Sequence record: PZ871100.1
Source of the DNA: a phage
Direction: 5' to 3' (one strand)
Length of the DNA stretch: 50,975 nucleotides
This document shows positions 1-50,975 of this stretch, one piece after another. Both the position numbers and the translations under genes were made by a program. Numbering within the stretch: position 1 is the first letter of the stretch; every line of letters starts with the position of its first letter. The notes under the pieces were generated by a model. It had not been told where the DNA came from. It did no database searches and worked only from the letters and a program-made list of their open reading frames with translations.

Positions 1-522
1 ATGGCTAAAAACGTTGAGCCAGCCGTAAAGGCTTGCAATTTTAAAAAACTATATAATAAGCAATATGGCGATATAGCAAAAATGACAAAGGCGCACAAGT
101 ACACGCCGGAACAGGTATTTGATCTTGCTGTTCGTTACTTTACGTGGGCCGAGGAAAATCATATACAGGCTGCGGAAACGGCATCCTTTCAGGGTGACGT
201 ATACGAAAGCAAGATTCACAAGCCGCGAGTGTTCACCTTAAACGGATTCCGATTATTCGCTGGCCTTTCTGCTTCCGTACTTGAAAAATGGCGACGTGAG
301 CCAGGATTCAGCGAGGTTATGGACTTTATCGACGGCGTTGTTTACGAGCAAAAATTCCAGCTTGCTGCAAACAATATTGTTAACGCCGGATTCATTGGTA
401 AAGAGATCGGCATTGAAAAGCCAGCCACCGTTACCATTGAGAATAACACAAGCGCCAGCGTTGACGCTGTAACGGCGGAGGAAGTCAAAGAGGCGGTAAT
501 TGACATTCTGGAGAAGATATAA
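1..522 (+). CDS. terminase small subunit (putative)
   Basis: 173-aa ORF directly upstream of and overlapping (TAATG) the large terminase; position-based call; window starts at its ATG. Confidence 0.5.
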   Translation: MAKNVEPAVKACNFKKLYNKQYGDIAKMTKAHKYTPEQVFDLAVRYFTWAEENHIQAAETASFQGDVYESKIHKPRVFTLNGFRLFAGLSASVLEKWRREPGFSEVMDFIDGVVYEQKFQLAANNIVNAGFIGKEIGIEKPATVTIENNTSASVDAVTAEEVKEAVIDILEKI

Positions 523-2090
523 TGCTGATTTGGGAAGACTTAACAGCGGCGCAAAAACGCGCCGTTAAGGAAATGAGCGAATATTCATTCGAAAAGATGA
601 TCCGCATTTGGTTTCAGTTATTGCAAGGTCAGAAATTCTTAGGAAACTGGCATTTCAGTTACCTATGTAGCGAAGTTGAAAAAATCATCAAAGGCGAGTC
701 ACAGAATGTAATTTTCAACATAACGCCAGGTAGTGGTAAAACAGAGATATTCTCGATCCATATGTCACCTTATGCGTCATTGAAAAGTAAGAAGGTGCGA
801 AATCTTAATCTTTCGTTTAGTGATGGCCTTGTCCAGCAGAATAGCAACCGCATTAAGGAGATTATTGGTTCTCCAGAATGGCAGGAGCTATGGCCTGGAA
901 AGCTGGCAAAGGCGAGCGCAAAGGATTTGATTGTAACCGATGGCGGCAAGGTTAAATTACAAGTTAACTCGCGTTCTATCGGTGGTCAGGTTACTGGTCT
1001 GCGTGGCGGATACATGGACGATGGATTTACTGGTATGCTGGTTCTTGATGATCCAGACAAACCGGATGACATGCTTTCTAAGGTGAAGCGCGAAGCCGGA
1101 CACATGCGCCTAAAGAACACTGTTCGATCGCGTCGAATGAAGGACACCACGCCAATTGTGATGGTTCAGCAACGCCTACACGTCAATGATTCAACATGGT
1201 TCATGACAAACGGCGGCATGGGCGGCATCAAGTTTAAGGTGGTTAGTATTCCGGCGCTCGTTACTAAGGAATATCGCGAAACGCTTCCTGATTGGTTAAA
1301 GCCTGAGTTTGATCGCGATGTTTTGTCCAGTAAGCCAGTGATGATTGATGGAGTTGCTCATTATTCATTCTGGCCTGCTAAGGAAAGCGCTGAGGAATTG
1401 CTTGCGCTTCGCAATGCTGATCCGTACACGTTCGCTAGTCAGTATCAGCAACAGCCTGTTGCGCTTGGCGGTAACGTGTTTAAAACAGAGTGGTTTCAGT
1501 ATTACGGCAGCAGCGAGAAATGCACGTTACCCAAACCGGATCGCTTTGAATATACATTTATCACGGTTGATACCGCGCAGAAAACAGGGGAGCTTAACGA
1601 CTATTCCGTGATCTGTTATTGGGGGATGTATAAAGATCGTGTTTACTTCATTGATGGCGTGCGCGGAAAATGGGAAGCACCGGACCTTGAGACGAATTTT
1701 GTTGCATTCGTGAATCAGTGCTGGAAGCGCAATAAAGAATGCGGAACGTTGCGAAGGATTCATGTTGAAGATAAATCGTCTGGCACTGGATTGATTCAGA
1801 GTGCGGCGAAAAAAATCATGATCAAGATCAATCCCGTTCAGCGCGATAAAGACAAGGTTACTCGTGCAATGGACGCAGCACCAGTAATGCGCGCCGGACG
1901 CGTGGCACTTCCAGAATCGCATCCTATGATGGCTGAGATACTAGCTGAAGTTGCGGCGTTCACATTCGATGATTCGCATCCTCATGATGATATTGTTGAT
2001 AACATCATTGATGCGGTTAACATTGAAATGAACATGGCAGACGATCCGGTAGGAAGAATGAAAAAACTGGCAGGTTTGCGGAACAAATAG
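522..2090 (+). CDS. terminase large subunit
   Basis: 522 aa; N-terminal ATPase region (ITPGSGKTE) and C-terminal nuclease-like region; precedes portal. Confidence 0.85.
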   Translation: MLIWEDLTAAQKRAVKEMSEYSFEKMIRIWFQLLQGQKFLGNWHFSYLCSEVEKIIKGESQNVIFNITPGSGKTEIFSIHMSPYASLKSKKVRNLNLSFSDGLVQQNSNRIKEIIGSPEWQELWPGKLAKASAKDLIVTDGGKVKLQVNSRSIGGQVTGLRGGYMDDGFTGMLVLDDPDKPDDMLSKVKREAGHMRLKNTVRSRRMKDTTPIVMVQQRLHVNDSTWFMTNGGMGGIKFKVVSIPALVTKEYRETLPDWLKPEFDRDVLSSKPVMIDGVAHYSFWPAKESAEELLALRNADPYTFASQYQQQPVALGGNVFKTEWFQYYGSSEKCTLPKPDRFEYTFITVDTAQKTGELNDYSVICYWGMYKDRVYFIDGVRGKWEAPDLETNFVAFVNQCWKRNKECGTLRRIHVEDKSSGTGLIQSAAKKIMIKINPVQRDKDKVTRAMDAAPVMRAGRVALPESHPMMAEILAEVAAFTFDDSHPHDDIVDNIIDAVNIEMNMADDPVGRMKKLAGLRNK

Positions 2091-2120
2091 CACGAATCGA
2101 CAAACCAATATATAATCAAA

Positions 2121-2143
2121 GGCTGGTGAATCCAGCCTTTTTT
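2121..2143 (+). terminator. hairpin + T-run between terminase and portal
   Basis: GGCTGG tgaa TCCAGCC then TTTTTT, immediately followed by ATTGGAGG RBS. Confidence 0.5.
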
Positions 2144-2158
2144 ATTGGAGGAAAGATA

Positions 2159-3439
2159 ATGAGTAAATCACGAATCGTTAAGGCTGACGGCTATAACGAG
2201 ATCTTTAAAGGAGAGAATTGCAAATCGCGAGTAGAGCAACCATTCTACATGCAATCAATGCCATACAAGACACTTGCTGACTTTTACGAAAAAGACGGCC
2301 TGGCAAAAAGGGTTATTGACGTAGTACCAGAGGAAATGGTTTCCCCTGGCTTCACGGTTGACGGCGTGGCAGACGAGGCAGCATTCCGTTCTTTGTGGGA
2401 TGAGAAGCGATTGAATGCAAAAATTATTGATGCGCTTTGCTGGTCGCGTTTGTTTGGTGGATCTGCAATCATTGCTCTTGTTCAGGATGGGCGAGCGCTC
2501 AAATCACCTGTAAAGCCTGGTGCCATGTTGGAGGATGTGCGAGTTTACGATCGCTATCAGATTCGCGTTGAAGCGCGCGAAACTAATCCCCGCAAGGTTC
2601 GCTATGGTGAGCCAGTGCTTTACACTGTAACGCCAGGCGGAGACTTGCCGGAATACCAGGTACACTACACGCGCGTTTGCATTATCGACGGTGAGCGGAT
2701 ACCTAACGCAAAGCGACGCAGCAATGATGGCTGGGGTGAGTCAGTTCTTAACAAGCGACTTGTTGAGGCTATTGTTGATTATAACTATTGTGAAACATTG
2801 GCAACGCAATTATTGCGGCGTAAGCAACAGGCGGTATGGAAGGCTAAAGGACTCGCTGACTTGTGCGATGATGAGGAAGGTGTTAGCGCGGCACGCCTGA
2901 GACTTGCGCAGGTTGACGATGAGGGCGGCGTAGGCAAGGCCATTGGTATTGATGCTGAAGATGAGGAATATGATGTTCTTAACTCTGACATTAGCGGAGT
3001 TGATTCTTTTCTGGAAAAGAAAATGGATCGCATAGTTTCCCTTTCAGGTATTCATGAAATCATCCTGAAAAATAAAAACGTTGGCGGCGTTAGCGCAAGC
3101 CAAAACACGGCGCTTGAAACATTCTATAAGCTGATTGAACGAAAACGCGTTGAGGATTACAAGCCTATCCTTGAATTTCTATTGCCGTTCATCATTAGTG
3201 AGCAGGAGTGGAGCATTGAGTTTTCACCTTTGAGCGTGCCTAGCGATAAAGATCAGGCTGAAATTCTGAATAAGAATATCGACTCAATCAGCAAGGCTAT
3301 TGATGGTCAGTTCCTTGATGTTGAAGAAGCGCGAGACACGTTGCGAGCAATCGCCCCAAGCGTTAAACTAAAGGACACTAATAAAATCAAGCTGCCGGAG
3401 CCAGCGGAGCCGGAGCCAGGCACACAGGGGAATGAGTAA
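2159..3439 (+). CDS. portal protein
   Basis: ORF trimmed to ATG 2159 with GGAGG 9 nt upstream; ~426 aa, immediately downstream of TerL; acidic C-terminus. Confidence 0.75.
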   Translation: MSKSRIVKADGYNEIFKGENCKSRVEQPFYMQSMPYKTLADFYEKDGLAKRVIDVVPEEMVSPGFTVDGVADEAAFRSLWDEKRLNAKIIDALCWSRLFGGSAIIALVQDGRALKSPVKPGAMLEDVRVYDRYQIRVEARETNPRKVRYGEPVLYTVTPGGDLPEYQVHYTRVCIIDGERIPNAKRRSNDGWGESVLNKRLVEAIVDYNYCETLATQLLRRKQQAVWKAKGLADLCDDEEGVSAARLRLAQVDDEGGVGKAIGIDAEDEEYDVLNSDISGVDSFLEKKMDRIVSLSGIHEIILKNKNVGGVSASQNTALETFYKLIERKRVEDYKPILEFLLPFIISEQEWSIEFSPLSVPSDKDQAEILNKNIDSISKAIDGQFLDVEEARDTLRAIAPSVKLKDTNKIKLPEPAEPEPGTQGNE

Positions 3440-4203
3440 TGAAAGTGAAGGGCGTCGTTAAACAATGGCGCTTTCCTGAAGCAAGCGAGCGGCAATTTAG
3501 CCGCTCAATTCAGGAGGCAATTAGAGATCTTGTGGTTCTCATGCGCAAGCGAACAAAAGCGATGAAGTTTGACGCAACAGATAATGAGATCAACAGCGCA
3601 GAAGATGAAATTAACAGCCTGGCAACTGACCTTATAGCTGGCATTGTTTCAACTCTTCCTACAATCGCGTTGACCATTTATAAATTCAATGCGAAGCAGT
3701 TTATCAATGTTGCCAAGTCAACTGGCGGAAAGGATAATACGGCGGTAATTGTTTTGATCGCGGTTGGCGCTAACGCTAACGAGGATTGGTATCAGACGCT
3801 CTACGGTCAATGGCACGGGCTTACAGAATCATCGCTAAGGAAGTTGTTCACAAATATTGTGTCTGACTGGTCAACAAACATTCGCAATGCAAACTTTCGC
3901 GGAAGCGATGATAAACAGGTTAATGATCTTGCAGAAAAGAGATTTGCTGTTTATAGCTCTTGGGGCAAGACGAGATCAGAAAACATTATCGGAGCGTGGA
4001 ATAGTCGCCTGATGCGCCAGCGTCTTTATGATGCTAAGGTAACTCATTATTTCTGGCATGGAATGTTAGATGACAGAGAGCGTTTGCAACATGTATTATG
4101 GGAAGGAAAAAGAATAGCGCTTGATGCAATTCATGATTTCCCTGGTGAGCCGTGGGGTTGCCGTTGCTGGGCAATTCCAGATTGGAATAATAAAGGAGAG
4201 TGA
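3439..4203 (+). CDS. head morphogenesis protein (Mu F / SPP1 gp7-like, putative)
   Basis: 254 aa, follows portal in canonical order; ATG overlaps portal stop. Confidence 0.5.
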   Translation: MKVKGVVKQWRFPEASERQFSRSIQEAIRDLVVLMRKRTKAMKFDATDNEINSAEDEINSLATDLIAGIVSTLPTIALTIYKFNAKQFINVAKSTGGKDNTAVIVLIAVGANANEDWYQTLYGQWHGLTESSLRKLFTNIVSDWSTNIRNANFRGSDDKQVNDLAEKRFAVYSSWGKTRSENIIGAWNSRLMRQRLYDAKVTHYFWHGMLDDRERLQHVLWEGKRIALDAIHDFPGEPWGCRCWAIPDWNNKGE

Positions 4204-4206
4204 TTA

Positions 4207-5319
4207 ATGAAGGCAAAACAAAGATTTGATAGCGTCCAGGTTAAGGCGCATTTTGATGATAATGGCTTTTTAGTTGATCGCCCAATTGTGGCGAGAATTG
4301 GCTTGCAGGAGTACCGCACACCGTATGGAATCAGACGAGAGTTCCGTCCAGCGTCCGAGGTGTTCAAGGCTGATTCCCTTGCTACTTTCGCAGGTAAGCC
4401 GATCACTATCGGTCACGTCACAGTGACGCCAGATAATGCGGATCAGGTTGTTGTTGGTTCATGCGCTGGCGCTGGTGTTCCAAATGGGATTGGCGTTGAA
4501 GTTCCGTTAAGCATTTACTCAAAGCGAGCAATTGAGAGCGCAAAAAAGAAAGATACGGCTGAAATTTCAGTTGGTTACACATCAATTGATATTGATAAAC
4601 CAGGATGGGGCAACAATAAAACTGGTGATTACTTGTTTGAAGAAGACCTTAATGAAGACTGGAAGCCTGATTCTCCTGATTGGGTTAAATTTGACGCCAT
4701 TCAGACGAATATTCGTGTCAACCACATTGCGCTTGTCTTTCGTGGTCGTGCTGGCATTGCCAAATTAAATCTTGATAGTGAACAAGATTTTCCGTATAGT
4801 GACGAGGTTCTAAATGACAAAGGAGATGAGGAAATGACAGTAAAAATTAAACTTGATGGCGCGGTAGAATTTGATGTTCCAAAGGCCGTTGCTGATCATA
4901 TTGAGGCGTTAAAGGCAGATGCAAAAGCTGCAACCGAAAAAGCTGATGGCCTTGAGGCCGAGCGCGACGCCCTGAAAACTAAAGTCGATGGCATTCCGGC
5001 GCAGATTGCAGAAGCTGTTAAGAAGGCAAAGACTGACGCAGAAGAACATGCCAAGCTGGTTGCAGATGCAACTGAAATTGGCATCAAGTGTGACGGCTTG
5101 GACGCTAAAGCGATCAAGGTTGCTTACGTCAAAGAAGTCACTGGCGCTGATATTTCAGAAAAAGCCGATGCATATATTGAAACAGCTTTTGACCTTGCGA
5201 AGCAGTCTGATAAAATGGCGGCGCAGCGTAAATCTGTTAAGGGCGATTCTTTCGAATCTGGCAAGAGTGAAAAAACCGACTCCCTTGATCCTACTGCGCG
5301 TTTGAAAAAACTTAAATAA
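4207..5319 (+). CDS. capsid scaffolding protein (possible N-terminal protease-like domain, C-terminal Ala/Lys/Glu coiled coil)
   Basis: 370 aa; C-terminal half is low-complexity helical AKxAxEKA repeats typical of scaffolds; located before capsid genes. Confidence 0.5.
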   Translation: MKAKQRFDSVQVKAHFDDNGFLVDRPIVARIGLQEYRTPYGIRREFRPASEVFKADSLATFAGKPITIGHVTVTPDNADQVVVGSCAGAGVPNGIGVEVPLSIYSKRAIESAKKKDTAEISVGYTSIDIDKPGWGNNKTGDYLFEEDLNEDWKPDSPDWVKFDAIQTNIRVNHIALVFRGRAGIAKLNLDSEQDFPYSDEVLNDKGDEEMTVKIKLDGAVEFDVPKAVADHIEALKADAKAATEKADGLEAERDALKTKVDGIPAQIAEAVKKAKTDAEEHAKLVADATEIGIKCDGLDAKAIKVAYVKEVTGADISEKADAYIETAFDLAKQSDKMAAQRKSVKGDSFESGKSEKTDSLDPTARLKKLK

Positions 5320-5331
5320 GGAGAAATAAAC

Positions 5332-5844
5332 ATGGCTACAATTGGAGCAAGCTACTTTGCTGTAATGTCTCGTGCGTTACCTGGTCAGGTTTCTGACACT
5401 TCAGCTTATAATATTGATGGCGCTTGTGTTCTTGAGAATGCGGCAGGCAATCAGAATCAGTCTGTTTTTGTTGGTGTGGCGGTCCAGCATGGCGGCGTTG
5501 ACGCTATGGGCAATAAGCTAATTAAGCCGATGGCGGCAAGCGGCAAGGCTTACGGCGTTGCAATTCGATCTCACTTTCAGACAACTTCGTCTGACGGTCG
5601 AATGATTTATGAATCTGGCAGCGGAATCAACGTAATGACTGAGGGGCGTGTTTGGATGTTGACTAAAGACGCTTCCGCGCCAGCTTTCGGCACTGCAATC
5701 AAACTGTCTGATGATGGTCAGGTTGATACCACGTCTGGCACTATCGAAACAAACTGGATCGCGACTGGTGATTTCACCAAGTTTCAAGACTTGAAGCTGG
5801 TAGAGGTTCAGGTGCAAAAAGTTCCAGCAGTTTCAGCAGGTTAA
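5332..5844 (+). CDS. capsid-associated protein, paralog A (decoration/structural, putative)
   Basis: 170 aa; clear paralogy with next gene (ESGSGINVMTEGRVWMLTKDASAPAFG vs EEGDPVNVVSRGNVWCLTSESEAPEYG); RBS AAGGAG. Confidence 0.4.
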   Translation: MATIGASYFAVMSRALPGQVSDTSAYNIDGACVLENAAGNQNQSVFVGVAVQHGGVDAMGNKLIKPMAASGKAYGVAIRSHFQTTSSDGRMIYESGSGINVMTEGRVWMLTKDASAPAFGTAIKLSDDGQVDTTSGTIETNWIATGDFTKFQDLKLVEVQVQKVPAVSAG

Positions 5845-5851
5845 TAAATAT

Positions 5852-5874
5852 GGCGCTCAGTGAGCGCCTTTTTT
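5852..5874 (+). terminator. rho-independent terminator-like hairpin
   Basis: GGCGCTCA g TGAGCGCC then TTTTTT. Confidence 0.6.
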
Positions 5875-5889
5875 ATATTTGGAGTTCTC

Positions 5890-6324
5890 ATGAGTGATTA
5901 TTCAGTCATTGTTGGCGCTGAGTCGCCAGGGTGCATGGTCGATTCTTCAATAATGGTGATTAACGGATCTTTCGTGTGCGGAGATGAATTTATTGCGCCA
6001 GGTAAGATTGTGCGACTATCACATATAATAAATGGATACAAAATAGCAAGTGTTAATGGGGATCTCGTTATTGGCGTGGCAGTAAGGCCGCCGGACTCGT
6101 GCATATATGAGGAGGGCGATCCAGTTAATGTGGTTAGTCGGGGTAATGTTTGGTGCTTAACTTCTGAGAGCGAAGCGCCAGAATATGGAGATAAAGTATT
6201 TGTAACGCAAGATGGAGATGTGGCATACAGTGAAGGCGACTTGCTGATTGGTTGGATCTTTACTGGCGAACATGTAAAGGTTGATAATGATTCATATATT
6301 GTCGGGGTAAGCATTGACCCATAA
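5890..6324 (+). CDS. capsid-associated protein, paralog B
   Basis: ORF trimmed to ATG 5890 (GGAG upstream, after terminator hairpin); paralog of 5332..5844. Confidence 0.4.
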   Translation: MSDYSVIVGAESPGCMVDSSIMVINGSFVCGDEFIAPGKIVRLSHIINGYKIASVNGDLVIGVAVRPPDSCIYEEGDPVNVVSRGNVWCLTSESEAPEYGDKVFVTQDGDVAYSEGDLLIGWIFTGEHVKVDNDSYIVGVSIDP

Positions 6325-6407
6325 CACAAAATTATGTTGCACGTTTAACAAAAAATGCTATCATTGGTCCGTTACATACTAACGACCTTTATATATGGAG
6401 GAAGAAA

Positions 6408-7382
6408 ATGGAAAAAGAAAAATTTGATCAGCTAGATGCGGATATTGTTTCTAGCTATCTGGCTACTCGCGGCGTTAAAGGTGATGCGTCCGATATGGGT
6501 ATTTGGGCCGCTCAAGAACTGCATAAGATTCGCTCTAATGCTTACGAGAAAGAATATCCGGCAGGTTCAGCGCTTCGTGTATTCCCTGTAACTAATGAGC
6601 TTTCTGATACTGATAAGACTTTTGAATATCAGATGTTTGACAAAGTTGGTTACGCAAAAATTATCGCTGATTACACCGACGACCTGCCGACCGTTGACGC
6701 GCTGATGTCAAGCGAATTTGGTAAAGTATTCCGCCTGGGTAACGCGTTCTTGATCTCCATTGACGAAATCAAGGCTGGTCAGCGTACTGGTAAGAGCCTT
6801 TCCACTCGCAAGGCAAACGCAGCGCAAAACGCTCATGATCAGGAAGTTAACCGCCTGGTGTTTAAGGGTTCAAAGCCGCATAAGATTCTTTCGGTATTTG
6901 AACACCCTAACCTGACAAAGATCGTGTCAACTGGCTGGTTAAGTGCTGATGAAAACACTAAGTTCCCGCAGGCAGCATCTGATGAACTGGAAAAGGCTAT
7001 TGAAACCATTCAGACCATCACCAATGGTCAGCACCGGGCAACCAATATCTTGATTCCGCCGTCTATGCGCAAGGTTCTTTCCGTTCGAATGGAAAACACC
7101 ACTGAAAGTTATCTGGAATACTTCCAGAAACAAAACAGCGGAATCACCATCGACTCAATCGCAGAGCTTGAGGATATTGATGGCACTGGAACGAAAGGTT
7201 GCCTGGTATATGAAAAAGACCCGATGAACATGTCGATCGAAATTCCAGAAGCATTTAACATGCTTCCGGCGCAACCAAAAGATCTGCATTTCAAAGTTCC
7301 GTGCACTTCAAAATGTACTGGCCTGACGATTTACCGTCCGTTTACGCTAGTACTTATTACTGGCTTGAAAAAATCAGGTTAA
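6408..7382 (+). CDS. major capsid protein (putative)
   Basis: 324 aa, GGAGG RBS, followed by strong terminator hairpin; size and position consistent with HK97-fold MCP. Confidence 0.65.
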   Translation: MEKEKFDQLDADIVSSYLATRGVKGDASDMGIWAAQELHKIRSNAYEKEYPAGSALRVFPVTNELSDTDKTFEYQMFDKVGYAKIIADYTDDLPTVDALMSSEFGKVFRLGNAFLISIDEIKAGQRTGKSLSTRKANAAQNAHDQEVNRLVFKGSKPHKILSVFEHPNLTKIVSTGWLSADENTKFPQAASDELEKAIETIQTITNGQHRATNILIPPSMRKVLSVRMENTTESYLEYFQKQNSGITIDSIAELEDIDGTGTKGCLVYEKDPMNMSIEIPEAFNMLPAQPKDLHFKVPCTSKCTGLTIYRPFTLVLITGLKKSG

Positions 7383-7395
7383 TCGTATAACATTG

Positions 7396-7424
7396 GGGAA
7401 TCCTTAACTGGATTCCCTTTTTTA
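7396..7424 (+). terminator. rho-independent terminator after capsid gene
   Basis: GGGAATCC ttaact GGATTCCC then TTTTTT, then ATTGGAGG RBS. Confidence 0.65.
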
Positions 7425-7438
7425 TTGGAGGTTATGAA

Positions 7439-7711
7439 ATGGCTAAAGAAAAAACTGTAACGCTAAAGGTTTCCGGCGTGTGCCTTATCATTGTTGATGG
7501 TGAGCATTATCATCCAGGCAAAGAGTTTGACGTAGAAGAATCAAAATTGAAAACAAGCGCGTTTGAATATCTAATTGCAAAAGGCGATCTGGAGGTTAAA
7601 GACAACTCCGCATTGAACGAAGAAATCAAACAGAGCGCAGCAAGCAAACGTAAAAAAGACCCACGAGAGGGCAAGAGCAAAGCCGAACTTGAAGACGGCG
7701 GCATCTATTAA
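7439..7711 (+). CDS. hypothetical structural-module protein
   Basis: 90-aa ORF between terminator hairpins, RBS GGAGG. Confidence 0.4.
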   Translation: MAKEKTVTLKVSGVCLIIVDGEHYHPGKEFDVEESKLKTSAFEYLIAKGDLEVKDNSALNEEIKQSAASKRKKDPREGKSKAELEDGGIY

Positions 7712-7758
7712 TAAAGAGGGCGCTATAAGCGCCCTTTGTCATATCTGGAGGAAACACA

Positions 7759-8175
7759 ATGGTTGATGAATTTTTCACTGACGCAGAAATCACGCAGCAA
7801 ATCGTGAAATTAGCTCCACCGATGAAGCAGATTGATCCAGATTTAATGGTGGCATGGATTGGGCTTGCAAAGGAATTTGTTTGCAAGAAGCGGTTTAAAG
7901 AATCATATCCCAAAGCGGTTGCTCTTTATACGTTGCACCTTATGACGCTTGATGGAGCGATGAAACAGGAAGGGGAAAGCGTAGATAGTTACTCGCGGCG
8001 CGTGGCGTCATTTTCCCTGACTGGTGAATTTAGTCAGACATTTGATCGTGTGTCCGGCGATTCAAGCGGAAAAGAGATAAGGCAAACTCCGTGGGGTAAA
8101 ATGTATGAAACGTTAAATCGCAAAAAAGGCGGCGGATTTGGTCTTGTTACTGGATTTAGGAGACGTTGCAAATGA
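7759..8175 (+). CDS. head-tail connector/adaptor protein (putative)
   Basis: 138 aa, RBS GGAGG, position between capsid and tail genes. Confidence 0.4.
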
Positions 8176-8543
8176 ACTATAACGAGATCGCAAGAATGGC
8201 AACCGAAGGAATTAACTTCTTTAGTGATGGCAACGGTGAGTTTAAGTGCATAACGCAGCGTGGAAGCGTTGAAATCATCGGAGGCGAAGAAGTAGAAAAG
8301 CCAGAGATCAGTGTAATGATTAAGGGTTTAATTCGCTCCCCAAAAGTCCGCGAGATTGACGGCGAGACAATACGAGTAACCGATAAGTTGGGAGTTTTTA
8401 ACAATAAAGTTGAAATTAAGAACGGGTATCATATTGATGTTGATGGTGAATTATATGTTGTAGTTGAAGCAAGACCAATCAGACAAACCAATGTCACTGT
8501 TGCTTATCGGCCTATTTTGAGAAGGATTTCTGTACATGGCTAA
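8172..8543 (+). CDS. head closure / head-tail joining protein (putative)
   Basis: ATG 8172 overlaps upstream stop (ATGA); AGGAG RBS; position-based. Confidence 0.4.
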
Positions 8544-8979
8544 AAACTACACGATAAGGGAATTTCACGGCAACATTGATGCGTGGATAAACGCCGTTGA
8601 TAATGGCCTGAAAGATTGCGTGGAGTTGTTCGCCGAAAAAGTGCATACAGATCTTGTTAAGCGTTCTCCGGTAGATACTGGTCGTTACCGTGGAAACTGG
8701 CAGGTAACAGCAAATAAGCCGCCATTGTATGCGCTTAACCAGTACGATAAGCACGGCGACAAAACGATAGCGGAAGGTAAGCGAGCTATATACGCAATAT
8801 TGAGAGGTGGCGGAGCGGTAAGGGCCATTTATTTTTCAAATATGCTTATTTACGCTAACGCGCTTGAATACGGTCATTCAAAACAAGCGCCAGCGGGTGT
8901 GCTTGGTATTGTTGCCGTGAAGTTGCGTTCATATATGGCTGAAGCAATAAAAGAGTCGAGGGCTAAAAATGCACTATGA
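8536..8979 (+). CDS. tail completion/neck protein (HK97 gp10-like, putative)
   Basis: 147 aa; overlapping start; TGRYRGNW motif region; position-based. Confidence 0.4.
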   Translation: MAKNYTIREFHGNIDAWINAVDNGLKDCVELFAEKVHTDLVKRSPVDTGRYRGNWQVTANKPPLYALNQYDKHGDKTIAEGKRAIYAILRGGGAVRAIYFSNMLIYANALEYGHSKQAPAGVLGIVAVKLRSYMAEAIKESRAKNAL

Positions 8980-9367
8980 ATTAATGCTATCGGCGCGTAA
9001 GGCGCTGGCGACTGAATACGAGAGCAGATTCACGATCGCTTATGAAAACGTAGAGTTTACGCCACCTGGTGACGGTTCGCCGTGGTTAAAGTTTGACTAT
9101 GCCGAAGTTGACACAGAATACTTGTCATTGGATCGAAAATGCGTTTCATATATCGGAATGATTCAGGTTGGCATTGTGTTTCCACCAGGTTACGGAACTG
9201 ACAGGCCGCGCGTTCTAGCTAAAGAGATTGCGCAATTCTTTTACGATGGTAAAATGCTGGAGCATGGTTATATATATGAGGGTGCAAGAGTTCACAAGCC
9301 GCTCAAGAGTGAAAGCGGTTGGATTCTCCCAATAAGGTTTTATGTTCGAATTGAAACAAAGGAGTAA
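8969..9367 (+). CDS. tail terminator protein (putative)
   Basis: 132 aa immediately upstream of major tail protein. Confidence 0.35.
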   Translation: MHYELMLSARKALATEYESRFTIAYENVEFTPPGDGSPWLKFDYAEVDTEYLSLDRKCVSYIGMIQVGIVFPPGYGTDRPRVLAKEIAQFFYDGKMLEHGYIYEGARVHKPLKSESGWILPIRFYVRIETKE

Positions 9368-9372
9368 AAATT

Positions 9373-10035
9373 ATGCATTTACCAAATGGATCGCAAATTT
9401 TCGTTGAGAGCAATCGCGGAAGCGCTATTGAGGCAACGGCAGTATCAAACGCTAAAGATCCTGTATTCACCGTTGCATCTGGCGGTACTGCGTACAAGAA
9501 AGGTGATTATGTTATCATCACTGCGTCCTCCTGGGGCAAGCTGATTGATCGTGTTATGCGTGTAAAGGCTAACGGTGAAGAAACAAGCGTGACTCTTGAG
9601 GGTGTTGATACTACCGATCAGAACGTGTTCCCGACTGGCGGCACTGCATCTTTTGCCAAGATTGATGCATGGACTGAGATCCCTTGCGTTCAGGATTTGT
9701 CGCAGGACGGCGGAGAACAGCAATATTACACTTATCAGTGTTTGGCGGACGACCAGGAGCAGCAGTTACCTACCTATAAGAGCGCCGTTTCTCTGACCTA
9801 CACTTTTGCGCACGAATACGATAACGCGATCTATCCGTTACTTCGTGCAGCAGACGAATCCGGTGAAGTGACCGCGCTTCGCATGTATGTACCGAAAGCG
9901 AAAGAGATGCGTTGCTGGGCTGGTGTCCTTTCGTTTAACGAGATCCCACAAACGACCGTTAACGAAATGGAAACTGTTTCCCTGTCTGTATCCCTGAAAG
10001 GTCGATTCACCTTCCTACCTTCTCAAGTAGCATAA
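9373..10035 (+). CDS. major tail protein
   Basis: 220 aa, RBS AAGGAG, followed by strong rho-independent terminator; upstream of chaperone/tape measure. Confidence 0.6.
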   Translation: MHLPNGSQIFVESNRGSAIEATAVSNAKDPVFTVASGGTAYKKGDYVIITASSWGKLIDRVMRVKANGEETSVTLEGVDTTDQNVFPTGGTASFAKIDAWTEIPCVQDLSQDGGEQQYYTYQCLADDQEQQLPTYKSAVSLTYTFAHEYDNAIYPLLRAADESGEVTALRMYVPKAKEMRCWAGVLSFNEIPQTTVNEMETVSLSVSLKGRFTFLPSQVA

Positions 10036-10042
10036 TCACAAG

Positions 10043-10064
10043 GGGCGTTGCGCCCCTTTTTTTG
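10043..10064 (+). terminator. rho-independent terminator after major tail gene
   Basis: GGGGCG ttg CGCCCC then TTTTTTT. Confidence 0.7.
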
Positions 10065-10134
10065 TTACTGTACAATCATGCTACACGATTCATAATCAAT
10101 TCTTTTAACAAAAAGTGCTATCAAGGAGAAAGAA

Positions 10135-10452
10135 ATGTCAAAAATGAAATTGACGATTGGGCCGCTTCCTGACTTTAAATTACCAGTGAAATTTGCAATG
10201 CCTAACGGAGAAGATCAAACAATTATCTTCACAGTTCGCCACCGCAAAACAAGTGAGATTCACGAGCGCTACACGTCAGATACTCCAATGAGCGATGTTG
10301 AAATGATCACCTTCCTTGCTTCTGGTTGGAATCTTGATGATGAATTTAACGAAGAAAATATTAAACAGCTTCTTGATTACTACCCAGCAACAGCAATCGG
10401 ATTAACTAGCGCATACATGAAAGCGCTTGCTGGGCAGCGAGTAAAAAACTAA
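10135..10452 (+). CDS. tail assembly chaperone (lambda gpG-like)
   Basis: 105 aa; ends at slippery heptamer A AAA AAC; followed by -1 frame ORF. Confidence 0.7.
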   Translation: MSKMKLTIGPLPDFKLPVKFAMPNGEDQTIIFTVRHRKTSEIHERYTSDTPMSDVEMITFLASGWNLDDEFNEENIKQLLDYYPATAIGLTSAYMKALAGQRVKN

Positions 10453-10763
10453 AAAGGGCGGTTTACCTGTTTTATCAGAAACCGCCGACAGATGCAGAGC
10501 TTGAGGCCGTTGGCCTTACAAGGGCAGACTATGAAGGAGAAGATCCGCCAGAGGTTATATTTGATGAAAGCATGATGCAATCATGGGATATATTTTGCGC
10601 AATGCAAACGCAATGGAGATGTTCTGGCGGTGGCGCTTACGGATTTGATTATAATGTCTTGCCTATGCTTTTTGAGATTTACAAGGTTGAGGATCGCGAG
10701 ATGGCGCTAAACGACTTGCGAATAATGGAGCAAAAAGCACTTGAAATGATGCATTCAAAATAA
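10135..10763 (+). CDS. tail assembly chaperone frameshift product (gpGT-like), -1 slip at 10443-10449
   Basis: Frame -1 is open from 10443 to the TAA at 10761-10763 (codons read out by hand); classic position upstream of tape measure. Confidence 0.6.
10443..10449 (+). other. programmed -1 ribosomal frameshift slippery site AAAAAAC
   Basis: X XXY YYZ heptamer in zero frame 2 codons before the chaperone stop. Confidence 0.6.
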
Positions 10764-10784
10764 GCGCCTACGGGCGCTTTTTTA
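10763..10784 (+). terminator. terminator-like hairpin after chaperone ORFs
   Basis: AGCGCC tacg GGCGCT then TTTTTT. Confidence 0.55.
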
Positions 10785-10802
10785 TTACCTGGAGGATTAA
10801 TA

Positions 10803-13475
10803 ATGTCAGAACAATACGCAGGTTTGACGCTTGGGGTTGACGTTTCTCAACTCAACAATGCTGTAAAGTCTTTGCAGCAATTCAAGAAGGCAAACGACGA
10901 CGCAAAGGGGAGCGTTGAGAGTTTTGTTGATTCAGAGGTTGTTGCAAGACAAAGAGCCAAACAACTGGCTGAGGAATTGGCAAATCAGAAGCAAGAATTT
11001 AAAGCAATTCAGTCGGCAATAGATCCGACAGCAAGCAAAATGGATAAGTTGCGCCAGGCTGCGACACAGCTTGATGCGCTTTGGAAAAAAGGAATTGTGC
11101 CTGATGATACATTCTTTGAGTTAGGATCAATTCTTGAGACGCAGCAAAATAAACTGATCGCAACTAAAAAGGCACTAACTGAAGAAGGCCGCGCAGCGCT
11201 TGAGGAAGCAAAAAATAAGGCAAGAGCAGAGGCTGAGGCAAGAAAGTTCATTGCGGCATTGCAGGCGCAAGCTGACGCAGCGGAAAAAACAAAATCAGAG
11301 CTTGTAGAAATGAGAGCCGCACAACTTGGAGTTAGTGCAGAGGCCGCGCCATTTATTGCAAAAATGAAGGAGCAGGAAAAACAAGCCTCAAAACTTGGCG
11401 TTTCTATGGGGCAGTACAAGCAAGCAATGGCGCAATTGCCAATGCAGATTACTGACGTTGTTACTTCTCTTGCTTCAGGTATGCCAGTATGGATGATCGC
11501 AATCCAGCAGGGCGGGCAAATCAAGGACTCATTTGGCGGTGTTGCTAACACGTTTAAAGCGCTAATGACATTTGTCACGCCTTTAAGTGTAGGAATGACG
11601 GCGCTGACTGGTGCTCTTGGTTATGCTGCATATAATGCATACAAAGCAAATGCACAACTGAAGGAGATCACAAAAACCGTTCAGGAGGCAACTGGTCTTT
11701 CTGGTGATTTTGCGGAGCGGATTGCAACTGGAATCCAGGCGCTATCTGACAAGACAGGTGAGAGCGCCGATAATCTGGCAAAGGCATACATAAGCACTAA
11801 GGATGGAGCAACCGAGGCCATACAAAAACTCGTCGATGTTGGGTTTACCTATGACGAAGCAAAGGTAAAGGTAAACGAATACAAGAATGCATCAAGTTTT
11901 GTAAGTCTCAACAATGAGATTGCTGATCACAAAAACAAGGTTCTTGAGCTTGGCGATTCGTGGTATGAAGTCTTAAAAGCGAAGAATGATTATGCTTCAC
12001 CGTCCGGCGGGCTGTTGGGGAAAGAGCTTGGTTATGTAAATCCTATGTTGCAATTTGCGAAGAACACCTATGAGGATATAGGAAAGATCGTAAAAGATGC
12101 TAATAAGGATATGGCGGAACGAGCAGCACGCATCGACAGAGAAAATCTTTCCTTAAACAGAGTTCGAGCGGCGCAAGAGGCTTTAAACAAAGCCATAGAG
12201 GATCAGAAAAATGTAGCAAGGACAGCAGACGAAGAGTTGAAAAAACGAGCATCCGAGAACGTTGAGTTCAGGAGAAAAGAGCTTGAAGAGGCGAAGAAGG
12301 CACAGCAGCAAAAGGAGAAAGTTGGCGGAGTTGTAAAAGCACCAACAGAGCAGCTTGATAAGGAGCTATATGTGCTCAAGGCGCAACTTGAAACGCTGAA
12401 AGAGCACCGAACTGTAAATGATGTTATTTCACGCCAGAGGCAATCTTTGTGGAGTATTGAAAAGCAGATCCAGATCCTGGAGGAAGCGCAAAGCAAACGT
12501 AAGCTGACAAAAGCGGAACAGGCGTTACTAAACGAGCAAAAAACAGTTCTTGCCATGGCAAAAGAAAAGGCCGAGATAGGCGATCAGATTGTTTTGCAAC
12601 AGAGAAAGAACAAGCAATACCAGGAAGGGCTTAAATTCATTCAGCAAACATCGGATGCTATTGACGCTATGAACTTGCGACAGTCTGGAGCTACAGACCT
12701 GCAAATCCAGAGAGAGCTTGAGTTGAAGAAGTTGCGAACTGATTATGTTGCTGGCGGAGGTAGTATCGACGATGAAATTTATCAGCAGATGGAAGCAAAG
12801 CTGAAGGAGTATTACGCCACTGAGGATCAGCTTAGAAATAACTGGATTGCAGGAGCAAAAAACGCATGGGAGGTTTACGGACAAGATGCAATGGATATGT
12901 ACGGCAACGTGCAAGATATTGCAAGTGAGGCGCTCAACGGTCTAACCAACCAAATGGCTACATTCCTTGCAACAGGAAAGGCAAACTTTAAGAGCTTCGC
13001 AACGTCAATCATCCAAATGATTATCCAGATGATCACGAAGATGGTTATCTTTAATGCCATATCTGGTGCGATTGGCGGTGACACTTGGACGATTGGAAGC
13101 CTTCTTAAAAATGTTGGATTTGCAACTGGTGGATACACTGGAGACGGCGGGAAGTATGAGCCAGCAGGTGTTGTTCATAAAGGCGAGTTTGTCATGACGA
13201 AGGAGGCCACGAAGCGGATCGGAGTTGGAAATCTTTACAAAATGATGCGAGGTTATGCAAATGGCGGCGTTGTTGGCGGCACTTCATACACTGGCGGCGG
13301 AGTTTCATCTGGAGCAACAAATCTTAATATTGGCGGGATCAGCGTTGATATTAACAACGGAAGCGATCCGAAAGGGTTGGAGACTGGCGTAAAAATGATT
13401 TTCACTGATATGATTAAGCGTTCCTGTACGCAGGGTGGGGAAGTTTACGAATTTGTTATGTCTAAGCGGGGGTGA
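10803..13475 (+). CDS. tail tape measure protein
   Basis: 890 aa, long coiled-coil/Ala-Lys-Glu-rich regions, C-terminal glycine-rich region; canonical position. Confidence 0.9.
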
Positions 13476-13477
13476 TA

Positions 13478-13828
13478 GTGAAACTTGAGCAATTCAAATG
13501 GTGTACGCAAACGCAAGGAGGCGGCGGCACTATGACCACATCAAATAACGACAGGGAAATCTCATTTGGTAATGGTTACACGCAGGTTGCGTCAGGAGGG
13601 TTTAACACGGTACGCAGGGAGTTTTCCATTGTCTATGTTGGCAAGGATTACAGAAACGTTGTTGACTTCCTGAATGGACACAGGCTGAAGCCGTTTTTAT
13701 GGTTTATGCCTGACGGTCAACCTGGTCTATTCAGGGTAAAATCTGGTAGCGTTGGATTAACTCCAATATCAGCAACCGTTCAGGAAGTGAAAGCAACATT
13801 TACTGAGCAATTTACATCAATGCAATAA
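13478..13828 (+). CDS. minor tail protein (lambda gpM-like)
   Basis: GTG start proposed; N-terminus KLEQFKW...FGNGYTQVA resembles lambda M (MKTFRWK...FGDGYSQRA, recalled from memory). Confidence 0.65.
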   Translation: MKLEQFKWCTQTQGGGGTMTTSNNDREISFGNGYTQVASGGFNTVRREFSIVYVGKDYRNVVDFLNGHRLKPFLWFMPDGQPGLFRVKSGSVGLTPISATVQEVKATFTEQFTSMQ

Positions 13829-13832
13829 TTCA

Positions 13833-13856
13833 AGCCGCCTTTGTGCGGCTTTTTTA
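13833..13856 (+). terminator. terminator-like hairpin
   Basis: AGCCGC ctttgt GCGGCT then TTTTTT. Confidence 0.55.
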
Positions 13857-13889
13857 TTGATGATACAATGCACGAAAGGAGGTGCAATT

Positions 13890-14651
13890 ATGGCTAATGA
13901 AACAACAGGTCGCGCGGATCTTGAAAATTGTCTGCAAAGCCTTTACCCTGGCGAGATTATCACGCTAATTGAGATTGACGGCACAAAGTTTGGCGCAAAC
14001 ATTTACCGCATACACAATGAGAACATCTCATACACTGCGGAAGAATTATTGCAGGCGCGAGAAACTGGAGTTCTTCCGCCGAAAGAGATTACATTCCGTG
14101 GCGAGGTTTACGGCGCGCGCCCGTTTGGAATATCTGGAATCAACTTCACAAGCAACGGAAAGGCTGATAAGCCACAATTGATACTATCAAACCTTGATAG
14201 CCAGGTGAGCGCGATGATTCGCAACTTTAACGGCATGATGCAAGCTAAGGTTACAATTTGGATCACGCCAGCGGAATTAATGGGGAAAGATGGCAGCATT
14301 AAAGATGGAGCCTCAAGAAAGCTGGTTTACTACATTGAGCGCCCAAGCCATTACAATAGAATGATGGCGAAATTTGACCTGACATCGCCTTATGATATGG
14401 ATGGAATAATGATTCCTCCGCGAATAACTCAAAGCGTTTGTTATTGGGCGCAGCGTGGATGGTATCGAAGCGGAAAAGGTTGCGGATACAATGGATCGCG
14501 AATTTTTGACAAAGACAACAATCCTGTAACCGATCCATCTCAAGACTTTTGCGCCGGAACTGTAACAGCGTGCAAACTTCGTTTTGGTGCAGATAAGCAG
14601 CTTGATTTTGGCGGCGCACCAGTAGCAAGCCTGTTAAGGAGAAATCAGTGA
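13890..14651 (+). CDS. minor tail protein (lambda gpL-like)
   Basis: ATG 13890 with AAGGAGG RBS; C-terminal Cys cluster (CYW...CGYNG...C...C...C) like gpL. Confidence 0.8.
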   Translation: MANETTGRADLENCLQSLYPGEIITLIEIDGTKFGANIYRIHNENISYTAEELLQARETGVLPPKEITFRGEVYGARPFGISGINFTSNGKADKPQLILSNLDSQVSAMIRNFNGMMQAKVTIWITPAELMGKDGSIKDGASRKLVYYIERPSHYNRMMAKFDLTSPYDMDGIMIPPRITQSVCYWAQRGWYRSGKGCGYNGSRIFDKDNNPVTDPSQDFCAGTVTACKLRFGADKQLDFGGAPVASLLRRNQ

Positions 14652-15382
14652 TGATTAGTGCAAAAATAAAACTTGAAATAATGCAGCACGTAAAAGATGA
14701 ATACCCGCGCGAGGCGTGCGGGGTTATCACTCAAAAATCACGCGTGCAAAAATACCACCGCATAACCAACGTGCATGATGATCCTGAAAATCATTTTGAG
14801 ATGAACGCAATTGAATACGTTGAGGCGTGTGAAAGTGGCGAGCTTATTGCTGTTGTGCATAGCCACACTGGAGACGGGGCAAGTACAATTCCAAGCGCCC
14901 ATGATACATGCATGTGTGATGAGATGGGTGTTTCATGGGTTATTGTGTCATGGCCCGAAGGTGATATGAGAATCATTGAGCCTGAATCTCGTCCTCTGAT
15001 TGGTCGCCCGTGGTCGCTTGGGGCGTATGATTGCTGGGGGCTTATTATGGCATGGCATAAGCAACATGGCGTTATCCTGAATGATTTCAGGAAACCATAT
15101 GAATGGTGGAAGCATGAGCACGGCGAAAATCTTTACCAGGAGAATTATCTGAAAGAGGGTTTTGTTGAAACAGGAGAGCCGCCAAAACCTGGTGATATGG
15201 TTATCTTTCAGCTTTCCGCGCCAGTGTGGAATCATGCAGGCATTTATCTTGGAAACAATCAGTTGCTTCATCATGCCTTTGGCAAGTTGTCAAGGGTTGA
15301 TTTGTATTCTGGATGGTATCAGGAACATGCAAAAATGGTTTGTAGACATAAGGATCTGAAATATGACTTTGAAGGTAATTAA
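14651..15382 (+). CDS. tail assembly protein (lambda gpK-like; JAB/MPN + NlpC/P60)
   Basis: EACG and HSHTG..S..D JAMM motifs; YDCWGL and NHAGIY NlpC/P60-like motifs. Confidence 0.85.
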   Translation: MISAKIKLEIMQHVKDEYPREACGVITQKSRVQKYHRITNVHDDPENHFEMNAIEYVEACESGELIAVVHSHTGDGASTIPSAHDTCMCDEMGVSWVIVSWPEGDMRIIEPESRPLIGRPWSLGAYDCWGLIMAWHKQHGVILNDFRKPYEWWKHEHGENLYQENYLKEGFVETGEPPKPGDMVIFQLSAPVWNHAGIYLGNNQLLHHAFGKLSRVDLYSGWYQEHAKMVCRHKDLKYDFEGN

Positions 15383-15959
15383 ATTATCTGGATCTTTAGG
15401 CCGAAGATTTGGAGTATTTCATAAGCTGGCTGTTGATTCATACCCCGAAGCAATACGCGCACTATCTTCGCAGGTGGAAGGATTCAAGGACTACATGCAA
15501 AGCGAAGTAGGATCGCGAATGCGTTACGCTGTATTTGTTGACGGTAATAATGTAGGGCAGCACGATGAAAAAGCGTGGCAATGTGCAAAGGAAGTGAGGA
15601 TTATTCCAATCCCAACAGGTTCAAAGTCTGGCGGGTTGTTTCAGGTTGTTCTTGGCGCGGTTATTATGGCGACTGCATTTTTCACTGGCGGCGCTTCACT
15701 TGCGTTGATGGGTGCTTTTGCATCGTCTGCTTTCATGATGGGTGGAGCAATGGTACTTGGCGGAGTAATGCAAATGATTTCACCGCAGCAAGGCGGATCA
15801 AGATTGTCCTCGCAGTCAGCAGAAAACAAACCGTCTTATGCTTTCGGTGGCGCTGTTAACACAACGGCAGCAGGATACCCAATACCATTGCCATATGGTC
15901 AAAGGACAGTTGGGGGAGCTATCTGGTCGGCTGGCAGCTATGCAGAAGATAAGGCTTAA
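15363..15959 (+). CDS. tail assembly protein (lambda gpI-like)
   Basis: 198 aa; hydrophobic Gly/Ala/Met-rich core typical of gpI; overlaps gpK-like stop. Confidence 0.75.
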   Translation: MTLKVIKLSGSLGRRFGVFHKLAVDSYPEAIRALSSQVEGFKDYMQSEVGSRMRYAVFVDGNNVGQHDEKAWQCAKEVRIIPIPTGSKSGGLFQVVLGAVIMATAFFTGGASLALMGAFASSAFMMGGAMVLGGVMQMISPQQGGSRLSSQSAENKPSYAFGGAVNTTAAGYPIPLPYGQRTVGGAIWSAGSYAEDKA

Positions 15960-15968
15960 TATAAAAGA

Positions 15969-15993
15969 GTCGCGCGTTGCGCGGCTTTTTTTT
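15969..15993 (+). terminator. terminator-like hairpin before gpJ-like gene
   Basis: GTCGCGC gtt GCGCGGC then 8 T. Confidence 0.55.
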
Positions 15994-16038
15994 GCCCGTA
16001 TAATTCAACAAATCAAATAGCACAAAAGGTGAAAAAGC

Positions 16039-19000
16039 ATGGCTGAAAATATGATAACGGGCAGTAAGGGTGGATCATCAAAACCTTATGTGCCGAAAGA
16101 GATGGAAGATAACCTGATCTCAATCAACAAAATCAAAATCCTTCTTGCCGTTTCCGATGGTGAGTGCGATCCAGATTTCACGCTTCGCGATCTGTATCTC
16201 GATGATGTTCCGGTAATTGCAGATGATGGAACTGTTAACTATCAGGGTGTGAAAGCTGAATTTCGACCTGGAACGCAGACGCAAGATTACATCCAGGGGT
16301 TTACTGACACATCAAGCGAAGTGACGCTGGCGCGTGACATTACGACAACAAATCCTTATGTAATTTCCGTAACCAACAAAACATTATCGGCTATCAGAAT
16401 AAAAATGCTAATGCCAACAGGCATTAAGCAAGAGGATAACGGCGATCTTGTCGGCGTTAAGGTTACTTATGCTGTTGATATGGCTGTTGACGGAGACTCT
16501 TACAAAGAAGTATTGCGAGACACTATCGAAGGTAAAACGCGATCAGGTTACGACAGAAGCAGAAGGATTGACCTTCCGGCATTTAATGATCGCGTATTAC
16601 TTAGGGTTAGAAGGGTTACGGCAGACAGCACATCCTCTCGTGTTACTGATCTGATTAAACTACAAAGTTACGCTGAGGTTATTGATGCAAAATTCCGTTA
16701 TCCTCTGACTGGTCTTGTATACGTTGAATTTGACAGTGAGTTGTTCCCTAACCAGATCCCTAACATTTCAATCAAGAAGAAATGGAAGTTGATTAATGTT
16801 CCTAGCAATTACGATCCGGTAATGCGAGAGTATCACGGTTCATGGGATGGTACGTTCAAGAAAGCGTGGTCGAACAATCCGGCGTGGGTACTTTATGACA
16901 TTATCACAAACCAGCGATACGGATTAGATCAGCGAGAGCTTGGTGTACAGGTTGATAAATGGAGTCTTTACGAAGCGGCGCAATACTGCGATCAGAAAGT
17001 TCCTGGCGGGAAAGGCGGTACAGAGCCGCGTTATCTATGCGACGTTGTGATTCAAAGCCAGATTGAGGCTTATCAGCTTATTCGTGATATTTGCTCAATC
17101 TTCAGAGGCATGAGCTTTTGGAATGGAGAGAGCTTGTCAATCGTCATTGATAAGCCGCGCGATCCGTCGTACATCTTCACAAATGACAATGTTGTTGATG
17201 GTGATTTTCAGTACACAACAGCAAGTGAAAAGAGCATGTACACGCAGTGCAACGTGACGTTCGATGACGAACAAAACATGTATCAACAGGACGTAGAGGG
17301 TGTATTCGACACAGAGGCCGCATTGCGATTTGGATACAATCCTACAAGCATAACCGCGATCGGATGTACACGCAGGAGTGAGGCTAATCGGCGCGGTCGA
17401 TGGATACTAAAAACCAACTTGCGCAGCACTACGGTAAACTTTGCTACTGGACTGGAAGGCATGATCCCATCAATAGGTGATGTGATTGCTATTGCTGACA
17501 ACTTTCACAGCAGCAACCTTAAATTAAACCTATCAGGGCGCGTGATGGAAGTTTCCGGCTTGCAGGTGTTCGTTCCGTTTAAGATTGACGCGCGACCAGG
17601 TGATTTCATTATCATCAACAAGCCGGACGGAAAGCCAGTTAAGCGCACAATCTCAAAAGTAAGCGGCGACGGAAAAACCATTGAACTAAACATTGGGTTT
17701 GGGTTTGAAGTTAAACCGGATACAGTTTTTGCAATCGACCGCACTGATATTGCATTGCAGCAATACGTTGTAACGAGTATCGGCAAAGGTGATGATGATG
17801 ATGAATTTACATACTCCATCACGGCTGTTGAATATGACCCGAACAAATACGACGAGATTGATTATGGAGTAAATATTGACGACAGGCCAACTTCAATTGT
17901 CCAGCCTGACACAATGGCAGCGCCTGAAAATGTGCAAATATCCTCATACTCGCGAATTGTCCAGGGTGCAAGCGTTGAAACAATGGTTGTGTCGTGGGAT
18001 AAAGTACCTTACGCATCGCTGTATGAAATGCAATGGCGAAAAGGTGATGGCAACTGGCTGAATACACCACAGACCGCAAACAAAGAAATTGAGGTTGAAG
18101 GTATTTATTCGGGAAACTACCAGGTAAGGGTTAGATCTGTTTCTGCTTCAGGTTCTACTTCTCCGTGGTCCAGAATTGTAACAGCCTCACTGACAGGTAA
18201 GGTAGGAGAGCCAGGCGCTCCAGTTAACTTAACCGCATCCGACAATGAGGTGTTTGGCATTCGTGTTAAGTGGGGGATGCCAGAAGGGAGCGGAGACACG
18301 GCATACATTGAACTTCATCAGTCGCCAGATGGAACAGCGGAAAACTCAAGCCTGTTAACGCTGATCCCATATCCACAATATGAATACTGGCACGGTACGC
18401 TTCCGGCTGGTCATGTTGTCTGGTATAGAATCCGCAGCGTTGACAGAATCGGCAACGTTTCCGGCTGGACTGATTTTGTTAGAGGCATGGCTTCAGATGA
18501 TGTGGAGGCTGTTTTAGGTGATATTCTTGATAAGATTTTTGATACAGAAGCAGGCAAGGATCTGAAAGAGAATGCCATTGATAGCGCAAACAAAATCAAG
18601 GATCAGGCACAAAGCATCATTCAAAACGCATTGGCGAATGATGCAGACGTTAGGATTATGAGGAAGGAAAACGGAAAACGCAAAGCCGAGTTTAGACAAT
18701 CAATCCAATTGATCGCAAGTGAAACTGAAGCGCGCGTCACAGCAATGACACAACTCAAGGCTGAATTTGACGAGGAAATAACTAGCGAAGTAACGAGGCT
18801 TGATCAGGCAATTGCAACAGAATCGGAAACGCGAGCCACAGCCATTGAGGAATTGAAATCACAGATTGGAGATGATATTCAGGGGCAATTAACGAGAGTT
18901 GAGGAGGCGATTGCAAGCGAAACAGAGGCGCGCGTTTCGGCTGATACAGCATTAACAGCGAAGTTTGGAGATGTTGAATCAGCGCTGACCGAGAAACTTG

Positions 19001-19464
19001 ATTCATGGGCTGGCGTTAATGGAGTTGGCGCACAGTACGCAATGAAACTTGGATTGACATACAACGGGCAGAAGTACAGCGCCGGAATGGTCATGCAGTT
19101 ATCAAACAGCAATCAAGGGTTGATATCACAAATCCTGTTTGATGCTGGAAGATTTGCGATCATGACGAGTTCTACTGGAGGTTCGTATACATTGCCTTTT
19201 GTGGTCGAAAATAACCAAGTTTTCATTAACAGCCTGTTAGTGAAAGACGGATCAATCACAAACGCCATGATCGGTAACTTCATCCAATCAAACAATTACG
19301 TTTGGAATCAAACAGGATGGAGGCTTGATAAAAACGGCACGTTTGAAAATTATGGTTCTACTCCTGGAGAGGGAGCCATGAAAATGACAAACGAAACGAT
19401 CAGTGTTAGGGATGCAAACGGCGTTTTGCGTGTTCAGATTGGTAGGCTGACTGGTACGTGGTAA
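16039..19464 (+). CDS. central tail fiber / host specificity protein (lambda gpJ-like)
   Basis: 1141 aa directly after gpI-like gene; large multidomain protein. Confidence 0.85.
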   Translation: MAENMITGSKGGSSKPYVPKEMEDNLISINKIKILLAVSDGECDPDFTLRDLYLDDVPVIADDGTVNYQGVKAEFRPGTQTQDYIQGFTDTSSEVTLARDITTTNPYVISVTNKTLSAIRIKMLMPTGIKQEDNGDLVGVKVTYAVDMAVDGDSYKEVLRDTIEGKTRSGYDRSRRIDLPAFNDRVLLRVRRVTADSTSSRVTDLIKLQSYAEVIDAKFRYPLTGLVYVEFDSELFPNQIPNISIKKKWKLINVPSNYDPVMREYHGSWDGTFKKAWSNNPAWVLYDIITNQRYGLDQRELGVQVDKWSLYEAAQYCDQKVPGGKGGTEPRYLCDVVIQSQIEAYQLIRDICSIFRGMSFWNGESLSIVIDKPRDPSYIFTNDNVVDGDFQYTTASEKSMYTQCNVTFDDEQNMYQQDVEGVFDTEAALRFGYNPTSITAIGCTRRSEANRRGRWILKTNLRSTTVNFATGLEGMIPSIGDVIAIADNFHSSNLKLNLSGRVMEVSGLQVFVPFKIDARPGDFIIINKPDGKPVKRTISKVSGDGKTIELNIGFGFEVKPDTVFAIDRTDIALQQYVVTSIGKGDDDDEFTYSITAVEYDPNKYDEIDYGVNIDDRPTSIVQPDTMAAPENVQISSYSRIVQGASVETMVVSWDKVPYASLYEMQWRKGDGNWLNTPQTANKEIEVEGIYSGNYQVRVRSVSASGSTSPWSRIVTASLTGKVGEPGAPVNLTASDNEVFGIRVKWGMPEGSGDTAYIELHQSPDGTAENSSLLTLIPYPQYEYWHGTLPAGHVVWYRIRSVDRIGNVSGWTDFVRGMASDDVEAVLGDILDKIFDTEAGKDLKENAIDSANKIKDQAQSIIQNALANDADVRIMRKENGKRKAEFRQSIQLIASETEARVTAMTQLKAEFDEEITSEVTRLDQAIATESETRATAIEELKSQIGDDIQGQLTRVEEAIASETEARVSADTALTAKFGDVESALTEKLDSWAGVNGVGAQYAMKLGLTYNGQKYSAGMVMQLSNSNQGLISQILFDAGRFAIMTSSTGGSYTLPFVVENNQVFINSLLVKDGSITNAMIGNFIQSNNYVWNQTGWRLDKNGTFENYGSTPGEGAMKMTNETISVRDANGVLRVQIGRLTGTW

Positions 19465-19471
19465 AATCAAA

Positions 19472-19494
19472 GCGGGGCTTTTGCCCCGCATTTA
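19472..19494 (+). terminator. terminator-like hairpin after gpJ-like gene
   Basis: GCGGGGC tttt GCCCCGC then ATTTA. Confidence 0.5.
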
Positions 19495-19507
19495 TGGAGG
19501 TTTAATA

Positions 19508-19813
19508 ATGGCTGAATATGGGATCTCAACTTGGGATGCAAACGGAAAATATAATAACTACGGGATTAAGCCAGTTTCCGTTGTTGGTGTCATCAGTCTT
19601 GCCGCTGGTCAGACGAGCGGATCGTGGAGCTTTAGCATTCCAAGTGGTTTTAAGGTTGGGTATGTTGTTTCACTTGATGAAGGTGCCAGAGGAGTTGGAA
19701 GGGAAATAGTAGCATCTGGAAATACAATAAGAATTAATCCTACATCGTCAGTTGGTCCAAATAGGTATTCTTCTTCAAAGTGCGAGTTAGTTGTTTTTCT
19801 TGAGAGGGCTTAA
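19508..19813 (+). CDS. hypothetical tail-associated protein
   Basis: ATG 19508 after GGAGG; N-terminus MAEYGISTWDANGK is paralogous to the next gene. Confidence 0.4.
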   Translation: MAEYGISTWDANGKYNNYGIKPVSVVGVISLAAGQTSGSWSFSIPSGFKVGYVVSLDEGARGVGREIVASGNTIRINPTSSVGPNRYSSSKCELVVFLERA

Positions 19814-19814
19814 A

Positions 19815-20456
19815 ATGGCTGAATATGGAGCAATGTTATCATTATCAAATGGGAATCCATTTGTTACACCAAAATCAACGCCATTTTGCTTATATGGCAA
19901 GTACATTTATTCATCTTCTGGTACTTCTGCATATCATAGCGCAAGCGCAAATATACCAGTAAATCAATCTTATCCATGTATGGCATTTATAAAAACAACA
20001 AACACACAACAGCCAACCGCATTAATAGCTTACAGGAACGGTGGCAACATTTATGTAAACGGAGGCAATCCATACGGGCAATCATTTACAATGACTGTTT
20101 ATATATTTGCCATATTCCCTCAAACTCTACCAAAATATGGCATGGCTATATGGGATGCAAGCGGCAAGTTAGTTTTAACTAATGAAAGCAGGGTGCTAAC
20201 AGACCTTGTGACAATTGGTACTCCTGGTTCTTCAGGGGGAACTAATATAGATCAGACATTATCTGGTTCTTATGCCGTTTGCCCATCAAGGCTTGGTGCG
20301 GTTATAGGTATGGGTGCGTCTGACATATATACATCATGCAGGTATGATGGTTCAAGCACAAGGATAGGTGCGGCAAGGACAACTCCAGGAACAGGTTCTA
20401 TAACGAATAACGGAAATTCAATAATTGCCATCAAGACTGATATTTACGACCAATAA
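19815..20456 (+). CDS. hypothetical tail-associated protein (paralogous N-terminus, internal repeat GMAIWDASGK)
   Basis: ATG 19815; MAEYG start and second copy of the WDA-GK segment. Confidence 0.4.
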   Translation: MAEYGAMLSLSNGNPFVTPKSTPFCLYGKYIYSSSGTSAYHSASANIPVNQSYPCMAFIKTTNTQQPTALIAYRNGGNIYVNGGNPYGQSFTMTVYIFAIFPQTLPKYGMAIWDASGKLVLTNESRVLTDLVTIGTPGSSGGTNIDQTLSGSYAVCPSRLGAVIGMGASDIYTSCRYDGSSTRIGAARTTPGTGSITNNGNSIIAIKTDIYDQ

Positions 20457-20484
20457 AAAGGGGCTTTCGCCCCTTTATTTTTAT
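20455..20484. terminator. bidirectional terminator between convergent tail and lipoprotein genes
   Basis: AAAAA GGGGC tttc GCCCC TTTATTTTTATTT. Confidence 0.65.
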
Positions 20485-20712
20485 TTACAGACTGCAATCA
20501 GCGTTTTTAAAGTTGTCAATGCTTACCCACTGAAAATTAAACGGATAGCCAGCCTTAACAAGAGTTCGATCGCCAACTCGTTTTACTCCAAAAATAGCAA
20601 CTGAATACTGCATGCCGCTATTTTCATAAATACCCGTGCATTCACGCTTAGGCATATTTGCGCAACCAGTCAGGGCAACGGCTGCAATCAAAACGGCGAT
20701 TAACTTTTTCAT
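20485..20712 (-). CDS. small lipoprotein, Cor-like superinfection-exclusion candidate
   Basis: 75 aa; signal peptide with lipobox LTGC; convergent with tail genes; own promoter unit. Confidence 0.55.
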   Translation of the reverse strand: MKKLIAVLIAAVALTGCANMPKRECTGIYENSGMQYSVAIFGVKRVGDRTLVKAGYPFNFQWVSIDNFKNADCSL

Positions 20713-20743
20713 CTTTGCGTCTCCTTCGTTGTTGTTGGTTGCA

Positions 20744-20787
20744 ACTATACACGATCTTGCGGTTGGCGTTTAGCAAAAAGTGCTATT
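20744..20787 (-). promoter_or_regulatory. conserved-box promoter-like unit driving Cor-like lipoprotein gene
   Basis: Minus-strand reading AATAGCACTTTTTGCTAAAC then 17 nt then TATAGT (plus 20744-20749). Confidence 0.55.
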
Positions 20788-20899
20788 CTTGTTCTTTTTG
20801 TTATCCGGTGTTCTCAAATCTGCGGAGTCTTAAATTTAGCTCAAAAAGCGAACAACAATAGAGCGCAATACATACAGATAAATATATATACATACATAT

Positions 20900-21050
20900 A
20901 AATCAATAAGTTAGTAGTATATATATTCATGTTTGTTCTTTATTGTTATCTATGTTTTGTGTGATTTTGTGTGTCTGGTGATTTTTCTGTGGTTATGCAT
21001 GTGTCATTGGTTATATGTGTCTATATATCTATATCCGGCGCAAATTGAGG
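20900..21050. repeat. GT-rich noncoding element A (homolog of 42403-42600)
   Basis: Shares exact 16-mer AAATCAATAAGTTAGT (20900-20915) and diverged GT-rich tract with element B. Confidence 0.6.
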
Positions 21051-21156
21051 AACAAGAGAACAAAAGATAACAAAGATATTTATCAATCACTTACATGTAA
21101 GTTTTGTTATCTAAGTTGGTTATAACGTTATTAGAACAGAAAAAACAAAATAACTA

Positions 21157-21184
21157 TTGACTAAACGCATCAAATAGCTACAAT
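21157..21184 (+). promoter_or_regulatory. sigma70-like promoter (TTGACT - 16 nt - TACAAT) upstream of exonuclease gene
   Basis: -35 at 21157-21162, -10 at 21179-21184, about 30 nt upstream of the ATG. Confidence 0.5.
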
Positions 21185-21213
21185 GCAGAAATACCAACCA
21201 ATGAGGGCAAATC

Positions 21214-22275
21214 ATGAATAAGTTTATGGCGTACACCAGCGAAGAAATGAGCAATGAGCTTTATCACGATCCAGAAGCGTTGACGGCTGATTATGTTAGT
21301 GGATCAAGCCTTGCAGAGATTTACAGCACATGCCCGGCAGCGTGGAAGTTCAAGCCGCGTGAAGATAAGAGCAAGGCGCTAGTTTTCGGTACGCAGTCGC
21401 ATACCAACTTTGAAAGCAAGGAGCTTTTCGAAAAAACCTACCGCCGTGCACCAGCGCCAGAAGACTTTAAGGATCTGATAACCAGCCAAACGGCGCTTGC
21501 TGCAAAGCTAAAATCATTTGGCCTGAAAGGTACAACAGGAAAGACTTACCCTGAACTTATAAAAATGTTGGTTGACTGCGGAGAAGACCTTAACGTTATG
21601 TGGTTAATCGACATGATCGCAGAAAGCCAGGCCAGGGCCGATGGGGTTCAGTTAATCGAAGCTAAAGATTACGATGCGTGCGTGGCAATGCGCCAGGTTC
21701 TTGAATCAATACCGGAACATAACGCATGTATGAATAGCAAGACGGCACAACGTGAATTATCGTTGTTCGGTGAAATCAACGGCGTAAAAGTCAAAGTGCG
21801 ATGCGATCACGTTGACGTAACAAAGAATGTGACAGCAACTCTGATTGATGGTTACGATGAAAAAGGTCAGCCGATTTGCCGCGATATTATTTATCCAGAA
21901 GCTATTGTGATCACTGACTACAAAACAACAATGAGCGCTAATCCGGTTGAGTTTATGCGCCTGGCTTACAATCACGGCTATTATTTGAAAATGGCGTTGC
22001 AATGTGATTTATTCAGAAAAGCGTATCCAGAAGAAAAGCGACCTATAGTTGTTCGACTGTTAGCGCAAGAGAAGAAAGAGCCTTATTTGCCGTTGGCTTT
22101 CCGCATGAACAGCGAGCAATTGAAGATCGGGCGCATTCAGTACATGAGCGTAATTAACCAGTTTGCCATGTGCCAGCAACATGACGTTTGGCCTTCGTAT
22201 TCAAACGGCGAGCCGGAGGTTTGCCTTGATACTCCTGATTGGGTGCGACGCCAGTTTAAGCAATATCTTATTTAA
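21214..22275 (+). CDS. PD-(D/E)XK-type exonuclease (RecE/YqaJ-like, putative)
   Basis: 353 aa; D...ITDYKTT motif; immediately upstream of ERF and SSB; sigma70-like promoter upstream. Confidence 0.5.
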   Translation: MNKFMAYTSEEMSNELYHDPEALTADYVSGSSLAEIYSTCPAAWKFKPREDKSKALVFGTQSHTNFESKELFEKTYRRAPAPEDFKDLITSQTALAAKLKSFGLKGTTGKTYPELIKMLVDCGEDLNVMWLIDMIAESQARADGVQLIEAKDYDACVAMRQVLESIPEHNACMNSKTAQRELSLFGEINGVKVKVRCDHVDVTKNVTATLIDGYDEKGQPICRDIIYPEAIVITDYKTTMSANPVEFMRLAYNHGYYLKMALQCDLFRKAYPEEKRPIVVRLLAQEKKEPYLPLAFRMNSEQLKIGRIQYMSVINQFAMCQQHDVWPSYSNGEPEVCLDTPDWVRRQFKQYLI

Positions 22276-22284
22276 ACAGCACAA

Positions 22285-22318
22285 ATAGCTAAACAAATGA
22301 AAAATGCGGTGTTATAAT
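22285..22318 (+). promoter_or_regulatory. variant box-like element with TATAAT inside a hairpin
   Basis: AAATAGCTAAACAAATGAAAA then GCGGTG TTATAAT TCACCGC; upstream of gene 22357. Confidence 0.35.
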
Positions 22319-22356
22319 TCACCGCATAAGTTAACAACAAGCGTAAGGAAATAAAC

Positions 22357-22635
22357 ATGGAAAACAAACAAGTGTCAGAGGTAGCAGTTCATATCAATAA
22401 TTTTGCAACTGGCATGGCTATGTTGCTTCGTGACTTTGTGGCGCCGCTTGATCCAGCGGCAGGCGCAGAAGAAATGGAGTACATCAGAAAAGTAATGGAT
22501 GCAGTCGATAACGTCGTACTTGTTGCAACAATGAGCGAAGACAACGAGGAAGCAATCAAGGCGGTAAAAGAAAGTTCTGATCGCATGATGGAAAATCTGA
22601 TTAAATTACACACCAAAGAAGAAACAAAACATTAA
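22357..22635 (+). CDS. hypothetical protein
   Basis: 92-aa acidic ORF with AAGGAA RBS. Confidence 0.4.
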   Translation: MENKQVSEVAVHINNFATGMAMLLRDFVAPLDPAAGAEEMEYIRKVMDAVDNVVLVATMSEDNEEAIKAVKESSDRMMENLIKLHTKEETKH

Positions 22636-22680
22636 CAGCAATAAGGCGGCGAAAGCCGCCATTAATTACGGGAATTAATC

Positions 22681-23337
22681 ATGAAACTATCAGAGCAATT
22701 CGACAAGGTTTTACCAGCACTGCATAAGGCGCGTAGTTTGTTTGTAAAGGTGAAGAAGGATAAGCAAAATACGCACCTTAAAAACCGTTACGCAACGCTT
22801 GATGCCGTACTTGATGCAATCACTCCAGCATTGAATGATAACGAGCTAATGTTGATGCAGGACATGATTGAAAGCGAACAACCAAACAGAATCAAGGTTG
22901 AGACAACCGTTCTTCATGTTTCCGGTCAGTGGGTGAAATTTTACGCAGAGCTACCAATCGTTAAAAACGACCCTCAAGGTGTCGGATCTGCATTCACATA
23001 CGCGCGTCGATATGCAGCAGCAGCAGCATTTGGCTTAAGCCAGGCAGACGATGACGCACAGATTGCCGTTAAATCCGCAAACGACTGGAAGCGTGACATT
23101 GAGAAATGCGAAAGCGTAAACGAATTACAAGAAGTGCTCAAATCAGCATGGAAGGCAAGCGATCCGGCAAGCAAGCAGGTAATTAAAGAGCATTACGAAA
23201 AGCGCAAGGCAGAACTTGAGATCGGAAAAGCACGAGGATTTAATCCAGCGCAACCAAAACAAAATCTTGCCGATCAAGACGTTGACACAAAAAACGACGA
23301 GCAAGTAAAATCACAAAGCATAACTGATTTTGAATAA
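22681..23337 (+). CDS. ERF-family single-strand annealing protein
   Basis: [13 protein letters not shown] and [18 protein letters not shown] motifs characteristic of ERF. Confidence 0.75.
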
Positions 23338-23381
23338 TTGACATGGGGCGCTTGCGCCCCTTTCTTACAGGAGAATAAATA

Positions 23382-23822
23382 ATGCATATTATTACTGGTG
23401 AGATCCGAAAAGAGCCGCGAGTAAAGCAAATGCCTAACGGCAGCACGCTTTATGTGGTTGAACTTTCAGAGCGATACAAAGATAAAGATGGAAATTGGCA
23501 ATATACAAACTACAGTTTCTTTTTTAATGCCAAAACAGAAGGTCTTAATGGTTGGTATGCTGAGGCGTTCCAGGTTGGAAAGGTTATTTCTGTATCTTGC
23601 GACACGCTGCGCATAGAAACGCGTGAATATAACGGAAAGATGTATTCAAGTTTATTGCCTGGTGGATTCGCAAATCTTATATTCAGCCAGCGCGGAGAAG
23701 GCCAGCCGCAACAGCAACAACAAGGAGGATGGGGCCAGCCACAGCAACAGAATCAACAGCAACAACAACCCAAACAAAGCAATCAACCTCCTATGGACTT
23801 TGACGACGACATTCCTTTCTGA
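23382..23822 (+). CDS. ssb: single-stranded DNA-binding protein
   Basis: OB-fold N-terminus, Gln/Gly-rich linker, acidic tail MDFDDDIPF. Confidence 0.9.
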   Translation: MHIITGEIRKEPRVKQMPNGSTLYVVELSERYKDKDGNWQYTNYSFFFNAKTEGLNGWYAEAFQVGKVISVSCDTLRIETREYNGKMYSSLLPGGFANLIFSQRGEGQPQQQQQGGWGQPQQQNQQQQQPKQSNQPPMDFDDDIPF

Positions 23823-23827
23823 TCAAC

Positions 23828-23850
23828 AAAGGGGCATTACGCCCCTTTTT
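23828..23850. terminator. bidirectional terminator between ssb and convergent minus block
   Basis: AAA GGGGC attac GCCCC TTTTT. Confidence 0.65.
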
Positions 23851-24094
23851 CACTTTCAGCGATTCCAAGCACGGCAATAACCTTGACAGCAATTCGCTTT
23901 GCAAGTTCAGTTTGATTCGCGTTCAGCTTTCCGGTGGTCATTATTGACAACATTCCGCTCATACTTCCAAGACCGTTAAAATCTGACATTGCCGATTTCA
24001 TGATTGATATTGGTGAATGACCTTCATCAGCTATTGTGTGCGCTCTCTCTGACAGGTCTTTAACTACCTGATCAATTCCTTCACTTTTCGTCAT
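23837..24094 (-). CDS. hypothetical protein
   Basis: 85-aa ORF with AAGGAAAA RBS, last gene of the minus block. Confidence 0.35.
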   Translation of the reverse strand: MTKSEGIDQVVKDLSERAHTIADEGHSPISIMKSAMSDFNGLGSMSGMLSIMTTGKLNANQTELAKRIAVKVIAVLGIAESEKGA

Positions 24095-24572
24095 TTGCTT
24101 TTCCTTCAGTAGTTGATTGCTGTTCTGGCATTATAGGCCACGGGCTAATTGATTCCCTTTCTGCTACTGGTTTTTCAGGTTCAATACCTAAAAACTTTCC
24201 TACAAACTCACCAACAAAATTTGAGCTATCGCTTACATAAACATGCATCCTGTCTAGATCTGCAACCGTAACGCTATTTGGTGCGATCATGATCCTCTGT
24301 TGGTGAAAACCGATATACATCACATTTGCCGGACGCTCAATAGTTCCCATATTTGGCGCAATTACGCCCATTATCCAACAATAATGAATGTTGCCATCAA
24401 GCGGCTCACATCCAGCGTTAAGCCAGTTTACTTTCTGGTGTGGGAATGCCATTGATGAATCAGTAGCATCACGCCGCAACGACCATTTAACGCCTCCAAT
24501 CTCAATGATTTGTTTTGGCCTCATTCCGTTGAATTGAGTCACGCCAGCGCCATTTTGATTAATGTTTTGCAT
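24081..24572 (-). CDS. hypothetical protein
   Basis: 163-aa ORF, RBS AAGGTGA. Confidence 0.45.
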   Translation of the reverse strand: MQNINQNGAGVTQFNGMRPKQIIEIGGVKWSLRRDATDSSMAFPHQKVNWLNAGCEPLDGNIHYCWIMGVIAPNMGTIERPANVMYIGFHQQRIMIAPNSVTVADLDRMHVYVSDSSNFVGEFVGKFLGIEPEKPVAERESISPWPIMPEQQSTTEGKANDEK

Positions 24573-24586
24573 ATCGGTTCACCTTG

Positions 24587-24910
24587 TTACATTGATTTCA
24601 TTTTACGCAATGCGCAGACACAAGCGGCAGCAAGATCGGTTAATTCTTTCTCAATGCCATGATGCGATCCGTCTGCCTTTTCGGTCATTAGCTCTTTGTA
24701 TTCCATTTCTACAATCGACATTAAGCCGCCAGGCTTGTCAATGTGCGCGTCCCAGGTCTTAGGATGGTGCTTAGTTCTTTCAATAACACTTCCCATAACT
24801 GCATCATGTTCATGATCTCGATCATAATCTCTATCATGGCCATTTCCTCCAATTACTACTCGCGGCAAATGCACGCGTGGTAAATGATAGCCAGCGACAC
24901 GAATTTTCAT
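24587..24910 (-). CDS. hypothetical His/Asp-rich protein (tandem HLPRV)
   Basis: 107 aa; GAGGA RBS immediately after terminator hairpin; HLPRVHLPRV and DRDYDRDHEHD. Confidence 0.45.
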   Translation of the reverse strand: MKIRVAGYHLPRVHLPRVVIGGNGHDRDYDRDHEHDAVMGSVIERTKHHPKTWDAHIDKPGGLMSIVEMEYKELMTEKADGSHHGIEKELTDLAAACVCALRKMKSM

Positions 24911-24926
24911 GAGTATATCCTCTTAT

Positions 24927-24949
24927 AAAAAAGCGCCCCGAAAGGCGCT
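24927..24949 (-). terminator. terminator-like hairpin after glycine-rich protein gene
   Basis: Minus strand AGCGCC tttcgg GGCGCT then TTTTTT, then RBS of next gene. Confidence 0.55.
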
Positions 24950-24959
24950 TGATTTATTA

Positions 24960-25661
24960 TCAGCCGCAACAGCCAGTAGGCGGAGTCTGCGGAGTAGGCA
25001 ACTTGAAGTTTACCAATTGCTCTACCTGGTTGATTTTGCAATTCAGTGCGGCGGTCTGGTTTGCCTGAGATAGAGCAAATCGCGCCTCCTGCAACTGAGC
25101 TTTCATATCGCAAATCAATACAGCCTGAGAATCAGCGAACTGTTGACGCATCAGATCTCGCGTTGCGTTACCTTGTCGCTCAATGTTCAGGTTTGTCTCG
25201 CAGCAACATCTCTCGGCTGCAATCTGTGCCTGATAGGAACGCTCAAGAGCATTAACATCAGCAGCATTAATCGCAGCAACTGTCTGGTTAGTACCGCTAA
25301 CAATCGCGGTATTCAGTCCGGCGAAACCTTGCACCGATGCAAGCAGGCTTTGCGTATTCTGGCTGGTAATGCCGTTAAAGGTTGATGCTGCGGAGCGCTC
25401 AACGGTAAGGTTTGTTGAGTTTTGGCCTTGCAGAGTTTGCAGACCCAGGTTGTTTACGCCTGTCTGGATGTTATTAATACCATCAAGAACAGCGTTAGCA
25501 CCGACAGCAACAGCAGCACCATCACCACCATAACCACCACGACCATTAAAGCCGTTACCAAACCATGAACCAATCAGGCCGCCAACAGCACCACCAAGTC
25601 CAGCCGCGCCAGCTTCGCCACCAAAACCACCACCAGTAGGGAGTAAAGTCATATCTGACAT
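24960..25661 (-). CDS. glycine-rich protein with CCC / CCG cysteine clusters (function unknown)
   Basis: ATG 25661 with AGAGGA RBS; ~60-aa Gly-rich N-terminus, Gln/Asn/Thr-rich middle, CCCETN and C-terminal GCCG. Confidence 0.6.
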   Translation of the reverse strand: MSDMTLLPTGGGFGGEAGAAGLGGAVGGLIGSWFGNGFNGRGGYGGDGAAVAVGANAVLDGINNIQTGVNNLGLQTLQGQNSTNLTVERSAASTFNGITSQNTQSLLASVQGFAGLNTAIVSGTNQTVAAINAADVNALERSYQAQIAAERCCCETNLNIERQGNATRDLMRQQFADSQAVLICDMKAQLQEARFALSQANQTAALNCKINQVEQLVNFKLPTPQTPPTGCCG

Positions 25662-25838
25662 AGTAAATTCCTCTTTGACGTTAAAAAAAATTAAAAAAGT
25701 TTGCAACATTTATGTTACGACAAAGAGTATGCGCCTAACTGTCGGGAATAGATATAAATCATTTGTAAGCGATATGTAAGCAACTGGCATAAAGACGAAA
25801 AAAGCGCAGCCTGAGCCGCGCCTTTTGATTATTTTTTG

Positions 25839-27425
25839 TTAATTATCAGAAGTTTTATTCTTGTTGATAAATGCAGAAACAACAGCTTTCAGTTCTTCAA
25901 CCTCCTTTTCAAGATTTGAAACAATCTCTTTAAATTCGCTAATCTCATTCTCAAGAGCTAATACCTTGTTAGAGCTGTAAACGAATGCAGAACACAAATC
26001 CATCAACAGCACGTTACTATCAAGAGTCAGCACATCGTCTGTATACCCGATTTCCTTTCTGTCGACTACTACCTCGTTCCCGTCCTCGTCCACCCCCTTG
26101 ATGTCCTCATAGATGGCGTAACCAGGCAGCAAATGCACGTATTCCGGGTCAATCCTTGCCAGGTCCTGCGCGATAAGGCCGTATCGCTGTACGTCCGACT
26201 CCTTATACTTGAACATTGCCGGAAGCCATTGACGAACGCGGTTGTAGCTTTCCTCGCCGTCAGTGTATTGGATTTCTTTTTTAAGGTCGCGGTCCGATAG
26301 CGGCGCTTTCTGGAACTCGTTAACCGAAGGTTTGACGGAGTTACCACTAATCAGCCTTTGGTCTGGCATGAAGCGGAATAGCGCCTCACTATAACCATCC
26401 TTCCACACGTGGACACGGTAGTCCGATAAGTGGGTATCGCCGCCCCTAACCAAGCCAGATCGCGTCCAATCCGTGTACCACTTATGCATCGTCTGCCCAG
26501 CCCAACTATCAATCCCGAAAGACGCGTTAGATAGAATCAAACCGTTTCTTTCGACATCATTGAAGGTTAGCGATTCGCCTCCGTTCAGGCGGAGCGATGC
26601 GTGCTTAACGTTACTATCGTCGCCAACCCCTAGATTGGCGCGTGCCGCCGCTGCCGTTGTTGCTGCCGTGCCGCCTTTTTCGATGGGAACGGTGTTCTCC
26701 GTAGCTACAGACCCCAAACCAAGATTAGTGCGCGCCTCCGATTTATCCGCCAGCCCTGCCAGGTTGTCGGTTTTAGTTAGCAGGTTGCCTGGGTTTACGC
26801 TTTGCGCCCATTGCTCGGCATTAATTTCAGATTGCTTTGCGTTGACTTCAGAAGTTTTAGATTTTGTTTCCGATAACTTTGCTGCATCCTCAGATGATTT
26901 AGCTGCATTCTTCGATGCAAGTGCTTCTGACGCTGAATTGCTTGCGTTTGTCTCAGAAGTCTTCGCGGCGACCTCTGACAATTTGGCCTTATCCTCTGAT
27001 GACTTCGCTTCATTTTTACTGGCCTCAGTTTTAGCGGTGTTTTCCGCCACCTGATCAACCATCACCTTAAACGCTTCCCAATCAAACGTTTTGAAAAATT
27101 CAATAGCTTCCTCGATCTGAGTTTCTTTGCTTTGATAGTAACGCAGCGTTTCCGCAACATCTTGCGCCAGGCCGTCAACAGTGATTGAGTCATGCAGCAA
27201 AATAATGTAGTTACTTCGCCCAATTTCAGCGCCGCCAGTTGTGATGGCGCGGATTTGTGTATCGCTGATAACTTCACTGATCACAGCCGCTTGAAATGGT
27301 GCATCAATGAAAAAGATTGTTGCACCAGGGCGAATGAGTGTTAGTTGCTCTCGCCATTTTGTGTCGTATCCAGTGATATAACCTTGCGCGTCCATTGACG
27401 CTTGTCCGGTTCTGTAAATTGCCAT
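25839..27425 (-). CDS. tail fiber protein with C-terminal intramolecular chaperone (peptidase S74-like) domain
   Basis: ATG 27425 with GGGAGA RBS; Ser/Ala/Lys repeat region, NLGLG/NLGVG motifs, C-terminal chaperone-like region (RYGLIAQDL..., coiled coil). Confidence 0.8.
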   Translation of the reverse strand: MAIYRTGQASMDAQGYITGYDTKWREQLTLIRPGATIFFIDAPFQAAVISEVISDTQIRAITTGGAEIGRSNYIILLHDSITVDGLAQDVAETLRYYQSKETQIEEAIEFFKTFDWEAFKVMVDQVAENTAKTEASKNEAKSSEDKAKLSEVAAKTSETNASNSASEALASKNAAKSSEDAAKLSETKSKTSEVNAKQSEINAEQWAQSVNPGNLLTKTDNLAGLADKSEARTNLGLGSVATENTVPIEKGGTAATTAAAARANLGVGDDSNVKHASLRLNGGESLTFNDVERNGLILSNASFGIDSWAGQTMHKWYTDWTRSGLVRGGDTHLSDYRVHVWKDGYSEALFRFMPDQRLISGNSVKPSVNEFQKAPLSDRDLKKEIQYTDGEESYNRVRQWLPAMFKYKESDVQRYGLIAQDLARIDPEYVHLLPGYAIYEDIKGVDEDGNEVVVDRKEIGYTDDVLTLDSNVLLMDLCSAFVYSSNKVLALENEISEFKEIVSNLEKEVEELKAVVSAFINKNKTSDN

Positions 27426-27483
27426 GCGTTTTCTCCCATGTTGCATGTTAATGTCAATGCAGATAATAGCATTTGATAAGGCC

Positions 27484-27506
27484 AAAAAAAACCCCGCAAT
27501 GCGGGG
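27484..27506 (-). terminator. terminator after primase gene
   Basis: Minus strand CCCCGC att GCGGGG then 8 T. Confidence 0.65.
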
Positions 27507-27524
27507 TAAAAGTAGCAGTGACAT

Positions 27525-28457
27525 TTAGAGAAGAGATTCAGGTTTATAAACCTTCCTCTCTATCCCTTGCCTGTAATTATCATTAATCGGCATCATAATT
27601 TCAAGTCCTCTTTCCTCGGCAGCAATGATCGCGTCACGATCTGTGCTCTTACAGACAACTCGCATTCTTCTGTTGCCTTTATACCTGTAAGCTACAATCT
27701 CAATGTTAGTTGCATCAAAGCAGGCCCAAACCTCTTGACCAGTTGCAAGGTGAATATGTTGCGCATCAATCCAGTCAACGCAAAGATAGATCGTCTTATC
27801 TGTGCTTCCTGTTCTCACAACCGACCCGCGCGTGTAGTCCTTTGCGAGAAAAGACCGTTTACCTTCTTCATCAATGAAAAGCACATTGCACATTTCATCA
27901 TCAATCTCATCTGAGTGTACCATGTGACAAGGTAGCGCGTGAATGTATCTACCATCTTTTACGCCGCAATCATAATGACCATCTTCAGGCGGGTATATTC
28001 CTTCATATGTGCTTAACGGCGTTCGATTAAATTTTAGTGTTTTTGACATAACGCGCTCGCAGCATTCATGGCTTGCCTGTTTACCAAACGAATAACCAGA
28101 ATCACGAGATACTCGCTTATTTGCCTTGATTCTATAGTCCTGCGGAACTTTTCCAAGAAAGCGACCCAAAATATTGATCACTTCGCTGTAAGGTTCTCCG
28201 GTTAGCTTCATGATCCAACCAATTCCAGTATCATTACCGCACACGTTGCAGATCGCACCGCCATCGCCTTTTTTATCGCCAAGTTTATCTGTCCACCTGA
28301 ATCGATCTTTTCCGCCGCAGTGGGGGCAAGATTGATGCTTGCCGTTAAAAACTTCATTTGGAAGACCGCAAATACTTTGTAGCGCCTCACGCCATAATCC
28401 TTGCATATATGGGAGAACATCTTCCTTTTGATAAACCATAAAGTTTTCGTTGTTCAT
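27525..28457 (-). CDS. DNA primase (zinc-binding CPxCGG type)
   Basis: ATG 28457 with GAGGTG RBS; CPHCGGKDRFRW...CNVCGN zinc-ribbon; followed by terminator. Confidence 0.65.
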   Translation of the reverse strand: MNNENFMVYQKEDVLPYMQGLWREALQSICGLPNEVFNGKHQSCPHCGGKDRFRWTDKLGDKKGDGGAICNVCGNDTGIGWIMKLTGEPYSEVINILGRFLGKVPQDYRIKANKRVSRDSGYSFGKQASHECCERVMSKTLKFNRTPLSTYEGIYPPEDGHYDCGVKDGRYIHALPCHMVHSDEIDDEMCNVLFIDEEGKRSFLAKDYTRGSVVRTGSTDKTIYLCVDWIDAQHIHLATGQEVWACFDATNIEIVAYRYKGNRRMRVVCKSTDRDAIIAAEERGLEIMMPINDNYRQGIERKVYKPESLL

Positions 28458-28512
28458 ATGCACCTCAAACAAAAAAGCCTGACAGATGATAACATCATGA
28501 CAGGCATTGTTT

Positions 28513-28986
28513 TTAGCAATTAGTGCTTTCAGGTTTATACAGGAATCCGCCAGGTTCATAATCTGACATTCTTACCACTCGCAACATTTCACGCTTATCA
28601 CATCTCTTTGTGAGCGGTTTTCCATTGGAATCAAATCGCAGATCTGGACGGCAGAATGAAGCGCGATAACCTTGACAGCCATACTTTTTATAATCATTGT
28701 GCACCTTTTGAGCGCCAGCGGCTGAAATCATACCGCGAACTCGCCACTGATTTACAGTTTGCTGGCTAACGTTAAGACGTTTTGCCATTGCTGACACACT
28801 TCCGTAATACTCAATAAGGATGTCAAGGCGTGCTTTTAGTCCGGCTCGCACTTCATCTTTTAAAACATAGTATCCTGTAGGGCGCTTGCGCTTCTTCTTG
28901 TCCTTGCCTCGTCTTGTTCCGTTATTGCCATTAATTGTGCGCTTGTCAATCTTTCCTGTTGATACTGCGATTCGTTGTTCTTTCAT
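28513..28986 (-). CDS. helix-turn-helix DNA-binding protein (putative regulator)
   Basis: 157 aa; basic N-terminus KDKKKRKRP; HTH-like SVSAMAKRLNVSQQTVNQW; heads the minus replication block. Confidence 0.5.
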   Translation of the reverse strand: MKEQRIAVSTGKIDKRTINGNNGTRRGKDKKKRKRPTGYYVLKDEVRAGLKARLDILIEYYGSVSAMAKRLNVSQQTVNQWRVRGMISAAGAQKVHNDYKKYGCQGYRASFCRPDLRFDSNGKPLTKRCDKREMLRVVRMSDYEPGGFLYKPESTNC

Positions 28987-28999
28987 TATTCATTCTCCA

Positions 29000-29042
29000 A
29001 TAGCATTTTTTGTTAAACGATGATTTAATGATTGTGTATTAT
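29000..29042 (+). promoter_or_regulatory. conserved-box promoter-like unit (box ATAGCATTTTTTGTTAAACG + 17 nt + TATTAT), helicase operon
   Basis: Box 29000-29019, -10-like hexamer 29037-29042; divergent from HTH gene. Confidence 0.55.
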
Positions 29043-29075
29043 ACACGCCAAATGGCATTACTCAAAGGTTTTAGA

Positions 29076-31121
29076 ATGATTCCAAACATTGAAAAGCAAA
29101 TATCAGCACTTGGCGAAGCGGTAATTAAATCCATTCAGGAGAGATTCACTGTTGGCGATATTGTGCCTTACCCTTACCAGTGCGTTGCATACGCTGAGAT
29201 CGCAAAGCGTATGAAAAATTATGAGCATCCATTCTTTGTTAAAGCGTCCGTATCTGCTGGCAAAACATTGATGTTTGCAATGGTTGCTCACCAGTGCCGG
29301 AAAATGGGCTTGAAAATGATGGTCCTTGCTCGCCAGGCTGAGATTGTAGATCAGGATTCTGAAGAGATAACAAATCTTGGTGTGCCGAACTCCATCTATT
29401 GTGCAGGACTGAAGACAAAAAGCGCATACTTTCCGATCGTTGTTGGTTCTGAGGGAACTGTAGTTAATGGACTGTTTAAAGCGCTTGGCGACTATGTTCC
29501 GCACGTTATCGGGATTGACGAATGTCACCAGGTGGATTGGGAAGACCTTGCCGACGCAATAGAGAAAGACGAATCATTTTTACAAATGACGACGAAGAAA
29601 GGCGAAAAAGTACCAAATCCAGATTATGACATAACAAAGGGAAGCAGGAACAGAAATACAGAGTTCCTGATTGGTGAGGATGGCTTGCCAATAGAGGGAA
29701 CAGGCCGCACACAATACACTGTCATTATCATGGAAATGATGCGCCGCTGCAGGAAAGCATATGGCCATGAACTGCGCATATTTGGCATGACTGGATCGGA
29801 GTTTCGCGGCGTAGTCCCGATCTTGGTAGAAGACAAAAAACAGAAAGGATTCTGGCGTGAACAGGTTACTAATATTGACACCAACTACCTGATCAAATTC
29901 GGTTCTGTTGTGCCAACAAATTTTGGCGACGTTGGCGATCTAGGGTATGACCTTTCAGAGTTTGAGGCATCCAGTGAGGATGGGGTTGCAGACTTTGACG
30001 CTAAAACGCTTCGCAGGATGGAACAAAAAATTCATGAAGAAGCGACCATGACAAAGCGCATCATGGCGAAAGTTCACGAGATCTGTAAAAACCGTAACGG
30101 CGTACTTGTGACATGTGCAGGAGAAAGGCATTGCAAAGAGGCTTCGGCGGCGTTGCCGCCTGGAACGACTTACAGGATCATTACTGGTAAGACTGGCGAT
30201 AACCAGCGCAAGGAGTGGTTGAAAGAAGCATACGAGGGAAAGGTTAAATACATCTTCCAGGTGCAGGCGCTAACTACTGGCGTTAACGTGCCGTTTTGGG
30301 ATACGTCTGTTATTCTGCGTAAGATTGGATCTCTTACGTTGCTGATTCAGCTTTTAGGGCGCGGAATGCGACTACTTAAGAAGTGGCATAAGGAGCAAGG
30401 ATTCCAGAAAGATGATCATCTCGTCATGGATTTTTCAGGAACGATGGACGAGCTGGGTGAGCTTTATTTTGATCCGATACTGGAACAGGCGCAGCACCAG
30501 AAGCGATTCAGAAATGGTAAAGATCCGAAGCCTTGTCCTGTTTGCGGAACTCTTAACAGCTATTATGCTCGTCGTTGTATGCACGTAGACGAAAACGGCA
30601 ACAGATGCGAGTGGTTCTTTAAATTCAGGACATGTGATGATCAGATTGACCCGCGCACTAAAAAGATTATTCATCGCGGTTGCGGAACTAAGAATGATAT
30701 TGCGGCCAGGGTATGCAGACATTGCGACATGTCATTGATTGACCCTAACGAGAAGTTAAGCGGAAAGCACTACACAAAAAACGACTGGTTCCAAGTGCAA
30801 TCTTTCGCGGTTGATATGACGAAAAACCAGAAAGGGATAATATTTAATTATGAGCTTTCCGATGGCATAGATACTTTCAAGGCGAGAGAGATATTTTTCC
30901 CTGAGTCTGAGAGCCAAATTTGCCGCGCAAAATGGCGAAGCGTTGCTCTTAAGCATATACCGGATCGCCGTGTCGCTGGTATGGTGGCGAGCTATCGCAA
31001 TGCGCGTAAAATCATGCAATATGTGAATCACATCATGCCGCCATCGCGTGTGACTCACCGCAAGACTAGCAAGGGCGAAGATAATTTGTACAAGAAGGAA
31101 TTTAATTATGGCAATGACTGA
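29076..31121 (+). CDS. SF2 helicase (DECH box) with C-terminal Cys-rich zinc-finger-like region
   Basis: Walker A-like SAGKTL, DECH motif GIDECHQ, C-terminal CPVCG...C...C clusters; start ambiguous (29052 or 29076). Confidence 0.75.
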   Translation: MIPNIEKQISALGEAVIKSIQERFTVGDIVPYPYQCVAYAEIAKRMKNYEHPFFVKASVSAGKTLMFAMVAHQCRKMGLKMMVLARQAEIVDQDSEEITNLGVPNSIYCAGLKTKSAYFPIVVGSEGTVVNGLFKALGDYVPHVIGIDECHQVDWEDLADAIEKDESFLQMTTKKGEKVPNPDYDITKGSRNRNTEFLIGEDGLPIEGTGRTQYTVIIMEMMRRCRKAYGHELRIFGMTGSEFRGVVPILVEDKKQKGFWREQVTNIDTNYLIKFGSVVPTNFGDVGDLGYDLSEFEASSEDGVADFDAKTLRRMEQKIHEEATMTKRIMAKVHEICKNRNGVLVTCAGERHCKEASAALPPGTTYRIITGKTGDNQRKEWLKEAYEGKVKYIFQVQALTTGVNVPFWDTSVILRKIGSLTLLIQLLGRGMRLLKKWHKEQGFQKDDHLVMDFSGTMDELGELYFDPILEQAQHQKRFRNGKDPKPCPVCGTLNSYYARRCMHVDENGNRCEWFFKFRTCDDQIDPRTKKIIHRGCGTKNDIAARVCRHCDMSLIDPNEKLSGKHYTKNDWFQVQSFAVDMTKNQKGIIFNYELSDGIDTFKAREIFFPESESQICRAKWRSVALKHIPDRRVAGMVASYRNARKIMQYVNHIMPPSRVTHRKTSKGEDNLYKKEFNYGND

Positions 31122-31527
31122 TAAAGGCGATTATCTGGAGTTTTACGAAAGAGATCCGACAGATACGCTAAAAGAGGAATCGCACCAGATCGGGGCGTTT
31201 CAATGGTTGACTTATGCATACCCTGAATTGCTGGCATGGCATACGAAAAACGAGGGCGACAAGGGGATCGCTACAGCAATGATGGATCAGCAAGCTGGGC
31301 TTGTTAAGGGCGTAAGTGATTTTATCATCCTGATTGGATTAAAAGGCCGTTACCCGTTCGCGGCAATTGAGATGAAGCGCGTCAATAAGTCCGGCAAGGG
31401 TAAGGCTTCACCAGTCAGCAAAGAGCAAAAAGCCTTCTTGCGACGTGTGCGTGAGCTTGGCGGATTCGCCGCCGTAACATACGGATATAAGCAATTCATG
31501 ATCGCTGTAGAATACATGATGAAATAG
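31108..31527 (+). CDS. VRR-NUC domain nuclease
   Basis: 139 aa; SDFIIL...AIEMKR...KEQKAF motif arrangement of PD-(D/E)XK VRR-NUC. Confidence 0.65.
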   Translation: MAMTDKGDYLEFYERDPTDTLKEESHQIGAFQWLTYAYPELLAWHTKNEGDKGIATAMMDQQAGLVKGVSDFIILIGLKGRYPFAAIEMKRVNKSGKGKASPVSKEQKAFLRRVRELGGFAAVTYGYKQFMIAVEYMMK

Positions 31528-31567
31528 CACTTTTTGTTAAAACAGGCGCGAAGGATTGCGCCATAAT
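31524..31567 (+). promoter_or_regulatory. conserved-box promoter-like unit upstream of Dam-like gene
   Basis: Box ATAGCACTTTTTGTTAAAAC 31524-31543, inverted repeat GGCGCG...CGCGCC in spacer, CATAAT 31562-31567; upstream stop TAG inside box. Confidence 0.6.
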
Positions 31568-31601
31568 AACACCAGTTCAACAAGCAACAGGTAATTAAGA
31601 A

Positions 31602-32303
31602 ATGAGCAAAGAAACCGAAGTGACATTTGAACAAATAGAACGCGAAACATTCATTGGCAATGCTCTTGCTACTGGTGGTCATTACCAGGCTGTTAAACCA
31701 AATCAATATTTCAAAGTGACTGGCAACCGCTATAACGGCAGCAATACGCCGGACGTTGTGCGCGATTTGTGGTCTACGCCGTCTGAGGTTGTCACATGGA
31801 TGGAAAGCGAATACGGTGATTATGACATCGACGCGGCTGCAAGCAAAGAAAATTCTGTATGTGAAAAATTCTACAGCAAGGAAACAAATTGCTTAAAGCG
31901 TTGGTGGGGTAGTAACAAGCATATATGGCTGAATCCGCCGTACAGCAATATAACGCCTTTCGTTAAGAAAGCGATTGAGCAAATGGAGCACAATAACCAG
32001 ATCGACATTCTGTTACCTTGCGACACATCTACAGGATGGTTTTATGAGGCACAACAGAAAGCAGCGGAAATTATCTGGATCACTGGCGAAGTTTATCAGG
32101 AGGAAGGAACAGAATATTCCCGCACAGGACGCCTTGCGTTTACCTCGGCTCTTACAGGTAAACCAGTGCAGGGCAACAACAAAGGAAGCGTTATTTTCAT
32201 CATGCGCGAACTTAAAGAAGGTGAGCAGCAGAAAACGCGATACGTTAAAATCAGCGACATTTGCCCTTCGGTGGCAGACCGTCGCGCACGGAAACGGAGC
32301 TAA
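31602..32303 (+). CDS. DNA N6-adenine methyltransferase (phage Dam-like)
   Basis: 233 aa; catalytic NPPYS motif (WLNPPYSN). Confidence 0.7.
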   Translation: MSKETEVTFEQIERETFIGNALATGGHYQAVKPNQYFKVTGNRYNGSNTPDVVRDLWSTPSEVVTWMESEYGDYDIDAAASKENSVCEKFYSKETNCLKRWWGSNKHIWLNPPYSNITPFVKKAIEQMEHNNQIDILLPCDTSTGWFYEAQQKAAEIIWITGEVYQEEGTEYSRTGRLAFTSALTGKPVQGNNKGSVIFIMRELKEGEQQKTRYVKISDICPSVADRRARKRS

Positions 32304-32307
32304 AGCC

Positions 32308-32565
32308 ATGCAAAAAGAAAGAAGCATTTATTTAAATGAAACTGGAAAGTGGTTGTTATTTCGCGCTATGGTATGCGATGCACTTGATAAAAACCCTAAC
32401 GTGAAAAAGATGATTGATTGCGATCCGTGGGAATTTTCAAGCGCATTAGATATGAGCTTTGAGGAGACAAAAAAACTACCGCTTGAAAAATGGAGCGAGC
32501 AAATCAGAAATGACATGCAAGAATTTGTCGATTCGTGGAATTTTCAGCACGGAATGATCCACTAA
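32308..32565 (+). CDS. hypothetical protein
   Basis: 85 aa from ATG 32308; stop TAG embedded in promoter box. Confidence 0.4.
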   Translation: MQKERSIYLNETGKWLLFRAMVCDALDKNPNVKKMIDCDPWEFSSALDMSFEETKKLPLEKWSEQIRNDMQEFVDSWNFQHGMIH

Positions 32566-32608
32566 TAGCACTTTTTGTTAAAACGCCCGACCTTGTGTCG
32601 GGCATAAT
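32565..32608 (+). promoter_or_regulatory. conserved-box promoter-like unit
   Basis: Box 32565-32584, spacer inverted repeat GCCCGAC...GTCGGGC, CATAAT 32603-32608, leader CATCAAAACGA. Confidence 0.6.
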
Positions 32609-32640
32609 TATTTCATCAAAACGAACAAGAGGAAAATAAA

Positions 32641-32820
32641 ATGGTTGTTTACGATCCACGCGCTTTTAAAATTGCTCAAGAAGTTTCACGCGAATCTGTT
32701 GCTGGCGGTTCGGTTAACGGCTATCAGTTTGATTGGTCGGCAGCAATGACCCTGCTTAAGGTTGCATATGGTCACGCGCCAATTGAAACAGCGGAGGAAT
32801 ATTATAAGCATGAAGGTTGA
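32641..32820 (+). CDS. hypothetical small protein (59 aa)
   Basis: Below ORF-track cutoff; ATG 32641 with AGAGGA RBS downstream of promoter unit. Confidence 0.4.
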   Translation: MVVYDPRAFKIAQEVSRESVAGGSVNGYQFDWSAAMTLLKVAYGHAPIETAEEYYKHEG

Positions 32821-33052
32821 ACAAGGTAGGCAGGCCGTATGGGATCACGCAAAGGAATGCGGGATAGCAGAAGACATAGCCAGGATAGCGAAATATTTTG
32901 ATATTGCTGACATAAGCATTATCAGCGGCGACAAAATGACATTTCTCAATGAACGACCGCGCAAGATGCATCGCGTACCAGCAATACCAACAAAGATTGA
33001 TTTCAAAGAGGCTATGGCGAAAATTCGCGAGCCGCGCAAATACTACAAATGA
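32810..33052 (+). CDS. hypothetical protein
   Basis: ATG 32810 with GGAGGA RBS; 80 aa. Confidence 0.4.
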   Translation: MKVEQGRQAVWDHAKECGIAEDIARIAKYFDIADISIISGDKMTFLNERPRKMHRVPAIPTKIDFKEAMAKIREPRKYYK

Positions 33053-33150
33053 GGATTATTATCATGTGGCGTTTGTTACTTTTGCCCTTACCTGTTATGA
33101 TGGCGATCTCTATTGTATATGTTGTCATAATGAGATAAGGAGAATTTTTG

Positions 33151-34266
33151 ATGAAGCAAATCAAAATCACAGATGAACAATTTATCAATGAGCGCAAGCA
33201 GGGAAAGACATATAAGCAGATCGCTAGTGAGTATGGCATGAACGTTCGCAGCATTGAGCGACGCGCGGCACGATTAGCAAAGCAAGGTAAAGTTACAACC
33301 ATCGGATCACCTGGTTTTGGTGTTACTGGAGAATCAAAGCTAATTGATAAAGATGGCAATGTGGTTATGACATGGATTAAGACAAGCAAAGACCGCGAAC
33401 AGTTAGAAGCATTAATGCAGGCCGCTATGGATGCATTTAGCGAAGAGGTTCCTCGACTTGATCCACAGCCAGAATCACAAAAGAATTATAGCGAGACGCT
33501 ATCACTGTATCCGATCTTTGACATGCACTTGGGCGCAATGGCGCATAAGCATGAATGCGGCGAGAATTGGGATACAGCAACAGCAGAGCGCGTAATGAAT
33601 AATTTCATTGATTATTCCATCCAGTGTGCGCCGGATAGTGAAAAAGCTGTTTTGCTGATTGGTGGTGATATGCTTCACAGCGACGGACTGGAAGCGGTGA
33701 CACCTGCAAGCGGTCACGTATTGGATCAAGATAGTAGATATGCAAAACTTGTTTATGTTGCCATCCGGTCAGTGCGTCGAGCAATTACAAAGCTGTTATC
33801 AAAACACAAAAACGTCGAGATTCAGATCATTGAAGGCAACCACGACCAAAGCGGCATGATCTGGTTGCGCGCAGCAATGGCGGCAGCATATGAGAATGAG
33901 CCACGAGTGCATGTTGATGTGTCTCCGCGAGTGGTTCATCACACACAATATGGCAAAACGTTCCTGGCATACCATCACGGGCATACTATCCGCAAACCTG
34001 AAACATTGCTAATGATGTGCGCGGCAGACTGGCGCGAAGACTTCGGCAATTCAAAAATGATGTATGCTCACGTAGGGCACTGGCATCATCAAACAGTAAC
34101 TGAAACAAGCCTGGGAATTGTTGAAGTGCATAGCACTATGGCGGCAAAAGATGCATATGCTGCGCGCGGTGGATGGCGTTCTCGTCGCCGTGCGGCTGTT
34201 ATTGTTTATGATAAAGAATACGGAGAAGTAGGGCGATTTATGCATTATCCAGAAATGGCTGGTTGA
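33151..34266 (+). CDS. HTH domain fused to calcineurin-like metallophosphoesterase
   Basis: N-terminal HTH-like KTYKQIASEYGMNVRSIERRAARL; phosphoesterase motifs DMHLG, GGDMLHSDG, EGNHDQ. Confidence 0.6.
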   Translation: MKQIKITDEQFINERKQGKTYKQIASEYGMNVRSIERRAARLAKQGKVTTIGSPGFGVTGESKLIDKDGNVVMTWIKTSKDREQLEALMQAAMDAFSEEVPRLDPQPESQKNYSETLSLYPIFDMHLGAMAHKHECGENWDTATAERVMNNFIDYSIQCAPDSEKAVLLIGGDMLHSDGLEAVTPASGHVLDQDSRYAKLVYVAIRSVRRAITKLLSKHKNVEIQIIEGNHDQSGMIWLRAAMAAAYENEPRVHVDVSPRVVHHTQYGKTFLAYHHGHTIRKPETLLMMCAADWREDFGNSKMMYAHVGHWHHQTVTETSLGIVEVHSTMAAKDAYAARGGWRSRRRAAVIVYDKEYGEVGRFMHYPEMAG

Positions 34267-34309
34267 ACTTTTAATCATTAAAATATAAATATAAATCATC
34301 AATTTAATT

Positions 34310-34339
34310 GGGCGTGGCATTTTGCTTCGCCCTTTTTTT
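34310..34339 (+). terminator. terminator-like hairpin before lysis cassette
   Basis: GGGCG...CGCCC hairpin then TTTTTTT. Confidence 0.5.
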
Positions 34340-34412
34340 ATTCCTTTTTGTGCGTTCAATGGTTAGGATACAATCAATTAATTGTTGACTTTTATCTACA
34401 GGAGATCTAATC

Positions 34413-34628
34413 ATGAAAGATTTTTTAAACGCTGCAACTTCCGGCACTGGCGGCGCGTCAATCACTGGCGCGGTAACTGGTCAAACAACTATTGCAATAG
34501 CCAGCTTCGTTTTGATGGCTGCATTTGGTATGTGGGGCGCTTATCTTCGCTGGCGTGATAGTAAGGCGCTACGTGACGCGCTTGAATGCGGTGATATTAA
34601 GAAAGCTATTGAGATCAGAGGTAAATAA
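34413..34628 (+). CDS. holin (putative, single TM)
   Basis: 71 aa; one hydrophobic helix; charged C-terminus; directly upstream of endolysin with ATGA overlap. Confidence 0.6.
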
Positions 34629-35116
34629 TGAGTATAAAACAAAGAGTGACAGCTGCGGCTTTTGGCGTTGCTCTTGCCCTTACTTCTCCGCTACTGGAGG
34701 AAATAGAAGGAGTAAAACATAAGCCGTACAAAGATATTGCTGGGATATGGACGGTTTGCGCCGGAATAACTGGACCTGACGTAATACCAGGCAAAACGTA
34801 CACACAGAGAGAGTGCGATGCGCTACTGGCAAAGCATATCAAGATCGCAAAGGATGAAGTTGATAAACGTGTGAAGGTTGAGATTCCTGATACAATGCGC
34901 GCAGCGATGTATTCATTCACATACAATGCTGGCACTGGTGCTTTTAGAAATTCAACCATGCTTAAGCTGATTAATAACGGTCGTTATATGGAAGCGTGCA
35001 ATCAGTTATGGCGATGGACAAAATACACCAATCCAAAAACAGGAAAGAAAGAAACGTCTAAAGGACTGCGCAACCGCCGCGCGGTGGAATTTAAATATTG
35101 CATTAAGGATCTGTAA
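34628..35116 (+). CDS. endolysin (phage lysozyme, GH24-like)
   Basis: 162 aa; [26 protein letters not shown] signature region. Confidence 0.8.
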
Positions 35117-35118
35117 TC

Positions 35119-35517
35119 ATGAGAAAGTTATCAGCAATCGCGATCGCTGTTATTTTGTCTGGATGTTCAAGCGTTACGCCACTGACCGGATTAATCGGTA
35201 GTAAGCCGGAAATCACAGCACAGGCAGGAGCGGAGAACGTAAAGCAGACCGTTGGCGTTACCGCAAAGCAGGACACCAGCACGAAACAGGAAACTACAAT
35301 AAAGGAATCTGCGGTTGATAAGGTGGACACTTCCAGCAAGAAGGATTTCACTACGTCAACCATTCAGGCAAACACCATCAAGGCTGATAAAATCCAGGTT
35401 GTGCAGGGTGAGCAAAGGAAGTGGTACGATCCTATAATCTATTGCGCTGCAATTTTCAGTGGTCTTTTGACTATGCTTTACTTTTCCTACCGCAAAGATA
35501 ACAAAAAGGAGGCTTAA
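35119..35517 (+). CDS. unimolecular spanin (T1 gp11-like)
   Basis: 132 aa; N-terminal lipobox ILSGC and C-terminal TM helix; last gene of lysis cassette. Confidence 0.7.
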   Translation: MRKLSAIAIAVILSGCSSVTPLTGLIGSKPEITAQAGAENVKQTVGVTAKQDTSTKQETTIKESAVDKVDTSSKKDFTTSTIQANTIKADKIQVVQGEQRKWYDPIIYCAAIFSGLLTMLYFSYRKDNKKEA

Positions 35518-35533
35518 CGCCTCCTTTATTTTT
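35508..35533. terminator. terminator at end of lysis cassette (convergent junction)
   Basis: GGAGGC ttaac GCCTCC then TTTATTTTTAT; spanin stop codon in loop. Confidence 0.55.
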
Positions 35534-35750
35534 ATGCATCGGGCCATTCGTGGGAATGGTTTGTTAATTGTTGGTTTTCTTGAAACTCAATATCGTAATT
35601 ACCAGCCATCACGCGCATTGCCATGTTTTCAACATATTCTACAGCTTGCTCACGAGTCAATGAGTCGGCTGGGAACTTTGTAGGAATTTCAGTAGTAGTT
35701 CCGTTTTCATGCTTGACAACCAGCGCCACGGTGAAAAATTTGTTGCTCAT
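35532..35750 (-). CDS. hypothetical protein
   Basis: 72 aa; preceded by promoter unit and conserved leader. Confidence 0.45.
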   Translation of the reverse strand: MSNKFFTVALVVKHENGTTTEIPTKFPADSLTREQAVEYVENMAMRVMAGNYDIEFQENQQLTNHSHEWPDA

Positions 35751-35786
35751 GGTAACTTCCTTTTGTTGTTTCGTTTCGATGAAACA

Positions 35787-35830
35787 AATATACCCGATAC
35801 GAGATCGGGAGTTTTAACAAAAAGTGCTAT
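35787..35830 (-). promoter_or_regulatory. conserved-box promoter-like unit
   Basis: Minus-strand box (plus 35811-35830), spacer inverted repeat CCCGAT...ATCGGG, TATATT (plus 35787-35792), leader CATCGAAACGA. Confidence 0.6.
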
Positions 35831-35947
35831 TCAATACGCTTTACAGTAACCAACAAAACGCCGTCCTCATCACACAAATTATGCTCTGATATATCAAGCG
35901 CTCGCATGTCAGAATGAATGAGCGTTAACATTGCGTGCATGAAGTCG

Positions 35948-36340
35948 TCATGTGAGATTGAACTTACGGCGCAGAACTTCAATATTTTGTCTATTAGCAT
36001 TTGACGTAAACAATTCTTCATCGCTCATTTCTCCGATCCTTAAAACATCCCTTACCCATTCGTTTTGCATACCTTCCAGACTGTAAAGTTCAAACGAGAA
36101 AGGTCGATTTGCAGACCCTTTCTTACACCAGAACTTTCCACCAACTCCATCAAGATAACCAGCGGTCATCATTCTTGCGCAAAACTCTTTTGAAACGGCG
36201 GTTGCAAACATTCTCGGCGTAAATCCTGCGGCCCTTGCGAGCCGCTCACATTCTCTATGCTGAAATATAAATTTTGCGATATGTTGACGTGTAAACCATT
36301 CGAATGACTCACACCAGCGATACAGATCCAGAAGAAACAT
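35948..36340 (-). CDS. hypothetical protein
   Basis: 130 aa; start 2 nt after the upstream stop. Confidence 0.45.
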   Translation of the reverse strand: MFLLDLYRWCESFEWFTRQHIAKFIFQHRECERLARAAGFTPRMFATAVSKEFCARMMTAGYLDGVGGKFWCKKGSANRPFSFELYSLEGMQNEWVRDVLRIGEMSDEELFTSNANRQNIEVLRRKFNLT

Positions 36341-36342
36341 AA

Positions 36343-37926
36343 TTACCCCAGCAATGTTGGATTTACGAAAACAACGCCATTAATCACACAAATATAATTT
36401 CTTTCTTCAAGCATCGGCAGCAGTTGCGTTTCCATACGCTTCATTACGCCAGCCTGACCAACAAACGGCTTAACTTTTCGTGCAGCCTCATATATGGCGC
36501 GAACATTCAAGATTCCCTTGTTAGCCTTACCGTGTCGAGTGATAATCTCGATTAGTTTACCCATTTCAGCATCATCACCAGCATAGCCAGAAGCGTTGGC
36601 GGCGCTAATGTATGTTTTGCTCAACTCGCTAAACATCAGCAGTGCTTCCTGAACGGTTTCAACCTCAATCTCTTTCGACTTTTGAGGGTATCCGCCAGGA
36701 TTAAACCAATTGCGGATAGTGTGCAAAACCGAAGCAATCCTGATCACCTGCTTATCCATTTTGCCAAGCGCACCGCGCAGCATTGTATGCGAATACTTTC
36801 CGCCATCGGCAAGGTGCGGTTCCATCTCCTGACGAGCCATGTTAAGAACTCGCATTGCGGATTTGCTGATCTTAAGCTGGATGTTTGATTCACTCATGAT
36901 GTTATGGATCAGCTTGAAATATTGGCTTTTCAGTTCTCCATCAACAGGTTCATAAGTAGAATCACCGTTATCATCAACAAACTTTCTACGGCCTAAAAAT
37001 GATTCCTCACGCACAAGCAAATAACGCTCACTTACACCGATACCGCGAGATCCTGCATCCATGATGGCATTGATTGTTTCATCCTGGGCAATTACCGCCA
37101 TACAGCCAAGAGCTTTAAAACTCATATTGTTGTCAGCGTTTGCACGAGCTATAGAAACATGACCATGATCCCATGCTTTTAGCACAAGTTCGCTGTTGGT
37201 TTTACGTTCGCTATTGGCATATGTCAGACCTAAAAGGCTGTTAATACTTGTTGCCTCGTCTGAAATCACAGCAAAGTTACCCTGGCGATTGTTGATTCTT
37301 GCAAGTCCTTCCGGCGTTGTGTCGGACACAGGGAAAACGATGTCACACATCTTTTCCAGTTTTTCTTCCAGATCTTCTTTCTCCTGGTACAGGGATTCCA
37401 TATCAGCGCCGGAGCGCTCGCTTTTCATCTCTTTTGCAAGACCTGCCAACTTTGCCTGAATCTTTTTTCTTTCCTTCTTTCTCTGATCGTTAATTCTTTC
37501 CACTTCTGCAACCATTGGAGCAAGTGCCAGGCTGTTAACGGCAGATTTACCAGTTGAAGGAGGCTGGCTTGTGACAACATAAAGAGCGGTCGGCTGATCC
37601 GTTCCGTGATACTCAACAGTGAAGCGTCCAAGCATTGCAGCAGACACACATCCGATAAAATGCATATATGCCGATGATTCAGGAAATTGAACAGATCGAG
37701 CAATATTGCGCGCCAGCTTACCAACAATATCAACATCATTGCCGAGAGAAATTACAGGGTAGCGATCGTTTCCGTTATTAACATCATTAACCTCACCCCA
37801 AAAGCTGGACGATTGACGGTATCCGTTTGCCTGAATGGACACGCGCACAGGAGACAATCCTTGTGCATCAGCTAATTCGATAATTTGTTTTGGTGTTAGT
37901 TTATTGGTTTCAAACGAAAAATTCAT
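36343..37926 (-). CDS. P-loop NTPase, replication-associated (DUF3987-like, putative)
   Basis: ATG 37926 with AAGGAG RBS; Walker A-like PPSTGKS; acidic coiled region; own promoter unit. Confidence 0.4.
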   Translation of the reverse strand: MNFSFETNKLTPKQIIELADAQGLSPVRVSIQANGYRQSSSFWGEVNDVNNGNDRYPVISLGNDVDIVGKLARNIARSVQFPESSAYMHFIGCVSAAMLGRFTVEYHGTDQPTALYVVTSQPPSTGKSAVNSLALAPMVAEVERINDQRKKERKKIQAKLAGLAKEMKSERSGADMESLYQEKEDLEEKLEKMCDIVFPVSDTTPEGLARINNRQGNFAVISDEATSINSLLGLTYANSERKTNSELVLKAWDHGHVSIARANADNNMSFKALGCMAVIAQDETINAIMDAGSRGIGVSERYLLVREESFLGRRKFVDDNGDSTYEPVDGELKSQYFKLIHNIMSESNIQLKISKSAMRVLNMARQEMEPHLADGGKYSHTMLRGALGKMDKQVIRIASVLHTIRNWFNPGGYPQKSKEIEVETVQEALLMFSELSKTYISAANASGYAGDDAEMGKLIEIITRHGKANKGILNVRAIYEAARKVKPFVGQAGVMKRMETQLLPMLEERNYICVINGVVFVNPTLLG

Positions 37927-37953
37927 TGGTGATAACTCCTTTTTGATGCGGCA

Positions 37954-37997
37954 ATAATACCGCACCAATGCTACCCGCATTTAACAAAAAATGCTAT
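37954..37997 (-). promoter_or_regulatory. conserved-box promoter-like unit upstream of P-loop NTPase gene
   Basis: Minus-strand ATAGCATTTTTTGTTAAAT, 18 nt, TATTAT (plus 37954-37959). Confidence 0.55.
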
Positions 37998-38215
37998 TTG
38001 ATCCGCTCTATGCTAACTAAGATTTTTTCTGGTTCCTTTGCACTATGGCAATGCGCGGTTACAGAATCAACAAAATCAAAGTAAAGTGATTTGTGATATG
38101 AGAATCCAATCAGCCACCCAACCATCGTTTTCTTTATTGGCCTGACTATATCGCCAGGCTTAAAGGTTTTTGTTGCCGAATGAGTCACCTTATAGCGATG
38201 TTCAGCCTTGATCAC
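37994..38215 (-). CDS. hypothetical protein (GTG start)
   Basis: GTGA overlap with upstream stop. Confidence 0.3.
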   Translation of the reverse strand: MIKAEHRYKVTHSATKTFKPGDIVRPIKKTMVGWLIGFSYHKSLYFDFVDSVTAHCHSAKEPEKILVSIERIK

Positions 38216-38598
38216 TTATACATAGCCTCAAACAAATGACAGCCACCAGCGGAAAATCCAACTTCTTCGCGGTACAGCGTCCAGCGGTCGCCAGCTTCAT
38301 CAAACACATAACCAGCAACAGCGCCAAGCGCGCGGCCTTGCTCAATCTGGTAGCGCTTTCCTTCTTTGAAATGCTTTTTGCAAGGGATCTTGTGATCTAC
38401 AAAGGTGCATTTAATTGTTTTTGTCTTGATATGACGATAGTCAGACTCAACCGCGTTTTGCCACTTGCTACCATTTGTAATGCTCTTTACCTGGAATTGT
38501 TCCAACTCGATCACATCATCGCTACCAGCAATTTTTTCGTATACGGTTTTATAGCGCCCGTTCATCAAAACGTTGGTTTTATTGCAGATAACTTTCAT
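38212..38598 (-). CDS. hypothetical protein
   Basis: 128 aa; AAGGAG RBS; promoter unit upstream. Confidence 0.45.
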   Translation of the reverse strand: MKVICNKTNVLMNGRYKTVYEKIAGSDDVIELEQFQVKSITNGSKWQNAVESDYRHIKTKTIKCTFVDHKIPCKKHFKEGKRYQIEQGRALGAVAGYVFDEAGDRWTLYREEVGFSAGGCHLFEAMYK

Positions 38599-38629
38599 CG
38601 TTTATTTCTCCTTTCGTTTCGGTGAAATG

Positions 38630-38673
38630 ATTATGCCAGGCTTTTACACCTGGCTTTTAACAAAAAGTGCTAT
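38630..38673 (-). promoter_or_regulatory. conserved-box promoter-like unit
   Basis: Minus-strand box (plus 38654-38673), spacer inverted repeat GCCAGG...CCTGGC, CATAAT (plus 38630-38635), leader CACCGAAACGA; methyltransferase-like stop TAG in box. Confidence 0.6.
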
Positions 38674-39380
38674 TTTGCGTTTGCTTCAAAGACGGCGCGA
38701 GCAAAGCCGCGCGGAGTGAGGGAGCGGATCATCTTTGTGCGCGATGATTTTCCGCCAGTTTTGGCCCAACCAGGATTATCCTTGTCACCCTCTTTCGGAA
38801 GGATTGTTGAGCGCGGAGGAATAACAAATCCGTTTCCAGTCCAAAGGCATGTTTTCTTAAAGTACCGATCCCGCGCCGGAATAATATCAGGGAAGTCGGG
38901 ATGCTTATCATCTTCCTGCAGATAGCCAGCATAATCGCACGGATGGAACGTATAATCAGGCTTACGCCATAACGTTGACAGCTTGCCTACAGGATTTTCG
39001 ATCATGTAAGGAACGCCGAAATAATCAGCGATATGCGCCGCGATTCTGCAAGTGTCGGCGGCCTCATCCTGGAAAGAGGGATTCTCAAGGCGTTTTTTGG
39101 ACCAATGGCGAGATCCGCTATTTGCAAGGTCAGTGCACGGCGGAAATGCCATAATGAAATCAGGCTTGCCCCAATTTTCAAGTTTTGCGGTATATTTGAA
39201 TAGCTCATCAATCCACACATTAACGTAAAAAATATTATCATGGATTATGCGCACTGATTGGTAATCTCCATGATCTGCATCATCGTAATTAAAGCAAATG
39301 CATTTATATCCAGCATCAGCCCAATCTTTAACGGCTTTACCAGATCCATCAAACAAAGAGAATATTAAACCTTTATACAT
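38670..39380 (-). CDS. DNA C5-cytosine methyltransferase-like protein (putative)
   Basis: Motif I-like FSLFDGSG, motif IV-like FPPCTD, motif VI-like MIENPVG; stop TAG inside promoter box. Confidence 0.5.
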   Translation of the reverse strand: MYKGLIFSLFDGSGKAVKDWADAGYKCICFNYDDADHGDYQSVRIIHDNIFYVNVWIDELFKYTAKLENWGKPDFIMAFPPCTDLANSGSRHWSKKRLENPSFQDEAADTCRIAAHIADYFGVPYMIENPVGKLSTLWRKPDYTFHPCDYAGYLQEDDKHPDFPDIIPARDRYFKKTCLWTGNGFVIPPRSTILPKEGDKDNPGWAKTGGKSSRTKMIRSLTPRGFARAVFEANAK

Positions 39381-39389
39381 TTCATCACC

Positions 39390-39614
39390 TCAAAACGGAA
39401 AGCATCTAGGGCAGTTCGGATCAAAATTGCAACCACAATCATTAACAATCATGGTTGGATCTGCAAATGCAGCGCCGCATTCATGGTCCATATCCATTTC
39501 ACCCAACGCATCATCAAGCGTCCTGATTTTATATGCGACCTCAAGCGCGGCCTCTTTATTCAGTCCGGCATCTTCTGCTTTTTGCAGTCGCTCAAAAAAA
39601 CCGTCTTGACTCAT
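39390..39614 (-). CDS. hypothetical Cys-rich protein
   Basis: 74 aa; C-terminal DHECG...DCGCNFDPNCPRC; 9 nt upstream of methyltransferase-like gene. Confidence 0.4.
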   Translation of the reverse strand: MSQDGFFERLQKAEDAGLNKEAALEVAYKIRTLDDALGEMDMDHECGAAFADPTMIVNDCGCNFDPNCPRCFPF

Positions 39615-39724
39615 TTAATAAACTCCTTAACAACAGCAAGAATAATCACAAGCCCAGCAGTAAAAACAAGCAAACCGACAAGGCCAATCATAACACCAAA
39701 TAAAATATCAAGCGCCTTAATCAT
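39611..39724 (-). CDS. small membrane peptide (37 aa)
   Basis: Not in ORF track; MIKALDILFGVMIGLVGLLVFTAGLVIILAVVKEFIK; ATGA overlap with downstream gene. Confidence 0.35.
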   Translation of the reverse strand: MIKALDILFGVMIGLVGLLVFTAGLVIILAVVKEFIK

Positions 39725-39771
39725 TTATTCACCATTGATAAAATGGGAGGCGGCAACCTCCCATTGATTAA

Positions 39772-39999
39772 TCATACAGCCTTCCAGCTTTCAATAAACA
39801 TGCTGTTTTCTTCCAGAAGTTTAATCAATTCTTCGCGCGTATATTTGCGGATTTTACTACCTGGATGTGAGCCAACAACAAACACACCTTTACCACTCGT
39901 GATGGTTAACTGGTTGATTCCGCAAGATTTATCCATTTTCACGGCGACGCGGTGATGTGCATCAACAGTGTGCATGATGTTAGTGACTTTAGCTTTCAT
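39772..39999 (-). CDS. hypothetical protein
   Basis: ATG 39999 with GAGGA RBS and promoter unit upstream; 75 aa. Confidence 0.45.
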   Translation of the reverse strand: MKAKVTNIMHTVDAHHRVAVKMDKSCGINQLTITSGKGVFVVGSHPGSKIRKYTREELIKLLEENSMFIESWKAV

Positions 40000-40029
40000 T
40001 ATGCAATCCTCATTATATTTGGTTTGGTA

Positions 40030-40072
40030 ACTATACCAGGTTTGAGAAATATTGTTTAGCAATTCGTGCTAT
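40030..40072 (-). promoter_or_regulatory. conserved-box promoter-like unit (variant ATAGCACGAATTGCTAAAC)
   Basis: Minus-strand box (plus 40054-40072), 18 nt, TATAGT (plus 40030-40035). Confidence 0.55.
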
Positions 40073-40173
40073 AAGTTGAAATAGCTATGGCGCTTTGCTC
40101 GCTTGCCGTCTCCGCCATAATGATCATTTGCAACAGCTACCATCCAGGAATTATGGAATATTATTAGCTTCAT

Positions 40174-40455
40174 CTAATTAATGCCAACAACGTTAAAACT
40201 TACAGCTTTTGTTGCGCTAAATACATACGCTTCAACAGCCTCACCAAATACACGAATTTTTCCATAGCCGTACTGCGCATTCATATTGCGCCAAACCGTC
40301 CTGTTAGAGCAGAACGCGTTACCAGTCTTGATAAGATTATCCATCTCTTTTCTTAGATCATGATAATCAAGCCAAAATCTATAAGCGCGTTGTTTAATGA
40401 GTTTCGCTTTGATTGTTTCGGCTGAGTTTTTAAAATCGCTGTTTTTGTAGGCCAT
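40174..40455 (-). CDS. hypothetical protein
   Basis: 93 aa; TAATG overlap with upstream gene. Confidence 0.4.
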   Translation of the reverse strand: MAYKNSDFKNSAETIKAKLIKQRAYRFWLDYHDLRKEMDNLIKTGNAFCSNRTVWRNMNAQYGYGKIRVFGEAVEAYVFSATKAVSFNVVGIN

Positions 40456-40649
40456 TACACAACCTCCATAATAGTATTGAATCCACGCAGTTTGAAAGCA
40501 TTTCCATGTTTAACAACGTTCCATGTCAGGCCGGAGTGATACGCAACCATATCCTCAAGATCAATGGTGATGATAGCGCCTTTTTTAAAGATTCCTTTCT
40601 CGTGAGTGGTGTCACGCTGTACAACTTTAACATCAACTTGATTTTCCAT
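40455..40649 (-). CDS. hypothetical protein
   Basis: 64 aa; promoter unit and conserved leader (CATCGACAACGA...GAGGA) upstream. Confidence 0.45.
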   Translation of the reverse strand: MENQVDVKVVQRDTTHEKGIFKKGAIITIDLEDMVAYHSGLTWNVVKHGNAFKLRGFNTIMEVV

Positions 40650-40680
40650 TTTTAAATCCTCGTTCGTTGTCGATGCGCTT

Positions 40681-40724
40681 AATATACCAATCAGAGGCGC
40701 ATAGGTTTTAACAAAAAGTGCTAT
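40681..40724 (-). promoter_or_regulatory. conserved-box promoter-like unit
   Basis: Minus-strand box (plus 40705-40724), 18 nt, TATATT (plus 40681-40686), leader CATCGACAACGA. Confidence 0.55.
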
Positions 40725-41011
40725 TCAACAACAGATCCAGTTAAAGAGATAAGTGCTCTTGTGATCTTGTGTCTGCGATACTGACGCGCAACAACCGGAA
40801 GATTTTCACCGCTCTGATGACCCAAACAGATCGGCAACTCACCCTCAAGAGAGCGGAAGCCGCCAAATTCAAGATCCCGCACTGGCTTTGAGCGCCACGC
40901 TTCAATAAATCCGCGTTCGTCACGAGTGATATAGCGGTATATGTTAGGGAGGGGCAATTGTATCCCCTCAAAATCCACGGTATCGGTATAGCTGTAAAAC
41001 TTAGAACTCAT
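40721..41011 (-). CDS. hypothetical protein
   Basis: ATG 41011 with GGAG RBS; 96 aa. Confidence 0.4.
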   Translation of the reverse strand: MSSKFYSYTDTVDFEGIQLPLPNIYRYITRDERGFIEAWRSKPVRDLEFGGFRSLEGELPICLGHQSGENLPVVARQYRRHKITRALISLTGSVVE

Positions 41012-41153
41012 AGTCAACAACTCCAAATTCGTTAACAATTTGCGCCTTATAGAAGCCGCCATTTTTCGCAAGGTTGTAGCATGCCGCCACAGTTTCAAAT
41101 TCGCGCACTTCCGGCTTGCTGTTTTCGTGTTCCCAGGTAATCAGAGTAACCAT
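41001..41153 (-). CDS. hypothetical small protein (50 aa)
   Basis: Not in ORF track; GAGGA RBS; leader near-identical to that of 40455..40649. Confidence 0.35.
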   Translation of the reverse strand: MVTLITWEHENSKPEVREFETVAACYNLAKNGGFYKAQIVNEFGVVDYEF

Positions 41154-41186
41154 TTTTAAATCCTCGTATTCGTTGTCGATGTGTGT

Positions 41187-41230
41187 AATGTACAGGAATA
41201 CGAGGATTGAGTTTTAACAAAAAGTGCTAT
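41187..41230 (-). promoter_or_regulatory. conserved-box promoter-like unit
   Basis: Minus-strand box (plus 41211-41230), 18 nt, TACATT (plus 41187-41192), leader CATCGACAACGA. Confidence 0.5.
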
Positions 41231-41497
41231 TTAGTCCAGGAATTCGATTTCGCGCTCGCCAGTTAACGGATCTTTGATCCAGAATCCGAGCGCCTCACCG
41301 TAAATGCCGCCATAGAATCCAAGCGCCGACAGATCCTCACCTTTAACAAATACCAGATCACCGCTACGGCTTACGTGAGACACGTTAACGATAACCGGAA
41401 ATGTGCGGTTTTTAAATGCAGGCCGCAGGACGTAGCATCCATTGTTAAGCAGTCGTGCTTTGCGTTTCACCGGAATAGGTGCATTGATTCGCGCCAT
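41231..41497 (-). CDS. hypothetical protein
   Basis: ATG 41497 with AAGGAG RBS; 88 aa. Confidence 0.4.
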   Translation of the reverse strand: MARINAPIPVKRKARLLNNGCYVLRPAFKNRTFPVIVNVSHVSRSGDLVFVKGEDLSALGFYGGIYGEALGFWIKDPLTGEREIEFLD

Positions 41498-41510
41498 CTT
41501 TATTTCTCCT

Positions 41511-41756
41511 TCATTGTTGATCGTGTTTAACGGCAATCAGAACATCACAGGACTCGTTAATGAATTTAGCCATGCGCTTATCATCACCAACAGGTATTAG
41601 CGCATTAAACTCGCGTTTGCTACTGAATACCGTCACTTTATGAAATGATGCGAACGGCATCGACGGGAACTCTACTGTTTGCGTCAGTATACGCAATCCC
41701 ATCTTTTTGGCCCTTACTTGGGCCTCAGCGAGTTCAAAATCCACTTCATTAATCAT
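41511..41756 (-). CDS. hypothetical protein
   Basis: 81 aa; ATGA overlap with upstream gene. Confidence 0.4.
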   Translation of the reverse strand: MINEVDFELAEAQVRAKKMGLRILTQTVEFPSMPFASFHKVTVFSSKREFNALIPVGDDKRMAKFINESCDVLIAVKHDQQ

Positions 41757-42025
41757 TTCTTGATCTCCTCAGCAATAAACTTCAGGACTTTGCGCAAAAA
41801 CACTTCATTATTGATGGTCGCTGGCAATTCTTCTTTTACTTCTTGCGGCAGGTAAACGTTGCCATGCCAGGTTAAGCAATCGTAGTTGATACGATAAGAG
41901 CAAAGCCACTCGCAATCGTTATCCGCTTCCCAAATGCAGAGTTGCAGAACATCGCCGAAATTCTCAACAGTCAGGTCCAGACCATGACGCTTGGCGAAAT
42001 TGAAAGTGGTTTTGCTGATGTTCAT
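41753..42025 (-). CDS. hypothetical protein
   Basis: 90 aa; AGGAG RBS; promoter unit and conserved leader upstream. Confidence 0.45.
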   Translation of the reverse strand: MNISKTTFNFAKRHGLDLTVENFGDVLQLCIWEADNDCEWLCSYRINYDCLTWHGNVYLPQEVKEELPATINNEVFLRKVLKFIAEEIKK

Positions 42026-42064
42026 TTGCTTTCTCCTGATTGGTATCTCGTTTCGATGTATGCA

Positions 42065-42107
42065 TTATGACAAATACAGTCAGGCACGTTTTAACAAAAA
42101 GTGCTAT
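42065..42107 (-). promoter_or_regulatory. conserved-box promoter-like unit (first of the minus small-gene block)
   Basis: Minus-strand box (plus 42088-42107), 17 nt, CATAAT (plus 42065-42070), leader CATCGAAACGA. Confidence 0.6.
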
Positions 42108-42402
42108 TTGCTGACTGGTCATTATTCCATATATTCCATTAATCAGGAATAACAGGAATAACTCATTCGCGATCACCTGGATTGGGAGACTTTGAGTTTG
42201 GTCAATTTTAATCAAGTGATTAACTTTTTGTGTGGAGGGGATAGAGAAACGCGATCCTCTCGCACCCTTTCCGGCAATCCTGGCGCGCAACATGTTCATT
42301 ATGTTTCCAGCCGTTCACGCAAATAAGCCTCCGCAGTTCTTCCACGTTTCATGCTGTCATGCACACAAAAGAAACAATGTAAAATCTATATAAATACACA
42401 TT

Positions 42403-42600
42403 AAATCAATAAGTTAGTTATATATGTATTTATATTTGTTTCTTATTGTTCTTGTTGTGTGATGGTTATTGGTATATGTTGCGATTTTTGTGTTGGTGGA
42501 TATTGATTGTTTATTGTTCGATTTGGTTGATGATTATGGTTGCTCATGGTTGCGTATGATTCTTGATGTATTTATGTATATATCCGCGAAAATTCGCGAA
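42403..42600. repeat. GT-rich noncoding element B (homolog of 20900-21050)
   Basis: 16-mer AAATCAATAAGTTAGT at 42403-42418, GT-rich tract, inverted repeat CGCGAA aa TTCGCG near 3-prime end. Confidence 0.6.
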
Positions 42601-42707
42601 CAGCCACACAGCCAAAAAACATGATGAGGATTCTTTTGAAATCATGCACTTAACTGCGAATTTTGTTTCCGCGCAATCTCCACACGTATAGCGAACAATT
42701 AGAACGC

Positions 42708-42737
42708 TTGACATAGGCGCGGCGTGGTGGCAACATT
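42708..42737 (+). promoter_or_regulatory. possible sigma70-like promoter (perfect TTGACA, weak -10) with adjacent inverted repeat
   Basis: TTGACA 42708-42713; weak -10 CAACAT/AACATT about 17-18 nt downstream; GGTGG...CCACC inverted repeat overlaps. Confidence 0.3.
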
Positions 42738-42774
42738 GCAACCACCAAAAACAGAGCAAATAGGAGTTACACCC

Positions 42775-43236
42775 ATGACCATGACAAGCAAGGAATTTTG
42801 CGATATGTTGCGAGTTAATGCAGCCTCACTAGCTAACGGGGATGTTAGCGAACTGCAAATCAAGGAGCTTGACTTGCAATGTAATATTGCGCCGGAAGAC
42901 TTGAGGAAAATTAACGCCTCATACATCCGAACGATTATGAATCGAACGCCGGAGGTGAAAGCCGTTGGCGTGGTGAAGGTTGAACGCGTTCGAGGCGATG
43001 CTGACATTCCTGATTGTTATCGCGTAACAATTAACCAGAATCCAAAGCGCCGCTTGCTGACAGATGAAGAACTGCCAAAACTTGAAAGTAAGTGGCGAGC
43101 AAAGTTTATTGCTCAACTGCTTAAAACACAGCCGCGAATCAGCGATCTGGAAGGTGAGCGCCTGGAAGGTGCGGCAATCGCACTTGAGCGAATGAATGAA
43201 ATGCTTAACGATATGGTAAAGATGGAGGATGAATAA
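42775..43236 (+). CDS. hypothetical protein (first gene after noncoding region B)
   Basis: ATG 42775 with AGGAG RBS; 153 aa. Confidence 0.45.
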   Translation: MTMTSKEFCDMLRVNAASLANGDVSELQIKELDLQCNIAPEDLRKINASYIRTIMNRTPEVKAVGVVKVERVRGDADIPDCYRVTINQNPKRRLLTDEELPKLESKWRAKFIAQLLKTQPRISDLEGERLEGAAIALERMNEMLNDMVKMEDE

Positions 43237-43496
43237 TGACTAAGGCATTAATTGGAGTTTTGATTGCAATCGCTACCCTGACCGGATGCGAAAAGGCATC
43301 GGAATCAACGGTTGTAGCAGGCGTGGAGTCAGATTTCAAAGTCGGTCGCCTGTTCACTGTTGACGGATGCACAGCATACAGATTCTATGATAACGGTCGC
43401 GCGATCTATTACACCAATTGCAAAGGCGCAACGAATAGCACGCGCAACAGCGGAAAGTACATAATGCACCAGCAAGTCACAACAGATATTGAATAG
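43236..43496 (+). CDS. small lipoprotein (second Cor/Llp-like candidate)
   Basis: 86 aa; signal peptide and lipobox LTGC; GGAGG RBS; TAATG overlap. Confidence 0.5.
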   Translation: MTKALIGVLIAIATLTGCEKASESTVVAGVESDFKVGRLFTVDGCTAYRFYDNGRAIYYTNCKGATNSTRNSGKYIMHQQVTTDIE

Positions 43497-43536
43497 CACT
43501 TTTTGTTAAAACGCCAGGTGCGAATCCTGGCATAAT
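43493..43536 (+). promoter_or_regulatory. conserved-box promoter-like unit
   Basis: Box 43493-43512, spacer inverted repeat GCCAGG...CCTGGC, CATAAT 43531-43536, leader CATCGAAACGA. Confidence 0.6.
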
Positions 43537-43569
43537 AGCCTCATCGAAACGAGATTGAGGAAAACAAAA

Positions 43570-43755
43570 ATGGCACGTCGCATCACCAAAGACCTTAAAG
43601 TCCTGAACAAAGAAAACGTAGTTAAAATCCTGGTTATCTGGGGATACAACGAAGAAGCAGCAAAGCAGAAGGTAGAGGCAGGTTATGACCTGGCTGTAAA
43701 AGCAATGCCAAACGACGACGCAAAAGGCATTGCAAACTATGTGGCTTTCTTTTAA
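43570..43755 (+). CDS. hypothetical protein
   Basis: 61 aa from ATG 43570; GAGGAAAA RBS after promoter unit. Confidence 0.4.
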   Translation: MARRITKDLKVLNKENVVKILVIWGYNEEAAKQKVEAGYDLAVKAMPNDDAKGIANYVAFF

Positions 43756-43770
43756 TTAGCAGGTGAATAA

Positions 43771-43956
43771 ATGAAAACGAAATTAGTCCATAAATCAGAA
43801 ATCAAGATCGGCGATACTGTGATTCACAACGGCGAGCTTAGAACGGTTGGCAAAGAGTCAATAAGCCACGATGAATTTATGGGGATCTTGTTGTTCGGTG
43901 ACTCTTATCGTCTTGGTTATAAAATGGTTGAGCTTGTGGAAGAGGTAAAATTCTAA
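43771..43956 (+). CDS. hypothetical protein
   Basis: 61 aa; RBS AGGTGA. Confidence 0.4.
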   Translation: MKTKLVHKSEIKIGDTVIHNGELRTVGKESISHDEFMGILLFGDSYRLGYKMVELVEEVKF

Positions 43957-44000
43957 ATAGCACTTTTTGTTAAAACTTAAAAACGATAACCAGGCATAAT
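43957..44000 (+). promoter_or_regulatory. conserved-box promoter-like unit
   Basis: Box 43957-43976, 18-nt spacer, CATAAT 43995-44000. Confidence 0.55.
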
Positions 44001-44054
44001 AAATCACATAGGGCGGCACGGCGTCGCCCGGTAAACCAATCAGGAGAAAGCACC

Positions 44055-44945
44055 ATGTTAAAACTTGCTGACATTAAATTCCCGATCACCTTCGAATCTC
44101 GCGGCGTTGGTCATTTCATGTTTACCGATGAGAAGACATGCACTAAGTTTAACGAATACGGAAGTCCAAACGCTTCAACAATGGAGGTTGAACACTTCAT
44201 TGAAGCGCACAATAAACACTACAACTCACTCAGAGACTACGGTTACGCAATGCCAGGATACACATGTTTTCACTACAAGCCATATAAGGGTCAGGTGTTA
44301 CCAGTGCGCTCACCGGAACGCGCAGAGATTCCGATGGTCAATATGAAAACGTGCGACTATAAAAAATTGTGGTGCTTAAGCGTGGATAACATCAAGTATC
44401 CGATCGTATTCCGCACGGTTGGTAACTCAACGATTCGCTATACGTCACCAGACAACGGCGTTTATAGCGATGGTCAGAAATCAGAGTTGAAAGTTGATTT
44501 CTTTGTCAATGGTCACAACAAATTCAATCCACACAATGAAGAAGATAAGGTGTACTACGTGGAAGATATTACAAAACACTTGTTTGGAGAAACACCATTC
44601 GGCTACGGGAAGACGTCAATTCAACAAATCATTGGCGAGGAGATCCACAAGGCAGCCGTTGAAATGAAAGCGCCTGGAGGCTGGCGTATTGATAAGAGCG
44701 CCTTTGCTTATCAAGAAATCGTAACGCAGGGCGCTATTGAAGACATGCCAGTTGCCGCCACGCTAAAAGGCGTTCAGCTTGATGACGGCGTGTGGTATGA
44801 ATTAACAGCTAAGCCAAAGACGATCGAGATTCATGATGATGTTGTTATTCTTCTGCTTCATTACGGTAGCGCAAAAAACCGTGCCGTTGCTGGCGAGATT
44901 AGCATCAAGCGCGGAACGATGGTTAAGTGGAAGGTGAAAGTGTAA
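44055..44945 (+). CDS. hypothetical protein with internal tandem duplication
   Basis: 296 aa; two similar ~100-aa segments (IKFPITFESRGVG / IKYPIVFRTVGNS; EHFIEAHNKH / DFFVNGHNKF); AGGAG RBS. Confidence 0.5.
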   Translation: MLKLADIKFPITFESRGVGHFMFTDEKTCTKFNEYGSPNASTMEVEHFIEAHNKHYNSLRDYGYAMPGYTCFHYKPYKGQVLPVRSPERAEIPMVNMKTCDYKKLWCLSVDNIKYPIVFRTVGNSTIRYTSPDNGVYSDGQKSELKVDFFVNGHNKFNPHNEEDKVYYVEDITKHLFGETPFGYGKTSIQQIIGEEIHKAAVEMKAPGGWRIDKSAFAYQEIVTQGAIEDMPVAATLKGVQLDDGVWYELTAKPKTIEIHDDVVILLLHYGSAKNRAVAGEISIKRGTMVKWKVKV

Positions 44946-44988
44946 ATAGCACGAATTGTTAAAACTCAAATGTGGGGCCAGGTATAAT
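44946..44988 (+). promoter_or_regulatory. conserved-box promoter-like unit (variant box ATAGCACGAATTGTTAAAAC)
   Basis: Box 44946-44965, TATAAT 44983-44988 inside inverted repeat GGCC...GGCC. Confidence 0.55.
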
Positions 44989-45018
44989 GGCCTCACTTTC
45001 AATGAAGGAGATAAAACT

Positions 45019-45249
45019 ATGTACATTAACAAGAAGATGAAATGCATTTCCGTTAACTATGGTTGCGCTGGCATGTTCAAGCCTGGCGAAATCTATATGG
45101 CGCAAAAGTTGAAATCATCAACCGGATCCTTTTACGTTAGTAATAGTAAGGGGCATCGCATGTTCCTGAACGGTGGTGAAGGTACTAATGTTATGGCACA
45201 CGCTATGGTAATTGCTGAATTTGAGGAAGTGAAAGATGAAAACAAATAA
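45019..45249 (+). CDS. hypothetical protein
   Basis: ATG 45019 with AAGGAG RBS after promoter unit. Confidence 0.4.
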   Translation: MYINKKMKCISVNYGCAGMFKPGEIYMAQKLKSSTGSFYVSNSKGHRMFLNGGEGTNVMAHAMVIAEFEEVKDENK

Positions 45250-45457
45250 GCGCGTCAAGCACAGGTTTACTGATAACCACGGCGACGCGATCGATGTATA
45301 CAAGTTCGGCGATCGCGTTTTTATTGACGGCACGTTTGAAGGTGGGAGCAGTCCGGATTTTAGGTCGATACTCACCGTTGACCAGGTGCGAAAGCTGGCG
45401 GATAAGTTAAATGATCTGGCAGATGAAATCGAATACAAGCAAATTCATTTTAATTGA
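45236..45457 (+). CDS. hypothetical protein
   Basis: 73 aa; GAGGAAG RBS. Confidence 0.4.
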   Translation: MKTNKRVKHRFTDNHGDAIDVYKFGDRVFIDGTFEGGSSPDFRSILTVDQVRKLADKLNDLADEIEYKQIHFN

Positions 45458-45468
45458 TAGGTTTGATA

Positions 45469-46008
45469 ATGAAAAAATACGAATTTGAACTTTGGGGCAG
45501 CAAATACCATTTTTCAACGAGCAAGCCGATTGTTATCGTTGACCTGGACGGAACGTTATCAGACGGAACGCATCGCTTACACCTTCTTCCGACAGAAGAT
45601 TTGCACCTTACAGAAAGCTGGTCTGAGTTCAATAAGGCGGCTGTTGGCGATTCGCCGATTAAGAGCACGGTTGCAGTGGTTAACGGTTTGTGGATGTCAG
45701 GATTTGCCATCGTTATCCTGACCGGACGCAGCGATGAAGTGATGGAGGACACCTGCAAATGGCTTAACGAAAACGGCATCAAGTACGATGCGTTAATCAT
45801 GCGCCGCAAGGAAGACAATCGCAAAGACACAATAATCAAAGAGGAAGTCTTGCGCGCTATCGGACTGGAAAACATTGTGTGCGCTTTTGATGATTCTCCG
45901 AACGTGGTTAAGCACTTCCGCAGCCTGGGAATCACAACCTATCAGGTAACGGAATACGACAAGCCACATAATCATATCCAATCGCATGGCGTGGAGGAAT
46001 TGAAATGA
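45469..46008 (+). CDS. HAD-superfamily phosphatase (nucleotidase or polynucleotide 3-phosphatase-like)
   Basis: Motif I IVIVDLDGTL (DxDxT), later ILTGR and FDDSPN motifs. Confidence 0.6.
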   Translation: MKKYEFELWGSKYHFSTSKPIVIVDLDGTLSDGTHRLHLLPTEDLHLTESWSEFNKAAVGDSPIKSTVAVVNGLWMSGFAIVILTGRSDEVMEDTCKWLNENGIKYDALIMRRKEDNRKDTIIKEEVLRAIGLENIVCAFDDSPNVVKHFRSLGITTYQVTEYDKPHNHIQSHGVEELK

Positions 46009-46166
46009 CATGGATTCTATTTGTGATTATCACAAGCTACAATTCAGCCGCAATTGAGTCTCGCGAGTTCCACGGTGAATCAAGATGTCAGGCCGCGAGA
46101 GAGCAAGTAATTTTGCATATGTCAGATAACGATAAAGAAGTTGAAGTATTCTGTGTTCGTAAATAG
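46005..46166 (+). CDS. hypothetical small protein (53 aa, hydrophobic N-terminus)
   Basis: Not in ORF track; ATGA overlap with phosphatase stop; stop TAG inside promoter box. Confidence 0.35.
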   Translation: MTWILFVIITSYNSAAIESREFHGESRCQAAREQVILHMSDNDKEVEVFCVRK

Positions 46167-46206
46167 CACTTTTTGCAAAAACAGATTATCGGGCTTGCTG
46201 TATAGT
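46163..46206 (+). promoter_or_regulatory. conserved-box promoter-like unit (variant ...TTGCAAAAAC)
   Basis: Box 46163-46182, TATAGT 46201-46206, inverted repeat GGGCTT...AAGCCC. Confidence 0.55.
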
Positions 46207-46236
46207 AAGCCCATCTACAAAAACGAGGATTAAATC

Positions 46237-46500
46237 ATGGTTAATAAAGTTGAGTTTTTCAAAGCGGTAGACAAGATTGACGGCGCGCCAAGTTTCTTTG
46301 CTATCCATTCCATTGACGGCGAAGACGTTGCATACAACGTGATTAGTCGAGACGGTATATCAAAACTTAGTGACCTGGTGGGTTATATTGTGGCGAACGG
46401 GAAATGTGCATGGCCCGATTCACCACGAGAGCCGCGCCGCCGCGACATGCAAAATCCAGTTCTGCTTTACACTCTGGTAATTGAAGGAGTCAACAAATGA
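46237..46500 (+). CDS. hypothetical protein
   Basis: 87 aa; GAGGA RBS after promoter unit. Confidence 0.4.
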   Translation: MVNKVEFFKAVDKIDGAPSFFAIHSIDGEDVAYNVISRDGISKLSDLVGYIVANGKCAWPDSPREPRRRDMQNPVLLYTLVIEGVNK

Positions 46501-46682
46501 TTTGGTTACTTGTATTTTTAGTGGTTTTCTTTTATATTTCAGGCTTATTCATCTTCCGAGCGCTGGTGAAAACATGCGATTGCACTGATAAAGATCAGCC
46601 TCTTGTTCTGATGTTCTGGTTTGTGTGGTTTTGGGTGGCGCTTTACCAGATTGTACGGGATGAAAGCGGCTTTAAGTGGTGA
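46497..46682 (+). CDS. small membrane protein (2 predicted TM)
   Basis: 61 aa; two hydrophobic helices; ATGA overlap. Confidence 0.4.
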   Translation: MIWLLVFLVVFFYISGLFIFRALVKTCDCTDKDQPLVLMFWFVWFWVALYQIVRDESGFKW

Positions 46683-46876
46683 TTCTTACTATAGCGCATT
46701 CACGCAGTGCGCTATGTTGAGATAACAACATGAGATCATGAAGATGCGAAACTTCGAAAAAATCGTATCCAAGAAGAAGCGATACAGCTACTACGAGCAC
46801 CAAGAGATGAATCAACGCTATCGCAAAAAGCGCCAGCGAAAAGGTAAAAATTCCAGTAAACATGGAGAAAATCAAT

Positions 46877-47467
46877 ATGAAACGCGACATTATCATTCTT
46901 AACGGACCGCCAGGAGTTGGCAAAGATACGCTTGCGGCATACTTAACTGGCCATCGTTACGCAGCCGTTAAAGCGTCGTTTAAGCAACCGATGTTTGATA
47001 TTGCATTCTCCATGCTTGGCGTTTACCTATATGACGAGTTCATTGATCTGTATAACGACCGCGAGCAGAAAGAAAAGCCTCAAGCAATCTTGCAAGGCAA
47101 GTCTCCGCGACAATTCATGATCTGGATTAGCGAAGAAGTCATGAAGCCAGCTTTTGGCGAGCAATATTTTGGGAATCGCATGGTTGAGCAAGTACACGAG
47201 ATGTACAGAGATTTAGCTGTTGTAATTAGTGATGGCGGATTCCCTGAAGAAATCAAACCGCTCGTTAAGGCAGGCCATGAAGTGCACATTTGCCGACTGC
47301 ATCGCGAAGGATTCACGTTTGATGGCGATTCGCGAAACTATATTGACCTGAACGGATACCATCACCGAGTCAAGCATTACGACTTCACAATGATTGATGG
47401 CGAGCCAGAAAAGACTGTTGACGAGATCATCAAAACGGTGCAGTGGAAACACACAAAGATTGAATAG
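46877..47467 (+). CDS. P-loop nucleotide kinase (dNMP kinase or polynucleotide kinase-like)
   Basis: ATG 46877 with GGAG RBS; Walker A NGPPGVGKDT. Confidence 0.55.
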   Translation: MKRDIIILNGPPGVGKDTLAAYLTGHRYAAVKASFKQPMFDIAFSMLGVYLYDEFIDLYNDREQKEKPQAILQGKSPRQFMIWISEEVMKPAFGEQYFGNRMVEQVHEMYRDLAVVISDGGFPEEIKPLVKAGHEVHICRLHREGFTFDGDSRNYIDLNGYHHRVKHYDFTMIDGEPEKTVDEIIKTVQWKHTKIE

Positions 47468-47507
47468 CACGAATTGCTAAAAGCGGGGCGCAATGCCTCG
47501 CTATAAT
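47464..47507 (+). promoter_or_regulatory. conserved-box promoter-like unit (variant ATAGCACGAATTGCTAAAAG)
   Basis: Box 47464-47483, TATAAT 47502-47507. Confidence 0.55.
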
Positions 47508-47537
47508 GCAAACACCAATCAACGAGAGGAAATCATC

Positions 47538-47939
47538 ATGGTAGAGTTAAACAACATCCGCATTGGAACAAAATTTCGCGTAACCTGGGCAGATAAATAT
47601 TGCGGAGTTAGCAAGGGCCAGGTTGTTACTGTGGATAGTATTTATCGCGGATGCAGCAAAGACTTTCGCCGCCCACGCATCACGAATGGCTATATCATTA
47701 CTCGCCGTTTTGGCTTTGATCATTATTGCGTAGTGGCGACTCAAGGAGTTTTGATTGAGCTTCAGCGAATCAGCGATCATCGCGGCTGTCATGTCAAAAC
47801 AACGAAGATACCATCTCAGCGATCGCGATACGATGCGCGCAGGATGCGCAGGCTTGCACGAAACGCGATCAAGTTCAAAAAGCATGGTGGTAACTTTTAC
47901 CGAATGTACAAAGGGATTGCGCGAAATGCTGGAAAATAA
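47538..47939 (+). CDS. hypothetical protein (basic C-terminus)
   Basis: ATG 47538 with GAGAGGAAA RBS after promoter unit; 133 aa. Confidence 0.4.
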   Translation: MVELNNIRIGTKFRVTWADKYCGVSKGQVVTVDSIYRGCSKDFRRPRITNGYIITRRFGFDHYCVVATQGVLIELQRISDHRGCHVKTTKIPSQRSRYDARRMRRLARNAIKFKKHGGNFYRMYKGIARNAGK

Positions 47940-48057
47940 CAACAACGCAACAAATCCAAAGCCGCCATTTGATTTTCATGAAATCATGATTGTGTTATTC
48001 TTGATTCTCTTAGTTGTTTATTCAGTGAGGGCCGCAATATGGTTTTTAATGCACTAA
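47926..48057 (+). CDS. small membrane peptide (43 aa)
   Basis: Not in ORF track at this start; hydrophobic helix IMIVLFLILLVVYSV. Confidence 0.25.
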   Translation: MLENNNNATNPKPPFDFHEIMIVLFLILLVVYSVRAAIWFLMH

Positions 48058-48302
48058 AACGAATCTTTAAACCTGAATACCGGATCGTTGCTTGCACAGA
48101 ATGCAAGATTTATTATCTGCAACGCCGCCGCGTTATTAGTGGGGATTGGGAATATCTGACTGATGATGCTTTCGGCTTTTGGGCTATGGAGTTCAATAGC
48201 TACAGCGAAGCGCGTGAATACGCTAAAAAGTTGCACAAGTTCAGACCTTACAAGCTGCGTTTGCTGGTTGTCAAAAAATGCGATGTGTGGGATCACGAAT
48301 GA
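48039..48302 (+). CDS. hypothetical protein
   Basis: 87-aa ORF. Confidence 0.35.
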   Translation: MVFNALKRIFKPEYRIVACTECKIYYLQRRRVISGDWEYLTDDAFGFWAMEFNSYSEAREYAKKLHKFRPYKLRLLVVKKCDVWDHE

Positions 48303-48478
48303 AAAGAGTAATTATCATTTTTATTGCCATTATCGCTGGTTGCTACCTGGCTTATAATTATAGCGGCATTGTTGAGTCAATCGGCGGATTGATTATCTTC
48401 ATGGCTGGCGGGTATGCTGGCTATTGTGATGGATTCGAAAACGGAAAGCGTTACATGCTGACCGGAAAAAAGAAGTAA
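48299..48478 (+). CDS. small membrane protein
   Basis: ATG 48299 in ATGA overlap; two hydrophobic segments. Confidence 0.35.
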   Translation: MKRVIIIFIAIIAGCYLAYNYSGIVESIGGLIIFMAGGYAGYCDGFENGKRYMLTGKKK

Positions 48479-48521
48479 TGTTAACCGCGCCGCTTCGGTG
48501 GCGCTAAAAGGAGGAAACAAA

Positions 48522-48809
48522 ATGGCTAAAAGCAATCGTAAAATGTTGATTAACGCATTCGAAAAGGCGGCGCTTGAGCGTGGTTGGAATGACTCATTTC
48601 ACACAGCAAACTGTATCCGCCATTACGGATTCAAGAATTGCCGATCCTGGGCGCGTGAAATGGCTTCATGGTATGATCTTGATGCGCATTACCTTGATAT
48701 GGATTGCGCCCTTGTTGAAATGATTGAGCAGGCCGCACTAGAGGATCGACCATTAACGCAATCTGATTTTGACGATTTTGTGCGCGATGAAATTTATTAT
48801 ATGAGCTAA
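48522..48809 (+). CDS. hypothetical protein
   Basis: ATG 48522 with AAGGAGG RBS; 95 aa; stop adjacent to promoter box. Confidence 0.4.
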   Translation: MAKSNRKMLINAFEKAALERGWNDSFHTANCIRHYGFKNCRSWAREMASWYDLDAHYLDMDCALVEMIEQAALEDRPLTQSDFDDFVRDEIYYMS

Positions 48810-48852
48810 TAGCACTTTTTGTTAAAACTTCCGCGAGGGCATTTGTTAAAGT
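48809..48852 (+). promoter_or_regulatory. conserved-box promoter-like unit
   Basis: Box 48809-48828, 18-nt spacer, weak hexamer TAAAGT 48847-48852, leader TTGAAGCGAAACAGAGGAAA. Confidence 0.45.
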
Positions 48853-48884
48853 GTCCTCATTGAAGCGAAACAGAGGAAATCAAA

Positions 48885-49097
48885 ATGAAAATTCGAATCA
48901 CCAAGGTTGACATTGACCGCAACGACGGAAGCATTACCCTTGAGCAATGCGGGTTTAAAGTTGGTGACATTGTAGATGTTGACGGATTCTTTCGCGATGG
49001 TTCTTACTGCGTGTTGGCAATCCGCAACACGGAAGAAATTCGAATCGGTGATAACATCGGCGTAAACCATGACGAATGCGAGGTAGTAGAAGAATGA
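48885..49097 (+). CDS. hypothetical protein
   Basis: 70 aa; AGAGGAAA RBS after promoter unit. Confidence 0.4.
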   Translation: MKIRITKVDIDRNDGSITLEQCGFKVGDIVDVDGFFRDGSYCVLAIRNTEEIRIGDNIGVNHDECEVVEE

Positions 49098-49402
49098 TCA
49101 CGATTAACCTTTCAGAAGAACAAGCAAAGAAACTCCTGCACGCTGTAGGTTCTCGTGCACTTTGCGGATCAACTGATGAAATGATTATTGATCATGAGGT
49201 TGCAAGAGAGCTTTTTACTCAGCTTGATCAAAAATTCTCACCACGTCCGACTGACGCGGCAGAAACTGCAAAATGGCTTGCTGAGAATGGATACACGGCT
49301 TTAAAAGTTCACAACTGGAAACGAAAGCGCAAAAAGACTATTGATCGTGTATCTGGTGTTGTTTCTCGCTGCATTATGGTTGATGTGGAGAAATTAAAAT
49401 GA
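49094..49402 (+). CDS. hypothetical protein
   Basis: ATG 49094 in ATGA overlap; 102 aa. Confidence 0.4.
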   Translation: MITINLSEEQAKKLLHAVGSRALCGSTDEMIIDHEVARELFTQLDQKFSPRPTDAAETAKWLAENGYTALKVHNWKRKRKKTIDRVSGVVSRCIMVDVEKLK

Positions 49403-49710
49403 TTTACATTCACACTTACGGGATCGGGAAGTTTGCCAACAAGCAGATCCGAAATATTCACGACACGCTCGACGATGCTAAAGCACAGCAACGCGTTTTG
49501 GGTGGTGTAATTCAGGCTTTTGAGCCTGTGGAAGATATTGAGCACCGCGAGCATTTAAAAGATGTTGTCATTGATGAGATCTCTTGCTTGATTGATGATA
49601 TGACAAATCACGGGCCTGGTTCTCCGTGGGAAGAAGCCGGATCGACGGAGTGGGATTGCGCTAAAGTTGCAACGCTTAACAAATTTCGTGAGTTGCTCGA
49701 CGATTTTTAA
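49399..49710 (+). CDS. hypothetical protein
   Basis: 103 aa; followed by terminator-like hairpin. Confidence 0.4.
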   Translation: MIYIHTYGIGKFANKQIRNIHDTLDDAKAQQRVLGGVIQAFEPVEDIEHREHLKDVVIDEISCLIDDMTNHGPGSPWEEAGSTEWDCAKVATLNKFRELLDDF

Positions 49711-49780
49711 TTAAAATTGAATGCCTCATACAGCGAACAGGACGCATTTTGACGAGGCATTTTTAAGGTAAGGTGATTCA

Positions 49781-49909
49781 ATGGATAACTACATAAAACC
49801 GTCGCAGTGGTGCTCACAGAAGCAAGAGGAAGCATTAGAACGCGGCGACACTGAAACGGCAATGCACTATTTCGAAATGTACAACTTGTGGAAGGGTAGA
49901 GGTCTGTAA
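49781..49909 (+). CDS. hypothetical small protein (42 aa)
   Basis: Not in ORF track; AAGGTGA RBS; TAATG overlap with next gene. Confidence 0.3.
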   Translation: MDNYIKPSQWCSQKQEEALERGDTETAMHYFEMYNLWKGRGL

Positions 49910-50139
49910 TGTTTGGAATGAACGAGGCACAATTCAACGCTGCAAAACGCCAGGCTAAGAAGTGCGGCGAGGCAATGAAGGCGGATGTTGAAAAGCGCGG
50001 GAAGTATGTTGATGAAGTTATGAAGGGCATTATTGCCGAACATTATCAGCCAGTTGCGCCAATGCTGACAATCACCCAATTCATCTGGTTGTGTGGTTAT
50101 CTTCGCGGGAGATGGGGAAGCGCATTTGACCGCGAATGA
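49909..50139 (+). CDS. hypothetical protein
   Basis: 76-aa ORF. Confidence 0.4.
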   Translation: MFGMNEAQFNAAKRQAKKCGEAMKADVEKRGKYVDEVMKGIIAEHYQPVAPMLTITQFIWLCGYLRGRWGSAFDRE

Positions 50140-50229
50140 TTGACAACGATTTCCTGATTGGATAGCATATCAATCGTTTACATAAGAGCGGCTAAGGCCG
50201 AACGGGTGGCGCGGTTGCCACGCAACAAC

Positions 50230-50271
50230 GGCGATATGCAGGTTTTTACCGTAAGACGTATCGCCTTTTTT
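50230..50271 (+). terminator. terminator-like hairpin
   Basis: GGCGATA...TATCGCC then TTTTTT. Confidence 0.5.
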
Positions 50272-50283
50272 ATAGGTGAATAT

Positions 50284-50517
50284 ATGGAAAAGTACAAATT
50301 AACTTTCATGTTTGATGGCATGGTGATGAATCCAATAAATGGTTACGCTTGCAATAGCTTTTCTGTTACCGTGAATGAGGATGGAATTGATGATGATGGT
50401 AAATTTATTCGAATAGGTGATTACATTTATCCTATTCACAATATCAATTGCATCAAGCGCGAGATTGTTAATGATGAAGTACAAAGTAAAGCTGACAATC
50501 AGACGAATTGGGCGTAA
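50284..50517 (+). CDS. hypothetical protein
   Basis: ATG 50284 with AGGTGA RBS just after terminator-like hairpin; 77 aa. Confidence 0.35.
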   Translation: MEKYKLTFMFDGMVMNPINGYACNSFSVTVNEDGIDDDGKFIRIGDYIYPIHNINCIKREIVNDEVQSKADNQTNWA

Positions 50518-50659
50518 TTGCTCTTCATGCAAACAAATTTTTGAATGTGAGGTTGAAGCGCGCGGAGAGCTTGAGGCAGCAGCAAGAGCAAAAGAGTTGT
50601 CCGGCGCTAATCAAGACACTCACCAGTTTTCAATAGATCTTGTAAGGAAAATATCATGA
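50471..50659 (+). CDS. hypothetical protein
   Basis: 62 aa; stop in ATGA overlap with next gene supports reality. Confidence 0.35.
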   Translation: MMKYKVKLTIRRIGRNCSSCKQIFECEVEARGELEAAARAKELSGANQDTHQFSIDLVRKIS

Positions 50660-50895
50660 GTTCTGTAATTATTGGTTTGGTTTCTTTAATCATTGGTGTT
50701 CTAATCGGCTTTGTTGCTGTATCTTTCGTGGTGGCTGTTGGCGTTCGCTATAAGTCAAAAAAGGGTGAATTTGCTTTAGCGTTTTGGGATGAAGAGCAGA
50801 AAGTTTGGCAGGTTCGCGGTCACTATTTATCAATCGGTGGCAGGATTCACAGCACTATGAAAACAAATCCAGAGAAAGTAAAATACAAGTATTGA
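50656..50895 (+). CDS. small membrane protein (N-terminal TM)
   Basis: 79 aa; N-terminal hydrophobic helix; followed by strong terminator. Confidence 0.45.
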   Translation: MSSVIIGLVSLIIGVLIGFVAVSFVVAVGVRYKSKKGEFALAFWDEEQKVWQVRGHYLSIGGRIHSTMKTNPEKVKYKY

Positions 50896-50902
50896 CCAAC
50901 TA

Positions 50903-50924
50903 CCCGCCAAATGGCGGGTTTTTT
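50903..50924 (+). terminator. rho-independent terminator at right end of window
   Basis: CCCGCC aaat GGCGGG then TTTTTT. Confidence 0.7.
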
Positions 50925-50975
50925 ATTGCCTGCAATTTGTCTATAATGATGCTTTGTTATAAAGGAGGGCGCATT

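Follow-up and report, generated by a model that had tools for sequence, protein, structure and literature searches.

The two gene arms at the ends of this phage genome are punctuated by a repeated cassette of ~75 nt, and we consider it rather probable (about 0.6) that this cassette is a sigma-70 class II promoter with a candidate marbox, activated by the host proteins MarA, SoxS or Rob. If true, much of the non-structural transcription of the phage would be coupled to the stress regulon mar/sox/rob of its host. The repeat within the cassette has already been reported for phages TLS and T1; its link to the marbox appears to be new, and we found no connection of the T1-like repeat to a MarA/SoxS/Rob site in the published literature.

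The window (the whole stretch of 50,975 nt that was analyzed, PZ871100.1) is a near-complete Hanrivervirus genome (Drexlerviridae, T1-like), to which herni, pSf-1 and KarlJaspers show ~94% nucleotide identity with identical gene order. Gene models were built from the ORF list, a choice of starts based on Shine–Dalgarno (SD) sequences, tblastn mapping onto the herni CDSs and PHROG/Pfam matches. The arrays, their genes and their borders are as follows:

35505–35527, no strand: terminator-like hairpin (bidirectional), with the lysis cassette on one side and the end of the minus array on the other
35532–42025 (possibly to 42299), minus: minus-strand array (ORF list, SD starts, herni mapping, PHROG/Pfam)
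35532–35750, minus: m1
35827–36021, minus: m2
35948–36340, minus: m2b, YdbL-like
36343–37926, minus: m3, DUF3987 helicase, 527 aa
37994–38215, minus: m4
38212–38598, minus: m5
38670–39380, minus: m6, Dcm-like cytosine methyltransferase, 236 aa
39390–39614, minus: m7
39611–39724, minus: m8
39772–39999, minus: m9
40174–40455, minus: m10
40455–40649, minus: m11, Gp54 family, 64 aa (PF25180 E=1e-35, PDB 9axb E=3e-15)
40721–41011, minus: m12
41001–41153, minus: m13
41231–41497, minus: m14
41511–41756, minus: m15
41753–42025, minus: m16
41964–42299, minus: m17, doubtful ORF or remnant of herni gp31
42300–42707: divergent intergenic region, AT-rich, with direct and inverted repeats
42708–42736, plus: candidate ordinary sigma-70 promoter before p1–p2, TTGACA-17 nt-CAACAT, read from the sequence
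42775–50895, plus: plus-strand array with 26 ORFs, p1–p26 (ORF list, herni mapping, PHROG/Pfam)
42775–43236, plus: p1, DUF7174, 153 aa, first gene of the plus arm
44055–44945, plus: p5, 296 aa, no assignable function
45469–46008, plus: p8, HAD/PNKP phosphatase, 179 aa
46877–47467, plus: p13, dNMP kinase, 196 aa
within the plus array, plus: p2, p11, p15, p17 and p26, membrane/lipoprotein ORFs
49721–49764, plus: putative terminator-like hairpin and T-run 3' of p21, read by eye
50140–50168, plus: ordinary sigma-70-type promoter before p24–p26, TTGACA-17-TAGCAT, 10/12
50902–50919, plus: terminator-like hairpin ending the plus array, 5' of the small terminase gene

A preliminary description of this DNA had proposed two divergent arrays of about 35 small, tightly coupled ORFans, and the arrays do lie where it placed them. 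The number was too low, as we counted 43 ORFs (17 minus, 26 plus), but small size and tight coupling were borne out: the median is 79 aa, 37 of the 43 are ≤150 aa and 32 are ≤100 aa, and many gene junctions are overlaps of 4 or 1 nt (ATGA/TAATG type). TM helices and Cys-rich tails were likewise recovered, with TM-like segments in 7 ORFs, lipoboxes in several and Cys-rich tails in m7 and p25. The term ORFan does not fit, since PHROG families account for ~30 of the 38 small ORFs, 6 score above threshold against Pfam DUF/Gp54 families, 30 of 44 ORFs were found in all 8 Tempevirinae relatives examined and megablast of the array region matched 349 phage records. No product had been assignable by eye; here four of the five larger array proteins could be assigned (m3, m6, p8 and p13), the fifth being p5. 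The products are mostly conserved phage proteins without assigned function. For p1, modelling suggests a winged-helix/R3H-like N-terminal domain and two long helices, and nucleic-acid binding by this protein is conceivable. Among the other products are small acidic proteins (m7, p19, p21). We regard m17 as doubtful because it crosses a cassette, has no PHROG family match and its herni counterpart is interrupted by stop codons in the window. Taken as a whole, the region represents the two terminal accessory or early gene arms, well known as such, of a T1-like coliphage (Hanrivervirus). The accessory part of this earlier proposal agrees with the T1 record, which puts the arms at the map ends (42300–42707 is the counterpart of the T1 map ends, on the pac/terminal-redundancy side), and with the turnover of modules described below; early timing is an assumption.

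The ~43 array genes form roughly 15 short operons, 13 of which start with a cassette copy; the candidate promoter of p1–p2 has a perfect −35 and a weak −10 and lacks a marbox. The array cassettes are:

35750–35831, minus: for m1, box 35811–35831, −10 TATATT
37926–37998, minus: for m2b, the m3 helicase and perhaps m2, box AATAGCATTTTTTGTTAAATG, −10 (TATTAT) surrounded by a strong hairpin
38598–38674, minus: for m5–m4, −10 CATAAT, spacer hairpin GCCAGG/CCTGGC
39999–40073, minus: for m9–m8–m7–m6, GAATT-type box TATAGCACGAATTGCTAAAC
40649–40725, minus: for m11 (Gp54 family) and m10
41153–41231, minus: for m13–m12
42025–42108, minus: for m16–m15–m14
43492–43572, plus: for p3–p4
43956–44057, plus: for p5, longer leader with an additional GC hairpin
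44945–45021, plus: for p6–p9, GAATT type, −10 TATAAT
46162–46239, plus: for p10–p13
47463–47540, plus: for p14–p18, GAATT type, −10 TATAAT
48808–48887, plus: for p19–p21, 10-bp hairpin whose loop holds the −10 (TAAAGT)

These copies occupy intergenic gaps of 67–77 nt (one of 98 nt), and in 11 of the 13 the stop codon of the upstream gene lies inside or abuts the box. After this stop codon the unit has a box of 20–21 nt, AATAGCAC-(TTTTT or GAATT)-G(T/C)TAAAAC, always co-oriented with the downstream gene, followed by a variable spacer of 18 (±1) nt folding into a hairpin whose loop frequently contains the −10, the −10 itself (a good TAnnnT hexamer), the conserved leader CAYCGAAACGA, a Shine–Dalgarno sequence and the ATG. 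The distance from box to start codon is 72–83 nt in the window (one of 99), every unit has a stem-loop, and in JLBYU26 the hairpin of the p19–p21 cassette shows a compensatory G–C to A–T change. The 21-mer box had 16 matches in the window (≤3 mismatches) and none in 100 shuffles; the interleaved cassettes noted earlier are real. They are not confined to the arrays: the window holds 19 copies, six of them elsewhere (10104−, 20769−, 28512−, 29003+, 31527+ and 32568+), and conserved core genes (helicase, primase, recombination genes) are preceded by cassettes as well. The box was found in ~1,046 phage records at 4,185 places, nearly all in Drexlerviridae of Enterobacterales. The reannotation of TLS described it as 21-nt direct repeats, also present in T1, Rtp and Rogue1, with the consensus aaATAGCACnnnTTGnTAAAA, ~20 copies per genome along the transcription direction ~76 nt before start codons, TTT/GAA/AAA subtypes and conservation peaks at ATAGCAC and TAAAA; the function was left open, with a stoperator, an enhancer site or an UP element proposed, and only three sigma-70-like promoters were counted (PMC11447400).

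Wherever the published marbox (5'-gcannwwntgnnaaa-3'; PMC12052159) specifies a position, the box agrees with it; among the copies GCA, TG and AAA are invariant and the variation falls on the N positions of the marbox. Perfect marbox matches number 21 in the window (~2 expected), 20 in T1 (0.9), 12 in the Klebsiella Webervirus KW1 (0.9), 1 in lambda (0.8) and 0 in T7 (0.3). A TAnnnT hexamer lies 17–18 nt 3' of the 20-mer in 18 of 21 copies, or in 19 of 21 in a slightly wider scan, and the best −35 match of the cassettes averages 2.5/6, compared with 1.9/6 in published class II marbox promoters (PMC10268841). In an E. coli genome the micF promoter reads ACAGCACTGAATGTCAAAAC-18 nt-TAGAAT-7 nt-+1 and thus has the spacing of the cassette; micF is the class II promoter that has been solved in complex with Rob and with RamA, its site centred near −41 (PMC9178005, PMC8811837). 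No AraC/MarA-like protein was found to be encoded in the window.

We propose that the cassette would work as an activator-dependent class II promoter of sigma-70, in which the box would be a forward-oriented marbox centred near −41 in place of the missing −35 element. As at micF, RNA polymerase would be recruited by host MarA, SoxS or Rob bound to this site (by RamA in Klebsiella and Salmonella), and transcription would start ~7 nt 3' of the TAnnnT hexamers, as far as the sequence indicates. Unstressed cells contain little MarA or SoxS, and Rob has little activity unless an inducer is present, so that such reliance looks risky for a virulent phage. In a Keio screen of the T1-like phage LL5, none of the knockouts with a plating defect of ≥20-fold was in rob, marA or soxS (PMC7229145), which makes strict dependence on any single one of them unlikely and means that the proposal needs redundancy or considerable basal activity. 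The activator model accounts for neither the hairpin nor the conserved leader.

Concerning the gene products, the arrays had been read as essentially host-takeover or anti-defence islands whose small ORFs would be early immunity inhibitors or host shut-off factors. We regard this as possible yet somewhat doubtful for the arrays as a whole; a role of this kind is plausible for some products, and for all genes but one 'anti-defence island' is a hypothetical label. Between close relatives the gene content changes by discrete modules (m1, m12–m13, p2, p7, p9 and p10), the alleles of p1 (26–99% identity), p19, p20 and p26 are hyper-divergent, and only 13 of 44 window ORFs are detectable in T1. Such variation argues for the reading, as do the position at the T1 map ends, the small acidic or membrane proteins and the Dcm-like methyltransferase m6, for which an anti-restriction function is plausible. 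Against the reading, the 30 ORFs common to all 8 relatives are also syntenic; moreover, four products are enzymes of replication or nucleotide metabolism, the best candidate p1 looks in the model like a nucleic-acid-binding protein rather than a known inhibitor, early timing is assumed, and no ORF matched a named anti-defence family by sequence in the general libraries searched (Pfam, NCBIfam, PHROGs and PDB). The only published defence link among the small array ORFs concerns m11, a full-length member of PF25180 (121.6 bits). Gp54 of Bas11 is a non-essential small protein that acts directly on the defence protein CapRelSJ46 as an alternative trigger, and may, according to the authors, inhibit another defence system, whereas its homologues in SECphi27, Bas5, Bas8 and Bas10 did not trigger CapRelSJ46 (PMC11578894). 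With ~55% identity to the active Bas11 trigger and an I25→A substitution, m11 is, like those homologues, probably no CapRelSJ46 trigger.

Returning to the proposed marbox promoter, we consider it unlikely that a DNA-binding protein of the phage, such as the Cro/YdaS-like regulator or the winged-helix-like p1, instead uses the box as its operator, stoperator or activator site and that the marbox likeness of the box is coincidental. Host marboxes, it is true, are far less uniform than the box, which also carries an additional conserved AAT 5' of GCAC; this AAT and the occurrence of only two or three types of spacer might stem from copying among the cassettes or from another binding protein. The genome has at least one gene for an HTH regulator (the one found is a single Cro/YdaS-type protein, gene 28513–28986, flanked by box copies at 28512− and 29003+), p1 is a possible winged-helix protein by its model, and stoperators or enhancer sites were suggested for TLS (PMC11447400). 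However, by our own estimate the full marbox fit, the orientation and the micF spacing would coincide by chance at ~1e-5 or less (10 fully specified and two W marbox positions in a 21-nt repeat, several motifs allowed for). The box is asymmetric, as for a monomeric AraC-type protein with two HTHs, while Cro-type regulators normally bind dyads; the first-transcribed operons would need an activator before any phage protein is made, and the box is invariant, yet p1 alleles go down to 26% identity.

We also think it improbable that the cassette is a strong factor-independent promoter, in which the alpha subunits of RNA polymerase would use the box as an UP-like element in front of a good −10. Near-consensus −10 hexamers (CATAAT, TATAAT, TATAGT), an extended −10 (TGn upstream) in 7 of 19 copies and the T-tract could be enough for factor-independent activity. 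The box has a T5 run (about −47 to −43) and an A4 run (about −36 to −33); UP elements were suggested for TLS (PMC11447400) and the LL5 Keio screen yielded no host transcription factor (PMC7229145). Yet GAATT variants without the T-tract retain GCAC...TG..AAA, and the exact marbox register and spacing are left without explanation. Furthermore, conservation is highest at G, C, A, C, T and G, which do not belong to the UP-element consensus of A and T only.

Being near-identical direct repeats at the borders of gene modules, the cassettes are preferred junctions for module gain, loss and exchange: 12 of 40 synteny breakpoints fall in them versus 9% expected (3.3-fold, p=2e-4). The m12–m13 module lies between two such repeats and is missing from KarlJaspers, morffagbaw and damhaus, and the spacer upstream of m5 in pSf-1 resembles that of the p3 cassette in the window. 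That they are chiefly mobile recombination modules like PeSL which shuffle small ORFs, promoter details being secondary, would also suit the stem-loop in every unit but is quite unlikely, as 28 of 40 breakpoints lie elsewhere, mainly at ordinary gene boundaries, and no shuffling is seen at the core genes; this reading is compatible with promoter function and does not compete with it.

Among known systems, the promoter-early stem-loop (PeSL) cassettes of the hyperplastic regions of T4-type phages, reportedly described by Arbiol et al. in 2010, are said to punctuate small variable ORFs of mostly unknown function and to be implicated in modular shuffling. They are unrelated in sequence to our cassette, which has a marbox-like box and its stem-loop inside the promoter core, and the evidence for shuffling by our cassettes is statistical (3.3-fold) and partial. 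In T1 (NC_005833), ST1–ST10 and ST55–ST77 form arms that are similarly placed and oriented relative to the lysis genes, terminase and map ends and that share the helicase, YdbL-like, PNK and kinase anchors and the cassettes; homologues are detectable there for only 13 of 44 window ORFs, and the minus arm carries HNH endonucleases in T1 versus the Dcm-like methyltransferase in the window. Gp54 of Bas11 (PF25180; PDB 9axb/9erv; a six-stranded beta-barrel family) has 66 aa versus 64 aa for m11, and both lie in the accessory arm of a Drexlerviridae phage. The 21-nt TLS/T1 repeat is the window box, here of the TTTTT and GAATT types; we add to it the fixed 17–18-nt link to the −10, the match to the marbox in a geometry like that of micF, and the embedded stop codons, hairpin and leader as further parts of the cassette. 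With class II MarA/SoxS/Rob/RamA promoters such as micF the cassette shares an asymmetric 20-bp box with GCAC and (Y)YAAA 7 bp apart, lying forward over and in place of the −35 near −41, and 18 nt to a canonical −10. Host marboxes, however, are degenerate and occur once per promoter, whereas the phage has ~20 near-identical copies, each of which also has a hairpin placed 3' of the box, ahead of the start site, and a conserved leader.

The recurrent gaps of about 70 nt between the genes of the two divergent arrays (m1 to m16 on the minus strand, 35532-42025; p1 to p26 on the plus strand, 42775-50895) were found to hold one repeated unit, and the cassette promoters that the preliminary description had placed between the genes are thereby borne out. 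Read in the direction of transcription, this cassette consists of a box, AATAGCAC-(TTTTT or GAATT)-G(T/C)TAAAAC, followed by 18 (±1) variable nt, a (C/T)ATAAT-like hexamer, about 7 nt, CAYCGAAACGA, GAGGA and ATG. At most three mismatches being allowed, the 21-mer matches 16 times compared to 0 matches expected. Thirteen copies lie in the array region and six elsewhere in the window, and all are co-oriented with the downstream gene except for one copy that has none. In 11 of the 13 array cassettes the stop codon of the upstream gene lies inside or against the box: seven use the box's own TAG, and in four further cassettes an upstream TAA has its end at position 1-2 of the box. Stop, promoter, leader and ribosome-binding site are thus joined in one unit. 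The other expression signals of the arrays are listed together with the shared stops.

Shared stop codons and other expression signals of the arrays
35827-35831, minus-strand array: box TAG as upstream stop (AA-TAG-CAC)
37994-37998, minus-strand array: box TAG as upstream stop (AA-TAG-CAC)
38670-38674, minus-strand array: box TAG as upstream stop (AA-TAG-CAC)
40721-40725, minus-strand array: box TAG as upstream stop (AA-TAG-CAC)
43492-43496, plus-strand array: box TAG as upstream stop (AA-TAG-CAC)
46162-46166, plus-strand array: box TAG as upstream stop (AA-TAG-CAC)
47463-47467, plus-strand array: box TAG as upstream stop (AA-TAG-CAC)
Before p1: candidate ordinary TTGACA-type promoter with a weak -10
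Before p24: ordinary TTGACA-type promoter
After p21: terminator-like hairpin
Bounding both arrays: terminators

About 1,046 phage records contain the full cassette; almost all of these phages are Drexlerviridae, with Klebsiella, Escherichia, Shigella, Salmonella, Citrobacter and Enterobacter as hosts. Twenty cassette-bearing records name Campylobacter jejuni and sixteen name Vibrio, host labels outside the Enterobacterales that may be wrong or may reflect a host range wider than assumed. We consider the repeat to be a promoter cassette of the early and accessory arms of T1-like phages, with a probability of roughly 0.9. A reannotation of phage TLS in 2024 reported the repeat aaATAGCACnnnTTGnTAAAA, whose 21 copies precede start codons by about 76 nt, and noted it in T1, Rtp and Rogue1 as well. 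Its authors suggested that the copies act as stoperators, enhancer sites or UP elements, left the function open, and found only three sigma-70-like promoters in TLS (PMC11447400). The copies described here share the consensus, the transcription direction, the distance of about 76 nt from the starts and the number of about 20 per genome. Since exactly this repeat had been reported with its function left open, it was already known and its meaning was not. What is new is its identification, from sequence, as a putative class II marbox-type promoter cassette with a conserved hairpin.

The published site for MarA, SoxS and Rob, 5'-gcannwwntgnnaaa-3' (PMC12052159), is matched perfectly at every specified position by all 13 cassettes of the region and at 21 sites in the window. 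GCA, TG and AAA are invariant among the copies, and the differences fall on N positions of the consensus. An older 20-mer consensus, reportedly given as AYnGCACnnWnnRYYAAAYn by Martin and co-workers in 1999, is matched at 16 sites once position 19 is relaxed. The excess of perfect 15-mer matches over shuffled sequences is also seen in T1 and in the Klebsiella phage KW1.

Perfect marbox matches, observed and expected from shuffles
Window: 21 observed, about 2 expected
T1: 20 observed, 0.9 expected
Klebsiella Webervirus KW1: 12 observed, 0.9 expected
Lambda: 1 observed, 0.8 expected
T7: 0 observed, 0.3 expected

By the published definition of marbox orientation (PMC12052159, PMC10268841), every copy having a downstream gene lies in the forward orientation. 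A TAnnnT hexamer follows 17-18 nt past the 20-mer at 18 of the 21 sites in a first scan and at 19 of 21 in a slightly wider one. The fetched sequence of the E. coli micF promoter reads ACAGCACTGAATGTCAAAAC, 18 nt, TAGAAT, 7 nt, +1, so that its spacing from box to -10 is identical to that of the phage cassettes, and it carries a non-consensus A at position 19 as the phage boxes do. micF is a class II promoter with solved Rob and RamA complexes, in which the activator sits on the -35 region with its centre near -41 (PMC9178005, PMC8811837); if transcription is taken to begin 7 nt past the -10, the phage box would be centred near -41 as well. Class II marbox promoters lack a -35, with a mean of 1.9 of 6 matches to that element (PMC10268841). 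In the cassettes the best -35 match over 16-18-nt spacers has a mean of 2.5 of 6 and a maximum of 4, and the -10 hexamers have A2 and T6 throughout and 4-6 of 6 matches. By sequence the cassettes therefore agree with class II marbox promoters in consensus, orientation, distance to the -10 and the combination of no -35 with a canonical -10. A generic sigma-70 scan returned fewer sites than shuffled sequences (23 versus 35); lacking a -35, the cassettes escape it.

No phage-encoded AraC/MarA-like protein was found by tblastn or phmmer (best E about 1) with MarA and SoxS as queries; the phage regulator is a single Cro/YdaS HTH protein. The Enterobacterales hosts of cassette phages carry MarA, SoxS, Rob and RamA. 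Our literature search found no paper tying MarA, SoxS or Rob to Drexlerviridae or T1-like phages and no Drexlerviridae transcriptome or start-site map, and two papers, on triclosan and phage permissiveness (PMC11061290) and on MarA distorting base pairing (PMC12781870), were not relevant to the marbox question. On balance, activation of the cassettes by MarA, SoxS or Rob would appear to have about an even chance. Against it, a different protein could bind the box, which is uniform and has an extra conserved AAT at its 5' end, and the good -10 could suffice alone. Hits of a Keio screen with the T1-like phage LL5 were receptor/LPS genes, secB and ppiB, and rob, marA and soxS were not among them (PMC7229145); none of the three is essential by itself. 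Other readings of the box were rejected or judged unlikely. Taking TGnTAAAAC as an extended -10 is unlikely, as the last hexamer T is missing and the downstream TAnnnT has the true -10 signature; TTGnTA as a -35 would leave a spacer of 22 nt to the -10. The sigma-54 consensus is TGGCAC-N5-TTGC, and on inspection the box offers TAGCAC-N3-TTGC, with elements 2 nt too close and AG in place of GG; sites for CRP, Fis and IHF do not fit on inspection.

Between the box and the start site lies a hairpin that is variable in sequence and conserved in structure; in many copies the -10 hexamer sits in its loop and the discriminator is C-rich. The promoter core forms far more stable folds than shuffled or random sequences do, with a mean z of -2.7 in the window (p=7e-8), -3.7 in T1 (p=8e-10) and -3.2 in KW1 (p=1e-5). 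Two forms were observed. In one the stem-loop is confined to the spacer; in the other a G-rich arm of the spacer pairs with a C-rich arm just past the -10, so that the loop contains the hexamer. A hairpin is retained by orthologous cassettes despite different sequences, and one clean compensatory change (G-C to A-T) was seen. The hairpins are not canonical terminators because no U-tract follows on the sense strand.

Examples of promoter-core hairpins
43513-43531, plus-strand array: hairpin
44966-44990, plus-strand array: hairpin
46174-46195, plus-strand array: hairpin
48818-48841, plus-strand array: hairpin

Several copies lie outside the arrays. A complete marbox/-10 unit at 10102-10122 (minus), with the -10 TAGCAT 18 nt downstream on the same strand, points antisense within the all-plus structural module. 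It is wedged in after the terminator that follows the major tail protein gene (10040-10062) and ahead of the next gene's SD/ATG (10135). T1 has a copy at the equivalent place (18832-18849, minus) and a second minus copy at 15068, upstream of the major head gene. The unit might give rise to a short antisense RNA or interfere with read-through. At 20712-20789 (minus) a cassette precedes a small lipoprotein-like gene (MKKLIAVLM...), antisense among tail genes, at the position of the T1 superinfection-exclusion gene Cor. The divergent primase/helicase junction (28457-29076) contains the gene of the Cro/YdaS-type regulator (28513-28986, minus) with a cassette-like promoter on either side of it (28512, minus; 29003, plus), and the box on the primase side is a CTAAT variant.

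By megablast the phage was assigned to Hanrivervirus (Drexlerviridae; Tempevirinae), at 94-97% identity over 88-100% of the query to the relatives herni, pSf-1, vojen and SFP17. For the structural half, identity to SFP17, vojen and herni is 96-97% across 100% of its length; for the array region, identity to herni, pSf-1, KarlJaspers and aaroes is 92-95% across 83-91% of its length. Gene order is that of the genus members, and the annotated relatives show the same layout of lysis cassette, leftward array, rightward array and small terminase gene. In the T1 map (NC_005833) the two arrays form the genome termini (ST1-ST10 and ST55-ST77), so that the AT-rich divergent region at 42.3-42.7 kb corresponds to the ends of that map. 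Given this shared layout the arrays are a known family trait and ordinary for a T1-like phage, and the region belongs to a kind that is already known. The AT-rich DNA of the divergent intergenic region (42362-42537) contains two repeats, one inverted, imperfect and 40 nt long (42362-42401 / 42422-42461), the other direct and 38 nt long (42432-42469 / 42500-42537). They are candidates for a packaging or replication signal. Scans for Rfam families and tRNA genes returned 0 each. Adjoining the AT-rich repeats, the counterpart of herni gp31 (42081-42401, minus; 70% identity by tblastn) is broken by two stop codons, and the ORFs annotated here in relatives measure 189-327 bp; we therefore regard it as a decaying or mis-called gene.

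Start codons were picked from their Shine-Dalgarno context and by comparison with the herni CDSs in tblastn; on this basis we counted 17 ORFs on the minus and 26 on the plus strand, with a median of 79 aa and 37 of the 43 at or below 150 aa. Overlaps of -4 or -1 are frequent, seven ORFs have TM-like segments, and some have lipoboxes or Cys-rich tails. The preliminary description, which had seen small, tightly coupled ORFs, several with TM helices or Cys-rich tails, was largely right in its observation. Its term 'ORFans' was wrong: about 30 of 38 small ORFs fall into PHROG families, all of unknown function, six exceed the Pfam threshold (Gp54, DUF7170, DUF7174, DUF7421, DUF7180 and DUF7299), and 30 of 44 ORFs are present in all eight Tempevirinae relatives compared. 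NCBIfam gave no match for any small ORF, and Serglycin matches were artefacts of the Gly-Ser linkers joining concatenated protein queries. m17 is a doubtful ORF; m2b is probably a full 130-aa YdbL-like gene translationally coupled to the helicase. The 296-aa product of p5 yielded no usable model (pLDDT 35), and the predicted model of the 153-aa p1 product showed weak winged-helix/R3H similarities only.

The larger array proteins are a DUF3987 helicase, a Dcm-like methyltransferase, a HAD/PNKP phosphatase-domain protein and a dNMP kinase. In the stretch of p8 and p9 (45469-46166), the 'polynucleotide kinase' p8 comprises only the HAD phosphatase domain (179 aa), and p13 is a separate P-loop protein of the dNMP-kinase family. 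The herni version of p8 has 237 aa with a different C-terminus, and p9 is absent there, which marks the 3' end of the gene as an alternative module. Phage pSf-1 carries a 516-bp HNH endonuclease gene (2075-2587 of its sequence) exactly between the helicase and YdbL-like genes, corresponding to 36341-36343 in the window, and the JakobBernoulli homologue of m10 (40174-40455) is annotated 'putative homing endonuclease'; both are mobile-nuclease polymorphisms at gene borders.

A host-takeover or anti-defence role of the arrays, as previously proposed, is reasonable as a prior, and as a functional label it is unproven. Searches of the general libraries Pfam, NCBIfam, PHROGs and PDB returned no established anti-defence homologue by sequence, and apart from m11 no small ORF had a named relative in NCBIfam or PDB. 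m11 (64 aa; 40455-40649, minus) is, by its sequence, a full-length member of the Gp54 family (PF25180: 121.6 bits at a cut-off of 27, model positions 1-65; 9axb_A: E=3e-15 over residues 1-64). Its homologue in Bas11, the source of the sole recorded phenotype for these ORFs, activates CapRelSJ46 directly and is not essential; inhibition of another system has been suggested for it (PMC11578894). Identity between the two is about 55%; G24 is kept in m11 and I25 is replaced by Ala. Closer homologues with fewer changes were inactive on CapRelSJ46 (PMC11578894), and from its residues around G24/I25 m11 would not appear to be of the triggering type. The anti-defence reading is demonstrated for no gene here.

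The interest of the region lies in the punctuation of the arrays. A class II marbox offers a concrete and cheaply testable answer to an unexplained repeat. T1-type phages have neither an RNA polymerase nor a sigma factor of their own, and annotators see almost no standard promoters in them. It is a tentative and somewhat doubtful proposal that about 12-21 promoters per genome in Drexlerviridae, spanning most early, replication and accessory operons, are wired directly to the host mar/sox/rob (ram) stress regulon; such wiring would explain the apparent lack of ordinary sigma-70 promoters in T1-like genomes. If so, a very common phage family of the Enterobacterales, to which many therapy candidates for Klebsiella and E. 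coli belong, would tie its gene expression to regulators of intrinsic antibiotic resistance, with a bearing on phage-antibiotic combinations and on infection in the bile-rich gut. Salicylate, bile salts, redox stress or antibiotic exposure would then affect how efficiently the phages infect, and hundreds of replicating genomes with about 20 marboxes each would titrate the regulators off host efflux and porin genes.

Presence/absence variation, by which accessory islands were to be recognized, holds for 14 of the 44 ORFs, each missing from at least one of the eight relatives, with very divergent alleles in 4-6 ORFs; the other 30 of the 44 are universal in this sample of the subfamily. Only 13 of the 44 are detectable in T1. 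The truly variable modules can now be named: m1, m12-m13, p2, p7, p9 and p10 vary as modules, and p1 (26-99% identity), p19, p20 and p26 as alleles. With these listed and one family with a known defence interaction flagged, the search among the small ORFs is narrowed. Of 40 distinct synteny breakpoints against the eight relatives, 12 fall in cassettes (counted within ±15 nt) compared to 9% expected (p=2e-4). Two cassettes in direct repeat enclose the m12-m13 module, which is absent from three relatives, and in pSf-1 one cassette has a 'foreign' spacer. The remaining breakpoints are mostly at plain gene boundaries, so that the role of cassettes as recombination junctions is a tendency rather than a rule. 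Set beside a PeSL-like mobile cassette, the phage unit carries promoter and hairpin in every copy, and those 12 breakpoints lie inside it while the majority of endpoints lie elsewhere.

Follow-up and report, generated by a model that had tools for sequence, protein, structure and literature searches.

A noncoding module present twice in the genomes of T1-like phages is a candidate replication origin

What does the long noncoding gap between the two small-gene arrays of a T1-like phage do? The stretch of DNA analyzed here (the window, 50,975 nt) is a complete genome of this kind (Drexlerviridae, Tempevirinae, near Hanrivervirus), which begins with the small terminase gene. Measured from start codon to start codon, the gap spans 749 nt (42026-42774), and the arrays diverge from it, leftward from 42025 and rightward from 42775, which agrees with the position given in a sequence-only reading of the same DNA. 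That reading had also called it the largest noncoding gap of the genome and had offered it as an early control region, an origin or the neighbourhood of the packaging site. As to size, the claim is consistent with our figures, which cover this gap and a second one of 500 nt between start codons; the equivalent two gaps in the annotation of phage T1 are about 700 and 527 nt. The element in the larger gap is called B below. Its counterpart, element A, lies 21 kb away between a cor-like lipoprotein gene and the recombination genes, where it precedes the exonuclease, Erf and SSB operon, and each of the two is placed between diverging transcription units.

Here we report that one noncoding module, common to T1-like phages, is present in the window both as element A (about 20790-21184) and as element B (about 42293-42736). 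The 16-mer AAATCAATAAGTTAGT, already noticed from the sequence alone, occurs exactly at 20900-20915 and 42403-42418 (chance expectation 0.03) and nowhere else in the genome, even with two mismatches allowed. The homology extends past the 16-mer: over 112 nt, 42382-42493 and 20880-20990 are 74% identical (E = 1e-17). A self-comparison found no third copy within the window. The third least stable region of the genome (34250-34430) was considered as such a copy and rejected, being a terminator and promoter before the holin gene. We saw no significant concerted evolution of the A and B cores: a core resembles its partner in the same genome no more than it resembles the cores of other genomes (permutation p = 0.13). 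A single genome can carry two core types, and core types have been reassorted between genomes.

Orthologous gaps were collected from IMG/VR via their flanking proteins (43 loci on the B side and 44 on the A side), and those of T1, TLS, MSK and aaroes were added from GenBank. A distant blastn search matched the module core in 139 Drexlerviridae records. A plasmid collection held no relatives of the core, and the bare 16-mer searched in IMG/VR was uninformative: among the contigs listed, only a handful were known T1-like ones, most hits falling in other contigs and resembling chance matches. Placed side by side, the orthologues share one layout at both the A and the B positions (coordinates for the window are given in Table 1). 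From left to right, three TGTTNY units about 10 bp apart are followed by a YTCCGCA box and two inverted RRAACA units; then come a 60-bp A+T core, two to four TGTTNY units and a G+T-rich tract of 100-200 nt; and last a second TCCGCA-like box, two or three inverted units, an ATCAA...CTTA site, and units adjoining a TTGACA-17-TATAAT promoter. The left TCCGCA box keeps its place in orthologues whose flanking proteins are 45-99% identical, and the 16-mer retains 14-15 of its 16 positions even where the flanking proteins share only about 45% identity.

Table 1. Parts of the two module copies and of their surroundings in the window
Feature	Coordinates	Strand	Sequence or remark
Leftward small-gene-array promoter	42064-42108	-	21-nt repeat copy AATAGCACTTTTTGTTAAAA at 42089-42108
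Block specific to gap B, probable pac region	42110-42260		outside the shared module
Left repeat triplet, B	42293-42318	+	TGTTCAT (42293), TGTTTCC (42302), CGTTCAC (42312); 9-10 bp spacing
Left YTCCGCA box, B	42328-42335	+	CCTCCGCA; TCCGC at 42330-42334
Imperfect palindrome of about 100 nt, B	42358-42465		centred on the 16-mer; arms hold oppositely oriented repeats
Inverted repeats, B	42362-42376	+	CACACAAAAGAAACA, AGAAACA at 42370; adjoin left core edge
A+T-rich core B, candidate DNA-unwinding element	42377-42436		second least stable 60-bp duplex window of the genome
16-mer, B	42403-42418	+	AAATCAATAAGTTAGT; 42404-42416 (AATCAATAAGTTA) is an exact match to the IHF consensus WATCAANNNNTTR
Right repeat triplet, B	42437-42459	+	TGTTTCT (42437), TGTTCTT (42447), TGTTGTG (42453)
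G+T-rich tract, B	42437-42575	+	T 53%, G 27%, A 14%, C 6%
Right TCCGC box and lineage-specific 14-bp palindrome, B	42576-42598	+	TATATCCGCGAAAATTCGCG; box at 42583, palindrome at 42585-42598
Inverted repeats, B	42596-42621	+	GCGAACA (42596), CACACAG, AAAAACA (42615)
Second IHF-like site, B	42640-42652	+	AATCATGCACTTA; 1 mismatch to consensus
Promoter-proximal repeats and rightward sigma70-type promoter, B	42691-42736	+	GCGAACAATTAGAACG; -35 TTGACA 42708-42713, -10 CAACAT 42731-42736
Element A, second module copy	20790-21184	+
Left repeat triplet, A	20790-20814	+	TGTTCT/TGTTAT/TGTTCT
Left box, A	20820	+	CTGCGGAG
A+T core, A	20867-20926		16-mer at 20900
Right repeat triplet, A	20934-20958	+	TGTTCT/TGTTAT/TGTTTT
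G+T tract, A	to about 21030	+
Right box, A	21034	+	TCCGGCGCA
Inverted units, A	21049-21072	+	GGAACA/AGAACA/ATAACA
IHF site, A	21081-21093		TATCAATCACTTA; perfect match; counterpart of the 42640 site
Promoter, A	21157-21184	+	TTGACT-16-TACAAT; found by consensus scan

The orientation of the short repeats alternates along the module. Counted over 64 distinct orthologous gaps against a background of 0.35 per 55 nt, TGTT outnumbers AACA by 117 to 22 in the zone from -130 to -50 relative to the core, AACA prevails by 72 to 24 from -50 to +5, TGTT again by 138 to 21 from +50 to +105, and AACA by 136 to 50 from +170 to +260. Composition explains part of these counts, because the TGTT/AACA core is short and degenerate and lies within T-rich sequence. 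Element A holds nine clear TGTTNY/RRAACA units in three triplets, plus promoter-proximal units, and AGAACA alone occurs five times in its gap (0.29 expected). The units of element B, about 8-10 in number, are more degenerate, and gap B of the window contains no strongly enriched 6-mer (best p about 7e-4, uncorrected). Other lineages carry other repeats: in T1 the type is GTTACA/TGTAAC, with 7 of its 24 genome copies inside gap A (p = 1e-8), and in one further lineage (locus L084) it is TGTAATC/GATTACA. That the repeat sequence varies by lineage while the layout stays constant argues for recognition of the repeats by a co-evolving DNA-binding protein encoded by the phage. Among the best 80 helicase loci, a set in which the T1-type and L084 lineages are absent, phages with 100% identical helicases have somewhat different TGTTNY variants, which fits degenerate recognition.

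Two features stressed in the sequence-only reading are indeed present. The CGCGAA-AA-TTCGCG palindrome is perfect over 14 bp, and the GGTGG/CCACC repeat can be extended to 6-bp arms, TGGTGG (42725-42730) and CCACCA (42742-42747), which stand 11 nt apart and flank the putative -10. The first is not kept as a palindrome in more distant orthologues, where only its TCCGC(G/A)AA part recurs, and the second is absent from the other lineages compared; judged by this comparison, both are lineage-specific details and not the informative features. The IHF consensus within the 16-mer, the repeat arrays and the palindrome of about 100 nt centred on the 16-mer had been missed.

The core of the module is marked by low duplex stability. 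By nearest-neighbour calculation, core B averages -0.979 kcal/mol per step and core A -0.967, against a genome mean of -1.362 (sd 0.08), which puts the two cores about 4.8-4.9 sd off the mean and makes core A the least stable and core B the second least stable region genome-wide at 60, 100 and 200 bp. Phage T1, a member of another subfamily, shows this too: its orthologous cores (214-273 and 30010-30069) rank first and second, 5.5-5.8 sd from the mean. Core B also sits within a self-match (42362-42461, 68% over 100 nt) that, folded as single-stranded DNA, reaches -16.6 kcal/mol (z = -3.8; 0/200 shuffles as good). Such a fold recurs with z <= -1.9 in 8/13 B orthologues tested, and is weak in the A copies and in T1.

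At the centre of the core lies a candidate binding site for IHF, whose consensus WATCAANNNNTTR reportedly goes back to Craig and Nash, and to Goodrich et al. The genome has 11 matches to it (4.4 +/- 1.8 expected), four of them within gaps A and B; those at 42404-42416 and 20901-20913 are perfect and have A/T-rich flanks, and further sites lie at 21081, 42210 and 42640 (the last with 1 mismatch). Across the family an exact match is found in 25/64 orthologous cores and is missing in 39/64, including those of T1 and TLS; at the second position, that of the 42640 site, it is found in 10/64 gaps. IHF binding at the core is therefore plausible for the lineage of the window, and not universal.

To the right of the core, the G+T-rich tract proved real and extreme. 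G+T reaches 81.7% at 42433-42552 and 75.8% at 20911-21030, ranks 1 (B) and 2 (A) among all windows of 120 nt genome-wide (mean 0.50, sd 0.06); the tracts of the two copies are 100-140 nt long, and 42437-42575 has T at alternate positions. G+T makes up at least 60% of the 120 nt right of the core in 53/69 orthologous gaps, the left side being neutral, and the G+T-rich strand is the strand of the downstream gene. Alternating purine-pyrimidine (Z-DNA-like) content shows a modest rise (ranks 1 and 3, 3-4 sd). What is conserved is the composition of the tract, not its sequence.

This last property bears on whether the tract might encode a small hydrophobic peptide or a non-coding RNA, which we consider extremely unlikely. 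The G+T-rich frames do translate to hydrophobic residues, in stop-free stretches of up to 48 codons, but close relatives keep no frame (2-nt indels; stop-free length 24-41 codons), near-identical phages no longer have the ATG found in element A, and a product would have to be made from a sequence that is itself not conserved. A coding gene was ruled out on these grounds, the longest stop-free stretch being 48 codons and neither frames nor starts being conserved. Nor is there any sign of a structured RNA: the plus strand folds no better than shuffled sequence (z = -0.25), the minus-strand z of -2.4 stems from the DNA palindromes, and Rfam 15 gave no gathering-score match over the whole window and none at E <= 1 over 41950-42850.

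Another possibility is that the module serves recombination, as a hot spot or mosaic joint, with the cores as homology "linkers" for swapping modules between phages and a tract that favours strand exchange like Chi or RecA-preferred sequence. Homology to other genomes mostly ends where core and tract meet, shortly ahead of the tract or within it, among the matches listed (42450-42461, query 421-432), and the reassortment of core types, the place of element A ahead of the exonuclease, Erf and SSB operon and a near-Chi sequence in the tract of B (GTTGGTGG, 42496-42503) would all suit such a role. However, TGGTGG occurs in 8/60 tracts against 3.5 +/- 1.7 in shuffled ones, a count inflated by relatedness, and the single true Chi of the window lies on the minus strand at 38243. 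Recombination would also leave the phased, oriented repeats and the stability minimum unexplained, and we regard it as very unlikely to be what the module is for.

The suggestion that gap B is the neighbourhood of the packaging site has held up. In T1, TLS and MSK, the genome end lies within the orthologous B gap, 135-213 nt left of the A+T core. Coordinate 1 of T1 is a record convention, beside which a 2800-bp terminal repeat is annotated; that of TLS starts with AGATTT and was assigned to pac after restriction mapping; and the MSK start, from PhageTerm, is 36,862. The SU57 paper likewise placed pac in this untranslated region (PMC7718038). In the window, the corresponding place is taken by a block that is specific to gap B and has features of its own, namely TTATTCC/GGAATAA repeats (42122-42161), an IHF consensus (42210-42222) and a G-rich box (42234-42250); from its position, this block (42110-42260) is the probable pac region. 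Gap A has no equivalent of it, and there the 21-nt promoter repeat directly abuts the first TGTT triplet. Because the mapped ends lie in a block missing from copy A, the shared module is not pac itself.

Might the module still be part of the packaging signal, a site beside pac where terminase and IHF assemble, much as at lambda cosB or P1 pac? Short repeats typically flank the IHF sites of cosB and P1 pac; the ends mapped in the orthologous B gap and the placement of pac in the SU57 paper would also fit. We nevertheless find the idea very improbable indeed: the core lies 135-213 nt rightward of those ends, which are in a block that has its own repeats and is absent from A; no packaging start is reported at element A, 21 kb away; and for T1 the older literature, to our knowledge, reports a single pac site. 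Three neighbouring signals that had been annotated as one "UTR" can now be separated: the pac block, an origin-like module and an early promoter.

The early promoter lies at the right end of the module. The TTGACA box picked out from the sequence alone is exact. The B promoter as a whole (TTGACA-17-CAACAT) matches 9 of 12 consensus positions, with a weak -10 (3/6), and was not called by the consensus scan, while the orthologous gaps have TTGACA at the same place, followed after 16-17 nt by TATAAT, GATAAT or AATAAT. The proposed early control region is thus backed in part: its -35 aligns with near-consensus sigma70 promoters in relatives, but the window's own -10 is weak. On the other side, where each gap has its left edge, a 21-nt repeat (20769-20787 and 42089-42108) drives the leftward array; in gap B the -10 CATAAT (42064-42069) lies 22 nt downstream of the TTGTTA hexamer of the repeat, without a -35 hexamer. 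This direct repeat of TLS and T1 (aaATAGCACnnnTTGnTAAAA; 22 copies in the window) has already been described, for TLS (PMC11447400), and is a separate element, which the A/B module does not contain.

These promoters are the basis of the most serious rival explanation, in which the module is an operator or architectural region for early transcription with no part in replication. A regulator, for example the Cro/YdaS-like HTH protein encoded at 28513-28986, would bind the repeats and, with IHF bending the DNA, would turn on or off the sigma70 promoters of both copies (42708-42736 and 21157-21184) as well as the diverging leftward promoters. In favour of this, a near-consensus sigma70 promoter directly follows each copy; repeats adjoin the -35 boxes, GCGAACAATTAGAACG standing ahead of TTGACA in B and AGAACAGAAAAAACAAAATAAC ahead of TTGACT in A; the phage encodes a conserved HTH regulator; and IHF-assisted promoters are common in phages. 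However, at about 400 nt the module is far larger than known operator regions, and a purely transcriptional role leaves unexplained the extreme stability minima in two distantly related genomes, as well as the opposed repeats around an A+T centre and the strand-skewed tract. We consider this explanation unlikely as the whole account, though it deserves to be taken seriously, and it is compatible with a replication origin and does not exclude one. If only the transcriptional reading holds, the module would still be the main control region of two early operons.

We favour the view that both copies, A and B, are origin-type modules for unwinding and helicase loading, possibly doubling as an early-promoter operator array, and give it a probability of roughly 0.45. 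The earlier proposal of an origin is in this respect plausible, and is best backed by the stability minimum, the phased and oriented repeats, and an MCM-like helicase; the replication role itself is inferred. The replication genes of the phage include a zinc-ribbon primase (P4/T7-type; Pfam Zn_Ribbon_Prim), the Cro/YdaS-like HTH protein, an SF2 helicase and a DUF3987 protein. A fold search identified the last (36343-37980, minus strand) as a helicase, MCM-like and SaPI-Rep-like, that carries a winged helix at its C terminus; its sequence had no match in the PDB, so that the fold search alone was informative. Its gene lies about 4.3 kb from the start of element B, which is upstream of it, and about 15 kb from element A. 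Cumulative GC, TA and keto skews track gene orientation and are uninformative on replication.

The closest likeness is to the origins of staphylococcal pathogenicity islands (SaPIs), which consist of 6-12 penta- or hexanucleotide iterons around a central A+T-rich region, with at least two iterons per side in opposite directions, recognised by the C-terminal winged helix of Rep (PMC9371898). By this definition the module is similar (PMC9371898), as its 5-7 bp repeats flank an A+T centre, at least two per side and opposed, and their number fits the range (9 in A, about 8-10 in B). The phage likewise encodes an AAA+ helicase that the fold search describes as MCM-like with a C-terminal winged helix, and a separate primase. 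Binding of this helicase to the repeats is putative and drawn by analogy with the SaPI proteins. The module differs from SaPI origins in that it is not beside the helicase gene (the SaPI origin is directly downstream of rep), is present in two copies per genome between diverging promoters, and adds outer repeat arrays, TCCGCA boxes, IHF-consensus sites and a long G+T-skewed tract.

Other origins are similar in part. The iteron of satellite phage P4 is the octamer TGTTCACC, bound by the C-terminal domain of the alpha protein. It resembles the TGTTCAC/TGTTCAT units of the module, a likeness that we treat as a lead only: element B has TGTTCAT, CGTTCAC and TGTTTCC, and the exact TGTTCACC occurs only in one orthologue (L014), in which TTTGTTCACCCC is also literally present. 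As with P4 ori and crr, two separated cis elements carry short repeats, and the phage primase has a P4/T7-type zinc ribbon; the annotators of T1 found its primase similar to the P4 alpha protein. Unlike in P4, whose alpha protein has an SF3 helicase, the helicase here is MCM-like (SF6) and separate from the primase, so an alpha-type SF3 helicase is lacking in the phage. As far as we know, P4 ori and crr have neither an A+T core of this kind with an IHF site nor a G+T tract. With pSC101, R6K gamma and lambda ori the module shares phased repeats, an IHF consensus, an adjacent, easily melted and strand-asymmetric A+T element, and a plausible dependence on nearby transcription. It differs in that the phage has no Rep or O-type initiator gene, in having repeats much shorter than iterons of 17-22 bp, and in being palindromic around its core, whereas iteron origins have a one-sided array.

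Based on these likenesses, an origin of this type might work as follows. A phage DNA-binding protein would occupy the repeats, the best candidate being the helicase through its C-terminal winged helix and the alternative being the Cro-like HTH protein (28513-28986), and IHF would bend the core and so join the two repeat arms. According to the twin-domain model, negative supercoiling accumulates between diverging transcription units; since both copies are placed between such units, supercoiling behind the diverging promoters would help to open the core. Helicase hexamers could then load on either side of the core, as proposed for the SaPI Rep proteins, and the G+T tract might serve as a polar single-strand zone for loading or priming. 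Alternatively, the tract may be a mutational footprint, enriched in G+T because C-to-T and A-to-G deamination would act on a strand that is often single-stranded. Because the same repeats stand beside the -35 boxes, the binding protein would probably also tune the two early promoters, and the module may combine an origin with a transcriptional role.

A more specific version of the origin reading is possible, and we hold it tentatively, as somewhat unlikely in its full detail: a two-site origin system, one site beside pac and one before the recombination genes, in which a self-loading MCM-like helicase would act at opposed repeats around an IHF-bent unwinding element, with the G+T tract directing one-way loading of helicase or primase. 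Several observations count against an origin. Two copies per genome are unusual, neither copy adjoins the helicase gene, and a purely transcriptional role would account just as well for the repeats beside the promoters. Further points against it are the degeneracy of the repeats within T-rich DNA, the IHF consensus missing from 39/64 cores, and A and B cores that resemble each other no more within a genome than across genomes. Neither SaPI nor P4 origins offer a precedent for the function suggested for the G+T tract.

Work on phage T1 goes back to the 1940s, and the module is undescribed in the accessible literature on T1-like phages, including the TLS paper (PMC11447400). That 2024 genome paper searched for oriC-type features and lambda-type iterons and reported no origin (PMC11447400), and the 2020 SU57 genome paper, which searched for oriC-like sequence only, reported none either (PMC7718038). 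Our comparison offers two precise origin candidates of about 60 bp each, conserved across the family. If the two-site system is true, it would be the first origin in the Drexlerviridae and the first for a virulent phage using an MCM-like (DUF3987) helicase. With that helicase as the proposed partner of the module, it would tie common virulent coliphages to the self-loading mechanism of the staphylococcal islands.

To the left of element B, one of the two copies of the conserved non-coding module, lies a block (42110-42260) that is present specifically in gap B, the intergenic gap holding this copy, and that carries a set of short repeats, an IHF consensus and a G-rich box (see table). The equivalent block in related phages contains the start of the T1 record together with the packaging starts, mapped or predicted, of TLS and MSK, and we therefore regard it as the probable pac region, or DNA-packaging start site, of this phage. 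In phage aaroes, a hypothetical protein of 62 aa is annotated within this block (window 42111-42299 (-); L001, a locus with an orthologous gap, 3080-3268). A real gene at this position is doubtful, as the matching frame in the window continues through the promoter repeat into the next gene (ORF 41964-42299).

The 21-nt direct repeat ATAGCACnnnTTGnTAAA, already described for phage TLS, occurs at 22 sites in the window, where 0.7 would be expected. Among the B-gap orthologues that were read, a -10-like hexamer (CATAAT, TACATT) lies 22 nt downstream of the TTGTTA hexamer of the repeat, and a -35 hexamer is absent. The arrangement suggests a class of phage promoters of the activator or UP type. 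Two copies, at 6344 and 10104, run antisense inside the structural-gene block.

Features of the probable pac block, the 21-nt repeat (example copies), the G+T tract and the region 34250-34430
Feature	Position (strand)	Location
TTATTCC/GGAATAA repeats	42122-42161	gap-B block
IHF consensus	42210-42222	gap-B block
G-rich box GGAGGGGATAGAGAAAC	42234-42250	gap-B block
21-nt repeat	42090-42107 (-)
21-nt repeat	20769-20786 (-)
21-nt repeat	43493 (+)
21-nt repeat	43957 (+)
21-nt repeat	6344 (-)
21-nt repeat	10104 (-)
Near-Chi octamer GTTGGTGG	42496-42503	G+T tract of element B
Rho-independent terminator-like hairpin with T-run		34250-34430
IHF consensus	34372	34250-34430
TTGAC promoter before holin gene		34250-34430

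Comparison of loci L009 and L015 with L053 and L093 revealed two types of module core in circulation: type 1 has the IHF-like 16-mer and type 2 reads AAAAATAAGGATTATTTATTTATATGTATC, and in some genomes the B core is type 2 while the A core is type 1. In L009 (contig 3300045988_040344), an additional gene and a second 21-nt repeat are also inserted in the B gap. Exact Chi occurs once in the genome (38243, minus strand), and the recurrence of TGGTGG in orthologous G+T tracts (8 of 60, 3.5 expected) is too weak to build on. The region ranking third genome-wide in low duplex stability (34250-34430) was rejected as a relative of elements A and B, its contents being a terminator-like hairpin, an IHF consensus and the holin-gene promoter.

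The MCM-like helicase encoded at 36343-37980 shares 99% identity with its counterpart in phage herni (P0001; genome 50,971 bp); the B gap is nearest to that of aaroes (94%) and matches herni at only 82% identity, in the left half of the gap. The genome is mosaic, and a junction lies close to the module. Twenty GenBank records labeled “Campylobacter phage” (MG0656xx; host Campylobacter jejuni) are 85-93% identical to this coliphage-type region. These phages look like T1-like enterobacterial phages, and the Campylobacter jejuni host label is therefore questionable.

Follow-up and report, generated by a model that had tools for sequence, protein, structure and literature searches.

A conserved array of four heptamers upstream of the first predicted leftward promoter of a T1-like phage is a putative operator or enhancer

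The control region of a T1-like phage contains an array of four heptamers, a real and conserved cis element that had not been described before and is of a familiar kind. Its sites are non-random and constrained site by site, and their geometry and promoter-proximal position are kept across phage families. The array is best explained, as far as its sequence tells, as a non-coding cis element of four putative heptamer binding sites. With a probability of roughly 0.55, we read it as an operator or enhancer for a protein, possibly one of the host, that would gate the first leftward promoter. The window, meaning the whole stretch of 50,975 nt analysed here (sequence record PZ871100.1), belongs to a T1-like phage; its segment 41700–43000 shares 93% identity with Escherichia phage aaroes (Drexlerviridae, Tempevirinae, Hanrivervirus) and has matches in 133 phage records. 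The 2024 reannotation of phage TLS found no iteron-like repeats (PMC11447400).

Read from 42120 on the plus strand, the sequence is cattattccatatattccattaatcaggaataacaggaataac. It contains TATTCC at 42123–42128 and 42132–42137 and GGAATA at 42146–42151 and 42155–42160. Extended to heptamers, these copies form an array of about 40 bp (42122–42161) with the layout TTATTCC-2-aTATTCC-8-GGAATAA-2-GGAATAA, that is, two 7-2-7 pairs on either side of an 8-bp gap, with the symmetry centre at 42141.5 (Table 1). Read toward the promoter, the order is TTATTCC-2-TTATTCC-8-GGAATAt-2-GGAATAA. The initial annotation had described two copies of ATTCCAT (42124–42130 and 42133–42139) facing two copies of AGGAATA (42145–42151 and 42154–42160); all four are present, and a repeat search recovers the 9-bp direct pairs together with the 16-nt inverted arms. 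The pattern TATTCCNNNTATTCC finds two perfect matches in the 51 kb, both inside the array and on opposite strands. When any hexamer w was admitted in the pattern w-N3-w-N4..12-rc(w)-N3-rc(w), the window yielded one four-site array against none in 300 dinucleotide-preserving shuffles. No other cluster of at least three exact hexamers within 60 bp exists in the window; in phage T1, too, the array is the sole cluster of this kind.

Table 1. Positions of the array sites and of neighbouring features in the window. Promoter elements are predicted.
Feature	Position	Strand	Remarks
First gene of the leftward small-gene array, 90 aa, phrog_6147	41753–42025	-	predicted to be served by the 21-mer promoter
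Divergent non-coding control region (~750 bp)	42026–42774		between the leftward gene start at 42025 and the DUF7174 ATG at 42775
5′-leader motif CATCGAAACGA	42048–42058	-	conserved, common to promoter units
Extended -10, TGtCATAAT on the minus strand	42064–42072	-	18 nt downstream of the 21-mer; other units spaced likewise
21-mer promoter unit AATAGCACTTTTTGTTAAAAC	42088–42108	-	most upstream unit of the leftward array; fits the marbox pattern
Near-invariant 200-bp module	42088–42288		both flanks diverge among relatives
Site 1, heptamer TTATTCC	42122–42128	+	promoter-proximal GGAATAA on the minus strand; invariant in 8 relatives
Site 2, heptamer aTATTCC	42131–42137	+	9 bp from site 1 (7-2-7)
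Site 3, heptamer GGAATAA, inverted	42146–42152	+	8 bp past site 2
Site 4, heptamer GGAATAA	42155–42161	+	9 bp from site 3 (7-2-7)
Palindrome TTAATCA-ag-TGATTAA	42208–42223	+	arms invariant, 2-bp centre varies

The array lies between the leftward small-gene array and a rightward gene array that opens with DUF7174. About 190 bp of non-coding sequence had been reckoned with at this place; the non-coding character stands, but the stretch is larger, about 750 bp. Within it, an AT-rich tract (42360–42440, 18.5% GC) lies 200 bp from the array, and a strand-asymmetric T/G-rich tract occupies 42441–42585. The same divergent architecture is present in BEBK14, BHUENT9, YP10S2, T1 and TLS. The near-invariant 200-bp module comprises the 21-mer, the array, a GATC site (42171–42174), a palindrome and a GGAGGGG run (42234–42240). 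In one relative (L005), an inserted gene with its own promoter unit separates this module from the 90-aa gene, yet the module still heads the leftward array. None of the 14 arm columns of the palindrome TTAATCA-nn-TGATTAA varies among relatives, while both centre columns do. The IHF core consensus WATCAANNNNTTR fits the palindrome at 42210–42222, 50 bp from the array, and on this basis IHF is a reasonable choice for a binding test near the array.

A comparison with related phages had been proposed beforehand as a check on the repeat structure, and it bears the structure out: among eight relatives the heptamers are near-invariant and the spacers vary. The number of variable columns is 1 of 28 in the four heptamers (in site 2, the first base alone varies, A/C), 3 of 12 in the array spacers, 6 of 13 in the linker to the 21-mer, 25 of 59 in the core promoter and leader, and 44 of 57 in 42289–42360. 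The putative recognition bases are conserved and the spacers are free, as befits an operator or enhancer array linked to a promoter. Similarly, 21 distinct T1-like sequences keep TATTCC-N3-TATTCC-N8/9-GGAATA with free spacers, and they fall into two layouts. In type I, the layout of the window, the four sites are followed by 13 nt and then the 21-mer. In type II, the layout of T1, the fourth site lies 13 nt further along and is fused to the 21-mer as GGAATAGCA; the T1 array is at 48749–48798, and among the T1 units only the first has a full GGAATA. Arrays of TTATTCC/GGAATAA also stand in the equivalent place in BEBK14 (Warwickvirus), Enterobacter phage BHUENT9 and Yersinia phage YP10S2, with differing site numbers and spacer sequences.

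The geometry is not confined to T1-like phages. Pattern scans of IMG/VR returned 69 loci, some of them apparently chance matches inside coding sequence; the loci that are not T1-like include Kagunavirus/Jerseyvirus, Cornellvirus-like, phiEap-2-like and Seuratvirus-like contigs and a terS-linked group of about 41 kb (L055), for which the phage collection has no more than a partial match, Enterobacter phage Mulvp2. The array geometry recurs across Drexlerviridae, Guernseyvirinae and Seuratvirus-like phages, and all lineages share the core TTATTCC-N8/9-GGAATAA-N2-GGAATAA, with or without a second forward site. In Kagunavirus K-01, the array precedes a small gene diverging from the spanin genes, and 12 nt separate the end of the array from TTGCAC-17-TACTAT downstream. 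Kagunavirus has another GGAATA(A) cluster, which abuts TTGACA upstream of the scaffold gene and is kept in seven loci, K-01's own included. The L055 array, with 2+2 sites spaced as in the window, stops 13 nt short of a downstream TTGACG. Upstream of the array are an AT-rich tract and three DnaA boxes, two being perfect TTATCCACA and the third ATCCACA; downstream come a 64-aa ORF, a small terminase of the Terminase_2 family and a large terminase with an intein. The recurring theme appears to be an intergenic array immediately upstream of a predicted promoter element. In every lineage examined (T1-like, Kagunavirus and L055), the distance to the 21-mer or -35 hexamer of the predicted promoter is 12–13 nt, which argues for a promoter-linked operator or enhancer.

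The predicted promoter behind the array belongs to a family. Its 21-mer is one of 16 copies in the window (at most 3 mismatches). The promoter units face their genes and run in the order 21-mer, about 18 nt, -10 hexamer, leader, ribosome-binding site and ATG; the stretch of about 18 nt often holds a GC hairpin. For the first leftward unit, whose predicted -10 hexamer is at 42069–42064, a start site would fall near 42057, which would place the array from about -66 to -103. The 21-mer is the 21-nt repeat known from TLS, where its function is listed as an open question (PMC11447400). The 21-mer agrees at every specified base with the marbox, defined as GCAnnWWnTGnnAAA (PMC12052159). Perfect marbox matches number 21 in the window against 1.7 expected, and 20 of these 21 sit in promoter units facing genes. 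Those in promoter units are forward-oriented and overlap the -35 position, which is the class II arrangement (PMC12052159). Perfect, class II-like matches of this kind suggest that the 21-mer promoters may use the host proteins Rob, MarA or SoxS. The published spacing from a class II marbox to the -10 is 18–19 nt. A MarA-like protein was not found in the phage with an approximate MarA query sequence. Literature searches found no paper linking Drexlerviridae to marboxes and no paper containing the 21-mer sequence.

Under the favoured reading of an operator or enhancer, the array would probably be bound by a dimer of dimers, or a tetramer, of one sequence-specific DNA-binding protein. The protein would act some 66–103 bp upstream of the predicted start of the first leftward unit, in which a marbox-like 21-mer over the -35 position, 18 nt and an extended -10 are combined. 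Most likely, the bound protein would gate RNA polymerase, or the activator using the 21-mer, at this single promoter. We lean toward negative regulation, since the fourth site of the T1 type reaches into the 5′ end of the 21-mer, and since Tlsvirus holds two look-alikes of the nemR palindrome in the equivalent position.

What occupies this position in T1-like phages without the array is also instructive, as they carry other operator-like short repeats there. GATTAC repeats with a period of 10–11 bp are found in L010, L013 and L014, TGCAAC palindromes in W011D, L020 and L048–50, and AATCAA repeats in L019. In TLS, TAGACCGATTGGTCTAGACCGATTGGTCTA lies 6 nt upstream of the first leftward unit, and the nemR promoter of E. 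coli K-12 contains TAGACCGACTGGTCTA. Tlsvirus carries TAGACCnnnnGGTCTA twice, with arms identical to those of the palindrome in the K-12 nemR promoter, a palindrome which we take to be the NemR box; NemR binds it. Seven Tlsvirus-like contigs keep the doubled box, its arms invariant and its centre variable, and one of the seven has a symmetric double change to TATACC...GGTATA. From this variety of repeats, the array position seems to behave as a slot for interchangeable operator-like elements, of which at least one, that of Tlsvirus, looks like an operator-like palindrome of a host promoter (nemR).

A more specific version of this idea, which we regard as doubtful, holds that the array is one of several interchangeable operators for host transcription factors, placed by T1-like and related enterobacterial siphophages before a marbox-type (Rob/MarA/SoxS-like) early promoter. 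If true, phage early transcription would be wired to the stress or metabolic state of the host. Alternatively, many replicated copies of the array could titrate a host regulator off its own regulon. Read in this way, the TGCAAC palindromes of T1 and W011D also count as slot elements.

No gene product of the phage stands out as the binder. Among the neighbouring phage proteins (296 aa, 101 aa, 81 aa and DUF7174), none co-varies with the array. Three ORFs of the window, of 59, 101 and 296 aa, are common to T1 and absent from W011D. The 101- and 296-aa proteins were rejected, both occurring in array-less relatives. The 59-aa protein (32641–32820) is common to the window, T1 and Kagunavirus, is absent from W011D, and is the only small protein detected as shared between Kagunavirus and the window; it is acidic, not DNA-binding-like, and was set aside. 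A Cro/YdaS-like regulator of 157 aa (28516–28986) is a core gene adjoining the primase, and array presence is not reflected in its recognition helix. In phage VSiA, the protein annotated as a transcriptional regulator beside the array is an SbcD-like metallophosphatase, and the annotation is therefore wrong.

Since no phage protein tracks the array, a host factor comes into consideration, and it is plausible given that, wherever an array-bearing lineage could be placed, the match was to phages of Enterobacteria. Among known host regulators, NagC/Mlc recognises TTATTT/TTAATTT half-sites in a 23-bp palindrome; the nagE-nagB region has boxes of the TTAATTT/TTATTTT type and no TTCC, and these proteins were dropped. 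DnaA is an unlikely binder, as the array motif differs from TTATCCACA at positions 7–9 and the window has no DnaA-box cluster. A literature search for TTATTCC/GGAATAA found no named binder, and the matches listed from a scan of bacterial genomes for the array are dominated by chance matches in AT-rich genomes and gave no usable lead.

Packaging offers another explanation, though an unlikely one. The four sites, the IHF-like site and the GATC sites would together assemble TerS or an accessory factor by the first headful cut. In lambda, cosB consists of R sites and the IHF site I1, and in P1, pac consists of hexamer arrays. The array resembles both in its short repeats of both orientations with IHF-type and GATC sites nearby. 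The annotated start of the T1 reference record, where a 2800-bp repeat_region begins, is 37 bp from the T1 array, and the authors of the SU57 study assign the start of packaging in T1-like phages to this untranslated region. Each T1-like genome has a single array, which is what a pac site or an origin would lead one to expect, the IHF consensus is 50 bp away, and about 240 bp separate the L055 array from terS-terL downstream. Nevertheless, array presence does not follow TerS, which sets it apart from cosB and P1 pac. The TerS of W011D is 74% identical to that of the window in a phage without the array, whereas the TerS of T1 is 54% identical and its phage has the array; TerS families also differ among array phages (GP3_package in the window, Terminase_2 in L055), and no co-variation of the array with TerS similarity or family was seen. 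The window begins with the ATG of terS, the small terminase gene, and the array lies 8.9 kb upstream of it. Kagunavirus has two promoter-proximal clusters in the head and lysis region, kilobases from the terminase genes, and position 1 of TLS was assigned by resemblance to P22 pac. The ends of the haarsle and G29-2 records near 42234–42242 do not qualify as physical ends, T1 being the reference by which many authors orient their genomes.

The initial annotation had called the arrangement iteron-like, and an origin of replication would be a second use for such repeats. In that case, they would bind an initiator, or a protein organising the origin, and the AT-rich tract 200 bp off would be opened by it. 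Iterons of origins are usually direct repeats of 17–22 bp in helical phase, with an initiator gene close by. The array shares with the iterons of plasmid and lambda origins a clustering of non-coding repeats near an AT-rich tract and the occurrence of one cluster per genome. It is unique in the genome, and the AT-rich and T/G-rich tracts are close by. In L055, the three DnaA boxes and the AT-rich tract directly abut it, and in a Seuratvirus-like contig (L062) it lies about 1.4 kb upstream of a primase/helicase gene. The origin of T1-like phages is given as unknown (PMC11447400, PMC7718038). However, none of these hallmarks of origin iterons was found: the sites of the array are 7 bp long, stand in both orientations and have a 9-bp period, and an initiator gene for them was not found. 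DnaA boxes are neither enriched nor clustered in the window. W011D shares the replication genes of the window and lacks the array, and the Kagunavirus arrays lie in the late region, far from the replication module. The origin reading is therefore quite improbable and the term iteron-like does not fit; the array behaves rather like a set of protein-binding sites, a view that its sequence features support.

A hairpin in DNA or RNA, as a cruciform or a structured leader in place of protein sites, is very improbable. The inverted 2+2 layout does allow a fold (-7.4 kcal/mol as DNA, z = -3.6), but this fold is weak and not conserved. The asymmetric layouts of T1 and Kagunavirus fold no better than shuffles (z = -1.6 and -1.2), and across families it is the heptamer sequence itself that is conserved, not co-varying stems. 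A search of Rfam gave only a chance match to CrcZ, and a search for terminators gave none.

That the array is part of a small gene, either the 111-aa ORF 41964–42299 or the 62-aa CDS aaroes_22 annotated in the aaroes GenBank record across the equivalent of 42112–42300, is barely credible: in an alignment of eight relatives the ORF ATG is found only in the window and aaroes and is missing in L002, L003 and L007, L004 has two separate 1-nt deletions within the ORF, the ORF crosses the promoter unit and overlaps the start of the next gene, variation across it is site-like and not codon-like, and it has no Pfam or PHROG match. With neither a conserved start or frame, nor codon-like variation, nor family homologues, both coding versions were rejected, and the suspicion of the initial annotation that this ORF is spurious is confirmed.

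T1-like phages are common contaminants in the laboratory and in industry. The array heads the leftward early genes, in the region where the packaging start of T1 was placed, and naming its binder would show whether it is a switch of early transcription, a pac mark or an organiser of the origin. The fit of the 21-mer to the marbox, together with the nemR-type palindromes of Tlsvirus, makes the control region a tractable entry to the use of host regulators by phages.

Several known operators resemble the array in part. In E. coli, the NanR operator (GGTATA)3 is likewise built of short hexamer repeats a few bases apart, and its repeat unit is resembled by GGAATAacaGGAATA of the window. NanR dimers bind cooperatively and need at least two repeats with a fixed spacing (Horne et al. 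2021, PMC8012715). NanR itself was rejected as the binder, for the third base differs, the hexamer being GGAATA in all array copies and not GGTATA; the array also has two inverted pairs where the NanR operator has three direct copies. NarL recognises inverted 7-2-7 heptamer sites with the consensus TACYYMT, and its heptamer spacing is that of the array, which we take as a lead only. Similarly, HipB operators read TATCC-N8-GGATA. Their core TCC-N8-GGA is shared with the inner pair TATTCC-N8-GGAATA, in half-sites that are one base shorter in HipB, and this too serves only as a lead. The nemR-type palindrome of Tlsvirus differs from the array in sequence and symmetry, being a 16-bp palindrome present twice, yet like the array it lies directly upstream of the first leftward 21-mer unit.

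The 21-nt repeat AATAGCACTTTTTGTTAAAAC, which heads each predicted promoter unit, is found at the first unit of the leftward gene array and in 15 to 20 further copies in the window. The function of this repeat was given as unknown in the TLS paper (PMC11447400). Its sequence matches perfectly the marbox definition GCAnnWWnTGnnAAA (PMC12052159), and the window contains 21 matches to that definition where 1.7 are expected. The copies are oriented toward their genes, with the predicted -10 lying 18 nt beyond, which is class II geometry. A search with an approximate MarA query sequence found no MarA homologue in the phage, and a literature search found no paper connecting the 21-mer or the Drexlerviridae with marboxes. 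Many of the predicted promoter units also carry a GC-rich hairpin between the 21-mer and the -10. The stems vary from unit to unit with the complementarity kept (GCCCGAC/GTCGGGC, CCCGAT/ATCGGG, CCAGG/CCTGG and GGCGC/GCGCC). Within the leftward array, a 64-aa gene matches Pfam PF25180, 'Phage antiviral trigger protein Gp54' (E = 3e-37).

The non-coding control region between the leftward and rightward arrays holds a palindrome, TTAATCA-nn-TGATTAA, whose arms are invariant among relatives while the 2-bp centre is free; the IHF core consensus is matched within it. Further rightward lies an AT-rich tract of 81 bp with 18.5% GC, containing a second IHF consensus match and a long imperfect inverted repeat. 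A T/G-rich tract with internal direct repeats comes next, and its strand asymmetry is strong (75 T and 37 G versus 23 A and 10 C). BEBK14, BHUENT9, YP10S2, T1 and TLS share this two-part architecture. The two-part tract is a candidate unwinding region.

Other short repeats, with a period of about 9–10 bp, occur at two places in the control region. Their unit is (T/A)GAACA in the window, and the counterparts are GATAACAG in two relatives (L004 and L005), three copies of GTGAACA in TLS, and three copies of CGATTAACA close to the putative rightward promoter in T1. The window as a whole contains more exact hexamer pairs spaced 9 bp apart than its shuffles do (40 versus 14.8 ± 5.1), an excess that is probably due to codon periodicity. 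Near-Chi sequences adjoin the presumed packaging start in the control regions of the window (GCGTGGTGG) and of BEBK14 (CCTGGTGG, twice); being only 7/8 matches, they may be chance occurrences. In T1, 37 bp separate the start of the reference sequence from the phage's TATTCC array, the cluster of TTATTCC/GGAATAA heptamers. Across position 1 from that array lie GTTGCA/TGCAAC palindromes, a G6 run, a further leftward 21-mer unit and GATTAC repeats.

In a group of phages of about 41 kb (L055), an array of two forward and two inverted heptamers, as in the window, comes immediately after three DnaA boxes (two perfect TTATCCACA and one ATCCACA) and an AT-rich tract. The predicted promoter that follows the array would drive terS (Terminase_2) and the large terminase gene, the latter interrupted by a LAGLIDADG intein-like domain. 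Kagunavirus K-01 has a second cluster, GGAATA-4-GGAATA-15-GGAATAAtTTATTC, in front of the scaffold gene; it lies immediately next to a TTGACA and overlaps in part the end of a spanin ORF. This cluster is kept in seven Kagunavirus loci, K-01's own included.

Positions of repeats, palindromes and associated features in the window and in comparison loci
Feature	Sequence	Position	Corresponding record
21-mer, first leftward unit	window	42088-42108 (-)	
21-mer, further examples	window	10102, 20767, 28999, 31523, 32564, 35811, 38654, 40705, 41211, 43492, 43956, 48808	
Hairpin-bearing promoter units, examples	window	32585-32605, 35790-35810, 38633-38653, 43513-43530	
64-aa gene	window	40458-40649 (-)	
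Palindrome	window	42208-42223	
IHF consensus matches	window	42210-42222, 42404-42416	
(T/A)GAACA repeats	window	42296-42330, 42585-42705	
Two-part tract	window	42360-42585	
Inverted-repeat arms	window	42362-42401, 42422-42461	
Putative rightward promoter, TTGACA	window	42708	
Near-Chi	window	42716-42735	
Near-Chi	BEBK14 (L051)	1745-1760, 1995-2010	
TATTCC array and region around the T1 reference start	L054	48749-48836 and 1-150	NC_005833
DnaA boxes and AT-rich tract	L055	1100-1345	
terS and large terminase	L055	1375-5493	
Second GGAATA cluster	K-01 (L118)	3724-3760	about 39793-39829
TAGACCnnnnGGTCTA pair	L244 (also L249-L255)	790-830	TLS NC_009540, about 49790-49830
nemR promoter palindrome	L245	1994-2009	E. 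coli K-12

Tlsvirus carries two overlapping palindromes, TAGACCnnnnGGTCTA, 6 nt upstream of the first leftward promoter unit. The doubled palindrome is kept in 7 Tlsvirus-like contigs with a variable centre, and its arms are those of the palindrome in the nemR promoter of E. coli K-12.
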